DNA of 64,000 nt, taken from contig CM119371.1 in NCBI GenBank assembly GCA_051294905.1, positions 26,662,001 to 26,726,000 of the forward strand, in the 5' to 3' direction. Within the stretch, counting starts at the first letter, position 1; the number at the start of each line of letters is the position of its first letter. Below the pieces are notes generated by a model. That model was not told the origin of the DNA, did not search any database, and saw nothing but the letters and a program-made list of their open reading frames with translations. Made by a program: the position numbers and the translations under genes. Source of the stretch: Botryllus schlosseri. Its lineage: Eukaryota. Positions 1-64,000 of the stretch are shown here, piece after piece.

Positions 1-54
1 CACGGAACCGAGGCCAGTTGTTATTGTTTTGAGTTGCTTGCTGATGTCGTATAG

Positions 55-1600
55 CAGGGGTTCTCAACCCGCGGCCCGCGGGCCGCATGCGGCCCGCAGA
101 CGTATATTTTGCGGCCCGCGACATCTTTCATTATAAACGCAATTACTAATGACACGGTATTGTTACACATTGATTTAGATACTTCGCTCTTTTATCGCAC
201 CGTCTCTGTTTCGTTTGATTACTCATTCTTGAAGACAGTGGTTCTCAAACTGGGGGGGCGCCTCCCCTTGGGTGCGTGAAGCATCTGAAGGGGGCGCGAA
301 GCTGCGGTCAACTGAAAAAAAATTCGCGCTGCGCGCAATTTATCCCAATTCATAGTTATTTCTCTGTATATAGTCCGAATTCCTTATTTGAGAATTCTTT
401 AATCAACGGCTATAACCTTCTATGCTAGCATTCTGGTTGCATTTTGTTATATGACGATAAGGGGGCACGAAATTTTTCCCTATCAAAAGGGGGGGGGGGG
501 CGTGACTAAGGAAAGTTTGAGAACCACTGCTTCAATGTGTTCTCGTTTCTTGATATATGCTCGAATTCAGATTGTTATTGTTTTGAATGATTATTCAGCT
601 GGACTCTGGTTCAAGAGAATCCCGCTACTTAGTAGGCCTACACTTTTAAAGAGTGTTTTACTCACTGCGAACGGTTGTTGAGATTGCCGACGACGTTACA
701 GAAGCATCGTTTAAAATTGCTTCGAATATCACTAAACCCAAGAAATCTGATATAGAAGGTGCGATTTCAATGAAATTGTAACATACTTTGCTAATATTCG
801 CTGTTTCCGGAACTTAGCAGCAAAGACAACATCACCTGACAAATTTCCAAGATACAATCATTTGATTCAATCCTGACCAGACAAGTAACATCAATACCAG
901 TCAATCTTTAATCGCCTGTTCTGAAACACGTTGCAGCGTAGACTACTTTTACACAGCCTTGGATGAATCCACCGACATTGTATAACTAATTATTTGGTTG
1001 AATTTTATCAGAGTGGACATATATGTAGAGAAATGCTGGTTGGGCAAACGTTGAGAGGGGACCAGCGAAAAATATCAACTTGACAAAGCTGACTTCTGTA
1101 GCTATTGGTACAGGGCCCCAGGCATGAACGGAAAGGAGAAAGGTTGATTGGTTTGCTCAGAAATGCCCCCAAACACCAGACTTCTTCTCATATCACTCAG
1201 AGCTCAATGTGATAATGGTCTCAGTAAGGCAAAAGTTATATTAATTTTAAACTTGCTCGCCCACGCATTGGAACAGAGAGTTCGGCTCTCCGGTGGAAGG
1301 ATTTGAAGTTGCATATACTGACTTGACAACGAATGTAATGCACCCTCCATGAAGGGATTTGCATGCGTCGCTAGAAGATACATATTCTCACGAGCAGCAG
1401 CTGCAAACTTACGAACGCTGTCCATTATTACTTTATAATGCATAGAAATGTACTAAATGCCGGTATACGACTGGTAAATAGGCTACAATAGCCTAAATTT
1501 AATAGTAGCCCATGAATACAAGGTAACATTGTTCTGCGGCCCGCAGCGTCTTTTTCTGTTAAAATGCGGCCCGTGATACTAGGGAAGTTGAGAACCCCTG
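55..1600 (+). mobile_element. Non-autonomous hAT (Buster/Charlie-type) DNA transposon with transposase remnants
   Basis: TIRs CAGGGGTTCTCAAC (55) / GTTGAGAACCCCTG (1600). Perfect 8-bp TSD TCGTATAG at 47-54 and 1601-1608. Internal decayed motifs YFYTALDESTDI (~944-980) and a frameshifted TDGAPAMxG-like stretch (~1108-1155). Confidence 0.9.
236..529. mobile_element. hAT-type MITE nested in the 55-1600 element
   Basis: TIRs CAGTGGTTCTCAAAC / GTTTGAGAACCACTG. The TSD is only partly conserved (CTTGAAGA / CTTCAATG). Confidence 0.75.
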
Positions 1601-1608
1601 TCGTATAG

Positions 1609-2175
1609 TATGGTAGCGATGCTGTGAAGGAATACGGAATTGCTTGAGTTGTTGAAATTTACGGACGGATGATCAGAACGGAACCCCGAGGAAGTATCTG
1701 GCAAATGATCAGCACGTTATCGCAAAGTATTCGAAGAAATAGTGCGGCTGTGATACCGATTTTTGAAGACACAACTGCCCAGCATTTTGGCATATTAATT
1801 GATGAAGATTATGCTCTTGGAGATGCTGAATCTCCACTGAGGACCTATTACTCACGCCACTATTATGCCCAAGAACTTTGACCGAAAAAAGTCACTATTG
1901 TTTTCATGCATATCGTTACCCTCTGGCAGAGCGCAGTGCTACCCTCTGGCAGAGCGCAGTGCTTTGTGTTGAAGAAAATATCTCGCGCATTGGCTATATT
2001 CAAGGAAGAACCTCAGAATATCGATATGACAATAGCCTGCTTCTGCCTTTACAATCATAGCAATGCTGACAAGGCAGATGGAGCTGAATTTGATGACATA
2101 CTGCAACTGGAAGCATTGACCGCACTCCCTCAGTATCGACTCCTACAGAGAAATCTGCACGACAACGCATGATCT
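1609..2175 (+). pseudogene. PIF/Harbinger transposase (HARBI1-like) C-terminal remnant
   Basis: Frameshifted peptides YALGDAESPLRTY (cf. LGDSGYPL), RAQCFVLKKISRAL (cf. ERAFGxLKxRFRxL) and IACFCLYN (cf. IxACxxLHN), in the expected order. Confidence 0.7.
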
Positions 2176-2666
2176 AGAGATTTTTGCAATACATTTGATT
2201 ACATTCCAAAACATACTCGTGCTTTATTTCTTGTGACACGTTAAAATGAGGTAAAATGTGCATTATGGCTTCAAGTAAGTTCAAGTTCATAAATTTGGAC
2301 ACAAGATAGCGAAGTTATTGCAAGGGGCTTGGAAAACTGGAGCAGGCGAACATGAACAGCTGAACAAAATTGAATCAAATGTACAAAAGACATGTTTTGA
2401 CTCTAGATTTGGCTAGCGTCAAATTAATGTTGTTCAGCATCTTCTATAATTATTAACGTTGAGACCATGCTCAACTTGTTTCATTCTCTTCTGCTTTATC
2501 ACTGATTTTCAAATCTTCGCTGCTTCATAGTTGACTTCGGGCCTGGACTTCGGTGACCTGTTGGTAGAGATATAACTGATAAATTTCGATAAATTTTATA
2601 CTGTTGCTATCCATACAAAACTCAATAGTCTATTGTAATACATAGCATCAGCAAACTATACGAATG

Positions 2667-2744
2667 TTAATAGCAATAATAATGAGATAATAATTAATAG
2701 CAATAATAATGAGATAATAATTAATAGCAATAATAATGAGATAA
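2667..2744. repeat. 27-bp tandem repeat, ~3 copies
   Basis: TTAATAGCAATAATAATGAGATAATAA x3; it produces the YYLIIIAIN repeat in ORF 2648-3034. Confidence 0.95.
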
Positions 2745-5699
2745 CAAACAGACAATTGATGGCCTAGTAATGAATGCAAACTTACCTTGATTTGGTTGGA
2801 AATGTTGCCCAAACAACTAGCAGATGCAGCTCCCACTGCTACTCCATAAGTTGGCACATCAGATGGGTCAGCATCTATCACAAAACAACTTATCAAGCAT
2901 GGTATAAATATGAATGGAAATGACATACTTACAGCCCAGTGTTGGTATCGTGGTGCGAGGAACTGGATAAAGCTCAAGCACAGTGCTTTCAGAAAAACCT
3001 TAATATAAAAGGAACTGGATATTGGTATGCGCATTCACACTCACATATACGGATAGATAGATAAATACCTATTTGATGGCTTGGCACATCACTGCTCGTT
3101 TGATTTTCTCTGTGTTCCAAAAGAATGGTGCTATCATTTGTTTCACAGCCTGCAGCTCACTCTGGTGGCACATTGCACAGCTATATAATAATTTTTACAT
3201 GGACTGATTATGCTACTATGTCGATACTATGACAGGGTAGCAAATCTGTGAAAATCAATGTTGAATTGACATATATCTCAAAACATTTGGATTACTGAAG
3301 CGTTAGCATGTACTGCACTTTGAATATTATTGGCATATATCACTTCACATCAATGGCCCCTTTAAGCTGCATACATGCGCAAATGCGCAGTGCTGACACG
3401 GTTTATGCACACAGAAAATCTGAAGTCATGACCCTTTTTTAGTCGTTACGCACTGTTTTCCGAGGGTCTGCGTAGTGCAGTGGTTCCCAACCTGTGGTAC
3501 GCGTACCACTAGTGGTACGCGAAGGTCTGCCAGATGGTACGCGAGCAGATTCTGCTTTTTTCGGTCGAATGGAGTTATTATTCCAGGTGGTGGTGATTTT
3601 AAGTTTTTTGTTGTTATTTCATTATGTTGTTCTTCTTGCGACTGGTGGTGAAAAAACAATTCCACGCATTCCATCAACCCTGGCTGATATTGCCAAGTTC
3701 AGGGCTCGGCAACCTTACGCATGCAGATTGCCAAAATGACAAAATATTACCAACTCGCGTGCCAAACATTTTTAATTTTGTCATATTTTCGTTTCAAGCA
3801 AGGAATCTCACCAACCGCTTAATTTCAGCTGGCAAGTACGGCATCAGTTACGCCAGTGAGTCTTAAAGTAGCCTATTGGTCGCAAAGGGAATAAATTTTG
3901 GTCGCTCCCGCACTACATGTAATATGCTTAATATACGTAATATATGAATCATTTATTTTTAGTCGCGCTGTGATCAATAGCCTATTCTGTGGTTGCTTTG
4001 ATCGTTTCCAAGTCCGCTGTATTCGGTTCCATATAGCCAATAAATGACAGGCACATAAATGTTGTTACGATGATATGGCCTGATGATGAAAAATGTGCCC
4101 AACCCTGTATCGTACATGTCGGTTTGATGTCACATTAGGGTTGGTCTGGCACTAGATTTGTCTGCAAAGCACGAAAGGTTGCGGTAAAGCGGTCAAGGTC
4201 GTTGCTCCAGATATATTGGTATCGATAAGACGTATCAGACGAAACTAAAAGAATATTTCCTTTCGTGATACGAACACGATTCCAAATTCGAAGTTCGACA
4301 CCGGACTCATTATTATCTTCGGCGGACCTCATTTGATACGTGGGGACCAAGCTGGGGCGAATTTACCATACGGCGCATGGGCAGTGTACACATCAATGTC
4401 GAACGTTTTGACCGGAATGTAGCGGTTATTTTATTCATTAGCGCCCCCATTCATTTTGACAGCGCACTAACCGCACGGAGTCGAATGGTCGCATGTTTCC
4501 CAGAAACGTTATGTCCAGGTCATGTCTCCTAGCGTGAAAATGCTCAGCGCCGAAATGCCGGTTCATATAGCATACTATAGTCGTGCTCCCGCAGGCTGCA
4601 CTTAAGCGTTCGACCGTTTTCATACGACATTATAAATTGCCATTCTTTCATAACTGCTAATACGGGTGGACTCATTTCTGCACATTATGCAAATTTAAAA
4701 AATATACTAAAGAAATCTGGTCCCAGTAAATCACGCAAAGCGCGGAAAATTTTGCTAGATAAATAAAATCTGCCAAAAAGACTCTATTTAGTGTTGATTT
4801 GCGAAATAATTTGGGGTCGCAGTAGTATAGTTGGTATCGTTTGTTACCGCCCCTCAGGCTATTTAGAATGTAAACACTCTCATAATATAATTAACGTCGG
4901 ACTATGGCCGGTCCATGCATCCGAGAAATAAATAACATTCATTATACGTTAGATGATACTTTCCTTAGATAATATAGTATGTGTATTTAGGACTAATATT
5001 CTAATATGTGTATTTAGGACTAATGCGACTACTTCGAAAACGCGTACTGATCTGTTTTTGGGAATATGAATTCTCGCTTATTCTTATGTGAATTTAGAAC
5101 TTTGTATTTTCGCGGATCAATAATTAATTAATGTTCATTTATAAACGCGTAACAGAAATCACGCAAAAGTCGATATTACTTTGTGATGATTTTGATGTTG
5201 TTCCATACCGATTGGGAAGATAGCACACTCAATTTCGTAACCAACTACATAATCCCTAGTTACGTAGTCAGACGCATAACGGCATTTACGCAAAATCGGT
5301 ATTGCTTAGCGATAATTTTGATCACTATGTTTTATCGCTCGCCGCCAGACTATTGCCGTTTGTATTTATGAACAAATTTCGAAAACTATGATGTCTACGC
5401 AAGACTATATTCGCAAGATATTCTATTATGTGTATTTAGGACTGTGTATTTTCGCGGATAGTATGAGCTCTCAGATAACACTCATCCACATTGAACTATA
5501 GGCGTGGTTATTTGATGATGTATTAAAATTCTACGCACATTTCGCGCGATCAACATAATATTAATACCTAGTAACGATTCAACTTCATGACATTTTCAGT
5601 ATTAAACAGAAATATAGACCTAGAATACTAACTTTTATTCATTAACGTAGTAAAACGCATAACAGAATTCACGCAAAAGTCGATCGGTATTTGCAATAA

Positions 5700-6060
5700 A
5701 GCCTAAAAATTAGAGTCGCATCTTTTCGCAATTTATGCAGCTATTCGCGTAGACTTTGCCGCATTTGCTGTATCTGAAGTAGAATTTCAGCGTCGTTATT
5801 CGCTATAAGCCGGGAAATGCACCTTCGCGCAATTTATATAGCCAAACGCATTAACTTTTCTGCATCTGAAGTAGAATTTCAGCGTCGTTATTTGTTATAA
5901 GCCGAGAAATGTACCTTCGCGCAATTTTTACAGGCAGTCTCACCCACTTTGCTGCGTCTGAAGTAGAATTTCAGCGTCGTTGTTTGCTATAAGCCGGGAA
6001 ATTAGAGTCGCTGCTTCGCGCCATTTTACAGCCAGTCTCACACACTTTGCTGCATCTGAG
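5700..6060. repeat. ~92-98-bp tandem repeat, ~3.5-4 units (mirror at ~23693-24053)
   Basis: TCTGAAGTAGAATTTCAGCGTCGTT recurs at 5773, 5865 and 5957, with a partial copy at 6055. Confidence 0.9.
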
Positions 6061-7140
6061 CTTCATACTAATACATGCATAATTTTTGCATGACGAGAAT
6101 ACGGGTAATACGGTCAATAAACGCCGGAGGCGAGTCATTTAAACCTTGTTGCTAGATAATACCGCTTTCGGCTACAACAAAGTTGCCCTGCAACAAAAAA
6201 TAGAAGCCCTAATGATCATGCAGAGGAAAGTTCAATTATACATCGAATTATTCGAATAGACTATCTACATTGTATAGGTATGAAGTGAAATAGAACGGAG
6301 TTTACGCAAAAGCTGCTATTGATCATAGACCAAGCTTGCTTTCAGAGCTGGAAATTAAATGCACATGAAAATTTAACTAGGTTTCTCCCACACGCATCAA
6401 ATGTAGGCCTACTCAAGTGTTTATGAGGTGGCGAATAGTTCGAAGGTTGTTGGCATGCAAGGACGTCACATAGAATTGTGGAGTTTTCTGTAAACTATAA
6501 TCCAGTGATCTATTTTCAATCACTATACTTTTAATAATCTAAAGTAAGTAGCCTACTTGAATGTCATTAAAGAAAGCAGATTTGTATGAAAACTCGTTAA
6601 ATAGAAGTAAAAGTAGCCTAGAAACATGACTACTTACTGAAAAATCGTTACGTAGAAGTGGGGTTAGTCTACGAACATAACCACTTACTTACTTTGAAAT
6701 CTCTACTTGTACTTGTATTCGTACTTTACCTTTACACGTCGTTTTTTGTATAATGGATACTAATTTTATTAAAAATTAATAAAGTGCGAAAAATTACATT
6801 TTATCCCGGAACGTAGCAGGAAAAATCGTATAAATTTTGTAAAGTAGATGGAAAACTACACTATTCCGATGCAGTAAAGACTCTTACACTCTGGATTTTG
6901 TGCAGTATATACTAATTTTCCATTGCGGAGTATTCCATAAACGTTAATCCAGTGATCCTCCTTCTATTTTCAATCACGATCCGCTTATTATTCTAGGCTT
7001 CGAACCCCACACCCAGTACGTTTTACGGGGATTATTATTTTTGGAATAAATATAGCGTATCGAGACTTCATGAAACTTACTTGGAAATAGTTATTTCTAC
7101 CCTAATTTAATAGATTTCTCAGATATCGTAGCAACGGAAC

Positions 7141-7193
7141 TGGCTTGAGCGAGCGGTTAAGGCGTTGGACTTGAGTTTCAATGAACAAGTGTT
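7141..7193 (+). pseudogene. 5' part of a tRNA-Leu-like sequence (D arm, anticodon arm reading TGA, long variable arm); mirror at 22560-22612
   Basis: GCGAGCGGTTAAGGCGTTGGACTTGAGTTTCAATGAACAAGTGTT resembles the eukaryotic tRNA-Leu(TAA) pattern GCCGAGTGGTTAAGGCGTTGGACTTAAGATCCAAT. Confidence 0.7.
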
Positions 7194-7199
7194 ATAAGT

Positions 7200-7853
7200 T
7201 ACTCATGTTTACAACACAACCTAAACGCAAAGTGCACGAATTTCCATATTGATCAAATACCACAAACTTTGCTGGCTTTCAGAGTTAGTAACTAAGCGCG
7301 TAACAGAATTTACCTAAAAAAGTCAGTACTCCAAAATTTTTGTAAAGTATAGCTTTTTGGCGTTGGATTTAAGTTCCAATGAACAAGTGTTCACATATAG
7401 GTTCGAATCCCACACCCACTACGTTTTACGAGAATTAATATTTTTGGATTCAAATTTAGCGTATTGAGTACTTTTTCTGCCTTTTTCAGCGCATTAGAGA
7501 CGTTTACACTATGGATTTCGTGAGCTTTACTTGAGTTTTATAAATTAACGTAAAAGTAGTCATTTCCGAGTAAGTAAAACGTTCGTATTGTAGGTTCATT
7601 TCTGCTTAATACTATAATTACCATGGAGTTGAAGCAGTCCAATATCAAAAACACCCGAAAGTATTTGTTGCATATAGCTAAAAACCTAATTGAGTACTCT
7701 GAAGAAGTACAAGTTGCACAGTTTGTGGTATTTCTATGACATCGAAATTTAGCTGACCAGAACTTATACTTGAGTACTTCGAAATGTACAAGTACTTTAC
7801 CTTCACACGACGTTTCTGTAAAATGAATACTGATTTTATTAAAAAATAAAAAA
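7200..7853 (+). repeat. ~650-bp internal direct repeat, copy 1 (copy 2 at ~13352-13993; both mirrored in the right arm)
   Basis: Near-identical from TACTCA(T/C)GTTTACAACACAAC to TTTTATTAAAAAATAAAAAA. Confidence 0.92.
7359..7420 (+). pseudogene. 3' two-thirds of a tRNA-Leu(TAA)-like sequence; mirror at 22333-22394
   Basis: Anticodon stem-loop TTGGA-TTTAAGT-TCCAA, variable stem TGAAC-AAGT-GTTCA, and B-box GGTTCGAATCC. Confidence 0.75.
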
Positions 7854-8629
7854 GCACGAAAAATTACATTTTATCCCAAACCATCAGAATACTAAAGTAG
7901 CTTATCACGTATATGGACCTAATACTAAAGTGTTTATGATTTCCGTTCGCTTCAACTTCATGACATTTTCAGTATTAAACAGAATTATAGGCCTAGAATG
8001 CTAACTTTCTTCGTAAATTGGTACTTCTGCCTTAATTTAACGGATTTATCTGAGATCATTGCTTTACTTAATCTCTCCAAAATGTGCATTATACTAGTAC
8101 GTCACCATGTTTGTATGACATCAAAATTTACGTACTTTTCGCTTACCTTATGTTAATAGTGTTCCTCGTCTATCTACACTGTTAAAAAAATACCAGTAAA
8201 TTTACTGCTCAAATAGCAGGCAGCAGTTTTACTGCAATTTGTAAATGTAATTACTGCTTCTAGAAAGTCAATCAAATTACGGTGTTACAGCAGTAAGATT
8301 TATTACTTGTTTGCTAGTAAATTTACTGCAATAGCAGTAAGATCTATTACTGGTTTGCTAGTAAATTTACTGCCTATTGTAAAACTAAAAACTGCTTCCA
8401 GAAGGTAAATGAAATTACGGCTAATAGCAGTAGGATTAATACTGTTTCCTAGTAAATTTACTGCCAATTTGTAAAACTAAATACGACTCTTTGGCGCAAT
8501 ACGGAATCACGGCATATATGTTGCCTGATTCGCTGGTAAATCCACAGACAATTTCCTCGACCCCAGACCTGGCCACGAGCCCACACTAATCATCAATTGC
8601 AGCGTCGAAGCATTTATTGATGTATTCAT

Positions 8630-11600
8630 GGAGCTTTTTTCAGCAACTTTGCAAACTTGATCACTTTAGGGTAAACGTCAGTTTGTCTTCTTTTAGATGA
8701 CTTTTGAGCCTTGCTCTGCTATCCCAGCAAAGTACCTGTAAATGAAATAGATATTACTAACAAGGAAATAGAATCAAAGATTGCCAGCTGTGAGTAATGG
8801 TGTATTCTAGCACAGGGGTGGCCAAGCTTTTCAGCCTATGGGCCGCATAAGATTTACGAACCATTGCGCAGGCCACGTCAATATTGATGACCATTCAGTA
8901 GTCCTCCAATGAAGAGCGAACCAGATGAGGTAACGGTGAAAACGACACTAATATTACAGCGCATCAAAATCGATAACAATTGTGTTATTAAAATACGGAG
9001 TACATAGTCGCGGCAAGCGCGAAAATTTCTCAAGGTAATGAATGAATTCGGACTTCGGTCAATAATAATGGCACTTGAAATATTGTGGGTCATCTCCATA
9101 TCGCGCTGGGCTCATTTGGCTTGGCAATGACTGGATTGATTATATTGATATTTTAGTCATCAACATCCTGTATTTCACAGTCAGGCTGATCAATTTTTGG
9201 TTGGCCTTGCAAGTTCACAATAAATTACCTGGGTAATATATTTTTTGAAATTATAACTAACTTCGAGAATTACTTCGTGCGCCACTCAAATTCTTCTCGC
9301 GGGCCACGGTTTGGCCATCCCTGATTTACTTTGACCAGGGTTGGCCAATTTAGAAAATTACACCGTGGCTGGTCACTCTCACGGGGCCCTCGGGTTGGCG
9401 AAGCACTACGAAGCACTTCTACACAAGCATTTTAGTGGTTATGGGATGCATCAATTAGGTAATTGATTACTTCTACTCGAGTAGCATCAGAGACTGCTTG
9501 GGACAAGAATTAAAGATAGAAGTTGTCGTCTTGTAAAGCATGGAAGGTAGGCATAGTCGAGATCAGCACTGTTTCGGGGAGTCTAGGTGCACAATTATTA
9601 TCAAATAAATTCAGTATAATCTGTTTCAATTGTGGTCTCACTCTCGCTCATAGCTCACCTTTGCATGAACCTTTGCTGTTGCTTCTTCTGGGTACTCCAT
9701 ATTGAAGACATAGAAGTAGACGAAGAAATAAGCTACTGCAGAGTAGAAGGATTCCGTCGAATAAATGATCGATTTTTCGGCGGTTACCGGAAACTTTTCT
9801 GTAGAGTGGACAGTCGAGCCTAAAAATGCACGGGTATTATAGTCACATCAGCATCCTAATAAATTATCCAATTTAGAGGTGTTTATGGTAAACCAGTGTT
9901 GGAATGACTCGAGTCATGACTTGACTCGAGTCACCTTTTTCGTACGATTCGACTTGACTCGTGTCAATTTGCTAAAATGACTTGACGTATCAGAAAGTTG
10001 AACTGACTCGTGACTCGGGGCCTAATTCACGAGTCAATTTCAAGTCATAAAGTTATCAAATAAAGTTGCCAAATTCTCAGTGACTTAAATTGTGAGTTTT
10101 GTTCGATGCATTCCGTCGGACGGACTGGTAGCGCAGTTACACTTTCGAATGATCGTACCGTTTCAAGACTCCATTTAATAACTCGACTACTTGGTTTGAT
10201 AATAATGAGTGCAGGGCAAAATAGGATTAACACTGCAAGTACCCCAGCGGCATGTAGTGAAGTGCGTTTCCGGGCGACAGTGACGTCATCGATAAGGAAA
10301 AATTATGACGTCGCATGACTCTCGTAAAAAAATAAAAGTCGGCGCCTATGATGGTAAATAATTCCTCTTTTATATGAGTGCTCACTACTCATGTAGATTT
10401 GGCCAACTGGCTACACCAACTTTCGACGCTAATTCCTAAAATTATATAACGCGTGTCGCTAACGTGTTTATGTAATCATAGGCATAAAATGTCACTTCCA
10501 AAACTATTGCATTGCAATCTAAACAATGACTTACCGAATGCGATCAAGAACGAATGGTATGGAGCCTCCTCCACAAAGTCTTCTTGAACACTTTCCTGAA
10601 AACAGATATGGATTATTAGTTATTAAAGCACACCTTCATCGACATCACTTGGACTTGTTCGATTGCTGGAGCAAGGCACATTGATTCGACTACTCGAATC
10701 TTAATCAAGTATTAATTCTAATGATTTGAGTCGAGTAGAAGACATTTTTTCGTGTACTGAAAGTATACGCGTCCCTCCACTGAAAGTTGATTTATCAACG
10801 AGAATTATAGTTTCGATACTAATTTATATTTTTTGAAGCTTTGAAACATTGATTGTACCATATATCAAAGTGTACGATACATAGCCTATAGTACAAAAGC
10901 TAACAAGGTTACTGGACGTTGAACATTTCCGAAGTCCTGAACAACATTTTAAGATTTGGACTAGGAATGTCCTTTCATGAATTGAGGAATGGACAAGAAG
11001 GACAAGAAGGCACACAAGGGGAATTAACGCACAAATCCTGGTATAGGCTAACATCTAAAAAAAGGCTTTTTGCTTACCATTCGCCAGAATATAACTCCAG
11101 CATGCCAATAGACTAGTGGCCGTATATGATTGTGATTGAAGCATTTTGCATATTGTCGAAACTCTTTCCATCGTGGTGACAACCTTCAGTGACTTCACGT
11201 TTTTCAACGCCCTGCAAAGAGAACGGGCACCTTTTATAAAATGTAAGATGACAGTGAAGTGAAGAGAGTTGTCTGCAAACATTCACAACTCAATATTGAA
11301 ACGCAACTAATTTTGAGGAGCTTTTCTCGGCGACAGACTATGTAATCACAATCGAGATATATAGTGACTAAGCATTATCTATATCAAAATATAGGGATAG
11401 CTATTTATACTTACTTTTGAATGAGGCACCAGTTACCGTCCATCATGCGAATGGTGTGTTCCTTTCCATCAACCCTACCAGTAAGCTTGGAATAATGCGC
11501 AAGCGCAACCATATACTGATCTTCAAACAGGATGAGCCACTTAATCCTGATTGCGGATACCGACGCACGTTCACTGATTATTGATCGCTCCAGCGGATAA

Positions 11601-12200
11601 GTTGTTGTCATCAATGATCTCGCTCTTCCAGTGTCTCGTACGGTTTTCCTGATTTCTTCGAGCAGCCATTGCTGGTCTATTTCTAATTCTTTCAGATTAT
11701 TAGTATAGGGGGCGACCAATTAATGCAGCCGTATTCTTGCACATCATTCTTTTTTATTTTATTAACACTTGAATTGTTCATATTCTGGTCCTTCGATTTA
11801 TTCTTTCGCCGTTGATTTTCCACTCTATTATATAGTTGGCTCGCAAGTGAATCGTGACGACTGCCGATACAAACACCACAAGTGATATAATAATTCCCCG
11901 ATTCATAGCTCCGTTTACACTTCACAGCATTGGTATCAAGCACCCGGTCGTCAGCAATTGAACTATTCAACGCATTTTCAGTACCATAGTAAGCAGAACC
12001 ATATTTTCATGGTGTTCAATAACGGTATGATTTCGGCTAACGTGGCTCGAAAACGACGAAACCACAGCATACCTTTAAGAACCGCTGCAAAATGCGCGGA
12101 CATTAAACTATAATTCCAGATCGAATATGGCCTTTCAAGTGACAAAACAGCAGATGTTGACGCCTTGACGGGAGTTTCATTCCACAAATTCTCACAGGGC
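8630..12200 (-). pseudogene. Spliced, decayed accessory gene of an animal EnSpm-type element (SAMD3-like uncharacterised family)
   Basis: Peptides IGSRHDSLASQLYNRVENQRR...EYGCINWSP and TYPLERSII...KWLILF...HYSKLTG. Exons 10535-10595 (ESVQEDFVEEAPYHSFLIAF), 9659-9819 (AYFFVYFYVFNMEYPEEA...FMQR) and ~8640-8735 (YFAGI..GSK...PKV) have canonical AG/GT edges. Family assignment is from recalled motifs only. Confidence 0.65.
8813..9323. mobile_element. hAT-type MITE nested in the EnSpm element; related copy at ~58323-58700
   Basis: TIRs CAGGGGTGGCCAA / TTGGCCATCCCTG. Internal sequence (AAGAGCGAACC, GCATCAAAATCGATA, CGCTGGGCTCATTTGGC) is shared with 58323 onward. Confidence 0.7.
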
Positions 12201-13510
12201 ATCTCAAATCCGCTTCCGTTTGTTTGTGGAATACCACCAAATATGCCGCGCCACCAGCACGAGTTTCGTTTTAATCCCAGGCTAACAAACGCCCAATCCT
12301 AAATTCGCGGTGCGGTACTTGAGCTGCGTGAACTAAAACTTCTCCGTTTTTCAATCAATCCTGGCGAATTCTCCAATCGTCACGAGCAACCTTCCATTTA
12401 GTTCCTTATTCTGGGAAAGAAACCCTTCTGTCACACGCGCAACCTTTCGCTGAAAACAACCGCTGTTTCCACTCTGGTGATTCCTAACCTCAATCTTCAT
12501 CGCTAATCCCCAGGGATTTTGAACAAAAGGACTATCGCTGGCTTCCCGCCTGAATAGTTCCTGTTGTTATTAAAGTTGAAGATGACGATAAGCCTTAAAA
12601 TCGATGTCCCACATTACATTCTATTCTGAAGCCTACTTGGTGTTGGAACGGCTGGCCTACTGAAATTATGTCAATATGAACCTATTGATTGTTGCGATAT
12701 TGAATTCCTATTTCTATTAAATGCCTATTTTCAATATGCTGATTTTCAGCAATCTCTGACACGCCCTACTAAAACCGTACTGGCAAGATCGTAGCACTCT
12801 ACGCGTTTGCGCAACCCTACTGTATATGGAATTACAATTTTATCAAAATCTTTCTTTCTTGACCACAAGAAATGCCCGCCCATACATGTGACAAATGAAA
12901 TAATTTACGGATTGTTTCGGTGAATCGAGTTACGATCTCATGTCCGTAATTGAATACAGCGTAAAGAACAGTAAATTTCCTTACGTCCACGTATGTAAAC
13001 TCGTTTACTGCTCAAAAAGGTGTAAATTTACGGATTTTTCTAACAGTGTACTTTATAAGATTCAGTGTAGAAATTCAGTAGAAATGTAAACACGCTTGAA
13101 TATGACTAAAACTCGCATAAGCATTACACTATGATTGATTATTTCAATTAGCAAGCATAATAGATCATCACCTAATGAATGCAAGGACGAGTTCGCAAGT
13201 GGGAAATAAGTCAGATCGCTCGAAATAATAGTCCCGAGTTGCGTAAAGCTAATGTTCTCCCCGTAGCTGAGATCAAGGTTAGCAATTTCGCCTATGGGAA
13301 TGAGGTATTAGAAAATACCAATTCGAGAGGTTCTCTACTAGATAGTGCCTATACTCACGTTTACAACACAACCTAAACGCAAAGCGCACGAATTTCCATA
13401 TTGATCAAATACCACAAACTTTGCTGGCTTTCAGAGTTAGTAACTAAGCGCGTAACAGAATTTACCTAAAAAAGTCAGTACTCCAAAATTTTTGTAAAGT
13501 ATAGCTTTTT

Positions 13511-13570
13511 GGCGTTGGATTTAAGTTCCAATGAACAAGTGTTCACGTAGGTTCGAATCCCACACCCACT
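13511..13570 (+). pseudogene. tRNA-Leu(TAA)-like fragment within direct-repeat copy 2; mirror at 21057-21116
   Basis: GGCGTTGGATTTAAGTTCCAATGAACAAGTGTTCACGTAGGTTCGAATCCCACACCCACT. Confidence 0.75.
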
Positions 13571-13994
13571 ACGTTTTACGAGAATTAATATTTTTAGATT
13601 CAAATTTAGCGTATTGAGTACTTTTTCAGCGCATTAGAGACGTTTACACTATGGATTTCGTGAGCTTTACTTGAGTTTTATAAATTAACGTAAAAGTAGT
13701 CATTTCCGAGTAAGTAAAACGTTCGTATTGTAGGTTCATTTCTGCTTAATACTATAATTACCATGGAGTTGAAGCAGTCCAATATCAAAAACACCCGAAA
13801 GTATTTGTTGCATATAGCTAAAAACCTAATTGAGTACTCTGAAGAAGTACAAGTTGCACAGTTTGTGGTATTTCTATGACATCGAAATTTAGCTGACCAG
13901 AACTTATACTTGAGTACTTCGAAATGTACAAGTACTTTACCTTCACACGACGTTTCTGTAAAATGAATACTGATTTTATTAAAAAATAAAAAAT

Positions 13995-14227
13995 ACCTAG
14001 AGCAATTATAAAACGCATCTTCGAAACTTTTGGTCTAGTTCATCCGCTTGCATTTCGAAACGAACCATCACGACAAGACTCTAACCCCCCACATTGAAAA
14101 GGAATAAGGCATCGGGTTTGCAGAAAAAAGAAGAAGCAAAAGATGCTAAGTAAAGTGGCTACCAGGGTTTTGTAATTACTCGAGTCAACCAAAAGTTTCG
14201 AAGATGCGTTTTATAATTGCTCTAGGT
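13995..14227. repeat. Perfect 40-bp local inverted repeat (13995-14034 / 14188-14227)
   Basis: ACCTAGAGCAATTATAAAACGCATCTTCGAAACTTTTGGT and its reverse complement. Confidence 0.95.
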
Positions 14228-15589
14228 GTGAAATAGACATCGCACTCTTGCGGGGAAACAACACGAATTCAGTCTTCACACCGCAGAAACACAGCCGCTT
14301 GGTTAACATCACAAAACCACAATTGAACTCAAGATTGCCATACACGGAATCGCTGTTAACGATGTCTGACTGCGGCGTTTCGACGAGTAACGAATTCTCG
14401 TATTTAGTATTGATTGTGACACATACTCAAAACAGCGACAGTTTTCACAACCCGGTACATACATTGAACCAACTGATGTAAGGTGAAACATTACGTTCAC
14501 ACCAAAAAAAAAGTTTGCAGGGTATGACCACCACCAACATATAGAGTAGTGAGTGAGTAATTAAACTACATACCCCGATTTTACTATATTCCGAGATCCG
14601 GATCACGATTCAAGTCTACCTGAGAATCCGAACTACCCTGTGAAGTTGATATATCAAGTTGTGAACCGTGAAAGGGTTGTAATCTCGTTGAAATAGTGTG
14701 CGACACATTTTTTCACAAGTCGAATGCATGTCGGTTCATACTAAGACCATGTTACGGTCAAATATGTGTGTTTTTCTGTCTCCAAGTCAGCTACCCCCAC
14801 ATTGAATGTACAGAGTCGGTGCATGTATGAGACTTCAGAACATGAATTTGTAATCCATGATGCTTGTAGTGCCGGCCATGATGTTATCCATGATGTAATT
14901 AATGTCACACACCTCCTTTACGCGAATACTTGGTATCTATGAACAATCGTGAAGTATACTGGATGTGTAATGTCTTGTTATTTTCATGGAAACACGGGGG
15001 TGTAACATGTTTGAATATTGTTCATTGGTTTGTCGATTCAGAGTTGATATCCGGATCCGGTTAATACTTTCTCGGGTTTCCGATTTCAAACTGAACGGCG
15101 GGATATGTATTGACCAATAAAGAGTGACACAATATAGTAAACATGTGTGAGAAAACTCACAAGTAACCCGGATTTGTTAGCGCGACGGGGACATAAATTC
15201 AACCATTATCCGTGTACCAAGCAGTTACCAAAGTCATGGAGGTTGCTAATTTCAACATATTGACTCTGTAGGAGGCTAAAGCACGAACCGGGACACACAC
15301 AGACACACACACCAGGACACACAATATACGTCGATTTCCAAAGCATACATTTCGATATACAAGAGCATATTGTTATTTCATGTGGTTAACTGTTGATATA
15401 GATGCGATGCGATCGACGCGGGTATACTCTGAAACCGGTTGTCCGTTTATATGAGAAAAGATGCTGTGAAGGGCTTTAAAAAGCGGCAATTGAGCATAGT
15501 TGTGTCGAGTTACCGAATGATTTTTTCCTTACATCAAAACAACTAGAATGTGTAACTACATTAAACACGTATCTAAATGAGCTCCAGGG

Positions 15590-16620
15590 CATTGTGATTA
15601 TGCAGCATACCAAATTGCATCACACATTTACATTTCATGATGGAATAACTTTAAAACTAATTCAGTTCTATAGCAACTTTTGCCTACATCTGTTTCGCTA
15701 GCGTGTACAACTGTACATGTACATATACATAGTCAGCTTTAATACCAGAATTACCATGCTAATATGTGAATCCTCACCTTGAAACTTGGTACGTAGTTGT
15801 AGGACATTGTGATTATGCAGCATACGAAATTTCCTCACGCATTTCATAATGGAACAACTTTAAAACTAACGCGGCTCCTACATCGACATTTTGCGTACAT
15901 CTGTTTTGTGGGGGCGTATAGTACGTACCCATACATAGCCAACTTTAATAACGGAATTACCATGCTTAACATTGAATCCCAACTCTAAACTTGATACGTA
16001 GTTGTAGGACATTATGGCAATGCACCATGCTAGATTTCATCATCCCACATCTAATGATGGAGCACCTTTGAAACTATCGCAGTCGAATACCGACTTTTAC
16101 GCATATCTGCTTTTCGTGAACACAGCATATACCCATACATAGTCAATTTTAATAACAGAATTAGTATGCTAAACATCAAATTCTCACCTTGAACGTTGGT
16201 ACACAGTTGTAGGACATAATAAGAATGAACCATACCAAATTTCGTCACACATTTCATGATGTAACACCTTCAAAACCAACGCAGTTCTATACAGACTTTT
16301 GGCTAAGTCTGTTTTTCCGTAGCGTAGCACGTACCTATGCATAGTCAACTTTAATAACGGAATTACCATGTTAATAATCGGCTCCCAACCTTGAAACTCG
16401 CTACACCGTTGTAAGACATTATGACAATGCACCATGTCAAATTTTGTTACGCATTTCATGATTGAACAACTTTAAAACTAATCCAGTTCCATGCCGACTT
16501 TTGCGGGGGGGCGTAGCACGTACCTATGCATACTCAACTTTAATAACGGAATTACCGAGCTTAACATTGAATGCGCAACTTGAAGATCGGTTCACGGGTG
16601 TAGGACATTATGACAATGGA
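15590..16620. repeat. ~205-bp diverged tandem repeat, ~5 units (mirror ~18007-19037; also ~61080-61625 and ~63010-63680)
   Basis: Anchor GTA(G/A)GACAT at 15799, 16004, 16209, 16411 and 16600. Shared CAACTTTAATAACGGAATTACCATG and CCAAATTT motifs. Confidence 0.9.
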
Positions 16621-17293
16621 ACATACCACTGCGCTAACTTTCAGAATTGTTAAGTATAGTACTCGCACTTTGTGAGAATACCCAAGGAGGTTTTTTTGCC
16701 TACATGCACCAAATACTCTCAAGTCCTTATGATATTGGAGTACATCAACTTCATGATAGCTAGAGTATTGAACAGAAATGGACCTAGAGTACTAACGTTT
16801 TACTTACTCGGAAATGACTACTTCTACCTTATTTTAAAGGATACCTCGTTCGAAGCGAAATTTATGTGGTTTTGGATAATATCCAAGATGTAGGCTCACT
16901 TTGAAGGGTACTTCCTAAAACTCAAATATTGCGCAAAAGTACAATTAGGGATCTAAAAGTAACTAATATAGATGGTTATTTCCGTAGATAACTTACCCTC
17001 TACTCAAGAGGTTTTTCAGGTGGAACTACCTACTTTTAGGACTGTTTATGTCAAAGTAGTTTGAGCTTACGTTTATATCACCTTGACAAGTGACATTATC
17101 AGACATGAAAATGATATTATCACGTAATACCAGAAGTTAACACACGTCAATGTGTTTCGGAATTCACGAGAAATTGCTTACTAAGAGAAGTATATTCTTG
17201 TGTACACAATAGCGGAGAGAATATTTAAAATGTAGTAAGCAGGCCGATGGGTATTCATTGAGTTGTATAAGCATAAAAAACATTCCCGCGCGC

Positions 17294-17332
17294 GTCTTAG
17301 GATTAGGTGGTAGGGTTAGGCAGGGTTTAGGA
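17294..17332 (+). other. 39-nt palindrome spacer (hairpin loop) of degenerate telomere-like repeats
   Basis: GTCTTAGGATTAGGTGGTAGGGTTAGGCAGGGTTTAGGA, between CCCGCGCGC and GCGCGCGGG. Confidence 0.9.
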
Positions 17333-20300
17333 GCGCGCGGGAATGTTTTTTATGCTTATACAACTCAATGAATACCCATCGGCCTGCTTACTACATTTTA
17401 AATATTCTCTCCGCTATTGTGTACACAAGAATATACTTCTCTTAGTAAGCAATTTCTCGTGAATTCCGAAACACATTGACGTGTGTTAACTTCTGGTATT
17501 ACGTGATAATATCATTTTCATGTCTGATAATGTCACTTGTCAAGGTGATATAAACGTAAGCTCAAACTACTTTGACATAAACAGTCCTAAAAGTAGGTAG
17601 TTCCACCTGAAAAACCTCTTGAGTAGAGGGTAAGTTATCTACGGAAATAACCATCTATATTAGTTACTTTTAGATCCCTAATTGTACTTTTGCGCAATAT
17701 TTGAGTTTTAGGAAGTACCCTTCAAAGTGAGCCTACATCTTGGATATTATCCAAAACCACATAAATTTCGCTTCGAACGAGGTATCCTTTAAAATAAGGT
17801 AGAAGTAGTCATTTCCGAGTAAGTAAAACGTTAGTACTCTAGGTCCATTTCTGTTCAATACTCTAGCTATCATGAAGTTGATGTACTCCAATATCATAAG
17901 GACTTGAGAGTATTTGGTGCATGTAGGCAAAAAAACCTCCTTGGGTATTCTCACAAAGTGCGAGTACTATACTTAACAATTCTGAAAGTTAGCGCAGTGG
18001 TATGTTCCATTGTCATAATGTCCTACACCCGTGAACCGATCTTCAAGTTGCGCATTCAATGTTAAGCTCGGTAATTCCGTTATTAAAGTTGAGTATGCAT
18101 AGGTACGTGCTACGCCCCCCCCGCAAAAGTCGGCATGGAACTGGATTAGTTTTAAAGTTGTTCAATCATGAAATGCGTAACAAAATTTGACATGGTGCAT
18201 TGTCATAATGTCTTACAACGGTGTAGCGAGTTTCAAGGTTGGGAGCCGATTATTAACATGGTAATTCCGTTATTAAAGTTGACTATGCATAGGCACGTGC
18301 TACGCTACGGAAAAACAGACTTAGCCAAAAGTCTGTATAGAACTGCGTTGGTTTTGAAGGTGTTACATCATGAAATGTGTGACGAAATTTGGTATGGTTC
18401 ATTCTTATTATGTCCTACAACTGTGTACCAACGTTCAAGGTGAGAATTTGATGTTTAGCATACTAATTCTGTTATTAAAATTGACTATGTATGGGTATAT
18501 GCTGTGTTCACGAAAAGCAGATATGTGTAAAAGTCGGTATTCGACTGCGATAGTTTCAAAGGTGCTCCATCATTAGATGTGGGATGATGAAATCTAGCAT
18601 GGTGCATTGCCATAATGTCCTACAACTACGTATCAAGTTTAGAGTTGGGATTCAATGTTAAGCATGGTAATTCCGTTATTAAAGTTGGCTATGTATGGGT
18701 ACGTACTATACGCCCCCACAAAACAGATGTACGCAAAATGTCGATGTAGGAGCCGCGTTAGTTTTAAAGTTGTTCCATTATGAAATGCGTGAGGAAATTT
18801 CGTATGCTGCATAATCACAATGTCCTACAACTACGTACCAAGTTTCAAGGTGAGGATTCACATATTAGCATGGTAATTCTGGTATTAAAGCTGACTATGT
18901 ATATGTACATGTACAGTTGTACACGCTAGCGAAACAGATGTAGGCAAAAGTTGCTATAGAACTGAATTAGTTTTAAAGTTATTCCATCATGAAATGTAAA
19001 TGTGTGATGCAATTTGGTATGCTGCATAATCACAATGCCCTGGAGCTCATTTAGATACGTGTTTAATGTAGTTACACATTCTAGTTGTTTTGATGTAAGG
19101 AAAAAATCATTCGGTAACTCGACACAACTATGCTCAATTGCCGCTTTTTAAAGCCCTTCACAGCATCTTTTCTCATATAAACGGACAACCGGTTTCAGAG
19201 TATACCCGCGTCGATCGCATCGCATCTATATCAACAGTTAACCACATGAAATAACAATATGCTCTTGTATATCGAAATGTATGCTTTGGAAATCGACGTA
19301 TATTGTGTGTCCTGGTGTGTGTGTCTGTGTGTGTCCCGGTTCGTGCTTTAGCCTCCTACAGAGTCAATATGTTGAAATTAGCAACCTCCATGACTTTGGT
19401 AACTGCTTGGTACACGGATAATGGTTGAATTTATGTCCCCGTCGCGCTAACAAATCCGGGTTACTTGTGAGTTTTCTCACACATGTTTACTATATTGTGT
19501 CACTCTTTATTGGTCAATACATATCCCGCCGTTCAGTTTGAAATCGGAAACCCGAGAAAGTATTAACCGGATCCGGATATCAACTCTGAATCGACAAACC
19601 AATGAACAATATTCAAACATGTTACACCCCCGTTTTTCCATGAAAATAACAAGACATTACACATCCAGTATACTTCACGATTGTTCATAGATACCAAGTA
19701 TTCGCGTAAAGGAGGTGTGTGACATTAATTACATCATGGATAACATCATGGCCGGCACTACAAGCATCATGGATTACAAATTCATGTTCTGAAGTCTCAT
19801 ACATGCACCGACTCTGTACATTCAATGTGGGGGTAGCTGACTTGGAGACAGAAAAACACACATATTTGACCGTAACATGGTCTTAGTATGAACCGACATG
19901 CATTCGACTTGTGAAAAAATGTGTCGCACACTATTTCAACGAGATTACAACCCTTTCACGGTTCACAACTTGATATATCAACTTCACAGGGTAGTTCGGA
20001 TTCTCAGGTAGACTTGAATCGTGATCCGGATCTCGGAATATAGTAAAATCGGGGTATGTAGTTTAATTACTCACTCACTACTCTATATGTTGGTGGTGGT
20101 CATACCCTGCAAACTTTTTTTTTGGTGTGAACGTAATGTTTCACCTTACATCAGTTGGTTCAATGTATGTACCGGGTTGTGAAAACTGTCGCTGTTTTGA
20201 GTATGTGTCACAATCAATACTAAATACGAGAATTCGTTACTCGTCGAAACGCCGCAGTCAGACATCGTTAACAGCGATTCCGTGTATGGCAATCTTGAGT

Positions 20301-23300
20301 TCAATTGCGGTTTTGTGATGTTAACCAAGCGGCTGTGTTTCTGCGGTGTGAAGACTGAATTCGTGTTGTTTCCCCGCAAGAGTGCGATGTCTATTTCACA
20401 CCTAGAGCAATTATAAAACGCATCTTCGAAACTTTTGGTTGACTCGAGTAATTACAAAACCCTGGTAGCCACTTTACTTAGCATCTTTTGCTTCTTCTTT
20501 TTTCTGCAAACCCGATGCCTTATTCCTTTTCAATGTGGGGGGTTAGAGTCTTGTCGTGATGGTTCGTTTCGAAATGCAAGCGGATGAACTAGACCAAAAG
20601 TTTCGAAGATGCGTTTTATAATTGCTCTAGGTATTTTTTATTTTTTAATAAAATCAGTATTCATTTTACAGAAACGTCGTGTGAAGGTAAAGTACTTGTA
20701 CATTTCGAAGTACTCAAGTATAAGTTCTGGTCAGCTAAATTTCGATGTCATAGAAATACCACAAACTGTGCAACTTGTACTTCTTCAGAGTACTCAATTA
20801 GGTTTTTAGCTATATGCAACAAATACTTTCGGGTGTTTTTGATATTGGACTGCTTCAACTCCATGGTAATTATAGTATTAAGCAGAAATGAACCTACAAT
20901 ACGAACGTTTTACTTACTCGGAAATGACTACTTTTACGTTAATTTATAAAACTCAAGTAAAGCTCACGAAATCCATAGTGTAAACGTCTCTAATGCGCTG
21001 AAAAAGTACTCAATACGCTAAATTTGAATCTAAAAATATTAATTCTCGTAAAACGTAGTGGGTGTGGCATTCGAACCTACGTGAACACTTGTTCATTGGA
21101 ACTTAAATCCAACGCCAAAAAGCTATACTTTACAAAAATTTTGGAGTACTGACTTTTTTAGGTAAATTCTGTTACGCGCTTAGTTACTAACTCTGAAAGC
21201 CAGCAAAGTTTGTGGTATTTGATCAATATGGAAATTCGTGCGCTTTGCGTTTAGGTTGTGTTGTAAACGTGAGTATAGGCACTATCTAGTAGAGAACCTC
21301 TCGAATTGGTATTTTCTAATACCTCATTCCCATAGGCGAAATTGCTAACCTTGATCTCAGCTACGGGGAGAACATTAGCTTTACGCAACTCGGGACTATT
21401 ATTTCGAGCGATCTGACTTATTTCCCACTTGCGAACTCGTCCTTGCATTCATTAGGTGATGATCTATTATGCTTGCTAATTGAAATAATCAATCATAGTG
21501 TAATGCTTATGCGAGTTTTAGTCATATTCAAGCGTGTTTACATTTCTACTGAATTTCTACACTGAATCTTATAAAGTAGATAGACGAGGAACACTATTAA
21601 CATAAGGTAAGCGAAAAGTACGTAAATTTTGATGTCATACAAACATGGTGACGTACTAGTATAATGCACATTTTGGAGAGATTAAGTAAAGCAATGATCT
21701 CAGATAAATCCGTTAAATTAAGGCAGAAGTACCAATTTACGAAGAAAGTTAGCATTCTAGGCCTATAATTCTGTTTAATACTGAAAATGTCATGAAGTTG
21801 AAGCGAACGGAAATCATAAACACTTTAGTATTAGGTCCATATACGTGATAAGCTACTTTAGTATTCTGATGGTTTGGGATAAAATGTAATTTTTCGTGCT
21901 TTTTTATTTTTTAATAAAATCAGTATTCATTTTACAGAAACGTCGTGTGAAGGTAAAGTACTTGTACATTTCGAAGTACTCAAGTATAAGTTCTGGTCAG
22001 CTAAATTTCGATGTCATAGAAATACCACAAACTGTGCAACTTGTACTTCTTCAGAGTACTCAATTAGGTTTTTAGCTATATGCAACAAATACTTTCGGGT
22101 GTTTTTGATATTGGACTGCTTCAACTCCATGGTAATTATAGTATTAAGCAGAAATGAACCTACAATACGATCGTTTTACTTACTCGGAAATGACTACTTT
22201 TACGTTAATTTATAAAACTCAAGTAAAGCTCACGAAATCCATAGTGTAAACGTCTCTAATGCGCTGAAAAAGGCAGAAAAAGTACTCAATACGCTAAATT
22301 TGAATCCAAAAATATTAATTCTCGTAAAACGTAGTGGGTGTGGGATTCGAACCTATATGTGAACACTTGTTCATTGGAACTTAAATCCAACGCCAAAAAG
22401 CTATACTTTACAAAAATTTTGGAGTACTGACTTTTTTAGGTAAATTCTGTTACGCGCTTAGTTACTAACTCTGAAAGCCAGCAAAGTTTGTGGTATTGGA
22501 TCAATATGGAAATTCGTGCACTTTGCGTTTAGGTTGCGTTGTAAACATGAGTAACTTATAACACTTGTTCATTGAAACTCAAGTCCAACGCCTTAACCGC
22601 TCGCTCAAGCCAGTTCCGTTGCTACGATATCTGAGAAATCTATTAAATTAGGGTAGAAATAACTATTTCCAAGTAAGTTTCATGAAGTCTCGATACGCTA
22701 TATTTATTCCAAAAATAATAATCCCCGTAAAACGTACTGGGTGTGGGGTTCGAAGCCTAGAATAATAAGCGGATCGTGATTGAAAATAGAAGGAGGATCA
22801 CTGGATTAACGTTTATGGAATACTCCGCAATGTAAAATTAGTATATACTGCACAAAATCCAGAGTGTAAGAGTCTTTACTGCATCGGAATAGTGTAGTTT
22901 TCCATCTACTTTACAAAATTTATACGATTTTTCCTGCTACGTTCCGGGATAAAATGTAATTTTTCGCACTTTATTAATTTTTAATAAAATTAGTATCCAT
23001 TATACAAAAAACGACGTGTAAAGGTAAAGTACGAATACAAGTACAAGTAGAGATTTCAAAGTAAGTAAGTGGTTATGTTCGTAGACTAACCCCACTTCTA
23101 CGTAACGATTTTTCAGTAAGTAGTCATGTTTCTAGGCTACTTTTACTTCTATTTAACGAGTTTTCATACAAATCTGCTTTCTTTAATGACATTCAAGTAG
23201 GCTACTTACTTTAGATTATTAAAAGTATAGTGATTGAAAATAGATCACTGGATTATAGTTTACAGAAAACTCCACAATTCTATGTGACGTCCTTGCATGC

Positions 23301-26300
23301 CAACAACCTTCGAACTATTCGCCACCTCATAAACACTTGAGTAGGCCTACATTTGATGCGTGTGGGAGAAACCTAGTTAAATTTTCATGTGCATTTAATT
23401 TCCAGCTCTGAAAGCAAGCTTGGTCTATGATCAATAGCAGCTTTTGCGTAAACTCCGTTCTATTTCACTTCATACCTATACAATGTAGATAGTCTATTCG
23501 AATAATTCGATGTATAATTGAACTTTCCTCTGCATGATCATTAGGGCTTCTATTTTTTGTTGCAGGGCAACTTTGTTGTAGCCGAAAGCGGTATTATCTA
23601 GCAACAAGGTTTAAATGACTCGCCTCCGGCGTTTATTGACCGTATTACCCGTATTCTCGTCATGCAAAAATTATGCATGTATTAGTATGAAGCTCAGATG
23701 CAGCAAAGTGTGTGAGACTGGCTGTAAAATGGCGCGAAGCAGCGACTCTAATTTCCCGGCTTATAGCAAACAACGACGCTGAAATTCTACTTCAGACGCA
23801 GCAAAGTGGGTGAGACTGCCTGTAAAAATTGCGCGAAGGTACATTTCTCGGCTTATAACAAATAACGACGCTGAAATTCTACTTCAGATGCAGAAAAGTT
23901 AATGCGTTTGGCTATATAAATTGCGCGAAGGTGCATTTCCCGGCTTATAGCGAATAACGACGCTGAAATTCTACTTCAGATACAGCAAATGCGGCAAAGT
24001 CTACGCGAATAGCTGCATAAATTGCGAAAAGATGCGACTCTAATTTTTAGGCTTTATTGCAAATACCGATCGACTTTTGCGTGAATTCTGTTATGCGTTT
24101 TACTACGTTAATGAATAAAAGTTAGTATTCTAGGTCTATATTTCTGTTTAATACTGAAAATGTCATGAAGTTGAATCGTTACTAGGTATTAATATTATGT
24201 TGATCGCGCGAAATGTGCGTAGAATTTTAATACATCATCAAATAACCACGCCTATAGTTCAATGTGGATGAGTGTTATCTGAGAGCTCATACTATCCGCG
24301 AAAATACACAGTCCTAAATACACATAATAGAATATCTTGCGAATATAGTCTTGCGTAGACATCATAGTTTTCGAAATTTGTTCATAAATACAAACGGCAA
24401 TAGTCTGGCGGCGAGCGATAAAACATAGTGATCAAAATTATCGCTAAGCAATACCGATTTTGCGTAAATGCCGTTATGCGTCTGACTACGTAACTAGGGA
24501 TTATGTAGTTGGTTACGAAATTGAGTGTGCTATCTTCCCAATCGGTATGGAACAACATCAAAATCATCACAAAGTAATATCGACTTTTGCGTGATTTCTG
24601 TTACGCGTTTATAAATGAACATTAATTAATTATTGATCCGCGAAAATACAAAGTTCTAAATTCACATAAGAATAAGCGAGAATTCATATTCCCAAAAACA
24701 GATCAGTACGCGTTTTCGAAGTAGTCGCATTAGTCCTAAATACACATATTAGAATATTAGTCCTAAATACACATACTATATTATCTAAGGAAAGTATCAT
24801 CTAACGTATAATGAATGTTATTTATTTCTCGGATGCATGGACCGGCCATAGTCCGACGTTAATTATATTATGAGAGTGTTTACATTCTAAATAGCCTGAG
24901 GGGCGGTAACAAACGATACCAACTATACTACTGGTCGCCTATACGAGCTTTGTACATTTAAAAAACTTTTGTTTCACTTCTTGCAATACATGGTTATAAT
25001 ATCTTGTTTCCGTCAGATCATTTGGCGAGCCATGAAAAATCATCTCGCGTGCCACAAATGGCACGCTTGCCGGAGTTGGCCGACCCCTGGCCTATAGTTT
25101 AATAGAATTTGTTATTACACCTCGCACAGGACAAATACGTGATTATGACGTCATAAATGGCAGAAAAATTTTGACCGGCTTCGGAACGCGTAACTTATGT
25201 AGGTGGTACGCGAGCACTGCGTAAAACCTCGAAATGGTACGTGGGTGGAAAAAGGTTGGGAACCACTGGCGTAGTGAGTTCTTGAGTGTACGCACAGACT
25301 CGTCAAAAATTAGAGGGAACATTGCTTCACATCTATAGCAATTCACTAACAACTTCATGCAAAGTCATGTCATTTTTCTTTCCGAAACTTCTGGATCTTT
25401 ATCCAGTATGCTGAAATTCGGTGCGCGTGCAGTGAACGGAATATCAATACAATGCTGGTTGAATAGACACATATTGATCAAAGTTCCATGTAGTCGGCAC
25501 TATTCTAGAAAGTAGCAGTTAAACATATTTATGACAATGCTCATAGGGGTGGAGCGAAAATGGATATTGAGGGGAACCCTGCAATCAATCACAGTTGCGT
25601 GCAAGTGGTGCAACATTGATTAGGCTCAACAAAATGAGCATGATACATATTTTCCATTTTCTGGTGATGCGTCGTGTGTTCACTTTTTGGCTATAACCAC
25701 AGCAAAGCCAAACTGTCAAAACGTCAACGTGAATAAGTTAAAAGACGTAACCAGTCGAGAAAACTATAATGATGAGTTGACGTAGCATGTAGGCTATCAA
25801 TAAAGGATCTGTTGATCTGCCGCAACCTAAAATCTCATCTTGGGGCTTCTTCGATACATGCACTATATTAACTGATGTTCCCCATGACCACTGATCAGCA
25901 TCATTACCCGTAGCGGATTCTTATCGCTGACCTTTCTTTGCCAAAATGGGCGGGATTCGCAAGTCCAACGCTAGGCACACCTTTACGCCTTACCCCAAAT
26001 ATCACTTCCCGTGTCTCGTAACCATAGTCATATCATATTAGTAACCGAATCGATTGGAGCCAGCGAACGCGGGTTATGGTGGTCATGGGGAACATTGCTT
26101 GATACTATATGGTGCGGTTATGGAAGAAGTGCTGATGTGTCCTGTGTGCCTCAGGGCTCTGGCTATCCATTTGAAATGAAATCCGTTCAGTATACGAAGA
26201 CCCCTGCAGCATTCCACTGTAAATCCCACTATAACGGTATATGATACCAACTTGTCACGTTTGTGGTATAAACATTGTTCCAAACTGCCTGACATCAATA

Positions 26301-26677
26301 TACAATGATCTAATCCGATTTGCCAAGCTATACATCAGAAGAACGGCCAGTATCCTTCAACAAACAGCACAACAGTTATCAGCACTGTTGACTTCAGCCT
26401 ACCCCCTAGCTGGCTTGGATATCTGTCTTAACAAAGCGCACGCTGGAGGGGAAATCCCCTCAAGTCACAGTTTTGAAACCGATTTCAGCCTGAGGGGTGT
26501 AGCTTAAGCCCGGCGACGGGCCTAAGTCGACTATTTGAAACCCACCCTAAATGTACTTGAACATACCATTGCTTGACAAGAAACAACTAACAGGTTCAGT
26601 TTATACGGCTCAGTTGTTCTGGATGATTTATCCCGTCAATCATATTGAAGAAAATGTAGCTGCTGAAGGATGGGAAG

Positions 26678-27460
26678 TAGGGCCATTTTACATGACCTTG
26701 AAAAATCAATAACATGACTTTATTTTTTGGAAAATATGACTTTATATGACTTTATGTGGAAATCGTGTATTTTAACATGCGAACAACGTCACTCACAAAA
26801 CTGAAGAGTAAAACATACGCAACGTAACAGTAATAGCCTACACATCACTTTTTATTTTAAACCACTGTTGTGGTACAGTTTCATGTAGTGTAGAATGAAA
26901 TGGCGATATGGACGTAAAATGACTTTAGTAAGGAAAATGAGCGCTCCGCAGACGCAGGTGTGGGTTGTTGACACTTTGCTGTTTTGCATAAAGCACTGGT
27001 GAAATGTCTTGTCTTTGTTGCTCCATAATTTGTTTCATGTCGTTTTTGTCCAATCGCTTCTTAATGTAATTCGTGAAGGGTATTTAGATCACCATGGGCC
27101 TCTTTGATGGTGTACGTACAACTTTCCATTTTGAGTATTAATTTTGACATATTGTTATAGTGGAGGCATATTTCTGCCAACTGACTAGTCAACTGAATTT
27201 TTGACGGTCTTTGACGGTCTTTACACTAACTTCTTCACCTTCCTATGCATTGACTATTTCTATCACCTGTGGAAGTCTCTCGGCATAATAGTGAGCACCA
27301 TTCAACCAGCTACCCCAACGACTAACTTCTTTACTTTCTTAGTGCTTAATTGTTTCACGGCCTAAAAACGTTTTCAAAAATTATACAACGATATGACTTT
27401 ATAACTCAAAAATATGGAAAATATGACTTTATATGACTTTATAACTTTCTTAATATACCT
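26678..27460 (-). pseudogene. hAT (hAT19-like) element remnant with transposase fragments
   Basis: Minus-strand peptides RWGSWLNGAHYYAERLPQV (~27265-27322) and PTPASAERSFSLLK (~26925-26970, hAT dimerisation motif). ATGACTTTAT subterminal repeats at both ends. Confidence 0.7.
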
Positions 27461-27485
27461 CATAGGGATGCAGTTTTTGCGTTAA

Positions 27486-29320
27486 CCCTTTGTTGACTGA
27501 ATATATTTTCTATGGTTGGAAAAATTATTTATATGCGTAACTTTAATTGTTTTGCCTCAACTTAGACATTGGTCAACAAAATTTAAATTTTTCTTTTATT
27601 ATTTATTATTTTAAATGTTTGTCGCAAATTTTCGACATCAGGCTTTCACGACAAAAATCGAAACAAAACAGGGCAATTTTGACAATTGAAATTATTGGTC
27701 AAAATTAGCAAAACAGTTGTAGTTTTTGTTCGGCACAGATGTACATGACATTTGACACATTTTATAACAGGTTGTTCTTCATAGGTATGTCTCTTGCTTC
27801 TCTGCGTGGTGTCGATGGAAGGCGTGTGACCCACTTGGTCACGTTGGAGTGGGCTTTGTTGGTCCGCTTTTCCTTTTCTTATGATACTCCTGCTGGATAC
27901 AGATAGATGCCCTCGGTCTTTTCCCCCGGTCACAAATTTTCCATACTTTACCAGGTATTCCGCATATGATCTGTATTAAGCGGACATTTTTGCATCTGTT
28001 TCGGAAATTGCACAAAAACACAGTCCCGTCTGTACAGCAATCAACTATTGGCGACAGCAAGATTAACCAAATCAAGTACAATTACATTAGTATGTTTTGA
28101 GCGGATACATGGTCTGTAATAAGCCAGATATAGGCATCCAGAAGATCAACCTCACCCATAAATCAATTGTACTGTTCGACAATAAATGGGTAGTCGACAT
28201 GTGAGCGTTACTTCGTTTCCGGTCCCATCTTTCAATTTTACTTACAGGATTTGCTTTGAAAAAGGTACTGGCCAGTATCACACTGCGATTGTCATACCAC
28301 TTTACTGCCCGAATGCTAATGCCGTCCAGAGAAACCTCCTTTACTACAAATCTCACTCTCCTTGTCCTGAAGTCTGTACCAACTGAATTGACAGCCACAC
28401 AGTAGGCTATGCTTGATCTCACAGCTCCTACTGCAAAAAATCACATGCGAGATGAACTATAGTTCATATATCAGCAAGAAGGATTTGATCTGCTTCCATC
28501 GATCTCGGGACATGATATCAGAAACTTTATCATATCTAGTATGGTTAGCCCATTACATATAGGATCTTGGCATTTTCACGATAGACATATGCATACAACA
28601 TCCCAAGTCTTTTTCAATATCATCTCCAGTCTATGTATTGCCTTCATTGGATTAGTTTGAACGGCAAATAAATTGCTCTCATAAACAATCCAGTCCAGCA
28701 ATTCCGCTCCAACAAAATATTCGAAATATGTGTGCGGAGAAGAAATAGAGTAGTCACTGTCGAGCAATTCTGCCTTCCATATAGGAAAATAGTAGCCACG
28801 GATATTGTCACCTTGAATTGTTTTCCATATAGGTTTTCGTTTCGGATCATGCGGTGTACATGCAATATGAGCCGTTGTTTTCCCTTTCTCTACTTTTGAA
28901 AACACGATTGAGGAATCTTCGTCAGATTCATCGGGAGAAGAGGATTCATCTGAACTCATTCATCACATAGCAGCAGAAGTTGCTGCAGTAGAACGTTCTT
29001 CATCGTCAGAATCCCTGCCACCATCTTTACTGCCTTTCCAGTTTACCTTCACTTGATGAGTGATTTTTCATCATAAAAACATCTGGTATCCATTTCTGCG
29101 ACAGCAATTTCTGATTGAAATTATTGAGAATATTTGTTACCTTTTTAGCACTATTCAAGTAGCTAGTTTACATATTGATTGTCATTATGTGAGGCATCAA
29201 AAGGCATTTTCTTGACTCGTGAAGTCGGTGAATCTATTCCCCTCTTTTCTCACGGAAGTACCTATTCCATATGGAAATATTTCAGTAGAAGGAATGTTGG
29301 CAGAATTTACCAACAAAGGG
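27486..29320 (-). mobile_element. Internally deleted piggyBac element
   Basis: TIRs CCCTTTGTTG / CAACAAAGGG, flanked by TTAA (27482-27485) and CTAA. Confidence 0.88.
27680..29093 (-). pseudogene. piggyBac transposase pseudogene
   Basis: Acidic Ser-rich N-terminus, YFEYFVGAELLDWIVYESNLFA, AVKWYDNRSVILAST and C-terminal Cys-rich KCVKCHVHLC. Many frameshifts. Confidence 0.88.
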
Positions 29321-30819
29321 CTAATGATGCAAATTAGCACCACTTCCCATTTTCAACTTTGCCTAGAAGAATAACACATTATTGATCGATATTACTTCTG
29401 GCTATGTGATTGATGGTGTATAGAATCCTATACATATTTTTACAAACGAATATACTCACCAAATCCTTCGACCGCGGAGCAACAAAGAACTTGGGTCCAA
29501 TGACTTCACTCAGACATGCCCATGCAATAAGCAACGTCCGGGACACCCACCTTCCACTCCAAACACTCCATTTTAAAAGGCGCCAAAGGGAAGTTCGGAA
29601 TGTGTACTTTCTGCGACGGCCGTCGTGGTCGTGTCAAGTATGCGCGAAGTCAGTACAAAATGATTTAATGCGGTATGTACTGAATTTGTTATGCTAGTCC
29701 ACAAAGGGAGTGATTTTACGACTTACTGATGCATAGGAAAAAATGTGACTTAACTGACTTTACATGGCACTAAGGAAAGTGTAAGCAGGAGTTGAATAGG
29801 TTTGCGTTTCGTTGGAACTGTTTGGGAATTCTGGATTTAATAGCCTTGATAGACGTTATTAATTTACTTTAGTGGGGTATGCATGTACCTTGAATAATAT
29901 CAAAGACCAAGAGGACCTGGTTAGGCTACTACTAGGCTACTGTATCGCCAAGGCGTCATTATGATAACATCCATGCATTTAGTATAATTATATGACTCCA
30001 GAAAGTTACTTGTATATGTTTGTATGCATATTCTTATTTGATTGCTGACGCAGAGTCCAAGTCCACACTGGAATACTTTCTCTCAAAATGGAGTTATCAC
30101 ATTGTTGAACGTCATCAAGATATATTTCGTTATAATCATGAACTGCTGGAAGACTCATAGTAGCTAAAGATTGTGACGTAGCACAAGCGCCGCTGTATGG
30201 TGCTGATTGAAAGGGCATCGTGCAACTATGTGGTAGCATGAAAAACAGTCATGCAACAAAGTGCGCAAAGAGGGATTTCACTTGTTGACTTCCACAACAA
30301 CATGATTCCAGGGATTGTGGGCCTATGCCTTATTTTGACATTCGTCAGGTATGGATTTAAAATCTACATGTCAAGGTGGGAGAAAATCAGTTGCGGCTCG
30401 TCCTATAGGGCAACTGGGGCATCGCCCTACCTAAAATTCTGTTCAATAACAATTTAACCATTTATAGACGCACAGCAATCAATATATACCGAGATCACAG
30501 CGAAACCTGCGTTCTTATTGTGCTTTCGCTTGCAAATGCCCATACATAGCGAAGTCTCTGCGAAAATCGAATTCTCTTTCTGTGTTTACGCTTTGTGAAT
30601 GCCTAGCCGGGGCTTGCCCCGGTAGCGCTCATAACAAGCTTTCACTATCTATTCTCTCAAAGCCGCGCACAATAAAGAAACGGTGATTTACTCTCTCCTA
30701 TTCGTAAAATGGACGAGCAAGTGGGGCAACTATGCCTGTTTGCCCCTACGGTGTGATGTAACAATCGCATCTATATCAGTTACCGTAATATGCGTTGAGT
30801 CGACCTTTGCTGCTATAGG

Positions 30820-33800
30820 TCGATTTTGACGGTGTTTCGCACCATGATAATTCTTGAAACTTGGTATGATATGTTGTGAAGGTAGTATTTAGCACTGCTC
30901 CAAGTTTCAGGCTTGCTACTTAAAGATAAGGGTAGTAATTTCGTTTCCGAAGTTCAGTGTGTGCGGATCTATCATGTACTGTACATTGTACAGCAAACAG
31001 ATTTTACTCAAAAGCCGGTATTGGTCTCCATTGATTTTGACGATGTTCCATACCGAGATCGGTCGTGACATTTGGCACGGTAAGTCTTAATGTTAGTATC
31101 AACCGCTGTAACAAGTTTTAAGTTTGTCACTGAACTATGTGGGTGGTAATTTCGTCTCCAAAATCGAGTGAGAGGTGATTCTTCATTTATCGCTAACGGA
31201 TTTACGCAAAAACCGTTATTGATCTCTATTGATTTTAACGATGTTCCATACCTAGATCTGTCATGAGCTTTTGCACGGTAGGTCTTGATTTTAGTATCGA
31301 ACGCGGTGCCAAGTCTTAAAGTTGACAATCAATGATTGAGGCAGTTATTTCGTTTTCGAGGTCGAGTATGGTAGAGATGCGCGCTGATATGATACTTAGC
31401 AGACATGGGGTAATCGCGATTAGTAATCGTAATCGATTACGACGATTACAGCATTTTCAAGTAATCGTAATCGTAATCGATTACATTCGAAAAAATTCCG
31501 AAGTAATCGTAATCGTAATCGACTACTTCGCATATTTAATCGATTTCTTTGTGAAAGAACGATTACTTTTTATTTGTACGACGACTGTGACATAAACTGA
31601 ACATTCGTTAACAAGCAAGAGATAAAATACCAGTTATTGAGTCACAAACGTCTGATTTTCAAATGCCATCGCTCATTATTACGTCAGAAGTAGCCTATCA
31701 GCTTTGGTAGTCTTTGCGAAAGAAGTATCCACATTCCACACTCCTAGTAAATAGATATTCGATGTACATTAGTGTGATTGTAAAACACCCACCGTTCAGT
31801 ATATCGGGTTATCAGTACATTTCAGACGCCATTACCTCGCTGCAGGATAATCAATGACCTCTCTGCCTAGTTTACAATAGCAACATTTATATTGATGTTT
31901 GGTTATGATAAGTTAAACGAAATTTGACCGTTGCTGCTTGGCGAGCAGTAGGCCTATGTGCTGGTACGAACGTACACCAGACAAAAGTTTGAAATTTTGT
32001 ACTCGTCAAATAAAATATTACGGTTTCCACAACGAAGCATTAAAAATCAACAGCTGCTGATATATATATATCATAACCGCGCCGTTTTTGCCGTTTCTCG
32101 TAATGGCAGCTTGCATTACATTATCTGTATTAAGTTGAAGGCAGAATTTTATTTTCACCTTCTCTTATTCTCATAATATTCTACTCAAAACGGGCGTCAA
32201 TTGCTATTTCACGATTCTTTACTGAAGATTTGGACCTGCCGCCATAGCCATCGGCTTATATACCATGTTAGCGTGGGTTGTAGCTAGAATCAGGATCAAA
32301 ACAGCAAAATGATCCTCCACTCCAAACGTTGGTCTTGGGCCCCAAAGGGTAGTTAATTTTTAACTTGAAGATTTAATTTCGTCAATACCATTGGTAATTT
32401 CATTATATTGCATTTTTAATCCTATTTCAGCCCCCGATGGTCAGACTTACCTGAAGAGCAGGGGGCGCGTAATCCATAATTATAACATCGGGTATCTTGC
32501 AATAATTACTGTAGTGCATGTTGTTAATTCGTGACCTCCGGTCTGTTATATAGTCAAAAGATATTGTAGTGGCCCAAACTTAGCAGACTAAAAGAAAAAC
32601 TTCCCTGAGACACACACACAAATTGTCATGTCTAATGCTCTGTGGGTGCCTGCGTGGCATTTGCATCGTAGGCTCAGATTGGAAGGACAGGACTGTTAGT
32701 CTAGCCCACCCAGCGCGGCTATTGACAATGGACACATACCCCAAATTTCGGCTAACGTCTTTCTTTGATAGCACACTTCGTAGAGTCGCATGTTGGCCGA
32801 AACTGCATATGTCTTTTGGTGTTTCGAGGCGCGGTATTGACTGGCAGCAAAATGCCTATTACTATGAGTTATGCATCCTTTATTTCTTGAGGGGAGACAT
32901 TTGCCTTTCGAATCCAAGCTATCTAGAGACATTTAAATGGCAAAGCTCAAAGAGAATTTTCAAGTTAAAGAAATCTGTCAAGAATACTCTATAATTTATG
33001 TTGGTTCACGAAATACTTTGAGTCCCCACGCTATTGGGGAATTTGGGGTGCAGCAGTTATGGACCTGGCAAGAATGCAAATCATTGGGTGCGATAAATCG
33101 TCGTTTATAAAATAGGAAATATGTATATTATGACGTAACAAGCAAATATCGCATCTGTTTCAAAGAAAGGCCTTTTCAGCGCAATCCATGTATTGTCTTC
33201 GATATAACTACTAAGATGCAAAATAAATGTAATCGTGAGTAATCGTGATTACTTTTCCAATGTAATCGTAATCGACTACTTCCTGATTTTGCTGTAATCG
33301 TAATCGTAATCGTAATCGCGGGATTCCGAAGTAATCGTAATCGCAATCGATTACATTCATGAAGTAATCACCCCATGTCTGATACTTAGCCTACCGACAT
33401 CATTGCGGATCTCACGCAAAAGCCGGTGTCTGTCTATGCTAATCTAGTCGGCGTTCCATAACGAGATCGGTGATGATATTCCCAATGGTATATCTCGATT
33501 ATCGCATGAAACAGCTAACTAAGATTCTCGGTTAGCATTCAAATATTCACATAATTTCATGTCCGCCAATGTCCATTTCACTGTGAAATTGTGGCCTTCA
33601 AACCATTTGCTTACAATCCCCTGTCAAACGCGATAGCTATTTCATTTTCGATGTCGGCTAACAGCTGATCATTCGATCAGCCTATTCCTCGATCTATTTT
33701 ACTCAAAGTTCGGCGTTCGTCTGTTTGTATTGATTTTGACAGTGTATCATGCCGGAGTGGGTTATAAGATTGCGAATGCTACTTCTCGATGATTTCATGT

Positions 33801-33850
33801 AACAGTATACTAAGTTTACGGCTTTCTTTCATGTATTTATTGATTAATAT
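30820..33850. repeat. Old diverged ~200-bp tandem array, interrupted by a hAT element
   Basis: TTAC(T/G)CAAAA(G/A)CCG-like anchors at ~31003, ~31202, ~33412 and ~33699; duplicated peptide KTYRAK.HDRSRYGTS in ORF 31008-31328. Confidence 0.65.
31400..33381. mobile_element. Non-autonomous hAT element with (GTAATC)n subterminal repeats
   Basis: TIRs CAGACATGGGG / CCCCATGTCTG. Perfect 8-bp TSD ATACTTAG at 31392-31399 and 33382-33389. Confidence 0.9.
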
Positions 33851-36800
33851 ATTTCCAACGGCGATTTCGCAGCAGACGTATAGACAGTAAGCCGTATGTG
33901 TTGTGTCACAGTCTCCAGTTTCAAGGCCAAAATGTACTATGTTGCTCCGAGACCGAAGTTTCGAGGCTGCTGTCCTCACAGTTCTTCAAAGACGATTCAA
34001 ATTGATGTTCTGGATTCAATATGACAGGCCAAATCTATGAGATAACAATTGCGTATGTGTCCGAACTCGTTGACGTTTGCAGTTAGGCTTACGCAATCTC
34101 TCGAGTTCTAGTCATTGGAATTAGTCAGGTCAAGTCAAGTGCGAACATGAATCGTATTGAATCTTTGCTCCGTACGTAGTTTACGCAGCTGCCTAGAGCG
34201 AAAATTAGAGGTCTAGAAATTGTCCAGTCCATTGATCCAATCGTACGCCGGGTACCTCCGCTTTGGTTGCCTATCACCTGGTCATCGTAGCCACCAGCTC
34301 AGTGGTCGTAACACACCGGGATCGTGTACGAAACACTTTCGGACGGGTTTAGAATAATTAGGGCCTATCGATTTGCGTAATCGCTAACTCTACCATGAAA
34401 TCATAATGCCTGCTACTAAGGATGACCTGATAATTGATTCGTGGCATAGGAACGATTCTTAGTTCACGTACATTTTGTAAAATAATCCTTTGATTAAAAA
34501 AAATGAGTAAAACATTTGTTACCACACTTCAAGTCACGGCTCGCCGGCAAACCTCTCGCGGCACCTACGTTAAAATCACTGTTGTCGGGAAATTCATGTG
34601 ACGATCATAAAGTTACTTTTTTTACTTTGGAAAACGCCATTGTGACGTCATCTTGATAAAAGTCGCTCGCAGCCCTTGCACCATCACCCGATGTTGTCAC
34701 GAGCCGCCACTGGAGAAAATGCAGTTCCGCGACTGATATTGAAACAATACCGTTTGTGAACTTCAGACACATCTCCGCGAGAATACCTTACTAAGGAGAG
34801 CTCACGTCTAAAGGTCTAATCATAATATCTTTTATCAGTTCTCATATCATATATCGTTAGACTGGCAAGTATGGCATACTTGATATGTTTTAGTAAATAA
34901 ATGTGATAACATGGCTGACCTTTGAGTATTGTCTACTCTTGAATGGTAGTGGGATAGTTGATTTATATTTACTTGGACTCTTGACAAGCATTTTAGATCT
35001 TGGACTCTTGACAAGCATTTTAGACTGCTACCAGTCATAACTCAAGGTGTCAGCTGTCTGTATTTTATTATCAATTTAAAGACTTTGTCCTATTGGCCTG
35101 TTATCAAATCTTACATCTGGTTATAACTATCCGGATCTACCCGCATGAAAAAGTTACAGTTATCTGACAATGTCCGAAAAAATCTGCCATAATATCGGAA
35201 TCTTATATCCGACTGCCACAAGATCGTCTAATATCCCCCTCCAACCCCAATATTCCTCTTTCCCAACTTAATCTTATGGGCCGTCTTCCCCAACCCTAAT
35301 CTTGGGATACACTTACCCCAACCGTAACCCTAACCCACCTTCAAACCCTAATATCTGTCATTTCTTGGTGACATAAAGGAACACTGGACTGTCATAATAC
35401 AGCTGGTATCTGAGTGATACAGATGATGCTTGGGTGATACCTGAATATTTCACATCCAAGACGTAGTCAGCGTATTATGCAGAGAGATACCTGGTTGATA
35501 CAGCTGATACCCGAGAATATCCACAGGGCCTATTTTCTGTAGCACCATCATTGCCATCTGTTTGTTATGTATTTTGGTCGGATGAAACAATGAAGACCCT
35601 CTTTCTCTCCCTAATAACATACACTGATTGAGTCTCCTTACATCCCGATAATGCAACGGAAATGTCAAGCTCAAATGACAAATTAATTTTTATTTCACAC
35701 CAATTCTACACATTACATAACATGAAAATGCACTACATGAGGAAAATACAATCAGCAATAATTCATTCAGCCACTTCACGCCAAGCCTAAGGTTAAAGTG
35801 CTTGGAAGACATTCATCAAACTCAGGGTTGTGGATATTATCAGTGTTGTCTGATATAGGGTTACCATACGTGTCCTCCGAGGGCCCCTAAATATCTGGTT
35901 GAATATATGTTAAAAATTACCTGAAATATAACGGATAAAAAGTGGGTGCATCAGGAGTCGAATCGACCTGATGACCTTTTTTTAGTCAACCAACTACAAA
36001 TTAGAAATAAATTTATCAATTTTGTCCGGATATTTCTCCCGTATGTAAATTTTTACAAAAGTGTCCTCTTTTCAGATTCCCAAAATATGGTAACTGTATT
36101 TCATATCAATCACAAGATGCGTGATCAGTGTCAACAACAACAAGTTATAGAATGTCAAGCAGTGAATCATAATATTTCTGTTATAAGTGAATAATGAATC
36201 ATATTTTAATAGTATATTCCTATTGAGATTAACCCGAATACTTTTGGCTGACCCTCGTCAGGGGTGATCGTCAGCAACTAGTACAGATTGGGAAGAATAA
36301 ATATACTATTCAATTGTATCTTGAAGTTCTGTACCTCCAAGAAGCTCTTTGAATCACATTTATACGGTTATCAGAAATTACGATTGGTATACATTTAGAA
36401 ATTGTCTCTTTTTCGGTTAACTTCAGTATGTTAGGTCATTGAGAATTACACACTCGCATTTCAATAATAAACCGGGTAACTGAGGGGTACAAGCCGATGA
36501 TATTTTGATTTTGGCATGTAGAATCACCAAGGTAGCAGAAAATGTGAACAACCGAACTTCAATATAGAAGCAATAAAAATCATTCGCTTCAAGTACAGGG
36601 ACCGGCATTCTAAAGCAGAATAATATCAGGGTTTTTGACTAGAATTATCCATGAAATAATTTAGCAATGGAAGGTATAAACCCGGTTAGATTACTATTCA
36701 CTTTTTCTGCTGATGTCAACTGTACTAAAGACTTGAAAAGTGATCACAAAATGATGACGGAACATATAAGATACTACATTTATTGATATTACATTGAGAT

Positions 36801-39800
36801 TCATACATTAGATACATTTACGTTCAACAAAAGGTGTTTTTTTTTTTCAATTTTTTTATTTTTTTATTTTTGTATTTTGTTTGTATCATAATTCACCATT
36901 CAAAATGGTTAAACACTATACACACGATGCATTTAGGATTGGTAATATATTTTTTTCATTTTCTCATTTTTTTGTGGGCTATTTCTAACATATTCAATTA
37001 TTTGAAGCTATAAAACCACTTGATCACTAAGACACATTGAGGTTTCGTATGTATATACATGTAACTACCTTCTACAATCATCGTGAAAGTTTGCACAAAA
37101 TGTAAATCGGCTTGAGATAGTAACATCACGAATATATGTGATAACGAGTGTAACAGCTGGCCGAAAATATTGATTGCAGTTGGAATGCGATTGCTGATTT
37201 GACAAATAAATTCAAGAACAATTATTATTTGACATTCTCCGACTTGATGATTTAGAAAGAGAATATTGGTTGCTACAACGAAATATTCAGTATGGCAATA
37301 ATTCATCATAGAAGACAGATGATATCTATTTTGAAATGAAGCTATTCCATTGTAACTTGCGTATCAATGATCACAAAAGCAAAACATCCTACATAATGAC
37401 GGCTTCAATTCTACTCTAGTGGAACAAATTTTGTGTTCAAATCCATTGAATCAGTCATTAACGCCGTAAAACGTTCATCTGATGAAAAGGCGAGAAACGA
37501 AACGATATTTGCTGATATGAATGTTGATGTTGGTAACGTTTTCCCGTTACCGAACTGTAAATGCACGATATAAATCGCATCATTACATTGTATCGTGTCA
37601 ATTGTATCGATCGAATGCGAAATCGTCAGCTTGAATTCTGAAATGCAACGCAGTCCACGCTCGTAAATCTTAATTTTGTTGATTAGGAATTGTTGGCTCT
37701 TGTACATGATTAACGTTGTTGCATCTGCCGCCTTTTTTATTAGTGGCTGAAAAACAAGTACCTCTGAATGAAACAATATCCTAGTTAATCAAACAAGTTT
37801 TCCTACTATTCGGATTATCAGACGGAGGTGCAGCGTTCGCTCGTTTACGTCATTGCAGCGTGTAAATATAATTAGACTTTTTGTAAACGACCTGGGCTCA
37901 TAGTCGGATGCATTGTAGGGATTTAATCAATAGATGGACTATTGATTTCTATTTTTGCAACACGATTCTCAAGTATCTTCAGCTCACAATCCAATATCCG
38001 GCAACATATCAATTCAGTACACGCCTTTCACGAAAATAAACTTTCAGGTAACATATCGTATATCAGGGAGCGGCATTATCCGGGACGCTGTACTGCCTAG
38101 TGGACTTTGTTGACACTTTAAGTCTCCATTACGTAAATTACAGTGCAGTCAAAAATGCGGAGTATCAATGACACTTCGAAAAGTAGCTCAACACTTTGTT
38201 TGATAGAAAGTGTCTTTAGTGCCACTAGGATCATCTATTTGAGCAGTAATGTCATAAAAATAGGGTCGTGCATTTCTGCATCAAGTTAACCCTAAATAAG
38301 TGACGATAAGCGTACTGGTATCACACTTGGATAATTGGATAATTCTAGTCGTCTAATTACACTAAACAGAGCGAAATGTCGGTAATCAGATTCGAATATG
38401 ATTCGTGAAATAATTTGTGGCTATCATTCTGATTCTCATCTAATATCTGGTTTTCCTGTGAATGCTACTGAGAGAACAGTATTGTGCGAAACGATCCCAG
38501 ATTGGTCTACAGACATTTTCTTTTATCATGCTCATGAGCAGGATCCATGATTTGATATGAACGGAACCTGATTCAATGTCCAAGTTTTCGAGAATGCAGT
38601 AATTCTAATTCTAATCTAATTTTGAAAAAAAGCTGTGTCGGTATCACTCTAAATCAGTGTTTCCCATCCTTTTTGTCTTCATTCCCCACTTCAGATTTAT
38701 TCCGAGCCTTCATTCCCCAACAGGACCGTAGCAGCACTTTGTCAGCCCCGCCATTGGGTCTACTGTTAAGAGCGTTGCCTTACTTCGACTAAACGCGCGA
38801 AGCGCGAAAAATTTAAATGATTCGTGTTTGAATCGGCAAATATGATAGGGAATTGCATATTTATTGCTATCAATTTTTATCCCCCCTCTGCTCACGTAAT
38901 CAGGTTTACCGGTAGAGCTGAGTGAGGTGTGTTGGAAAAGGTAGGAACCCTAAATAAGAATTAAACATCTTCGGGCGGGCTTGTTGGTATATTGACTTCG
39001 TTACATTATGCTATTTCTTGACCTCCTACATCTGCTATGGCAAAAGATATGGAAATCGTCAAAACTAAAAGGCACACACGCTTTCAAATTGGTATTGCTT
39101 TACTGGCAAATAACACTGGTCAACACATATTTTTAGGCAGATAAAGTAAGAGTGGTTTCGGAGGTTCTGAAGGGCACTGATTCCGAATATGACCTTAGTA
39201 TTTTTCAAATTGGCTCTTGTTGTGAAGATAACAAGAAGCCCATAGGGCTGTGTTGACCCAAATCTCCCATTTTCGCAGTAATGACTGAATATAAAATCGG
39301 CTTAGTGGTACTATAAAGTTTAGAAATTCAATCTGCTTGTTATTTTTACACACAGAAGACTATATTAAATCAAAATACAGCAACAGCACTATATTTTGGG
39401 GTATTAGATTTATCATAGTTACATACTTTCACGGATATCATGTACATAAATAAACTCCTGTCATGTATAGAAGTATTTACCTAGATATTCAAATAACGTG
39501 GCATTAATTCAATCAGTTTTACGTCAACCACCTATTGTAAATTTGAAATAATCAGTTGGCTTGGAATACAATATTATTGATATATTTTAAATCGAAATTG
39601 TTTTTTTTTGTACGATTTTCGCCTGTAAGCTATTTAGTGCAGTTTCTCGAAAGGTTCCGGCAACGGTCTGACTTAATATGATCAATGGTTCATCTCATCT
39701 GCCCTGGTATCTTTCTATTGTTGTTCTGATGTCTTGTTATAACCTCTCCCCTTGCTAATCAACATGATGATCGGGAAATATATCAAGATGACTAAACAGG

Positions 39801-39907
39801 AAGTGACTTTTTATGCTCATGTTTGTTCCAAGTTTTCGTTATGCACATACGAATTTTCGGACCAACTGTTTGTAGTTGGGTGCTTTGTGATCAGCTAAAA
39901 AGTAAAT

Positions 39908-40372
39908 GCGCATGTGGTGTATACAACCAAACCACTTCTGCCAAACTTCCGAAAGGATGTACTTCCTGCTTTAAATACAAGTAACGTCGTCTACGAATTT
40001 AAGTGCCACTGTGATAGTAGGTATGTGGGACGTACATCACAAAGATTGTTTGGACGGATAACGCAACACATTCCCAAATTGATTCGCTCAAAAACTTGCG
40101 CAAATGACCGTACGGAGTTCGCACGACAATGCAAATCAGCCGCCAAAACCGACTGTTACGACGATTACCAAGCATACGCTTCGGCAATTGGCCAACATTT
40201 AAGTGAGAACCCTTCTTGTGCTTAAAACTATAATGACCAAATGTTTACTGTCATTGCGCGAGGCAGATCCTTGTTTCATTTGAAAGCCCTAGAATCCAAC
40301 AATCATCCATTTTACCAAGCCTATTTTATGTAGACAAAAAGATTTTCTGTATAACTTACAAATTTCCCATTA
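39908..40372 (+). pseudogene. Penelope-like retroelement 3' end, GIY-YIG endonuclease domain
   Basis: KDVLP...SNVVYEFKCHCDSRYVGRTSQRL..RI.QH...SAIGQHL..NPSCA, then past an in-frame stop FTVIARGRSLFHLKALES and, after a frameshift, KPILCRQK. Confidence 0.9.
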
Positions 40373-43300
40373 GTGCGTTCTAATTCGTGTTTGTTATTGT
40401 TTGGTTTCAAAATTGCTATGTTACTTGGATCGTACTCTTCAAGTTTGTTATTGTTGCCATCGTTACATTGCGGACTTCATGGTATGTAATTTCTGATTGT
40501 TGCGTCATACTTCGCCTTTCTGGTTTTGCTTTTCATTCTGTTTAAATCCCTTCAGTGTGCCGTTAACTCTTGAAAAGAGGCACCCGAAAAGTCTTCGAGT
40601 TGAATAAATATTTTACTACAATGGATGTTGTATTGAAAGCTATCTTCAAGTTCTGTACCACAAACCAACTGTACTACATCTTAGGAGGAATTACATGCTG
40701 TGAACTCCTCGTAATGTGAAATTGGAATCTTTCATCGGTATTCGAATATGCCAGATACCAGATTGAAGCTTCTCGTTTGATAGGGTTACTAGGTATACCC
40801 ACTTCGTTGACTCAGTGGAAAATTATCCATTTACCAGTCAAAAGAAATGAGACACATATAACTATTGTAGTTAAGTCTTTGAAGGACAAATTTTATAGTT
40901 TTATACTCCTCTTTAATCTTGGTAGAATGACCAATTGATACAGGAGAAGATGAATTTCCGTTTTTGAAAAGTACAATTTCTAGGCTTGACAAACTGCTTT
41001 TTTAATAAACAAATATTTCGCATAATGCCATGTTAATATTGATAGAATGACTGAGAATGACATGAGGGTTCTTCATAGTCAATTAGCCATTTATGCGCAG
41101 TATAAAATTAGAAAAAACTACGATTTTCTTCTCACCAAGTGAAATATTAAAGGCTATAAATACTGAAATTTTGGGCATTTTTAAGGGTATAAATATCTTC
41201 TGACAGAGAGCCAATCTGACAAAACTAATGTGATATTCGTAATCCACAACCTCAAAAACCCCAGAAACGGCTCTCAGATGTTCTGCCTAAAATGTTTTTT
41301 TCATTTTGTAAACCAGTGTAATTTTTCCCTGCGGGACGGCATTTGTCCTGTTGGGGTTCAAATCGCCAAGACAGGAACATTCAGCGCCAGACATATATAT
41401 GTATGTTGTATATATATCGAAGTTTTGGGTCACCACAAGGGCATTCCTTCTCGGCCAAGGTTTTCTCACTGTTGATCGTTCTTGCACACTTCTCGGAGTT
41501 GCATGTTACATGCCGTATAACTTCATATGCCTTGGTGCGTCGTGGCGCAGTAATGGTCGACGCCGAAGTCTCCATTTCTATAAATGCTACGTATTTTCGT
41601 GGGGGAAAGGTACCCAATAATTGAATGTTCAGCAATATTAAATCGCACAACCATCGCGAATTTTTTTTGAAAAAGTGGCATAAATGTCAGTAACGCTCAA
41701 AATTTCGCGAAAGCGTTATTTCACGTCAAACGAGTCGTGCTCGATGCTTTTGTGACGCCATGATTGGCCATCCAGAGGTAGAAATGTGGTTTTGTGAACA
41801 ACACGCAATATAATTTTCGATACATACATTCCAGAGCAGTTAACTAGTAACGGTAATTGCGCATGTGTCTCCGTGAATATGTGGACTGTCCCCTTTATAA
41901 TTTTAAACAAACGCGTCTATTCCCCACCAGAAACCATTGCATTCCCACCAGCGGGGAATTCCTCACCGTTTGGGTACCACTGCTATACTTTAATTCAATT
42001 TGGAAATACCTGTTTAACTATAGTTCTAATTTTATAGTTGTCCAAATCTGACTGTTGTCAATTCCCAAAGTGCGTCGATTTTCGGCCCACTTCTTGACAA
42101 CACGTTGTTCAATACGATACGTACGGAAAATTTGTAAGATACCACTTGCAATATGTAAGAAAATTATTCGACAACCCGAACAGTAATCTTATTTTATCTT
42201 CACATAATTCAGTAATTTCGAAACCTTCATTCAAAATACTTGTACTTGTACCCAAGTAAAAAATGGGCGGGATCACTTCAACTTCTGCACGAGTCGAATC
42301 AATGACTATTTCGATAGTTTCTACAAACGATGCGACCACATATTCCGACCAGCAACTCTATTTTTCACTTTCAGCAGCTACACAATGCAGATTGACTTTT
42401 GCCATGTCAATCATGCGGGCATGTCGTCAAATCTCAGATTTTATTATCCAATACTTCTAGCAAGAAAATATGATATGCAGCAACTGAATGTAGCACGTAA
42501 TCATGTATTGAAATGTTGACCTACTGTCGAGATCAACTTCCGTGTCATACATTGGCAGAGGTTGTCAGTAACCAAGTACTTATACTTTTTCCAATTATAA
42601 AAGTACTTTTGCCCAATTTCATTATTTACTATGATGCATGGCATCGTTATTATATTCTTGCAGAATAAACAAAGTTATTTTTCGACATAACGATGCACCG
42701 TGTGACATCGTCATGATGACACTCACATTTATAATTGATCTATGTAAATAATTTTTACCGTGTATGAGAATGGATCGAGCATGGAATTGAAGGATAAATC
42801 TCAACCCCCATTTCTAGAACGTTCAGACTTCGCGACATTTACTCACCTCCGCCAAAATTTGTTGTCGAGTAGCATGCAGGCATCTGTTTTTCGAGTCACT
42901 GAATTGAGAAATAATTTCCAAATATACCAAATACTTGAATAGTAGAAGATATCTGCGCTGAGCTAAAATCTGAATCCCGTTGCTAAATAAAATTTCAAAT
43001 ACAAATCGAAATCCATAATTAATTTGGTATCGGTGGTCAGTAACGGAGTAATTCTATTTTATCAGAGTACTCAAGTAGTGTTCTCTAATTGCACCAATCG
43101 ATCAAGTCGATAAAATTTTAGACAACTTCCATTTCTGCTTGTAGTAAGAATTGCTGGACAAACTACTGACTTCATACAATTTGGATTTTGACAAGTATCA
43201 AGTAGTTGCGCGATAATTTATCGTCATTTTTGTTCAGTGAAAGTGTCGTAGGAGCCGAGCGAAATAGCCCATGTATCGCGGTAACTGAATCTATTTTACA

Positions 43301-43525
43301 ATATTTCGCTCACTTGCTGTGAATTTAGTCATTTTGATACATCTTGTAACTTAGAAAGTAGATATCTTATGTTAACTGCTAAAAGTAACATAACTGCTCC
43401 TAACGTAAGGAGAGTTATTGAAACCACTTTTAATTGAACTCAAATCCCACGACCGATAATGACAAACGATGAATGTTGAAATGAATATATTCGAATGAGA
43501 GAGAGAGAGAGATAGATATATATAA

Positions 43526-43767
43526 TATTCTTTTTCGCCTGCACCATCGAGATGCTTTGGCGACGGAGTTGCGATACGGCCCCATGAGGTCATCTAATCT
43601 GCGCCCCCGTTTTTTTCTCCTCCATGCTATCCGTGATTGCTGAGCGCCTAGCAGGATAGCTGCGGATATCAATTTTCGAGTCTTTGGTATGACCCGGCCG
43701 GGGATCGTACCCACGACCTACCGCTCGAGAAGCCGGACGCATAACCATTACACTATCTCCCTCGGTC
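43526..43767 (-). mobile_element. tRNA-derived SINE (Nin-domain-like), near full length
   Basis: Minus strand: A-box-like TAGTGTAATGG, B-box-like GGTACGATCCC, then GGCCGGGTCATACCAAAGAC...GGCGCTCAGCA. Simple-repeat tail. A second copy lies at 44548. Confidence 0.8.
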
Positions 43768-44547
43768 GCTATCTCGCTCGCTCGGAATGAACGACGTAAC
43801 AAATGAATGTCCCAGATGCAGCAAATAAGGTTAGTCGAGGAATTAGGTTTCAAAATAGTGGTCGCCTGCGGTTATGGAAGACAAGCGTAAACAATAGAAA
43901 CACGTGTCAGTAAGTAGAGACCACATAGGACACAAAAAACAACTACCAACGTACCAACTCAACGTAGCTAGTACCAACGACTGAACCGAATAAAATAGAG
44001 GCGGCGGCCAATCAACATATATAGAGAACCACAATTGGGCGCCTAATTAATTAGTGATAATTACTACACACTGCAGATTACTGCAGTAACAGAAGCAACA
44101 CCTCAACTAAATCTACTTTTGAAACGACTCATATGATAACGCCTCTCATGATACAAGAGTTGGTGTTAGCAACTTTCAGAAACAATGGGTGTCAGTATGC
44201 TCACTAGATGGCGCAAAAGATCCGCATAGAGCACTGTATTTTCTCCTATAGTTACGAAAATATACGAGTCCCCACATTTCTATGACTCATTGCCCTTCAT
44301 TAAGCTCTATGAATCTTTATCACAGCCTTGAAAGCTGGGGTATCATCAGGCGCGAATTACTTCCACTTTTCTCCAGTACGCAACTAGTCTACAGCGACTC
44401 GTTCACTTACTCAAGTAATTTGATTTGAATACTACTTCTACGTCAGATTTTATTGCTGAAATAGGCTACTGATTTTTGCAATCTTGATATTGTCGAGTGA
44501 AAAGCGTAAAACAATGATCTGTATTCAATATAGAATCTCGAATCAAA

Positions 44548-44759
44548 CTTCTCGATCGGTAGGTCGTGGGTTCGGTCCCCGGCCGGGTCATACCGAATAC
44601 TCGAAAATTGGTAACCGCAGCTATCCTGCTAGGGCGCTCAGCAATCACGGATAGCATGGAGCAGAAAAAGCCGGGGGTGCAGACTAGATGACCTTACTAT
44701 AAAGGCCGTATCGCATCTCTGTCGTCAAAGCATCTCGATGGTGCAGGCGAAAAAGAATA
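44548..44759 (+). mobile_element. 5'-truncated copy of the same tRNA-derived SINE
   Basis: Reverse-complement match to 43526-43732. Confidence 0.8.
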
Positions 44760-44928
44760 CCATCTCTATCCCTACCATGTCATAGCCACGTGATTTCTAG
44801 TTGTGTTAGTAACGCATTAGGCATGTAACGTGAAAGGAGCATTTCATGCAAAATGATCACACATATTTATTATACTCAATATTTGAAGACTTTTACATAA
44901 TAACATACCTAACCAAACAATAACTTAC

Positions 44929-46570
44929 ATTGCAAAACTTCCAACTCAGTATCGATATCATTTGCAATCTTCTCGGCTTTGTTCAATTCGTCTCCTTTCA
45001 ACATGTCATATTCACTGCAGTATATCAATGATACTTTCTTCAAATTGGACTTTTTGACGAGAGACGAAATGTCATCGACTGAAGTACGACATCCAAAGTA
45101 GAATATGCATCTGATATATTCGATCTGCGGCAGGAGATTATTACTTTTAATATTGTGTATTATAATGATGTTTCTTGCTATTTCTTCAAAGGGATATGAT
45201 TTGTTAGAAAATAATTTGGATCAAGGATGGCCAATCCTTTTGCTATTCACGGCCACATTTCAATCACTCATGTCGCTTATACGGCCGTATTTCAGGACAT
45301 AGTCGTAATGGACTAACTTGGCGCCGAATATCCATGTTAAACTGCCCATATCCAATGCCGGTGAACTCCAGACTACTCTATTTAATGTGAGTGATTTCTG
45401 GGACCCGTTATAGTCTGGCGAGCCGCGAAAATTTTTTTCACATTCGGGAATGAATTTCGTCATTAATATAAGATTATAAGTAGTTTCACATATTACTATG
45501 AAACATTCAATTATGTTTTCCCAGCCCATGCGATCAGATTCACCAGTAGAGGTAATATGGGTGAGTGTTTTCGAACATTTAGGGAAGATCATAAATGATG
45601 ATTGATCTTCGGGTGGGTCAACTGTTATCAGTCACTTTGTTGCATGCTAGCTGTGATTTCTCGCCCAAGCGTACCACAAATCATTTTCTTTCGTGAGGAG
45701 CTCACGATTCCAAGTTAGTATTTCTATAAGGGGGGAATCATTTTCTATGCTGTTCACATATGTGTTGCGGGGCTCACAATGCAAAGGGCGCTTCTATATT
45801 AAAATCACACGAGGCGCGAATAAATTATCCTTATTGATCAATATCGGGAGTCGGTTTGTTAATTGAATATACATGTCGGCGGCCACCAACATATACTAAT
45901 TGAAACATGTGTCGAAAGCTGCACAAATTCCAATCTACGGCCGCAAGTTGCCCATCCCTGCTTTAGATGAACTTATTGATAAGAAGCACGAACTCACCAA
46001 CTGGGATGGATATCTAGGACAAGAAAAATAAGTAAATTCTTGTGAAGGGGACTTGAACTGCACAGGAGAATTCAATAATAAAGCTGTGGGTGGTAGGGAG
46101 AAGTACGTTGCATCTATGCAAATACCACCGAATCATAATTACTACCTTCTTTTGCTTGCAAGCTGCCACAATATTTCTGAATTCATCTTCATCCTCGAAG
46201 CAGAACATTGCATGGATACTGTCAAAAACAGAAATTGCTCTACCGCGGTCCAAAATACTGTTGTAATCCTCGACGGAAATCTGGCCATTCACAGCAATTT
46301 CCAAGACCTCCATCTCAAATGCGAAAGACATAAGTTGGGAATTCTTGAAATAAGATTCGGTAATTTGATTAAAGATAGTTATTCCTGGAAGCTACGATAG
46401 ACGCCGAAAGAATTATCAATTCCTATTTTCGAGATAAAATTATAGTGTAATATATATGCGTTCGAAAACATGCCATGAGGAATCGTACTTGATACTTTTT
46501 CCGGTAAGTTTCAATTACCGACCAATCGATATCTTCTTCCTCCGTGCAATCGAGCAATATCTTGTTTACC
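44929..46570 (-). pseudogene. Possible decayed host-gene exons, product unknown
   Basis: Protein-like segments with splice-like edges: IEYIRCIFYFGCRTSVDDISSLVKKSNLKKVSLIYCSEYDMLKGDELNKAEKIANDIDTELEVLQ|gtaagt; ORF 46014-46331; cag|VNKILLDCTEEEDIDWSVIETYRKKYQ. Confidence 0.35.
45222..45960. mobile_element. hAT-type MITE
   Basis: Imperfect TIRs CAAGGATGGCCAA / TTGCCCATCCCTG; partial TSD ATTTGGAT / CTTTAGAT. Confidence 0.55.
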
Positions 46571-46909
46571 TGAACACAATATTGGTTTCATGAGGTAAGA
46601 TGGCATCATCGTGACGTGATCATGTCTTGAAATCGATGTTCATGTTTTTACAGTATAATAGTGATTTGTTACAATTATTTGATTATACACAATGCATACA
46701 CTGCATTGGTTTTAGTCGCATTCCTGAGCATGATCTCAAATTAGAATCTACCCACGAATATTTTATGTATTCTATAAACATATAATACAAGTAGTGGTGG
46801 TCAAAGTAGTCGTCGTCGATACTCAAGTAGAAGTATTCAAGTACATTTCTACTCACGTAGTATTAGCGATATACAAGTAAGTAAAAAATAAGTACTCCAA
46901 GCCAAGAAT

Positions 46910-48441
46910 TAAAACTAGAGTTACACAGTTTTTCAAAATTAGCTTAGAATTAGAATTAGAGCAACACAGTTTTTTTTACGAATAAGATTGCTATTGGAGC
47001 TATACATTTTTTTTTTCAAATTAGATTAGAATAAGATCTACACATTTTTTTCCAAATAAGATTAGAATAAGATCTACACATTTTTTTTTCCAAATAAAAT
47101 GATAATTGGAGCTATAGAGTTTTTACCAAATAAGATTAGGATTAGAATTGGAGCTACACAGTTTTTTTCTAAATAAGATTAGAATTAGAATTGGAGCTAC
47201 AGTTTTTTTTTTTCTAAATAAGATTAGGATTAGAATTGGAGCTACACAGCTTTTTAAAAATAAGATTAGGAATAGAATTGGAGCTACACAGTTTTTTTCT
47301 AAATAAGATTAGGATTCGAATTGGAGCTACACAATTTTTTAAAAATAAGATTAGGATTAGAATTAGAGCTACACATTTAAAAAAAAATAAGATTAGGATT
47401 AGAATTAGAGCTACACAATTTTTTTTTAAATGAGATAAGGATTAGAATTAGAGCTACACAGTTTTGTTGCAAATAAGATTGGAATTAGAGCTACACATTT
47501 TTTTTCTAAATAAAATTATCATTAGAGCTACGCAGTTTTGTTATTTTTAAATAAGATTAGGATTAGAATTGGAGCTACACAGTTTTTTTCTAAATAAGAT
47601 TATAATCTGAGATACACACTTTTTTTCAAATTAGATTAGAATTAGAGCTATACAGTTTTTTTTTCAAATATGATTAGAATTAGAATTTGAGCTACAAATT
47701 TTTTCCAAATTAGATTGAAATTAGAGTTAGAGCAACAGTTTTTCAAAATTAGATTAGAATTAGAATAGAAGCTACACAGTTTTTTTTTCAATTAGATTAG
47801 GATTGGAATTAGGGTTACACAGGTTTTTACGAATTAGATTAAAATTGGGATTATAGTTATATATACAGATTTTAGAAATTAGATTAGAGTTACAAAGTTT
47901 TTTTAAATTAGATTAGAATTAGAATTAGAGCTACACAGTTTTTTCCAGATTAGAATGAATTAGAATTAGATCTACACAGTTTTTTCCGAATTAGATTAGA
48001 ATTTGGAATAGAGCTACACAGATTTTTACGAAGTAGAATGAAATTAGAATTGCTACACAGTTACACAGTTTTTTCAAATTCGATTGGAATTAGAATAGAA
48101 GTTAGTTCTTTTCAGAATTAGATTAGAATAGAATTAGAGCTACAAAGTTTCTTCCATATTAGATTGGAATTAGAATTTGAGCTCCTCAATTCTTTCCAAA
48201 TTAGACTGAAATTAGAATTACAGATAACGTTATTTTCTAAATTTGATTGGAATTAGAATAGAAGCTACCCATATTTTTTTCAGAATAAGATTAGAATTTG
48301 AATTTAAGGTACAGAGTTTTTTTTTCAAATTAGATTCGAATTAGAGTTATACAGTTTTAAAAAATTACGATGCGTTAGGATTAGAATAAGAGCTACGGTT
48401 TTTTTTCGAATTAGATTAGAATTGGAATTAGTGCTACACAG
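46910..48441. repeat. ~35-45-bp minisatellite, ~1.5 kb
   Basis: Unit approximately AAATAAGATTAGGATTAGAATTGGAGCTACACAGTTTTTTTC, more than 30 variable copies; residual units near 49200-49260. Confidence 0.95.
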
Positions 48442-49549
48442 TAAGGGTGTACAAAAATGATTTTTTTTTCCAAATTTTATTGGCTATTTGATAAAATTGG
48501 TAAGGTACCTAATAAGTTACCTAAACAATAAGTTTGGTTCTATTCTAACCAGTAGCCGCATTGCTACTGGAGAAGAATGTTTTTACGTTCATTATGTAAA
48601 AATGTTTGAAAAAATTCAAAATTTTCTTTTCATCCCATGAAATTATTCGGTTTTCTGTACAAACGATGTTTACCAAATTTGGCTCAATCCCAACCAGCGT
48701 AAGCGGAGTTCTTGAGTATAAGTATATTGCCTTGACGTGCAATGACTCAGACACTGACAAGACCAAGAGGCTTATAGAAAACGGCTTAAAGCGCCCAAGA
48801 GCGTTGCGAGGTATCTTGGCAGCTCATATAGTTTAAAATAAAATGAAGTTTGTAATCATGATATTTCTGGTTGTATTTGTGCTACTTTATTAAAATATTA
48901 TTTCCGATGTGGTAAGCATGCCAATCGCACCTGTTAGGGAGGACAGCGTTGTACTAACATAAAGTTTTAAAATGTGGCTGCTCAACTATATTGCCTATTT
49001 TGTCTTGACATAGCATTCTTGTGGCCCGCGGTCTGCACGAATTTTGAAAAGTGGCCAACGATCCGTTTTGAGTTGACGACATCTACACTATATAGCTCTC
49101 CTGAATGACTGTACGTTGTAAGCAATGCGATGGCGACTTGGCACCGGATTTCCCTGTGAAATGCCGCGGACAAATAACCATTCTAGGGAAAACAATAAAC
49201 TATATTAGAATTAAAATTAGAGCATAGGAACATTTCACAAATTAGATTAGAATTAGATTACTGGCATTTCGCCGTAAATTAGTGAGATTAGTCAGCTAGA
49301 ATGATCTAGTTGTCCAAGTCTGATGGGAAGTAACGATTTACTTCTACTTCTCAAAAGTGCGAGGTTAATATCACAATTTTCACATGACTTAATGATTAAA
49401 CCTACTTGTGACGTGACTAATCATTTTGCGTTCGTCTAAGAGACGCATCTCGCAATCAAGAAGGTAGCCAGCACCGATGAACTGTCGAATATTTGCAAAC
49501 CGTCGAATAAAAAAACTTTTGAAAACTATTTATTTGGAGTACTTATAAG

Positions 49550-50038
49550 TAGGGCTGGGCAAAATGATTCCAGTACTCAAATCTGAATCGAGTATCAATT
49601 TTAATGATTCGAGTCGAGTAGTAAAACACAATTTTTTCGAGCAGCGAAATTATACTCTCGCCACTGAAAGTGAATTTATCAACGAAAATTATAGTTTCGA
49701 TACTAATTTTCACTATTGAAGCCTTGAAACCATGAATGGTTGGTTCGTAGCATAAGAAACATAAAGTACAAAGTGTGTAGCACATTTCCAAAATCATGAT
49801 CATCCCACAACATTGTCACCAAGTGCAATGAAATCGGTATAGTCGAAAAAATACCAAAGTATCTTTCATGTGATGGAGAACAGGCAATATGTTCTTTGCG
49901 GTCGCCTAATAGGTACACATTTGAACTTTGACATGTTACATTCTGTTATGACGTCATAACGAGGCATTATGGATTACTCGAAGCGCATTACGTTATTAAG
50001 ATTCGAATCACTCAGGAACTTGATCTTGCCCAGGCCAA
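49550..50038. mobile_element. hAT MITE (same family as 55357-55861; fragment at ~10667-10850)
   Basis: TAGGGCTGGGCAA / TTGCCCAGGCCAA; TSD CTTATAAG / CTAATAAG. Confidence 0.8.
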
Positions 50039-50222
50039 CTAATAAGATCATACATTTTCCACTTTCACGTGAAGTATTTTTATTAGGTCTTTTAAAGAGC
50101 TGGTTCTACTTGTAATCGCGTATAAATTCAACAAGTTACGTCTACTTCTACTTGATTAGCAAGGCTGAGTATTTTGACCAGCTCTGCGTACATTCGAGAC
50201 TCGACTCGCAGTATTGGAGACT

Positions 50223-52374
50223 GGGGTGTTAAAAAAAAAACTTTTTTTTTTCAAATTACATCGGCTGGGTTGTCAAATCATCAGGTTACCTAAAAATCCT
50301 TACACATCAAATTTGACTCAGTTCCAACCGGTAGAAGCCGAGGTCACTCAAATTGAAATTTCGGTCATTTTTGAAATAATAGTATCTACGGTGACCAATT
50401 TTGTCACACCGACATGACCAAAAACCGTGTTTCAGGTATGCCTGAAGTGGCAGGGATGTATTTTCCACTTGTTTTGATCTTGATAAGGACCTATGATGGG
50501 GTTTGGACAGGGTTGTAATGACTCGACTCAAGTCTGACTCGACTCGAGTCAAGTCATTATGTCAAAATACGGAAATGACTCAACCCGACTCGAGTCAATC
50601 TGTCATATGACTCGAGACGCAGACGGCCAAGACCGACATTTCATTGTATTTTCGAAAAATAGTAAAGTATCCACCCTAGTGGGATTTCGTCTATTGGTAC
50701 TTGTACTTGAAAATGTGACCAGAAACCACTAAAAGTGAGGAAAATTAGTATATTATAGATGCGAATCATTCGATATCATCAAACAGAGGTATAAAATGGG
50801 GGTTTAAGAAGATTTTAACTGAAAACTGAGCAGTCAACACAATCACTTCGACTCGACTCGAGTCATAATACTATGACTCGGACTCGACCTTCTTTTCGCT
50901 CACTTGGACTCGGACTTGACTCGGTGGTGAATTGAAAATGACTCGACTTGTGACTCGGTGCCTTGTGACTTGGTTACAACCCCGGGTTTGGATAAAGACA
51001 TCGCCAGTAAACGAAAAATGATATGACACGGATTACCTGAAAATTGGTTCACTTCATTGACATCGAAACGATGTCGAAACGATGGTGAGATAATTTTCAA
51101 ATAGAGTACTTTACACACTGAAATTACTGACCACGTAAAGGAAATGAACTGACAAGAAGGTAAAATACAGGTAAATATATTTCTCAAGTGATAGTAAAGA
51201 AGTATTTTTGTCGGACCAATTTACATTTCACGACATCCATCCCAATTATGCAAGACATACCGATGCCTCTCTGCCTTGATTCAAAGTTTTTACTCATTGC
51301 AAACTCTCCATTCCCAAAATATCCACCACAGAGACGTCAGTTGCATTCCTCAGCAGCTCCGTGTTCGAATATTTCACTGCTACTTGACATTGACTTATCT
51401 AAGGCGTTGAAAATGTTGTAGATTGCAATTCAAAATGGGCTATGCTACTGAATCGTATTTGTGAGTTGAAAAACATTTCTGACACTTCACATAAGCGTTG
51501 ATGCTAAAGCTTTTTATGTGCTTGAAACTTTGCGAAATTCAAGGAAACCAAATGGTAACCCAATGAGCTTATAAAGCATGTTAGTCATTTTCTGCTCTTT
51601 CAATATCACCTGCGCCCCCTTGTCATAGAGAAATAAAAAGCATTGGTGTTTTACCGCGACATAAGGATACAATTAGATGGTAGTTACCGAATATGGAGGA
51701 TGAGATGAAGAGAGGACGACAACTTCTGATAGGAAAAAGATCGGTCACGATGCCCATTAGTCTTATAATTCACCTGAGATATATCACTATAGACGTGCTG
51801 CAGAGCAAATAATAAAATATCATATAATATCAAATTGTATCGTGAAGAAATCTACATTGGACCGACAAAGAATATGGATATTGACTATCACTTGAGAAAT
51901 ATATTTACCCACATTTGGCGTGCTTATTGTCAGTTCATGTCCTTTTCGTGGTCGTTAATTTCAGTGTGTAAAGTACCCTATTTGAAAATTATCCCACCAT
52001 CGTTCTAAGGTGTCGATTTCAATGAAGTGGATCAATTTCCAGGTAATCCGTGCCATATCTTTTGTTTTCGTTTACTGGCGATGTCTTCATCCAAACCCCA
52101 CCATAGGCCTTTCTCAAGATCAAAACAAGTAGAAAATACAGCCCTGACACTACAGGCATACCTGGAACACGATTTATGGTCATTTCGGAGTGACGAAATT
52201 GGTCACCTTGAATACTAACATTTCAAAAATGACTGAAATTTCAATTTGAGTGACTACGGCTTCTACTGGTTGGAGTTGAGTCAAATTTGGTGTGCAACGC
52301 TTTTTTTAGGTTACCTCGCGATTTGACAACAAAACCGATAAAATTTGAAAAAAAAAGTTTTTTTTTAACAACCC
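50223..52374. mobile_element. Foldback (MULE-like) element with ~520-bp TIRs
   Basis: GGGGTGTTAAAAAAA / TTTTTTAACAACCC. Flanking direct repeat TATTGGAGAC at 50212-50221 and 52375-52384. Arms ~50223-51230 (interrupted) and ~51855-52374. Related termini at ~48445, ~54641-55201 and ~56405. Confidence 0.75.
50508..50984. mobile_element. hAT MITE with GACTC repeats, nested in the foldback left TIR
   Basis: CAGGGTTGTAA / TTACAACCCCG. 8-bp TSD GGTTTGGA at 50500-50507 and 50985-50992. The empty site is present in the opposite TIR (~52090). Confidence 0.88.
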
Positions 52375-55356
52375 TATTGGAGACGCAAGATGAGGAGTCA
52401 TTGACAACACAATTTTGAATTGAAAAATCCGTCTTAATGAATTGCGCATCCTATATTTACTAAAAATATCAAATCAAATACCGTATTTAATATGTCTTTC
52501 TCAATAAAAATAGTAAAACTTGAAATTCCGAAACACCATATCAACCTTACTTGAATTGCAACAGAAAGTCATTCCGTGCAGATCTGAAAAGAAATAGCGC
52601 ATATGCAGACGAAACACCTTGAATTATGCTTGATTCAGGCGCGCACAAGAAATCGTTCTATTCCCGATATCTGGTATATGGTTAGACCATGATTACTTGA
52701 CCACCTACTTGCGGATAAAGTATGGATCAAAGTAGAAGAAGAAAAAAATAAAGAATCGGCTAACTATGATTCAATGTTCAAGTTTGAAGCCAACTTTAAA
52801 CTGTATATTTATGAGAATAAAAATATCAGTAACTGACCCTGTTCAATCTGCAATCTGACAACTGCCGCAAGTCATCCTGCCTGACCAACAGTTGTCGCTG
52901 TTCGTCAAATTTGATAAATTTTGCCTCGAAAAGTATCCCGAGAAATCCAATGTCGGCTAGATGGTTAACCAGGTCGAAAGACAGAGTAGATTTCTGTGAA
53001 AACATTGTCAGTTACTACATCACAACCGACGGACAAATCATTCTCAGAGATACGATCAATCATGAGAGAACATTTTTACTACATAATATAACCACTGCGA
53101 GCAAGATAATGTGGCCTCGTTAACAGAATGTAGCTTGCCAAACGAGTGATCTGAAAATGTGCACATGAACTACCCAACCAATACATGAACTATATATACT
53201 GAGAATTTCATGGAAATATATCAACTCCCTCCATATCTATTCTGCCCGAAGTGTCACGAAAATCTTTAAGCTGACGACTCACAAAATATGACAAAATACA
53301 AGTAGAAGTAGACCGGCGGAAAACTTGATCTACTTGAGTGAGTACGGCAAGTAGAGGTAAATACTCGAGTACTTGGGAAAAAGTAGAAGAAGTTCCTCCT
53401 CTGGATTTGAAATGATAGAATACTCCCAACCAACCTTTCCTTGTGTCGCACGGTTATTTAAATTTAGTAAAGTCGACTAAAGTTTGATAAAAGGTGATTG
53501 GAATTGAGTGAAAGAAATATTCGATTCTTAATCGCCCTCTCTCCGGTATGACCTGATGATGATACCGTCAAGTTCTGCTTACGCCATAATAACGCTCATA
53601 ATTATGTCATAAGCTACAGCCTGGCTACACTGCACCGTGAATCCATTGCTGTATGTTATTATTGTGTTGCTCTACAGCTTTGTAGTGAAATCGGTGAAAT
53701 AAACAAAGATCCGATCATCAGCATGAACCCGTCAAATATAAAATAATAAATTTTATTTTGCCCGCGGCTCTGGAACCCCCCAAAATCAGCGCGAATTTCG
53801 CATTGTGATGGAGTTTGGCATTGTGACACACCAATGCTGCCTGGCTCTTGCTCCTGAGCTGCAGTATCGTTTTGTCAGATAGCATTGTTGCGTCACAATG
53901 TCAAACTACAACGCAATGTAAAATACGAGGCTGATTTTAGGGGCGTTCCAGTGCCATGGGTGAAATAAAATGTATATTTTCGTAATCGGTACAGCAGTAA
54001 ATTTCCATTGGTACACGTTTTATCTAATTTCCCACTCTGCAAGTCGGTCAAAATTGACCTTAGATAGCCTTTGGTCAAATGGAAAGTATGACCCAACCTA
54101 AATGCAGTGAGTCGTTCAATCTCACTGTGTTCACACCATATATAGGTCGCTATGGTAAAATAAACAAAGATCTGATCATTAGTAATGATTTCATCAGATC
54201 AACCTTGATGTTAAAGTCACCGCTAACATAGCCAGTTATCTGGATGATATCTTCTCCGTTCGTCAATTCAACATCTCCATCAGCTAGAGTCCGCATGACA
54301 ACCTGAAAATTGTTCAGAAACTCGAGTATTCCATCATCCGAAAAATATTGTGACGTCATATCAGACATACAGTGATGACAATAGCATCGAAAACATCACC
54401 GACACCGCGATACACTGACTTAGCGAAAGAAATCGTGGAAAATTCTGCGTAATAAGCCAAAATTCACACTGGTTGATATAGTTGACTTGAAACTGTACTG
54501 TAAGTACCGCAAAGGGTATTCCAGCATTTACACTAATTCACGAGACATTTTTGAGGGATTTTCGTCTTTATAATCGGCGCGCGAAATTGAACAATTTGTC
54601 ATTGTGAGCATGTTAATTAATTAATTATATATACTATATAAGGGTAGTTCAAAAGTAACTATTTTTCGGATCCCCGGGATTCACTGATTATATTGTTAGG
54701 TTGCCTAAAAAACGCTGCCCGCTAAATTTCGCTCAATTCCTACCAGTAGAGGCCAACACACAGCGAGTTGAAATTTATTATTTTTAATAACAATTACTGT
54801 AATCCTCATGAAATTGTTGAGTTGTCTACGAAAACGATGCGAAACAAATTTGACGTAACTCCAACCCATAGAAGCCAAGTTATTTGAGTTTTTCATTAAT
54901 AATTTTCGGTTTTCCCACCGACAATGCTATTTTTGCAAATTTAAAACTTTCAACTGCAATAACTTCGCATCTGCCGGTTGGAATGGAGCAAAAATTGTCA
55001 TGATTCGTTCTTTTAGGCAACTTAACAATTTTATAGAGTTGACAGTAAAAGTTGAAAAATTTATTTTCAATTTTTTTATGATAAATTCAAAGTTTCAATT
55101 GGCTCTGCGTCGGATTATACTGGTTGTAATCAAGCCAAATTTGATGTGTAGCGAATATTTAACCAGCCTGACAATTTGATGAGTTATTTTTGAACAATCC
55201 TAATGTCTATATGTGTATTGTATAATATTGTATTCATGTATTATGAGGAGACCTGATATGGCATGATAGTGACTTCTACTATACTGTCACACTGTTATTA
55301 TCGGCAAACAATTTGCAGAGGCGATGTCAGAACTCACTGTGTTGACCTATTACTAT

Positions 55357-55861
55357 TAGGGCCGGGCACAATGATTCGAGTACTCGAATCTGAATCGAGT
55401 ATAAATGTTAATGATTCGAGTCGAGTAGTAAAAGACGATATTTTCGAGTACTGAAATTATACGCTCCTCTCAACTGAAAGCTAATTTACTAGCGCGAATT
55501 ATAGTCTGGATAAAATCTTCCACTGAGAAAGTCTTGAAACCTTGATTGGCTGTGTCGCAGCATACGTGACATAGTGCAAATTTACTAACGTTACTGAAAT
55601 AACTCATTTCCGAAGTCATGATCATCCCAAGAAGTGCAATGAAATCGGTATGGTCGAAGAAATACCAAATAATCTTCAATGTGACGGATAACAGGCAGTA
55701 TATGTTCTTTGTGGTGGCATAAAAAATCCATTTTGGAACTTTGACATAGTGCATTCTGTTGTGACGTCATAGTGAGTGATACTCGAATACTCGACTCGAC
55801 TCGAAGCGTAACACGTGATTCAGAATCGAATCACTCAGGTACTCGATTTTGCCCAGCCCTA
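55357..55861. mobile_element. hAT MITE
   Basis: TAGGGCCGGGCA / TGCCCAGCCCTA; perfect 8-bp TSD ATTACTAT. Confidence 0.9.
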
Positions 55862-58800
55862 ATTACTATTAGATGAGCGCTTCCTTGAGGACTTGAAATC
55901 ATCTTCTGCGTGCTAATTCATGTCTACATGCGAACTCTAGAATTGCCGCGCTCCCAGTAATTTTGCTTGTTACCGAAGGAAGTCTGTGACGAAGTACTTC
56001 TACTTTTTTAAGTACACAAGTCGTTTTCAACTACTTCTAGTACTTATTCAAGTAAAACTAACTGATTCTTTAATTATTGATTATAGTTCTGCTCACCGAA
56101 AATACTATATTATTCAAATCAAAATTTTCGACGGCAATAACTTTGCTTCCACTGGTTGGAATTGAACCAAATTTCTTAACATCATTCCTATAGACAACGT
56201 AACACATTGACGGGGTGAACAGAAAATTTTCAATCTTTTTATCATTTATTTTTATATAATAAACCGAAACACTCTTCTCCTGTAGCAATGCGGCTATTGG
56301 CTGGAATTGAACCAAATTTGGTGTGTAGGCTTAAATTAGGTAACCTAACAACTTTATCAAGTTGTCAGTATGATTTGAGAAAAAAAAGTCATTTTTGAAT
56401 ACCCCTACTGTACAATCCATTTTCACGTTGATCGTGCAGAACGCGTGAGCATGAGCATAGCCATACCTCAATGGTTGTACTGGCAGCCACCCGCAGTTCA
56501 ATTATATTTCCAACAAACCAAGAATATAACCTCGGCGGCAAAGAGGTTTGTTAACTGATATAATTTGATCAACATTATTTCTCAACTCTCATATTCGTCG
56601 TCAGTAACACAGCGTCGTGCTACAACCCTACATTTTACCGGAAGTGCCCGCATGATACCTAACAATCGCAATGCGGATTGCCATGCTTGTAATTCGAAAT
56701 TTTAAACACTAACGTCAATTCCAGAGGAGTTCATTTCTCGCTGATGATTGGGTGGACCATGAGGATTAGAAAACTGCATTGTCATACAGGCGCCGTTAAG
56801 CCTGCTCTTCTCTGCCGTCAATCAACGTATTTTGCAAAACTGAATTCAGTCTTCAAGGCACGCGATCTGTCCGGTTATGTGAATTCGGGGGGCGTATTGA
56901 TTGCGGGCATAACATCAATTTTGATTTTTCAAATGTAGAAACTTCACATCAAGCTCGAATTAGATTACTATTGATCGTTTGCTATAGACTAGAATTATTT
57001 TGCGCATAATTTCAAAATCCGAAGAAATCGCTCGCGGCACACCTGCGAGACATAAATGGTATACTAGTGTGCCGGGGCACACCGGTTGAGAACCACTGGT
57101 CTATGACATCACGGATCATGATGGATAGTAACGTCACAAGTCGCCGCATATCCACATGAAATTACGCCTACATTTGTTCGTAAGAAACTAAATCTTCGAG
57201 TCGAACCCACTTTCCATTCCAGATTTCCAGATAGCGACTCAATCCGACGATGTCCAAGTAATGAACGTAGTGCTGTTGCCGAGAAATTATTGACTGTCAA
57301 ATTCACTTTTTCCACCTGAAACGACGCAAACATACTTTGAAGTTTTCACCAAAACTGAGTTTGAAATTCAGTCTGAAATCAAATCATCAGCGTCGAAATA
57401 CAAAGTAACTGAGCCATAATCTATTCGCTTTACTATTGAGGATCTTTGATGTAGCCTACTTGCAAAGGGATATCTCAAAGGTGGTGATATCAGTGAATAA
57501 AATCTCCATTGCGAGTGTTTGTGACTAATGTAGTGATATCATTCCATTCATTACCATTATATTTGAAATAATTTGAAAATTCACATTCGCTATGTATCTG
57601 AATTCCAAGGATAGGATCCGATTCCATATTTACATAATTGTGCGTGTAAGCCGCAATCCGCAATCCCGTACACATTGAACGATCCAAAAAAATTGGTCAT
57701 ACTGGAGATAACTAGAGAAATTTTGAAAAACATCCATGCGAAATGATGCGTCAGGAGTAGCCTACAGTCATTATGATACAAATATGTGTTCCGAAAATAT
57801 CCAAATGATTCTGCGAAGATCGAAAGTCAATACTTACATTAAAATGATTTTATAAAGATGCCAGTAAGATTATATACAATATGTCTACGACCGAAGATGG
57901 AAAACTAGAGATTCCTGCATGAAATCAAACCAAATACACTCAATTTCATAAAATTCCAGGTCGTAGCACACAAGAACTGAGTAGGCGATAATCGACACTG
58001 TCGTTGATGGATTGCAAGACTATTAATAATACCAGGGGTCAGCAGCGTTCAGCCTGCCAACTGTTTCGCTCACGTTCGGATTCAGTTGCACATGTAAGAA
58101 GTTTGCGAGACACCCAACCTGCTATGTCAGTGATTCTAAAACATTTTAGACTCGCCCCCCTTGACGGCTGTGGAATATTTAGCAGCACTTTATCGCCATA
58201 TCAAAAATTTTGTAAAAAGTGCCACAAGAATACTTGCAATCCAAACGCATAGTCTGGTGGTAGGCCTATATAAGGTTATGACTGTTGAGTTACCTTTAAA
58301 ATATCGAGTTTGGACTATAGACCAGGGGTTGTCAACCTTTTCAGCCAAAGGGCCACAGGAGATTTAAGAACCATCACGCATGCCACTTAAATATTGATGA
58401 CATGTTAGTAGTCGTCCAATAAGAGCGAACCGTATTAGGTAATGGTGAAAACAAGATTTATATTACAACGCATCAAAATCGATAGCAATTATGTCATTAA
58501 AACCCAGCAATAGCCGGGCGAAGCGAGTAATTTTTTCTAGGTTGTGAATAAATTCCGTCAATAATAATGGTACTTGCATTTATTGCTTGTCGCCTCTGTA
58601 TACCGCTGGGCTCATTTGGCAAGGAATGGATTATTCGGGACGTGGACATATCAATATCAAAGATTTTGGCGAACATGCGTCTATCATTTAATGCCAAGTT
58701 TTCATCGCCGACAATCTTTCTGCGAGTGTAGACATGTAGACGGATGTTGGACGACATGTTGTCTCATAATTGTGAATATAGCTAGACTCAACTCTGTAAA

Positions 58801-59204
58801 TTGGGCGTATTAGGAATTTTCAGGAGGGGGTGAGTAGTGTTATTATCGACCTTATAGACCGCCCCTCAGGCTATTTAGAATGTAAACACTCTCATAATAT
58901 AATTTGCGTCGGACTATGCCCGGTTTATGATGTCATCACAGAGGAATTAGGCGACTGCAATGTTTTGTGAATTTCAATACCGATTTTCCATGTGTATTTA
59001 GCAATATGTATTGAATACCTATGCGATTTTGAGCGCTGCGACTTGATAATATCAATCCCTACGCTTCTGATGTATGATTTTTTGTGATAAGGGCCTTGAT
59101 AACATTCAGAGTCTGCAACGATTGTTTGGATATACATTATAGCAATTCCCCACTAAACTATAGGCGGTTATATTACTCTATTGGTCAGAGATAACTCATC
59201 CGTT

Positions 59205-60594
59205 GTCACCATCGAATCCCTCTGGCTATAACTACCCGATAGTATAATTGAGCCAAATACTCGAGTACTAATTTTAAAGTAGCTTAGGTATCTAAATGAA
59301 CCAACGGTCAGTAAACCATTTCGAAGTGCAAGTACAGGAATATCATAGTTCTTGAACCGTGCTCAAATTTTGTAAAGTAGATAGAAAACTACACTATTCC
59401 GATGCAGTAAAGACTCTTACACGCTGGATTTTGTGCAGTATATACTAATTTTACATTGCGGAGTATTCCATAAACGTTAATCCAGTGATCCTCCTTCTAT
59501 TTTCAATCACGATCCGCTTATTATTCTAGGCTTCGAACCCCACACCCAGTACGTTTTATGGGGATTAATATTTTTAGATTAAATATAGCGTATCGAGGCT
59601 TCGTGAAACTTACTCGGAAATAGTTATTTCTACCCTAATTTAATAGATTTCTCAGATATCGTAGCAACGGAACTGGCTTCAGCGAGCGGTTAAGGCGTTG
59701 GACTGAAGTTTCAATGAACAAGTGTTCACATAGGTTCGAATCCCACACCCACTACGTTTACGAGAATTAATATTTTTAGATTCAAATTTAGCGTATTGAG
59801 TACTTTTTCTGCCTTTTTCAGCGCATTAGAGACGTTTACACTATTGATTTCGTGAGCTTTACTTAAGTTTTATAAATTAACGTAAAAGTAGCCATTTCCG
59901 AGTAAGTAAAACGTTCGTATTGTAGGTTCATTTCTGCTTAATACTATAATTATCATGGAGTTGAAGCAGTCCAATATCAAAAACACCCGAAAGTATTTGT
60001 TGCATATAGCTAAAAACCTAATTGAGTACTCTGAAGAAGTACAAGTAGCACAGTTTGTGGTATTTCTATGACATCGAAATTTAGCTAACCAGAACTTATA
60101 CTTGAGTACTCCGAAATGTACAAGTACTTTACCTTTACACGACGTTTCTGTAAAATGAATACTGATTTTATTAAAAAATAAAAAAGCACGAAAAATTACA
60201 TTTTATCCCAAACCATCAGAATACTAAAGTAGCTTATCGCGTATATGGACCTAATACTAAAGTGTTTATGATTTCAGTTCGCTTCAACTTCATGACATTT
60301 TCAGTATTAAACAGAAGTATAGGCCTAGAATGCTAACTTTCTTCGTAAATTGCTACTTCTGCCTTAATTTAACGGATTTATCTGAGATCATTGCTTTACT
60401 TAATCTCTCCAAAATGTGCATTATACTAGTACGTCACCATCGAATCCCTCTGGCTATAACTACCCGATAGTATAATTGAGCCAAATACTCGAGTACTAAT
60501 TTTAAAGTAGCTTAGGTATCTAAATGAACCGACGATCAGTAAACCATTTCGAAGTGCAAGTACAGGAATATCATAGTTCTTGAACCGTGCTCAA
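59205..60594 (+). repeat. ~162-bp direct repeat pair (59205-59366 / 60433-60594)
   Basis: GTCACCATCGAATCCCTCTGG...GAACCGTGCTCAA occurs twice, bracketing the block shared with the first element. Confidence 0.92.
59674..59753 (+). pseudogene. Contiguous tRNA-Leu-like sequence (anticodon position GAA) lacking a pairing 5' acceptor strand
   Basis: TGGCTTCAGCGAGCGGTTAAGGCGTTGGACTGAAGTTTCAATGAACAAGTGTTCACATAGGTTCGAATCCCACACCCACT. Confidence 0.72.
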
Positions 60595-63500
60595 TGCTCA
60601 ATAGACCATTTTTGCTATTTTTCATCGCCATAAGTCATTCTGGACCGTGTAAACGCATTGTACGTTATAGATGAAACTTATGCAAATCGCCGGAACGCAA
60701 CAAGAAAAATCGTATGAATTTGTAAACTACTTATTCATGACATAATAATAATAATTCTACTTGTACACATTTTCACATTTTATAACACTTTAAGTAGTAC
60801 TTGAAAGTTTTGTCAAGTTAACAGGTTAAAAACTTATACTTGAGCACTACGAAATGTACAAGTACTTTACCTTTACACGACGTTTTGTAAAATGAATACT
60901 AATTAAAAAATAAAAAATAAAAAAGACCGAAAAATTACATGTTATCCCGGAACGCAACAAGAAAAATCGTAGGAATTTGTAAACTACTTATTCGGTAAAC
61001 TACTCTTTACTTCACAAAACAAAGTTACAAAAGTAAGCAGATTTATATGAAAACCCGTTAAATAGAAGTAAAAGTAATAACAATGCATCATACCAAATTT
61101 GATCGCAATTTCATGATGCAATACCTTTAAAACTAACGCAGTTCTCTATACACTTTTGCGTAAATCTGTGTTTCGCTAGCGTAGCACGTACCTATACATA
61201 GTAAGCTTCAATAACGGAATTACCATGCTAATAATCAAATCCCCACCCTGAAACTCGGTACGCGGTTGTAGGATATTATGAAAATACAACATACCAAATT
61301 TCATCAGACATTTCATGATGTAACACCTTTAAAACCAACGCAGTTCTATACCGACTTTTGGCTAAATCTGTTATCCATAGCGCAGCACGTACCTATACAT
61401 AGTCAACTTTAAAACGGAATTACCATGTTAATAATCGGCTCCCCACCTTGAAACTCGGTACGCAGTTGTAAGACATTATGACAATGTAGCATGTCAAATT
61501 TTGTTACGCATTTCATGATTGAACAACTTGAAAGCTAACGCAGTTCTATACCGACATTTGCGTGAAACTGTTTTGCGGGAGCTTAGCGCATACCTATGCG
61601 TAGTCAACTTTAATGACGGAATTACAGATGTAATTAGGTTTCAACACTTTTACAACGATTCTTCTTGCTTCCTATAACATCGCACTCGAAGCCCTCGTTA
61701 TTAGGCTATGATCTCAGCCTGAGCTATGTCTTGAAGCCTACGGGACTTTGCAAATTGTTTCGATTTATTCTATACCCGTTTTAATTTAAGGAAGCCCATT
61801 TCACTCAATGTATCGATGCCTACAGTATAGAGTATACTCTACAAAATTTTCTGATTAATTCTCCCTATGTTAATTTACCATAAGACAGACAATTTGACTC
61901 CTAAAGTCCGAAATACTTGTTCGCTTGAGCTAAGCCGCAGCGCCTGGAGTGGAATTTTATAGTTCTTGTAAAAAGTTGTCTATACACAATATATGTTTAA
62001 GGTAAGTCCTACGAATTCATGATTTCGTCCGAGTTTGTATTTTAGTAATATATACTAATACCGCGTTTGTAACTTGTGCAAGTAGGCCTACAGGAATATC
62101 ATAGGTAAAGTCTCTGTCTTGCATTTAGTTGCCGGCTCTGAAAGCAAGCAAAGTTTGTGGTATTTGCGCAACATCGAAATTTGTACACTTCACGCGGGGC
62201 CTACGATACTTACGGCCTAATATGGCACATTACACTTGCTGGATATAAGAGGCCGACACTCCCAACCAGACATCACGACTGACTCAATGATTGCTTGCGA
62301 TCTCACTTCTCGATACCAGACGCCTCGCCATACAAGTCTAATAAAGTATTATAACAGACAAAATTAGTTCTTTCAGATGAAACAACCCAATTAAGAGCCA
62401 AGTGACAGCGTCGCAATGTATTTAATCGTTCGGGTAGACTTGAATCGTGATCCGGATCTCGTAACATAGTAAAATCGAGGTATGTAGTTTAATTACTCAC
62501 TCACTACTCTATATGTTGGTGGTGGTCATACCCTGCAAACTTTTTTGCTGCGAACGTAGTGTTTCACCTTACATCAGTTGGTTCAATGTATGTACCGGGT
62601 TGTGAAAACTGTCGCTGTTTTGACTATGTGTCACAATCAATACTAAATACGAGAATTCGTTACTCGTCGAAACGCCGCAGTCAGACATCGTTAACAGCGA
62701 TTCCGTGTATGGCAATCTTGAGTTCAATTGCGGTTTTGTGATGTTAACCAAGCGGCTGTGTTTCTGCGGTGTGAAGACTGAATTCGTGTTGTTTCCCTGC
62801 AAGAGTGCGATGTCTATTTCACACCTAGAGCAATTATAAAACGCATCTTCGAAACTTTTGGTCTAGTTCATCCGCTTGCATTTCGAAACGGACCATCACG
62901 ACAAGACTCTAACCCACCACATCCGAGGTTTCAGTTGATCATATCGAAGAATATCATGTCCATCCGTGTTACCACCCACATCTTGGTTGAATGGCCGATG
63001 ATAAGCCAAATTTAATAACGGAATTACCATGCTTAACATTGAATCCCAACTCTAAACTTGATACGTAGTTGTAGGACAGTATGGCAATGCACCATGCTAG
63101 ATTTCATCACACATCTAATGATGGAACACCTTTGAAACTATCGCAGTCGAATACCGACTTTTACGCATATCTGTTTTTCGTGAACACAGCATATACCCAT
63201 ACATAGTCAATTTTAATAACAGAATTAGTATGCTAAATATTAAATTCTCACCTTGAACGTTGGTACGCAGTTGTAGGACATAATAAGAATGCACCATACC
63301 AAATTTCGTCAGACATTTCATGATGTAACACCTTTAAAACCAACGCAGTTCTATACAGAATTTTGGCTAAGTCTGTTTTTCCGTAGCGTAGCACGTACCT
63401 ACGCATATAGTCAACTTTAATAACGGAATTATCATGTTAATAATCGACTCCCAACTTTGAAACTCGCTACACCGTTGTAAGACATTATGACAATGCACCA

Positions 63501-64000
63501 TGTCAAATTTTGTTACGCATTTCATGATTGAACAACTTTGAAACTAATCCAGTTCCATGCCGACTTTTACGGGGGCGTAGCACGTACCTATGCATACTCA
63601 ACTTTAATAACGGAATTACCGAGCTTAACATTGAATGCGCAACTTGAAGATTGGTTCACAGGTGTAGGACATTATGACAATGGAACATACCACTGCGCTA
63701 ACTTTCAGAATTGTTAAGTATAGTACTCGCACTTTGTGAGAATACCCATGTAGGTTTTTGCCTACATGCACCAAATACTATCAAGTCCTTATGATATTGG
63801 AGTACATCAACTTCATGATAGCTAGAGTATTGAACAGAAATAGACCTAGAGTACTAACGTTTTACTTACTCGGAAATGTCTACTTCTACCTTATTTTAAA
63901 GGATACCTCGTTCGAAGCGAAATTTATGTGGTTTTGGATAATATCCAATATGTAGGCTCACTTTGAAGGGTACTTCCTAAAACTCAAATATTGCGCAAAA

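Follow-up and report, generated by a model that had tools for sequence, protein, structure and literature searches.

The 64-kb stretch of DNA analyzed here (the window) carries a large palindromic element and also the beginning of another member of its family (Table 1). Inverted self-comparison of the window resolved the element into three arm pairs (4820-8177/21576-24933, 13049-16511/18116-21578, and 16505-17293/17333-18121), and base-by-base reading placed its limits at 4821-24932, with AGTAGTATAG at the start and CTATACTACT at the end. An earlier note on this DNA had described two ~7.6-kb inverted arms about a 39-nt spacer, AGTAGT/ACTACT ends, and a 6-bp target site duplication (TSD) of GGTCGC; the self-comparison and direct reading agree with this description throughout. 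The same note took the whole element to be terminal inverted repeat (TIR), which also holds, as the two arms differ by nine substitutions and a single 1-nt indel over 7,600 nt (99.87% identity), with 39 nt between them. The 15.2-kb palindrome occupies a span of 20.1 kb because a later 4.87-kb transposon interrupts the left arm. This nested transposon has inverted ends of ~28 nt, starting CACTGTTA, and is bordered by a TA duplication (8175-8176 and 13049-13050), while the opposite position in the right arm (~21576-21578) holds an uninterrupted TA site. Folding prediction for a 159-nt stretch around the axis (z = -22.6) gives a stem of 60 bp without mismatch and leaves the 39-nt loop open. Each arm contains just one short tandem array (92 nt x 2.6). 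The TTAGG units of the loop might hint at an arthropod source, but a degenerate TTAGGG accounts for the loop equally well.

Table 1. Features of the palindromic element and of the second family copy, in window positions
Feature	Positions	Strand	Basis or remark
Left TSD copy, GGTCGC	4815..4820		Direct reading; occurs once in two paralogous empty sites
Left arm, outer part (arm positions 1-3356), AGTAGT start	4821..8176	+	Self-comparison, reading, arm alignment
Nested 4,872-bp transposon, left arm only, outside the palindrome	8177..13048		Right arm shows the empty TA site
Left arm, inner part, reaching the GC-rich clamp ...CCCGCGCGC at the axis	13051..17293	+	Self-comparison, arm alignment
39-nt asymmetric loop (spacer) with four TTAGG units	17294..17332	+	Reading, loop comparison, folding
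Right arm, 7,600 nt, unbroken, reverse complement of left arm, ...ACTACT end	17333..24932	-	Self-comparison, alignment
Right TSD copy, GGTCGC	24933..24938		Direct reading; occurs once in paralogous empty sites
Second family copy, start AGTAGTGTTATTATCG, extending past the window end	58833..64000	+	Other end at ~C1:26730636-26730662

Analysis of the coding content bore out the claim that the element has no long ORF: between 4000 and 26000, the longest frame from stop to stop measures 118 aa, and no ORF of at least 150 aa occurs anywhere in the window. None of the 27 arm frames of at least 55 aa matched Pfam at E ≤ 0.01, nor did any of the 23 frames of the nested transposon match Pfam, and 4000-26000 had no Rfam match. 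No transposase-like frame was found in the window copy or in 10 fetched family copies, and the coding frames of the latter were solely those of nested retroelements. Autonomous Mavericks/Polintons encode a protein-primed PolB (pPolB), an integrase, an ATPase, a protease, and capsid proteins. This gene set is absent from the window element, so that, as a Maverick/Polinton derivative, it can only be a non-autonomous one. A single-cell RNA run, of which ~3 in 100 reads were used, covered the arms at a mean depth of no more than 1.4-fold outside the bin with the left junction of the nested transposon; that bin reached 3.6-fold and the inside of the nested transposon up to 9-fold.

The left flank of the element is part of another repeat family, which provided paralogous sites for comparison. 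Both of the paralogues fetched read through ...TTTGGGGTCGCCTATACGAG..., with GGTCGC present once and no palindrome. These empty sites indicate that the palindrome entered in one piece and duplicated 6 bp of target, as had been claimed from the TSD; its structure is more than chance.

Genome-wide, a 27-nt subterminal word gave 58 forward and 63 reverse matches, i.e., 121 termini, compared with none in either orientation for the reversed word, which corresponds to a family of about 50 to 60 whole-element palindromes. AGTAGT opens every one of the 20 distinct family tips that were readable; at one further locus (L015), the tip pattern had no match. The prediction that further palindromic copies would carry TSDs of their own was confirmed, since 11 of 12 family pairs have perfect, distinct 6-bp TSDs and the remaining pair matches at 5 of 6 positions. 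By hand count, these TSDs are ~58% G+C versus ~38% in the window; three Polinton-type TSDs are likewise GC-rich. Among 38 plus/minus terminus pairs, the median copy size was 15.1 kb (24 pairs between 12 and 18.5 kb), which lies within the Maverick range, as the earlier note had supposed of an element of ~15 kb. The conservation of the termini is uneven: mean pairwise identity among 19 of them was 1.00 at positions 1-6, 0.47 at 7-28, and 0.97 at 29-60, such that a 22-nt hypervariable stretch lies behind AGTAGT and is followed by a conserved subterminal block of ~270 nt. At the other end of the arm, an axis-proximal block of 240 nt is conserved and recurs in several diverged copies, and 5 of 11 copies share a homologous 39- to 46-nt loop with a GC clamp, the window loop being homologous to four others. 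The axis and loop are thus inherited. Three DNA-type runs (short contigs, too short to span the arms or to attest this locus) showed the family to be highly repeated in several samples. In these runs and the sparse RNA run, no pile-ups of read begins or ends were seen at the element tips, and the subterminal word had no exact match in viral or metagenome contigs.

The arms of different copies are 1.1 to 1.7% divergent in the closest group and rearranged in other copies. Within copies, in comparison, inverted stretches are 99.1 to 100% identical, and the long ones (3.8 to 6.9 kb) 99.3 to 100%. These values come from inverted matches of at least 300 nt in which the query began to the left of where the subject ended, a rule that dropped some symmetric rows (copies C6a and C12a); the symmetry of these two copies is visible in a separate between-copy comparison. 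In a four-copy alignment, every copy has the same state in both of its arms at 72 variable columns, a rule broken at 14 others, and copy C11a carries a 75-nt insertion in both arms. The arms diverge in place, by 0 to 0.7% within copies, and evolve in lock-step in the 12 copies examined. Such likeness fits homogenization during replication and chromosomal gene conversion alike.

The same genome hosts Polintons. One of them (C1:5923771-5942033; 18,263 bp) encodes a pPolB (PF03175; 32.9 bits, cut-off 25.8) and has a 443-nt TIR, AGTAGT tips, and the TSD GCCGAG, and a second subfamily has the tip AGTAGTAGT. Of 423 candidate pPolB matches, 41 were scored, and 36 of these have no internal stop. The AGTAGT tip and 6-bp TSD are common to the palindromic family and both Polinton subfamilies examined. 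The earlier note had called for an autonomous Polinton with the same ends; pPolB-bearing Polintons do share the hexamer tip and TSD length, but none of those examined is alike past the hexamer. Specifically, positions 7-24 of the tip, which by eye had seemed Polinton-like, were rejected as such, similarity past the hexamer to the two Polinton tips being at chance level (P < 0.05 against shuffles in 3 of 36 comparisons). None of the 41 pPolB matches scored lies between paired family termini, among the 100 of 121 termini listed. Blastn of the arm against a 10-kb Polinton stretch (L051) gave no match, nor did tblastn of 39 Polinton frames against the arm, the 10 copies, or the window; in all, ~8.8 of 18.3 kb of Polinton sequence was compared with the arms. 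A search for the rve family listed 150 matches, none of them inside a known Polinton, and no integrase gene was seen in the ~8.8 kb covered of the 18.3-kb Polinton.

A second gene-less family with long inverted repeats and AGTAGT tips, a sister of the window family, lies at C15:753707-767608 and C7:29903974-29911740. Its ends are 95 to 96% identical to the Polinton TIR over ~440 nt, and past the TIR the two copies continue into inverted repeats that are not Polinton sequence and extend for at least 1.4 kb and 1.8 kb or more. One pair has the TSD GACGAT, and the other matches at 5 of 6 positions. One interior module of this sister family is 80% identical to the arm of the palindromic family. 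While the sister family thus has a true Polinton TIR, the window family has its own conserved subterminal block.

Taken together, we consider it rather likely that the window element is a gene-less, non-autonomous Maverick/Polinton foldback, which Polinton integrase would act on in trans and whose arms would be kept alike by templating. Its ends and insertion footprint match those of the resident Maverick/Polinton elements, on which it therefore probably lives as a large parasite. The Polintons abundant in the genome would supply in trans the retroviral-type integrase that inserted the palindrome as a unit. Its cis-acting parts appear to comprise the invariant AGTAGT tip, the subterminal block (29 to ~300), and possibly 240 bp at the axis, the rest of the arm being a non-coding mosaic. 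Arm-to-arm templating would keep the two arms alike along lineages, most likely at a stage when single-stranded DNA folds back on itself, a full-length counterpart of the "panhandle" that has been proposed for protein-primed strand displacement. At this stage, mismatches between the arms could be repaired and the duplex end restored for a new round of synthesis. We infer that Polintons donate the integrase and that pPolB replicates the element by way of a hairpin; packaging, if any, and protein priming in this family are likewise deductions, and snap-back replication would be a plausible model for it.

More tentatively, the palindromes might be "hairpin satellites" of Polinton viruses, with an entire helper-driven cycle of snap-back, packaging, and insertion, a possibility that we regard as doubtful but worth stating. 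What is inherited would then be a single gene-less 7.6-kb arm together with the loop. Once displaced, a strand would snap back on itself, and the open end of the hairpin would mimic a Polinton origin, from which the terminal protein and polymerase of the helper would copy through the loop to yield the 15-kb palindrome. This product, of genome size, could enter the capsid of the helper and be inserted by the integrase of the same helper. Identity of the arms would be maintained by the fold-back stage, and turn-around signals would be provided by the conserved block at the axis and by the telomere-like loop.

Several other readings of the palindrome have to be weighed against a Maverick/Polinton origin. 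Chimeric fold-back reads do yield near-identical arms about a short spacer, and an assembly artefact of this kind, or a local inverted duplication with no mobile element involved, would give a similar picture. This is scarcely credible given the 6-bp TSD and two paralogous empty sites, the 10 differences between the arms, the 4.87-kb insertion in one arm only, and at least 11 further copies elsewhere with the same architecture and each with its own TSD. The element could instead be taken for a literal snap-back (copy-back) defective genome, made by a recent template switch of a Polinton polymerase, with arms that are copies of a Polinton end. A full-length inverted complement does fit the definition of a snap-back defective genome, at least in the excerpt available of PMC13506859, and the tips are of Polinton type. 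However, neither Polinton sequence nor remnants of its genes occur in the arms over the ~8.8 of 18.3 kb compared, which argues against a recent copy of a Polinton end, and the recurrence of axis, loop, and 240-nt axis-proximal block in several diverged copies indicates that the palindrome is inherited rather than remade at random switch points. On these sequence comparisons, a literal snap-back origin is largely refuted and, in our judgment, very improbable, so that the likeness to snap-back genomes drawn in the earlier note does not stand if taken literally.

A cut-and-paste foldback transposon of another DDE superfamily with 6-bp duplications deserves more weight, although we still judge it unlikely. 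Under this reading, AGTAGT would be coincidental and the arms would be homogenized by gene conversion. Near-pure, non-autonomous copies made of two inverted repeats are known, as described in the excerpts available for Galileo "2-TIR" (PMC3573991) and Tm1/Foldback (PMC3169594); the hexamer alone is common to the window family and Polintons; and the 41 of 423 pPolB matches scored, set against the 100 of 121 termini listed, revealed no helper that shares the 300-nt ends. On the other hand, the known groups duplicate 9 bp (Tm1/FB) or 7 bp (Galileo) according to the same excerpts, whereas PMC8097293, in its available part, gives exactly (AGT)2 at the tip plus a 6-bp TSD as the Maverick signature, and both Polinton subfamilies examined carry this combination. 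The sister family, with its genuine Polinton TIR and common interior module, and the lack of a transposase-like frame in the 11 copies searched also speak against a DDE transposon.

Non-autonomous Maverick/Polinton derivatives have hardly been described. In the available excerpt of a lizard genome survey, their apparent absence is noted (PMC3014272), and our literature search found no report of palindromic, foldback, or non-autonomous Polintons. Here, a palindromic family resides alongside dozens of apparently intact Polintons, and its whole-element palindromes exceed known foldback transposons five- to tenfold in length. If the helper relation proposed for a Maverick/Polinton foldback is true, the family would provide a natural test of Polinton replication and integration, show which few terminal bases the Polinton integrase and priming machinery require, and give access to the panhandle/fold-back intermediate of protein-primed replication, long proposed and never directly shown. 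Independently of this, perfect inverted repeats of 7.6 kb may destabilize the genome and give rise to hairpin RNA.

Among known systems, the closest likeness is to Maverick/Polinton elements, reportedly described by Kapitonov and Jurka in 2006. According to the excerpts available of PMC8097293 (Barreat and Katzourakis 2021), Maverick ends read 5'-(AGT)2...(ACT)2-3' or (AG)3...(CT)3 with a perfect 6-bp TSD, and vertebrate Maverick TIRs measure 46-1,447 bp. The window family shares the (AGT)2...(ACT)2 ends, the perfect 6-bp TSD, the possession of TIRs, and a size of ~13-17 kb, and is co-resident with pPolB-bearing elements of the same tips. It differs in that the window element is gene-less, its arms are 7.6 kb long compared with the vertebrate range and the 443 nt of the local Polinton, and the subterminal sequence is unrelated to that of the resident Polintons.

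Foldback transposons, of which Tetris is reportedly one, offer the second comparison. Drosophila FB and nematode Tm1 (Mutator-related) have a 9-bp (8-10) TSD and arms of short tandem repeats, as stated in the excerpt of PMC3169594, and Galileo 2-TIR copies (P superfamily) have a 7-bp TSD and TIRs of up to ~1.25 kb, as stated in that of PMC3573991. As far as these excerpts describe them, foldback transposons resemble the window family in being non-autonomous and nearly all two long inverted repeats with a short middle, and in the concerted evolution and variable mosaic interiors of their arms. They are ~1-3 kb long with arms of short tandem repeats, whereas the window element, with a TSD of 6 bp, has arms of 7.6 kb that each hold the single tandem array.

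The third comparison is with snap-back genomes, among them adenovirus defective DNA as said to be reported by Daniell and colleagues, and with panhandles. In the available part of PMC13506859, a snap-back defective genome is a full-length inverted complement, and in that of PMC11886824, the panhandle is proposed to restore homology between ends, with direct evidence wanting even in model systems. As these excerpts portray them, such molecules share with the window element a full-length inverted complement able to fold as a hairpin, the duplex end being the sole origin needed. In contrast to snap-back genomes, the window arms are not helper-derived, as compared over ~8.8 of 18.3 kb of Polinton, and the element is integrated, inherited as a palindrome, and diversified into lineages.

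We found that the three inverted repeat pairs called by the repeat finder in this gene-less palindrome are collinear, with the innermost arms 39 nt apart. Base-by-base reading placed the limits of the element at 4821 (AGTAGTATAGTTGG...) and 24932 (...CCAACTATACTACT) and, together with the repeat finder, bore out the ~7.6-kb inverted arms and 39-nt spacer described in an earlier note; the 6-bp target-site duplication (TSD) reported there, GGTCGC, was read at 4815–4820 and 24933–24938. The left arm is interrupted by a nested element, the matching TA site in the right arm is unoccupied, and the 15.2-kb palindrome occupies 20.1 kb because this insertion splits the left arm. Compared arm to arm, the window copy is 99.87% identical (nine substitutions and one 1-nt indel), the “100%” given by the repeat finder being a rounded value. 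Each arm contains one tandem array (92 nt × 2.6), a duplication (~1.27 kb; 373 nt repeated) and a zone of degenerate repeats (period ~200 nt), and no break was seen in the base composition.

Coordinates of the palindrome, its nested elements and related elements (plain numbers are window positions; L0xx are fetched loci, C1, C7 and C15 are contigs)
Feature	Coordinates	Length	Remarks
Inverted pair 1	4820–8177 / 21576–24933		repeat finder
Inverted pair 2	13049–16511 / 18116–21578		repeat finder
Inverted pair 3	16505–17293 / 17333–18121		repeat finder
Right arm	17333–24932	7,600 nt	without interruption
Nested element	8177–13048	4,872 bp	left arm only; ~28-nt inverted ends, CACTGTTA-type; TA duplication
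Second family copy	58833–64000, past window edge		left flank ...GGGGTG; tip AGTAGTGTTATTATCG
Nested retroelements of other copies	L033:8246–9796, L047:3493–9688, L041:2406–6725		
Polinton (L051–L053)	C1:5923771–5942033	18,263 bp	443-nt TIR; tips AGTAGTGTAGTAG...; TSD GCCGAG
Sister element	C15:753707–767608	13.9 kb	TSD GACGAT
Sister element	C7:29903974–29911740	7.8 kb	

That the element lacks any long ORF also held up: the longest stop-to-stop frame in 4000–26000 spans 118 aa, and no frame reaches 150 aa in the whole window. At E ≤ 0.01, Pfam matched none of the 27 frames of the window arm and none of the 23 frames of the nested element (frames ≥55 aa in both cases), and there were no Rfam matches in 4000–26000. 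Within the nested element, three consecutive ~100-aa frames lacking a Pfam match lie on the minus strand (11414–12298), and 9636–10302 is covered at ~9-fold mean depth in one sparse single-cell RNA run. Long frames in the fetched copies are confined to nested retroelements of two types, namely a LINE with endonuclease, RT and RNase H, harbored by family copy C12b, and an RT element flanked by 1.2-kb inverted repeats in copy C8a, whose GIY-YIG matches are weak (below Pfam's cut-off). The axis of another copy, C11a, holds the 3′ part of a LINE.

The terminal 300 nt of the element match 41 places, mostly plus/minus pairs 8–27 kb apart. Across the genome, a 27-nt subterminal word occurred 58 times in forward and 63 times in reverse orientation (reversed control: 0 and 0), and the 100 places listed contained 38 pairs of neighboring plus and minus matches (median size 15.1 kb), of which 24 measured 12–18.5 kb. 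Neither the viral contigs nor the metagenome contigs contained an exact match to this word. In ten fetched copies, matches to the window arm were mirrored across both halves, and the internal inverted repeats were 99.1–100% identical in a comparison whose filter omitted some symmetric rows; specifically, identity was 99.3–100% for long stretches (3.8–6.9 kb) and 99.1–99.5% for shorter ones (430–1,586 nt; copies C12a, C12b and C8a). AGTAGT begins 20 of 20 distinct readable tips (locus L015, which gave no match, is not among them). The earlier note had called for other palindromic copies with TSDs of their own, and such copies exist: 11 of 12 pairs have a perfect 6-bp duplication and the remaining pair agrees at 5/6 positions. 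The partner terminus of the second copy lies ~9.8 kb downstream of 58833.

The left flank of the window element belongs to another repeat family with 49 matches. This host repeat extends over both flanks (4300–4820 and 24933–25090), and five matches are 90–93% identical across the full 521 nt of the left flank. Two paralogous sites are uninterrupted (...AATTTGGGGTCGCCTATACGAGC...) and contain GGTCGC once each, which shows that, as stated in the earlier note, the palindrome integrated as a unit. The alternatives of an assembly artifact or a local duplication are ruled out by these empty sites, the differences between the arms and the one-sided nested insertion.

Next, we aligned the paired arms of four closely related copies over arm positions 1–3066; these copies are 1.1–1.7% apart. 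Among the variable ungapped columns, 72 were mirrored, the two arms agreeing in each copy, and 14 had an arm-to-arm difference; moreover, a 75-nt near-tip insertion was found in both arms of C11a. The mirrored columns and the mirrored insertion therefore indicate that some process copies arm onto arm along lineages. Within-copy arm divergence in place was 0–0.7%. Mean pairwise identity across 19 termini was 1.00 at positions 1–6, 0.47 at 7–28, 0.97 at 29–60 and 0.90–0.94 up to position 300. The hypervariable 22 nt directly after AGTAGT (window 4827–4848, compared with 18 other termini) are the same at both ends in every pair read, the sole end-to-end difference seen being in the tip hexamer of C12a (AGTAGT versus AGTAGA). 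Such a stretch might simply be a spacer under no constraint, the family being old; alternatively, it may point to a special process of end renewal.

At the axis of the window copy, the order is ...CATTCCCGCGCGC, the 39-nt loop and GCGCGCGGGAATG..., and the surrounding 159 nt, folded as single-stranded DNA, form a 60-bp stem free of mismatches that leaves the loop open (z = −22.6). The axis-adjacent 240 nt are present in 9 of 11 copies, counting the window copy; five of these 11 copies have both sides intact, separated by a homologous 39–46-nt loop, and share the GC clamp. The axis is thus inherited, and the copies did not each form their palindrome independently. The loops of the window copy (17294–17332) and of the copies in L031, L035, L037 and L045 carry TTAGG(G)-like units in a single orientation (four TTAGG units in the window loop) and adjoin a CCCGCGCGC clamp; telomere-repeat-like sequence thus sits at the palindrome center.

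The same genome encodes Polintons. At ~5.94 Mb on C1, a frame spanning ≥1,118 aa matches PF03175 (pPolB) above the cut-off (32.9 bits); it is part of the 18,263-bp Polinton listed in the table. Among the 41 polymerase matches scored, out of 423 candidates, 36 lacked an internal stop and were 92–100% identical, and the Polinton population therefore appears to be large and young. A second Polinton subfamily has the end AGTAGTAGTTATG..., and from the tips and TSDs read, true Polintons with the tip and TSD length of the palindromes are thus abundant in the genome. None of the 41 scored pPolB matches (of 423 candidates) lay between paired termini of the palindrome family as listed, and a Polinton integrase gene was not seen in the portions of the 18.3-kb Polinton examined (~8.8 kb). 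A 1.06-kb direct repeat (99% identical; C1:5922084–5923151 and C1:5943939–5945000) is placed 0.6 kb to the left and 1.9 kb to the right of this Polinton, and a repeat family is common to its right flank (L051:7575–8010) and window 49636–50036 and 55443–55861 (77–78% identity).

Could the palindrome have arisen from a Polinton end by literal snap-back copying? This reading is not supported, because the arms, in the parts compared, are not Polinton sequence and because the axis is inherited. Specifically, no similarity was found between the window arm and L051, the Polinton stretch compared with it, 39 Polinton frames have no match in the arm, the fetched copies or the window, and tip positions 7–24 resemble Polinton tips no more than expected by chance, P < 0.05 being reached in 3 of 36 comparisons. 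The C15 and C7 elements (L054–L057) have a genuine Polinton terminal inverted repeat (TIR; 95–96% across ~440 nt), beyond which the inverted repeat continues with non-Polinton sequence for ≥1.8 kb (C15) and ≥1.4 kb (C7), and one interior module is 80% identical to the arm of the window family. Polinton ends therefore occur here on gene-less long-inverted-repeat elements, and the two, which partly bridge the palindromes and the Polintons, represent a sister family of putative Polinton satellites with long inverted repeats.

The best-supported reading is that the window element is a non-autonomous foldback element mobilized by Polinton integrase, with a Polinton as the putative donor. Arms evolving in lock-step are compatible with a stage in which a single strand folds back, which would keep the arms alike. 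Such a stage would correspond, over the full length of the element, to the panhandle put forward for adenovirus and PRD1, a structure that has likewise been suggested to re-establish homology between the ends but lacks direct evidence even in those systems (PMC11886824). The snap-back replication cycle proposed in the earlier note remains a plausible hypothesis.

Our literature search on palindromic, foldback or non-autonomous Polintons found no report of such elements, and a lizard survey describes non-autonomous Polintons as apparently absent (PMC3014272). A study of vertebrate Mavericks gives ends of 5′-(AGT)2//(ACT)2-3′ or (AG)3//(CT)3, perfect 6-bp TSDs, TIRs of 46–1,447 bp and a size of 16.9 ± 1.7 kb, and ascribes to the end repeats a presumed role in “jumping-back” during protein-primed replication (PMC8097293). 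Known foldback transposons generate duplications of 9 or 7 bp and are much smaller (PMC3169594, PMC3573991), whereas the duplication flanking the window element is 6 bp.

Follow-up and report, generated by a model that had tools for sequence, protein, structure and literature searches.

A GC clamp that closes a short, G-rich and asymmetric loop forms the axis of a 20-kb palindrome in Botryllus schlosseri, and about 280 loci in the genome carry this same centre. With slightly better than even chances, in our estimation, the centre acts as a snap-back module in a palindromic Polinton/Maverick satellite that depends on a helper, and one arm would be re-copied from the other. A dedicated fold-back function is favoured because the centre is fixed at 261 loci with the exact clamp and at 31 with a variant clamp, because the symmetry of the arms is renewed, and because the clamp and, it seems, the core of the loop are preferentially conserved. 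The fold-back model was built entirely from contig sequences.

The palindromic element in the window

The window, which is the whole stretch of 64,000 nucleotides analysed here, contains no N. The palindrome occupies positions 4821-24932, with the loop and the GC clamp as its axis, and the window also takes in the left arm of another member of the family. The features are:

4815-4820, + strand: 6-bp target site duplication, left copy
4821-4826, + strand: left Polinton/Maverick end motif (AGT)2, as given in PMC8097293
4821-17293, + strand: left arm, 7.6 kb plus a one-sided insertion
4827-4850, + strand: barcode, a copy-specific 24-nt mosaic (end bases 7-30)
8177-13048, no strand assigned: 4.87-kb insertion, left arm only, with CACTG...CAGTG ends and a 2-bp duplication
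17285-17293, + strand: left half of the GC clamp, CCCGCGCGC
17294-17332, + strand: loop, a 39-nt asymmetric, C-poor and G-rich spacer, the sole unpaired part of the axis
17311-17319, + strand: TAGGGTTAG core, identical to the minimal site of human POT1 and more conserved than the rest of the loop
17333-17341, + strand: right half of the GC clamp, GCGCGCGGG
17333-24932, - strand: right arm; compared with the left one it has 9 substitutions and a single one-base gap in 7.6 kb
24903-24926, - strand: right-end barcode, the same as the left
24927-24932, - strand: right end motif (ACT)2, a Polinton/Maverick end
24933-24938, + strand: 6-bp target site duplication, right copy
58833-64000, + strand: left arm of the second family member, with its own barcode and its own 6-bp duplication at 58827-58832

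The element is almost certainly a non-autonomous derivative of Polinton/Maverick elements, a group reportedly treated by Kapitonov and Jurka in 2006. The earlier note on this DNA had placed the axis correctly but had left the element unnamed. Polintons/Mavericks are described as having (AGT)2//(ACT)2 ends, a 6-bp target duplication and a size of 10-20 kb (PMC8097293, Barreat and Katzourakis 2021), and the window element resembles them in its end motifs, its 6-bp duplication, its size and in ends that it has in common with autonomous copies. Among 36 end pairs the duplication was perfect in 28 and had at most one mismatch in 33. A Tc1-like assignment, with a CAGT end and a 4-bp duplication, was dropped in favour of AGTAGT and 6 bp.

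Autonomous members encode a protein-primed polymerase and an integrase; no polymerase, integrase, ATPase or capsid gene was found in the window element, and neither copy in the window contains an ATG-started frame of at least 150 aa. The sole frame noted in the window element is 102 aa long and lies inside the one-sided insertion, which came after integration and is not mirrored in the other arm. Rfam gave no match in the window element. One tRNA-like call was made inside the second copy, and the centre of this copy, predicted to lie about 375 bp past the end of the window, is present at G000:C1:26726345-26726410.

Differences from Polintons/Mavericks were found as well. The satellite is an inverted repeat throughout, with about 7.6 kb per arm as compared with the 46-1,447 bp reported in PMC8097293; it is devoid of the four genes named above, it has a fixed telomere-like axis, and it carries a hypervariable end segment of 24 nt, which section 7 of PMC8097293 does not describe.

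Clamp and loop at the axis

As had been claimed from the sequence of the window, a GC clamp closes an asymmetric G-rich centre: CCCGCGCGC and GCGCGCGGG flank a spacer of 39 nt, which is non-palindromic. The earlier spelling of the loop had the G-rich repeats right but omitted GTC before the first TTAGGA, and the seven GG/GGG runs seen on one strand are present, with GGG in two of them only. The isolated loop is unfolded on both strands (0 kcal/mol). Loops within an intact clamp are 28-46 nt long, and apparent loops of more than 46 nt belong to copies with a mutated clamp. On one strand the loops are poor in C (75 C in 1,334 bases from 32 haplotypes).

It might be possible that a two-tetrad G-quadruplex in the loop stalls the polymerase and thereby triggers a template switch. 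At least four GG runs are kept in 41 of 42 contexts and in all 18 lineages, and the best 25-nt window of the loop studied here has a G4Hunter score of 1.24 (computed with our own script; the G4Hunter threshold is 1.2), both of which would suit such a switch. However, four GGG runs, as in a canonical G-quadruplex, occur in none of the 42 contexts, the common loop types C, D and E reach only 0.84-1.08, and ViennaRNA with G-quadruplexes enabled gave no structure for the loop alone. The G-quadruplex put forward in the earlier note was not borne out in its canonical form, and a switch of this kind seems improbable to us.

A fixed centre across the family

The exact clamp was found at 261 loci and the variant clamp at 31, with no hit for the reversed-pattern control in either search; since at least 13 of these loci are gap duplicates, about 280 loci carry the centre. 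All 30 loci that were opened fold back at the same clamp and have a related spacer; the junction is thus conserved, in agreement with the earlier view of a dedicated end rather than a chance fold-back. The shared fold-back clamp was likewise seen in the 50 loci listed of the 261 with the exact clamp, and in 31 of 31 with the variant. A 20-mer from the loop gave 210 matches, and those on C1 (21 of 21) and C2 (11 of 11) all lie in palindrome centres. Other fold-back points or unrelated spacers, which would have spoken against a dedicated junction, were not seen in the clamp family but do occur outside it: both of the F5-ended palindromes opened have a centre of about 975 bp that matches neither clamp nor loop. 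The loop is therefore no general requirement. Several short derivatives are without the centre.

In the clamp family arms and end types have been exchanged around a constant centre. The arms may turn unrelated 25-60 nt outside the clamp, and satellites with F4-type and F2-type ends have the loop in common, the centre of the F2-type being homologous. A symmetric clamp of two main forms was present in 54 of 64 contexts, one-sided clamp changes being almost confined to single copies. Breaks inside the clamp were seen in 4 of 11 deleted or interrupted derivatives. The loop was absent from the six autonomous copies examined.

The loop 20-mer is found on the plus strand 98 times and on the minus strand 112 times, a split that records insertion orientation only. 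The predicted occurrence of the loop in flip and flop orientations is empty, because turning a palindrome with identical ends interconverts the two forms.

We also considered whether the axis is a resolution site, as the earlier note had suggested, at which a half-length mobile form with a covalently closed hairpin end is cut by a protelomerase-type or Holliday-junction resolvase to give flip and flop isomers. The fixed axis and the four derivatives broken inside the clamp would be compatible with such a site. Resolvase sites are, however, palindromic (PMC13685816), whereas the axis here is a non-palindromic spacer of 28-46 nt, and intact copies have two open Polinton ends. Double centres, taken up as candidate rolling-hairpin concatemers, were rejected since all 13 that were checked have a scaffold gap of 100 N between the centres, leaving no evidence of concatemers, and none of six helper ORFs scanned is a recombinase. 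With a non-palindromic axis and double centres that are gap artefacts, we regard such a site as very improbable.

Gaps and false duplications do arise at these palindromes, and fold-back chimeric reads could in principle have produced the structure as a sequencing or assembly artefact. Against this, target duplications, arm mismatches and the one-sided insertion are present, the window is without N, and contigs from other studies carry loop variants, one of them crossing the loop and switching strand. The latter shows that the structure is no artefact of this assembly, and we give an origin from chimeric reads almost no credence. In metagenome contigs, none of 121 loci with the clamp pattern had both long arms and a telomere-like loop, and 120 matches of the end pattern in viral contigs were taken as chance. 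No RNA data set was among the listed carriers.

Telomere likeness and the core of the loop

In the 495-Mb genome, (TTAGGG)n arrays were found at 5 of the 11 chromosome ends fetched, confirming the assumption that the host telomere repeat is TTAGGG. The loop in the window contains no TTAGGG hexamer, and its longest exact match in telomere register is 10 nt. In a post hoc test (local alignment score against (TTAGGG)n, 2000 shuffles) its likeness to the telomere repeat was significant with mononucleotide (p<0.001) and dinucleotide shuffles (p 0.006), whereas for several other loop types it was not significant against dinucleotide shuffles (p 0.05-0.19). No tandem canonical repeats are left in the loop, and a single TTAGGG hexamer occurs in 2 of 61 contexts. 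The origin of the spacer is probably telomeric repeat, and telomere mimicry by the loop is plausible. A link to CryptonV elements, which may have similar telomere-like centres, was unsupported, the literature giving only microsatellite targeting.

The best-conserved part of the loop, TAGGGTTAG, equals the minimal site of human POT1 (PMC8009405). It is found in 52 of 61 contexts and 26 of 32 haplotypes, a sample biased to relatives of the query, and in 27 of the 31 loci with a variant clamp, the other 4 being without it. Among the 50 listed of the 261 exact-clamp loci, a count by eye gave 33 with the core and 17 without the exact core, 10 of the latter being one multi-copy type that misses a T. 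Thirteen of 18 hand-picked lineages have the core and five do not, and in one copy the loop is 28 nt long and does not contain it. Successful, multi-copy lineages occur without the exact core. Mean divergence was 0.04 in the core, 0.44 in the four nucleotides that follow (the linker) and 0.10 in the 3' block, as measured in 15 of 18 lineages; these lineages are related and hand-picked, and the motif-anchored parse dropped three of them, so that their independence is overstated. These values are suggestive, and only suggestive, of a preferential retention of the core in telomere register. A search for the POT1 family gave no match, and neither did the control search.

Renewal of arm symmetry

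The two arms were compared in 18 of 40 copies, namely those alignable over 600 nt beside the centre. Arms differed in 1.8 of 558 columns within a copy, as compared with 12.5 between copies. In this set 37 alleles are private to one copy and present on both of its arms, and none of the 33 one-arm differences is common to two copies on the same side. Such a pattern, like the unmirrored insertion in the window element, fits re-copying at mobilisation and is also compatible with slow conversion in place; the arms could equally be made alike by gene conversion in situ, or by mismatch repair once the full-length strand has folded back.

Equalisation of this kind is part of another explanation, in which the centre is a passive scar. 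A single founding fold-back would have taken place at a telomerase-healed or interstitial telomeric stretch, the loop would be inherited only because any spacer of at least about 30 nt stabilises a palindrome, and gene conversion or repair of the folded strand would keep the arms alike. The single origin of all short loops, the host repeat TTAGGG, the multi-copy types without the exact core and the F5-ended family, in which an unrelated centre works, are all what such a scar would lead one to expect. It accounts less well for a core that is conserved far above the adjacent linker and for a clamp and loop that outlast wholesale replacement of arms and end types. One-sided clamp changes are found almost only in single copies, and the tandem canonical repeat from which a scar would have started is gone. 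We consider this explanation rather unlikely, and continue to favour a module for snapping back.

Autonomous helper Polintons

A polymerase query gave 125 matches belonging to several families, many of them in open frames of 1,200-1,380 aa. The ATPase and the integrase of the helper were confirmed by Pfam, and the polymerase by its atlas neighbours (DNA_pol_B_2 clusters at 0.97); searches of the helper ORFs gave no confirmation of capsid and protease. A search of the genome with Pfam DNA_pol_B_2 gave no match, which was a false negative, and it was the ATPase search that led to the polymerases.

The satellites have ends in common with the intact autonomous families F4 and F2. The F4 helper family has the subterminal sequence and the barcode pool in common with the loop-bearing satellites, and in the subtype seen in the window no more than about 30 terminal nt of the F4-type end are retained (97 end matches). 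From the ends, the duplications and the young arms we infer that helper enzymes mobilise the satellites in trans.

A barcode at the ends

Bases 7-30 of the ends vary between copies and agree between the two ends of one copy; among 103 ends, 61 distinct 24-mers were found. This barcode is a mosaic drawn from a pool common to satellites and helper. Identity among 13 autonomous F4 ends was 0.96 over bases 31-60, of which bases 31-40 were fixed by the search pattern, as against 0.45 in the barcode itself (bases 7-30). Eight polymerase segments were 0.97 identical. Linkage within the barcode is near the shuffled level within about 5 nt. Seven pairs drawn from different elements, each 99% identical immediately downstream, all had mismatches at 9-18 of the 24 barcode bases, and 15 mismatches were counted between two sister satellites whose arms are 98.5-100% identical.

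The two ends of one element do not always agree. Unlike barcodes were found at the two ends of 2 of 12 autonomous copies despite perfect target duplications. In the other 24 elements the barcodes were identical in 18 and 1-3 bases apart in 5; the remaining one, which is without a matching duplication, has barcodes 7 bases apart.

No donor array was found for the one barcode module searched, 27 of its 29 matches lying at element ends (22 with the exact end motif, 5 at altered ends), and scattered 12-mer barcode matches were present only inside one helper and the window element. Base-pairing in the barcode was not indicated by any strong covariation. An independent run gave further barcodes as loose ends. 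Our guess is that the barcode may arise at initiation, when short primer-linked products might switch templates between origins.

Proposed mechanism

We propose that synthesis by the protein-primed polymerase of the helper would begin at one or the other AGTAGT end, with displacement of a strand. Either this strand or a nascent one set free shortly after the loop would then snap back at the GC clamp, which would serve as primer, and be extended along the other arm; the palindrome restored in this way would be inserted by the helper integrase. Large palindromes have been reported to be primed by short inverted repeats next to a break (PMC7999016). The C-poor spacer of 28-46 nt, unable to pair with itself, would remain single-stranded at the tip of the intermediate. 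The spacer may also lower hairpin or cruciform breakage while the element is integrated in the chromosome, and longer spacers were reported to reduce fork stalling in eukaryotes (PMC7999016). Binding of a host telomere-type protein is probably what keeps the core, and such binding would be helpful but inessential.

A more far-reaching version may be considered tentatively, although we doubt it: the satellites might be a heritable class that replicates as hairpins capped by a single-stranded telomere mimic, which recruits telomere proteins of the host, and the end barcode, in the satellites and in the helper, might be recombined anew at almost every mobilisation.

Comparison with known systems

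Tetrahymena rDNA is a giant palindrome with a short non-palindromic centre, and the yeast linear plasmid pGKL1 has hairpin and palindromic deletion derivatives. The latter are similar to our satellites as fold-back forms of a protein-primed linear replicon with one end type present twice; they are, however, cytoplasmic and unintegrated, and do not form a genomic family of several hundred copies. Giant palindromes of yeast and CHO cells also have a short inverted repeat and an asymmetric spacer at the axis (PMC7999016), but in the satellites the outer ends are transposon or virus origins instead of telomeres, and the palindrome itself is mobile.

Snapback and defective interfering genomes of AAV are likewise self-complementary, helper-dependent and derived from one parental end (10.1101/2020.10.20.346957), and the satellites, too, are self-complementary and carry the end of the parent twice. 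The AAV snapbacks vary in length and fold point and arise anew (same source). Variable fold-back points in the parent sequence were not seen here: the centre is fixed at about 280 loci, heritable and integrated, it has persisted through replacements of the arms and of the end type, and its loop was not found in the helper. The unpaired tips of poxvirus genomes with their flip/flop forms (PMC8956199) and of protelomerase systems (PMC13685816) resemble our centre in unfolding to a palindrome with an asymmetric centre, but here no sign of resolution, of concatemers or of a resolvase was detected, the axis holds no palindromic resolvase site, and the element that contains the loop is integrated and has two ends of the protein-primed type.

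Our literature search found no paper on fully palindromic Polinton satellites, on a telomere-like Polinton centre or on hypervariable end bases. The founding Polinton paper, Krupovic and Koonin 2015 and Repbase were outside this search and may describe palindromic non-autonomous Polintons.

Implications

To our knowledge, replication of Polinton/Maverick elements in animals has never been shown directly, and their single-stranded fold-back intermediate is a model. Hundreds of palindromic dependants that renew their own symmetry and turn at one and the same point would be a natural record of this intermediate, and the fixed turning point would provide a short cis-element that can be tested. The barcode indicates that almost none of the origin bases 7-30 needs a fixed sequence. 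Its recombination, with linkage lost over about 5 nt, suggests that initiation involves a process not yet described; the barcode also gives every insertion a lineage tag. If the core binds telomere proteins, this would be a mobile element that borrows the protection of chromosome ends for the tip of its hairpin.

Variable end segment

Window positions 4827-4850 and 24903-24926: mosaic end segment (bases 7-30), at both ends of the window element.

Genome-wide, end bases 7-30 of the family form a copy-specific mosaic that is common to the autonomous helper and its satellites. Examination of F4 (helper), F2, F1 and F5 ends across the genome showed that these bases are reshuffled among near-identical copies, with narrower variation of the segment at F1, F2 and F5 ends. 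Separately, summed contig depth in an F4 subterminal region (L134:7254-7330) was very high, at about 85,000, in one run of unrecorded kind (X6).

Nesting, second palindromic family and double centres

One loop-bearing satellite has two other elements nested in it, an autonomous F2 Polinton and a palindrome with F5 ends (L125-L130, G000:C11:2510280-2563859), and nesting of a similar kind was found at C1:8322176 and C1:20425964. F5-type ends together with a unique centre of about 975 bp define a second palindromic family (L129-L130, G000:C11:2545717-2559756; L478-L480), whose tandem repeat region (about 200 bp) also occurs in the window element, at approximately 71% identity. Elements with double centres are false duplications spanning 100-N scaffold gaps (G000 C10:21047916 and 12 other loci, L565-L576), and copy counts of the loop-bearing family are slightly inflated.

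Arm contents and a tandem array outside the elements

Window positions 8177-13048: 4.87-kb non-coding insertion, one arm only, CACTG...CAGTG ends, 2-bp duplication.
Window positions 7140-7420 and 59672-59755: tRNA-like sequence within the arms, called by ARAGORN in the second copy.
Window positions 46905-48442: degenerate 42/85-bp tandem array, 1.5 kb, strong G skew, outside the elements.

The insertion resembles animal elements of the EnSpm/CACTA group. At another locus (L111:7780-9630), the first part of the right arm is missing and, exactly from the clamp, an RNase H-bearing fragment of a non-LTR retroelement stands in its place. In some satellites, each arm contains an intact reading frame of the Bcl-2 family (L105:3222-3743, L108:3650-4201); PMC8502044 mentions Bcl2 homologues for adintoviruses. 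The tRNA-like stretch might be a Pol III promoter or a SINE remnant.

Follow-up and report, generated by a model that had tools for sequence, protein, structure and literature searches.

Background

In the available text of PMC8097293, the ends of Maverick (Polinton) elements are defined by (AGT)2 or (AG)3 at the 5' terminus and the corresponding (ACT)2 at the 3' terminus, with terminal inverted repeats and a target site duplication (TSD) of 6 bp. For protein-primed elements a panhandle origin has been proposed (available text of PMC4046053), and in the same text replication of Polintons through a folded single strand was found stated as a hypothesis only. In the openly accessible literature searched we found no description of a palindromic or hairpin-shaped non-autonomous Polinton. 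Copies with two arms that change together and with modules that have been inverted or duplicated at short repeats would be natural records of such a replication cycle.

Here we analyze two related elements in a stretch of 64,000 nt from Botryllus schlosseri (contig CM119371.1), referred to as the window. The first, E1, is a complete palindrome; the second, E2, starts at position 58833 and is visible for 5,168 nt up to the window end at 64000, so that E2 is readable to this position and its centre, second arm, far terminus and second GGGGTG are predictions for the sequence beyond. We consider it probable that the stretch 58833-64000 represents the left portion, devoid of genes, of a rearranged, many-copy element with Polinton/Maverick ends. 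This element likely extends into a mirror-image arm and is likely mobilised by a helper Polinton.

Results

E1 occupies 4821-24932 and consists of a 15.2-kb palindrome plus an insertion, with (AGT)2...(ACT)2 ends and inverted arms of 7.6 kb each, which are 99.87% identical (9 substitutions, 1 indel). It is flanked by a perfect 6-bp TSD, GGTCGC, at 4815-4820 and 24933-24938, and the arms meet at an unpaired, G-rich centre of 39 nt with four TTAGG motifs (17294-17332). The insertion, an unrelated 4.87-kb sequence with CACTG...CAGTG ends and a TA duplication (8177-13048), is found in the left arm only. An assembly artefact was rejected as an explanation for E1 because of the TSD, the presence of the insertion in one arm only and the 10 differences between the arms.

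The preliminary description had placed the start of E2 at an AGTAGT with flanks unlike those of E1, and this is borne out by an (AGT)2 end motif of the type given in the available text of PMC8097293 (58833-58838, plus strand, as for all E2 features below unless stated) directly preceded by GGGGTG (58827-58832), a candidate left TSD copy of which one copy is visible in the sequence. A chance hexamer, conceivable with 44 AGTAGT/ACTACT sites in the window, was rejected because the subterminal block of E1 adjoins the motif at offset 0: nucleotides 26-92 of E2 (58858-58924) match E1 at 64 of 67 positions with equal spacing (E 1.6e-23). The intervening nucleotides 7-25 (58839-58857) have the same length as those of E1 and a different sequence, with 6 of 19 positions identical. 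Three contigs carrying the flanking repeat diverge from the window at 58831, one base before the predicted end of the TSD. An assembly artefact at this junction is unlikely, as an exact contig spans 58713-58858, its 26 letters within the element being fewer than the 31 required for bridging. At neither terminus did the first 100 nt fold better than shuffled sequences (z 0.70 each).

Inward of its terminus E2 is a mosaic: blocks matching E1 at 95% identity or more, one of which is inverted, account for 2,633 of its 5,168 visible nt. The subterminal block is followed by a module which has no counterpart in E1 and is multi-copy in the species (58925-59364; contigs of samples X16 and X1); the join between the two is bridged by a contig of an independent sample (X16, 58869-58957, depth 2893). 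Two E1-shared blocks with a 33-bp overlap (59365-60440) correspond to nucleotides 2012-2373 (96.7%) and 2539-3288 (97.3%) of the E1 arm. A 162-bp internal duplication (copy A 59205-59366, copy B 60433-60594, 98.8%) has both its copies starting at one common 8-mer, at which the E1-shared block also ends. Further inward lies a first tandem array of 2.7 copies of a ~200-bp unit (61075-61628), ~80% like a second array described below. At 62430-62922, a region of mixed orientation, an inverted block (62430-62862, 97% vs E1) passes into a forward block (62823-62922, 98%), and their 40-bp overlap is a perfect inverted repeat inside each E1 arm. An older inverted pair of ~175 bp (79%) is present in both elements, and internal repeats make up 51.5% of E2 and 50.2% of the E1 arm. 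The terminal difference at nucleotides 7-25, the mosaic layout and the inversion at 62430-62862 are absent from the preliminary description. As a control, E2 had no BLAST match at E<1e-3 to the intervening DNA (24939-58826).

The last part of E2 (63004-64000) comprises the second tandem array (~204-bp units) and pre-centre DNA. It had been described as collinear with 15945-16938 with scattered substitutions; the collinearity holds at 96.6% identity (25 mismatches, plus 4 gaps with a combined length of 9 nt), and its start in E1 moves to 15937, giving 15937-16938. At the window end E2 is 355 bp before the point equivalent to the end of the E1 arm. Over the successive shared blocks the offset between E2 and E1 differs each time (0, 1479, 1677, inverted, 310, 2071).

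The longest stop-free frame in the visible part of E2 comprises 110 amino acids and the longest frame starting with ATG 70, and E1 contains no open reading frame above 110 amino acids. Accordingly, the gene set of an autonomous Polinton (polymerase, integrase, ATPase, protease, capsid) was found neither in E1 nor in the 5.2 kb of E2 inside the window. Pfam searches matched none of 36 E2 frames and none of 39 E1 frames, a result of low sensitivity because all eight other frames tested from the window, transposon-like ones included, were likewise blank; Rfam gave no matches. These data bear on the idea that E2 belongs to a Polinton, either gene-carrying or decayed, whose non-coding left end is unusually long, and that E1 arose by fold-back from an element of this parental type. 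Such an element would have the Polinton end motif that we observe and could carry its genes past 64000, but no frame exceeds 110 amino acids across 5.2 kb, intact vertebrate Mavericks in the available text of PMC8097293 fit eight genes into 12.7-24.6 kb with terminal inverted repeats (TIRs) of 46-1,447 bp, and the same modules lead to a hairpin centre in E1. We therefore regard a long non-coding Polinton end as very improbable.

That E1 and E2 represent a family and not a one-off, as already suggested in the preliminary description, is supported by two copies at different sites, ~2.5% apart, and by contigs of three samples, each from a different study. The E2 terminus and the first modules occur in contigs of all three samples at depths far above the lowest contig depths. 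Contig cover, examined over 58560-59700 in 4 of 24 listed runs, was deep and rich in variants in all four runs, representing the three samples, which indicates multiple dispersed copies; summed contig depths reached 10^4-10^5 across most element bins (X1, X2, X16), values that are not copy numbers. Exact-pattern scans for the subterminal block recovered no stretches in viral, metagenome or genome contigs, and an exact pre-centre pattern recovered none in metagenome contigs. The sole match of an 18-mer of the E2 terminus, in viral contig L001, was dismissed as chance, being internal and non-extending in a contig with no BLAST match to the window at E<0.01.

Discussion

Across the shared blocks (2,704 aligned columns) E2 differs from both arms of E1 at 67 sites, and the E1 arms differ from each other at 5. 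The arms of E1 were therefore made or equalised after the split between E1 and E2, and the pair offers a direct measure of arms changing in step, with 67 shared against 5 private changes. As a single locus E2 serves as a divergent outgroup, and its value is comparative. The 67-versus-5 pattern fits equally well with a single fold-back in the E1 lineage, in which case it would be uninformative on E2. E2 might then be a non-palindromic member of the family, either truncated or of the ordinary non-autonomous Polinton type, in which the inverted repeats are short and the body is unique, with E1 having folded back once after the split. A recent single fold-back would indeed explain why the E1 arms resemble one another far more than either resembles E2; E2 is unlike E1 in structure across half of its length, and its sequence was read to 64000 only. 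On the other hand, collinearity with E1 reaches within 355 bp of the E1 arm end, and traces of earlier inversion occur in both elements. On balance a non-palindromic E2 appears unlikely.

A different origin of arm identity would be the host. E2 could be a palindrome moved by a helper Polinton, with host gene conversion and ectopic recombination, and not replication of the element, equalising and reshuffling its arms within the chromosome; such a process has been proposed for the long TIRs of Galileo. For Galileo, the lengthening of TIRs, internal tandem repeats of ~210 bp and chimeric copies have been ascribed to recombination and conversion (available text of PMC3573991), and the mosaic of E2 with its changed nucleotides 7-25 could be such a chimera. 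However, equalisation has not been continuous in the chromosome, because a single E1 arm still carries the 4.87-kb insertion, along with 10 private differences. Conversion has thus been slow or absent there since insertion, yet the 67 older changes are found in both arms, and we judge equalisation by the host to be improbable too, to about the same degree as a non-palindromic E2.

Returning to the favoured reading of a rearranged, Polinton-ended element, we consider it likely that E2 has a mirrored arm. The preliminary description had projected a centre at 64,375 and a length of ~11 kb. As a projection from E1 the centre is arithmetically correct: the E1 arm end and the 39-nt loop project onto E2 at 64355 and 64356-64394, for a total of 11,085 bp and a far end at 69,917. 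Nevertheless this was the weakest part of that reading, as the offset shifts from each shared block to the next, making E1 an unsafe ruler for the E2 centre, and an element of exactly 11.1 kb is rather unlikely. Instead, we predict a mirrored arm past ~64.4-65 kb and a total length of 11-12.5 kb; for E2, a far end made up of the mirrored terminus and then GGGGTG is plausible.

The (AGT)2 ends of both copies together with the 6-bp TSD of E1 support Maverick-type ends, this being the combination by which they are defined in the available text of PMC8097293. A putative gene-carrying helper Polinton would likely supply integrase and protein-primed polymerase to the family, and the helper integrase would generate the 6-bp duplication. 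Outside the chromosome, a single strand that has been displaced would form one long hairpin, with its paired ends acting as a normal origin, and either template switching by fold-back or a resection of the hairpin with self-primed refilling would rebuild one arm from the other, so that arms stay identical; template switching at short repeats may in addition shuffle, duplicate and invert modules. A fold-back history is supported by the block inverted via the 40-bp inverted repeat, by the ~175-bp inverted pair and by arms that consist half of repeats. The retention of nucleotides 1-6 and 26-92 beside the replacement of nucleotides 7-25 points to the bases which the helper integrase and polymerase may read. 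Going further, it is possible, and we suggest it tentatively, that the family represents inherited, integrated snap-back defective polintovirus genomes, with arm-templated rebuilding through a giant hairpin in each round, modules reshuffled by polymerase template switching and an exchangeable outer 25-nt cassette, so that the body from nucleotide 26 inward might be served by different helper Polintons.

Snap-back defective genomes of AAV, as covered by the available text of PMC8235507, are likewise self-complementary and helper-dependent, each consisting of a terminal portion joined to its mirror copy, the loop being optional. They are free single-stranded parvovirus DNA in particles, whereas the elements described here are integrated, inherited, multi-copy, double-stranded and longer than 10 kb, and no viral genes were seen in them; the resemblance is an analogy of form, not membership.

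Like Tetris (PMC4079207) and Galileo (PMC3573991), as described in the available texts, the E1/E2 family is non-autonomous with long inverted arms, internal tandem units of ~200-220 bp and rearranged or chimeric forms, and the long modular arms with internal tandem repeats known from Foldback-like elements are represented by the ~200-bp arrays. This similarity is the argument for a Foldback-type family whose mobility depends on a cut-and-paste transposase with no relation to Polintons and whose end motif is coincidental. Against it, (AGT)2 was kept in both copies despite the divergence of nucleotides 7-25 and, together with the 6-bp TSD of E1, is a Maverick signature, and Galileo copies have 7-bp flanks in the text of PMC3573991; such a family is therefore highly unlikely. 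The transposase signature of Galileo (P superfamily, 7-bp flanks) was not found, E1 showing a 6-bp duplication and Maverick-type ends. In contrast to Galileo, whose TIRs reach ~1.25 kb in the text available, the arms measure 5.5-7.6 kb (the E2 value being projected) and end in Polinton-type termini, with a 6-bp TSD in E1.

With Polinton/Maverick elements (available texts of PMC8097293 and, for the Anolis element, PMC3014272) the family shares the (AGT)2...(ACT)2 motif and the 6-bp TSD, seen in E1 and predicted in E2, and with 15.2 kb E1 falls inside the 12.7-24.6 kb span of intact elements (PMC8097293). It differs in that E1 and the visible part of E2 contain no polymerase, integrase or capsid frame, and in that the inverted repeat of E1 takes up the whole element and, with 7.6 kb, exceeds the longest TIR given in that text (1,447 bp) fivefold.

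E2 start and candidate E2 target site

The preliminary description placed the start of a second copy, E2, at an AGTAGT hexamer, and this start is borne out. AGTAGT at 58833 directly follows GGGGTG (58827-58832), and it is set apart from the other AGTAGT/ACTACT hexamers (44 in the window, both strands together) by a 67-bp block behind it, which is spaced exactly as in the complete palindromic copy E1 (64/67 identical, E 1.6e-23). Nt 7-25 of E2 equal those of E1 in length but are identical to them at just 6/19 positions. The claim that the last ~1 kb is collinear with E1 also holds, as 63004-64000 (997 bp) is 96.6% identical to 15937-16938 (25 mismatches, 4 gaps); the 33.9 kb between E1 and E2 contain no match to E2. 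GGTCGC (4815-4820) and GGGGTG (58827-58832) are each 5/6 G/C in a window of 38% GC. For such G/C-rich target hexamers the chance is ~0.03 each and 0.001 jointly (post hoc, n=2), and a preference of the elements for GC-rich targets is possible.

Mosaic structure and coding content

The preliminary description overlooked that E2 is a mosaic. Six blocks at least 95% identical to E1 make up 2,633 of its 5,168 nt, at offsets of 0, 1479, 1677, inverted, 310 and 2071 relative to the E1 arm. The inverted block (62430-62862) joins a forward block (62823-62922) via a 40-bp overlap, whose 40-mer is present in two copies per E1 arm as a perfect inverted repeat, which suggests that the order in E1 at this place was derived from an E2-like order by fold-back. 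Two E1-shared blocks of E2 overlap one another by 33 bp, and both copies of a 162-bp duplication (59205-59366 and 60433-60594) begin at one 8-mer that is also the end of a shared block. Internal repeats, ~200-bp tandem arrays included, account for 51.5% of E2 and 50.2% of the E1 arm.

In the visible part of E2, stop-free frames reach at most 110 aa and ATG-initiated frames 70 aa. Pfam returned a family for none of the 36 E2 and 39 E1 frames, a negative of little weight because 8 other frames in the window have no family either; Rfam gave 0 matches. A rival reading takes E2 for the extended left part of a Polinton that carries genes; the lack of frames above 110 aa speaks against it.

Several other features of the window were recorded. 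A three-unit tandem repeat of ~200 bp outside the elements (30792-31367) is 60-64% identical over 53 nt to the ~200-bp element unit (5163-5215/24538-24590; families D8, D16, D19), a kinship that is unproven since BLAST gave no match at E<1e-3. Tandem units of ~42 bp (~35 copies, strong GC skew) occupy 46908-48437. Two inverted-repeat pairs (43515-44770, 50223-52374; 87% over 223 bp and 85% over 287 bp) are probably older small TIR transposons. Broken minus-strand frames at 27646-28959, two of them without a Pfam match, look like a decayed piggyBac-type transposase, and short frames at 39899-40225 (+) and 44909-46391 (-), also without a Pfam match, are taken by us to resemble a Penelope-type endonuclease tail and host-like gene pieces.

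Contigs of public sequencing runs

Part of 55001-64000 is contained in 21 of the 24 public runs listed, and all contigs of four runs were compared over 58560-59700, X1 and X2 being from one sample and X16 and X20 from two other studies. In X1, X2 and X16 the summed depth was 10^4-10^5 in most element bins, compared with 6-10 in the shallowest of the X1 contigs listed, depth not being equal to copy number. An X16 contig (58869-58957) with 56 and 33 letters on either side of E2's join bridges the subterminal block to a module absent from E1 at a depth of 2,893, versus 44-91 in the low-depth contigs of this run; the E2 arrangement is therefore a repeated subtype. Together with E2 as a second copy and the multi-copy contig cover, this supports the earlier view of a family and not a one-off.

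An exact X1 contig (58713-58858, depth 7.9) reaches 26 letters into the element, under the 31-letter bar for bridging, and the match of three flank-repeat contigs with 7-8 differences each ends at 58831, one base short of the predicted boundary; these related flank contigs mark the edge of E2. Among the loose ends listed, with 459 more outside the listing, none was a far-end junction of E2. The left flank (58560-58832) is repeated DNA with a summed depth of ~1,000-94,000 in X1, and E2 was thus inserted into a repeat. In several runs, loose ends recur and a 169-bp go-back joint occurs (59017, 59021, 59203, 59299, 59365-59366, 59532-59700), which shows further family subtypes with a different module order. 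By eye, the 59017 loose end is similar to E1 just past the subterminal block and that at 59365 to E1's own junction. Pattern scans of three contig collections (viral, metagenome, genome) found nothing related; a single 18-mer match from the E2 terminus in viral contigs was rejected as chance.

Arm equalisation and the predicted size of E2

E1 (4821-24932) starts with AGTAGT, ends with ACTACT and has GGTCGC on either side. Its left arm carries a 4.87-kb insertion (8177-13048; CACTG...CAGTG ends, TA duplicated), presumably EnSpm/CACTA-like, within which 8813-9120 resembles 58323-58620 (77%) and 10675-10855 resembles 49558-49738 (80%). With this insertion excluded, the arms are 99.87% identical over 7,600 bp (9 substitutions, 1 indel) around a central 39-nt loop (17294-17332). 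The target-site duplication (TSD), an insertion confined to one arm and the private arm differences argue against an assembly artefact. One strand of the loop is G-rich and has four of the 118 TTAGG motifs that the window contains when both strands are counted, a look which we take to be telomere-like or G-quadruplex-like; the loop could be a healed-break scar or the relic of a longer loop.

In a three-way alignment of 2,704 columns from the six shared blocks, in which two short overlaps enter twice and small and duplicate blocks are excluded, both E1 arms were alike and E2 different at 67 sites, and the E1 arms were unlike at 5 sites, E2 agreeing with one arm every time. The E1 arms were therefore made or equalised after the split of E1 and E2. 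A rival explanation is gene conversion by the host, which has been argued for Galileo (PMC3573991). Since one arm still retains the 4.87-kb insertion and 10 differences, we infer that equalisation probably took place before or at insertion and not continuously in the chromosome. The 67 versus 5 sites also fit a single fold-back in the line of E1, and thus the symmetry of E2 cannot be deduced from these numbers; a non-palindromic E2 is a further rival reading.

If E2 had the geometry of E1, its arm would end at 64355 and its centre would be 64,375; the whole would measure 11,085 bp and reach 69,917. Centre and size agree with the preliminary description, which also predicts a second GGGGTG behind the mirrored terminus. 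We expect with good confidence a mirrored arm past the window end, and consider an exactly E1-like centre doubtful. The 39-nt loop of E1 may be a deleted form, so that 64,375 and 11 kb are more likely a lower bound and the predicted size (~11 kb) is probably a little short.

Origin and relation to known elements

Given the ends, the modules, the lack of visible genes, the multi-copy state and the equalised E1 arms, E2 is most likely a helper-dependent Polinton derivative. Once displaced as a single strand, a palindrome spanning the whole element would form one hairpin with a normal end, and fold-back switching, or resection and refill, would rebuild an arm; by our reasoning one of these would be needed because plain strand copying leaves arm differences. 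End repair of the resection and refill kind is found in adenovirus. Mavericks are recognised by (AGT)2//(ACT)2 ends and 6-bp TSDs, and their terminal inverted repeats measure 46-1,447 bp (PMC8097293). The proteins of Polintons include a retroviral-like integrase and a protein-primed polymerase that has a terminal-protein domain (PMC11161782), and the model proposed for them has an intermediate that is single-stranded and whose origin is a panhandle (PMC4046053). Our literature searches, PMC6431247, 10.1101/2024.01.15.575659 and PMC3014272 included, turned up no description of a palindromic, hairpin or foldback Polinton.

The ends of E2 are like those of a non-autonomous Polinton, and its modular arms are like those of Foldback elements. 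Another rival reading is a foldback element outside the Polintons, such as Tetris (PMC4079207). In its shape, as predicted for E2, the element resembles AAV snapback genomes (PMC8235507). In its visible part, E2 is no autonomous Polinton.
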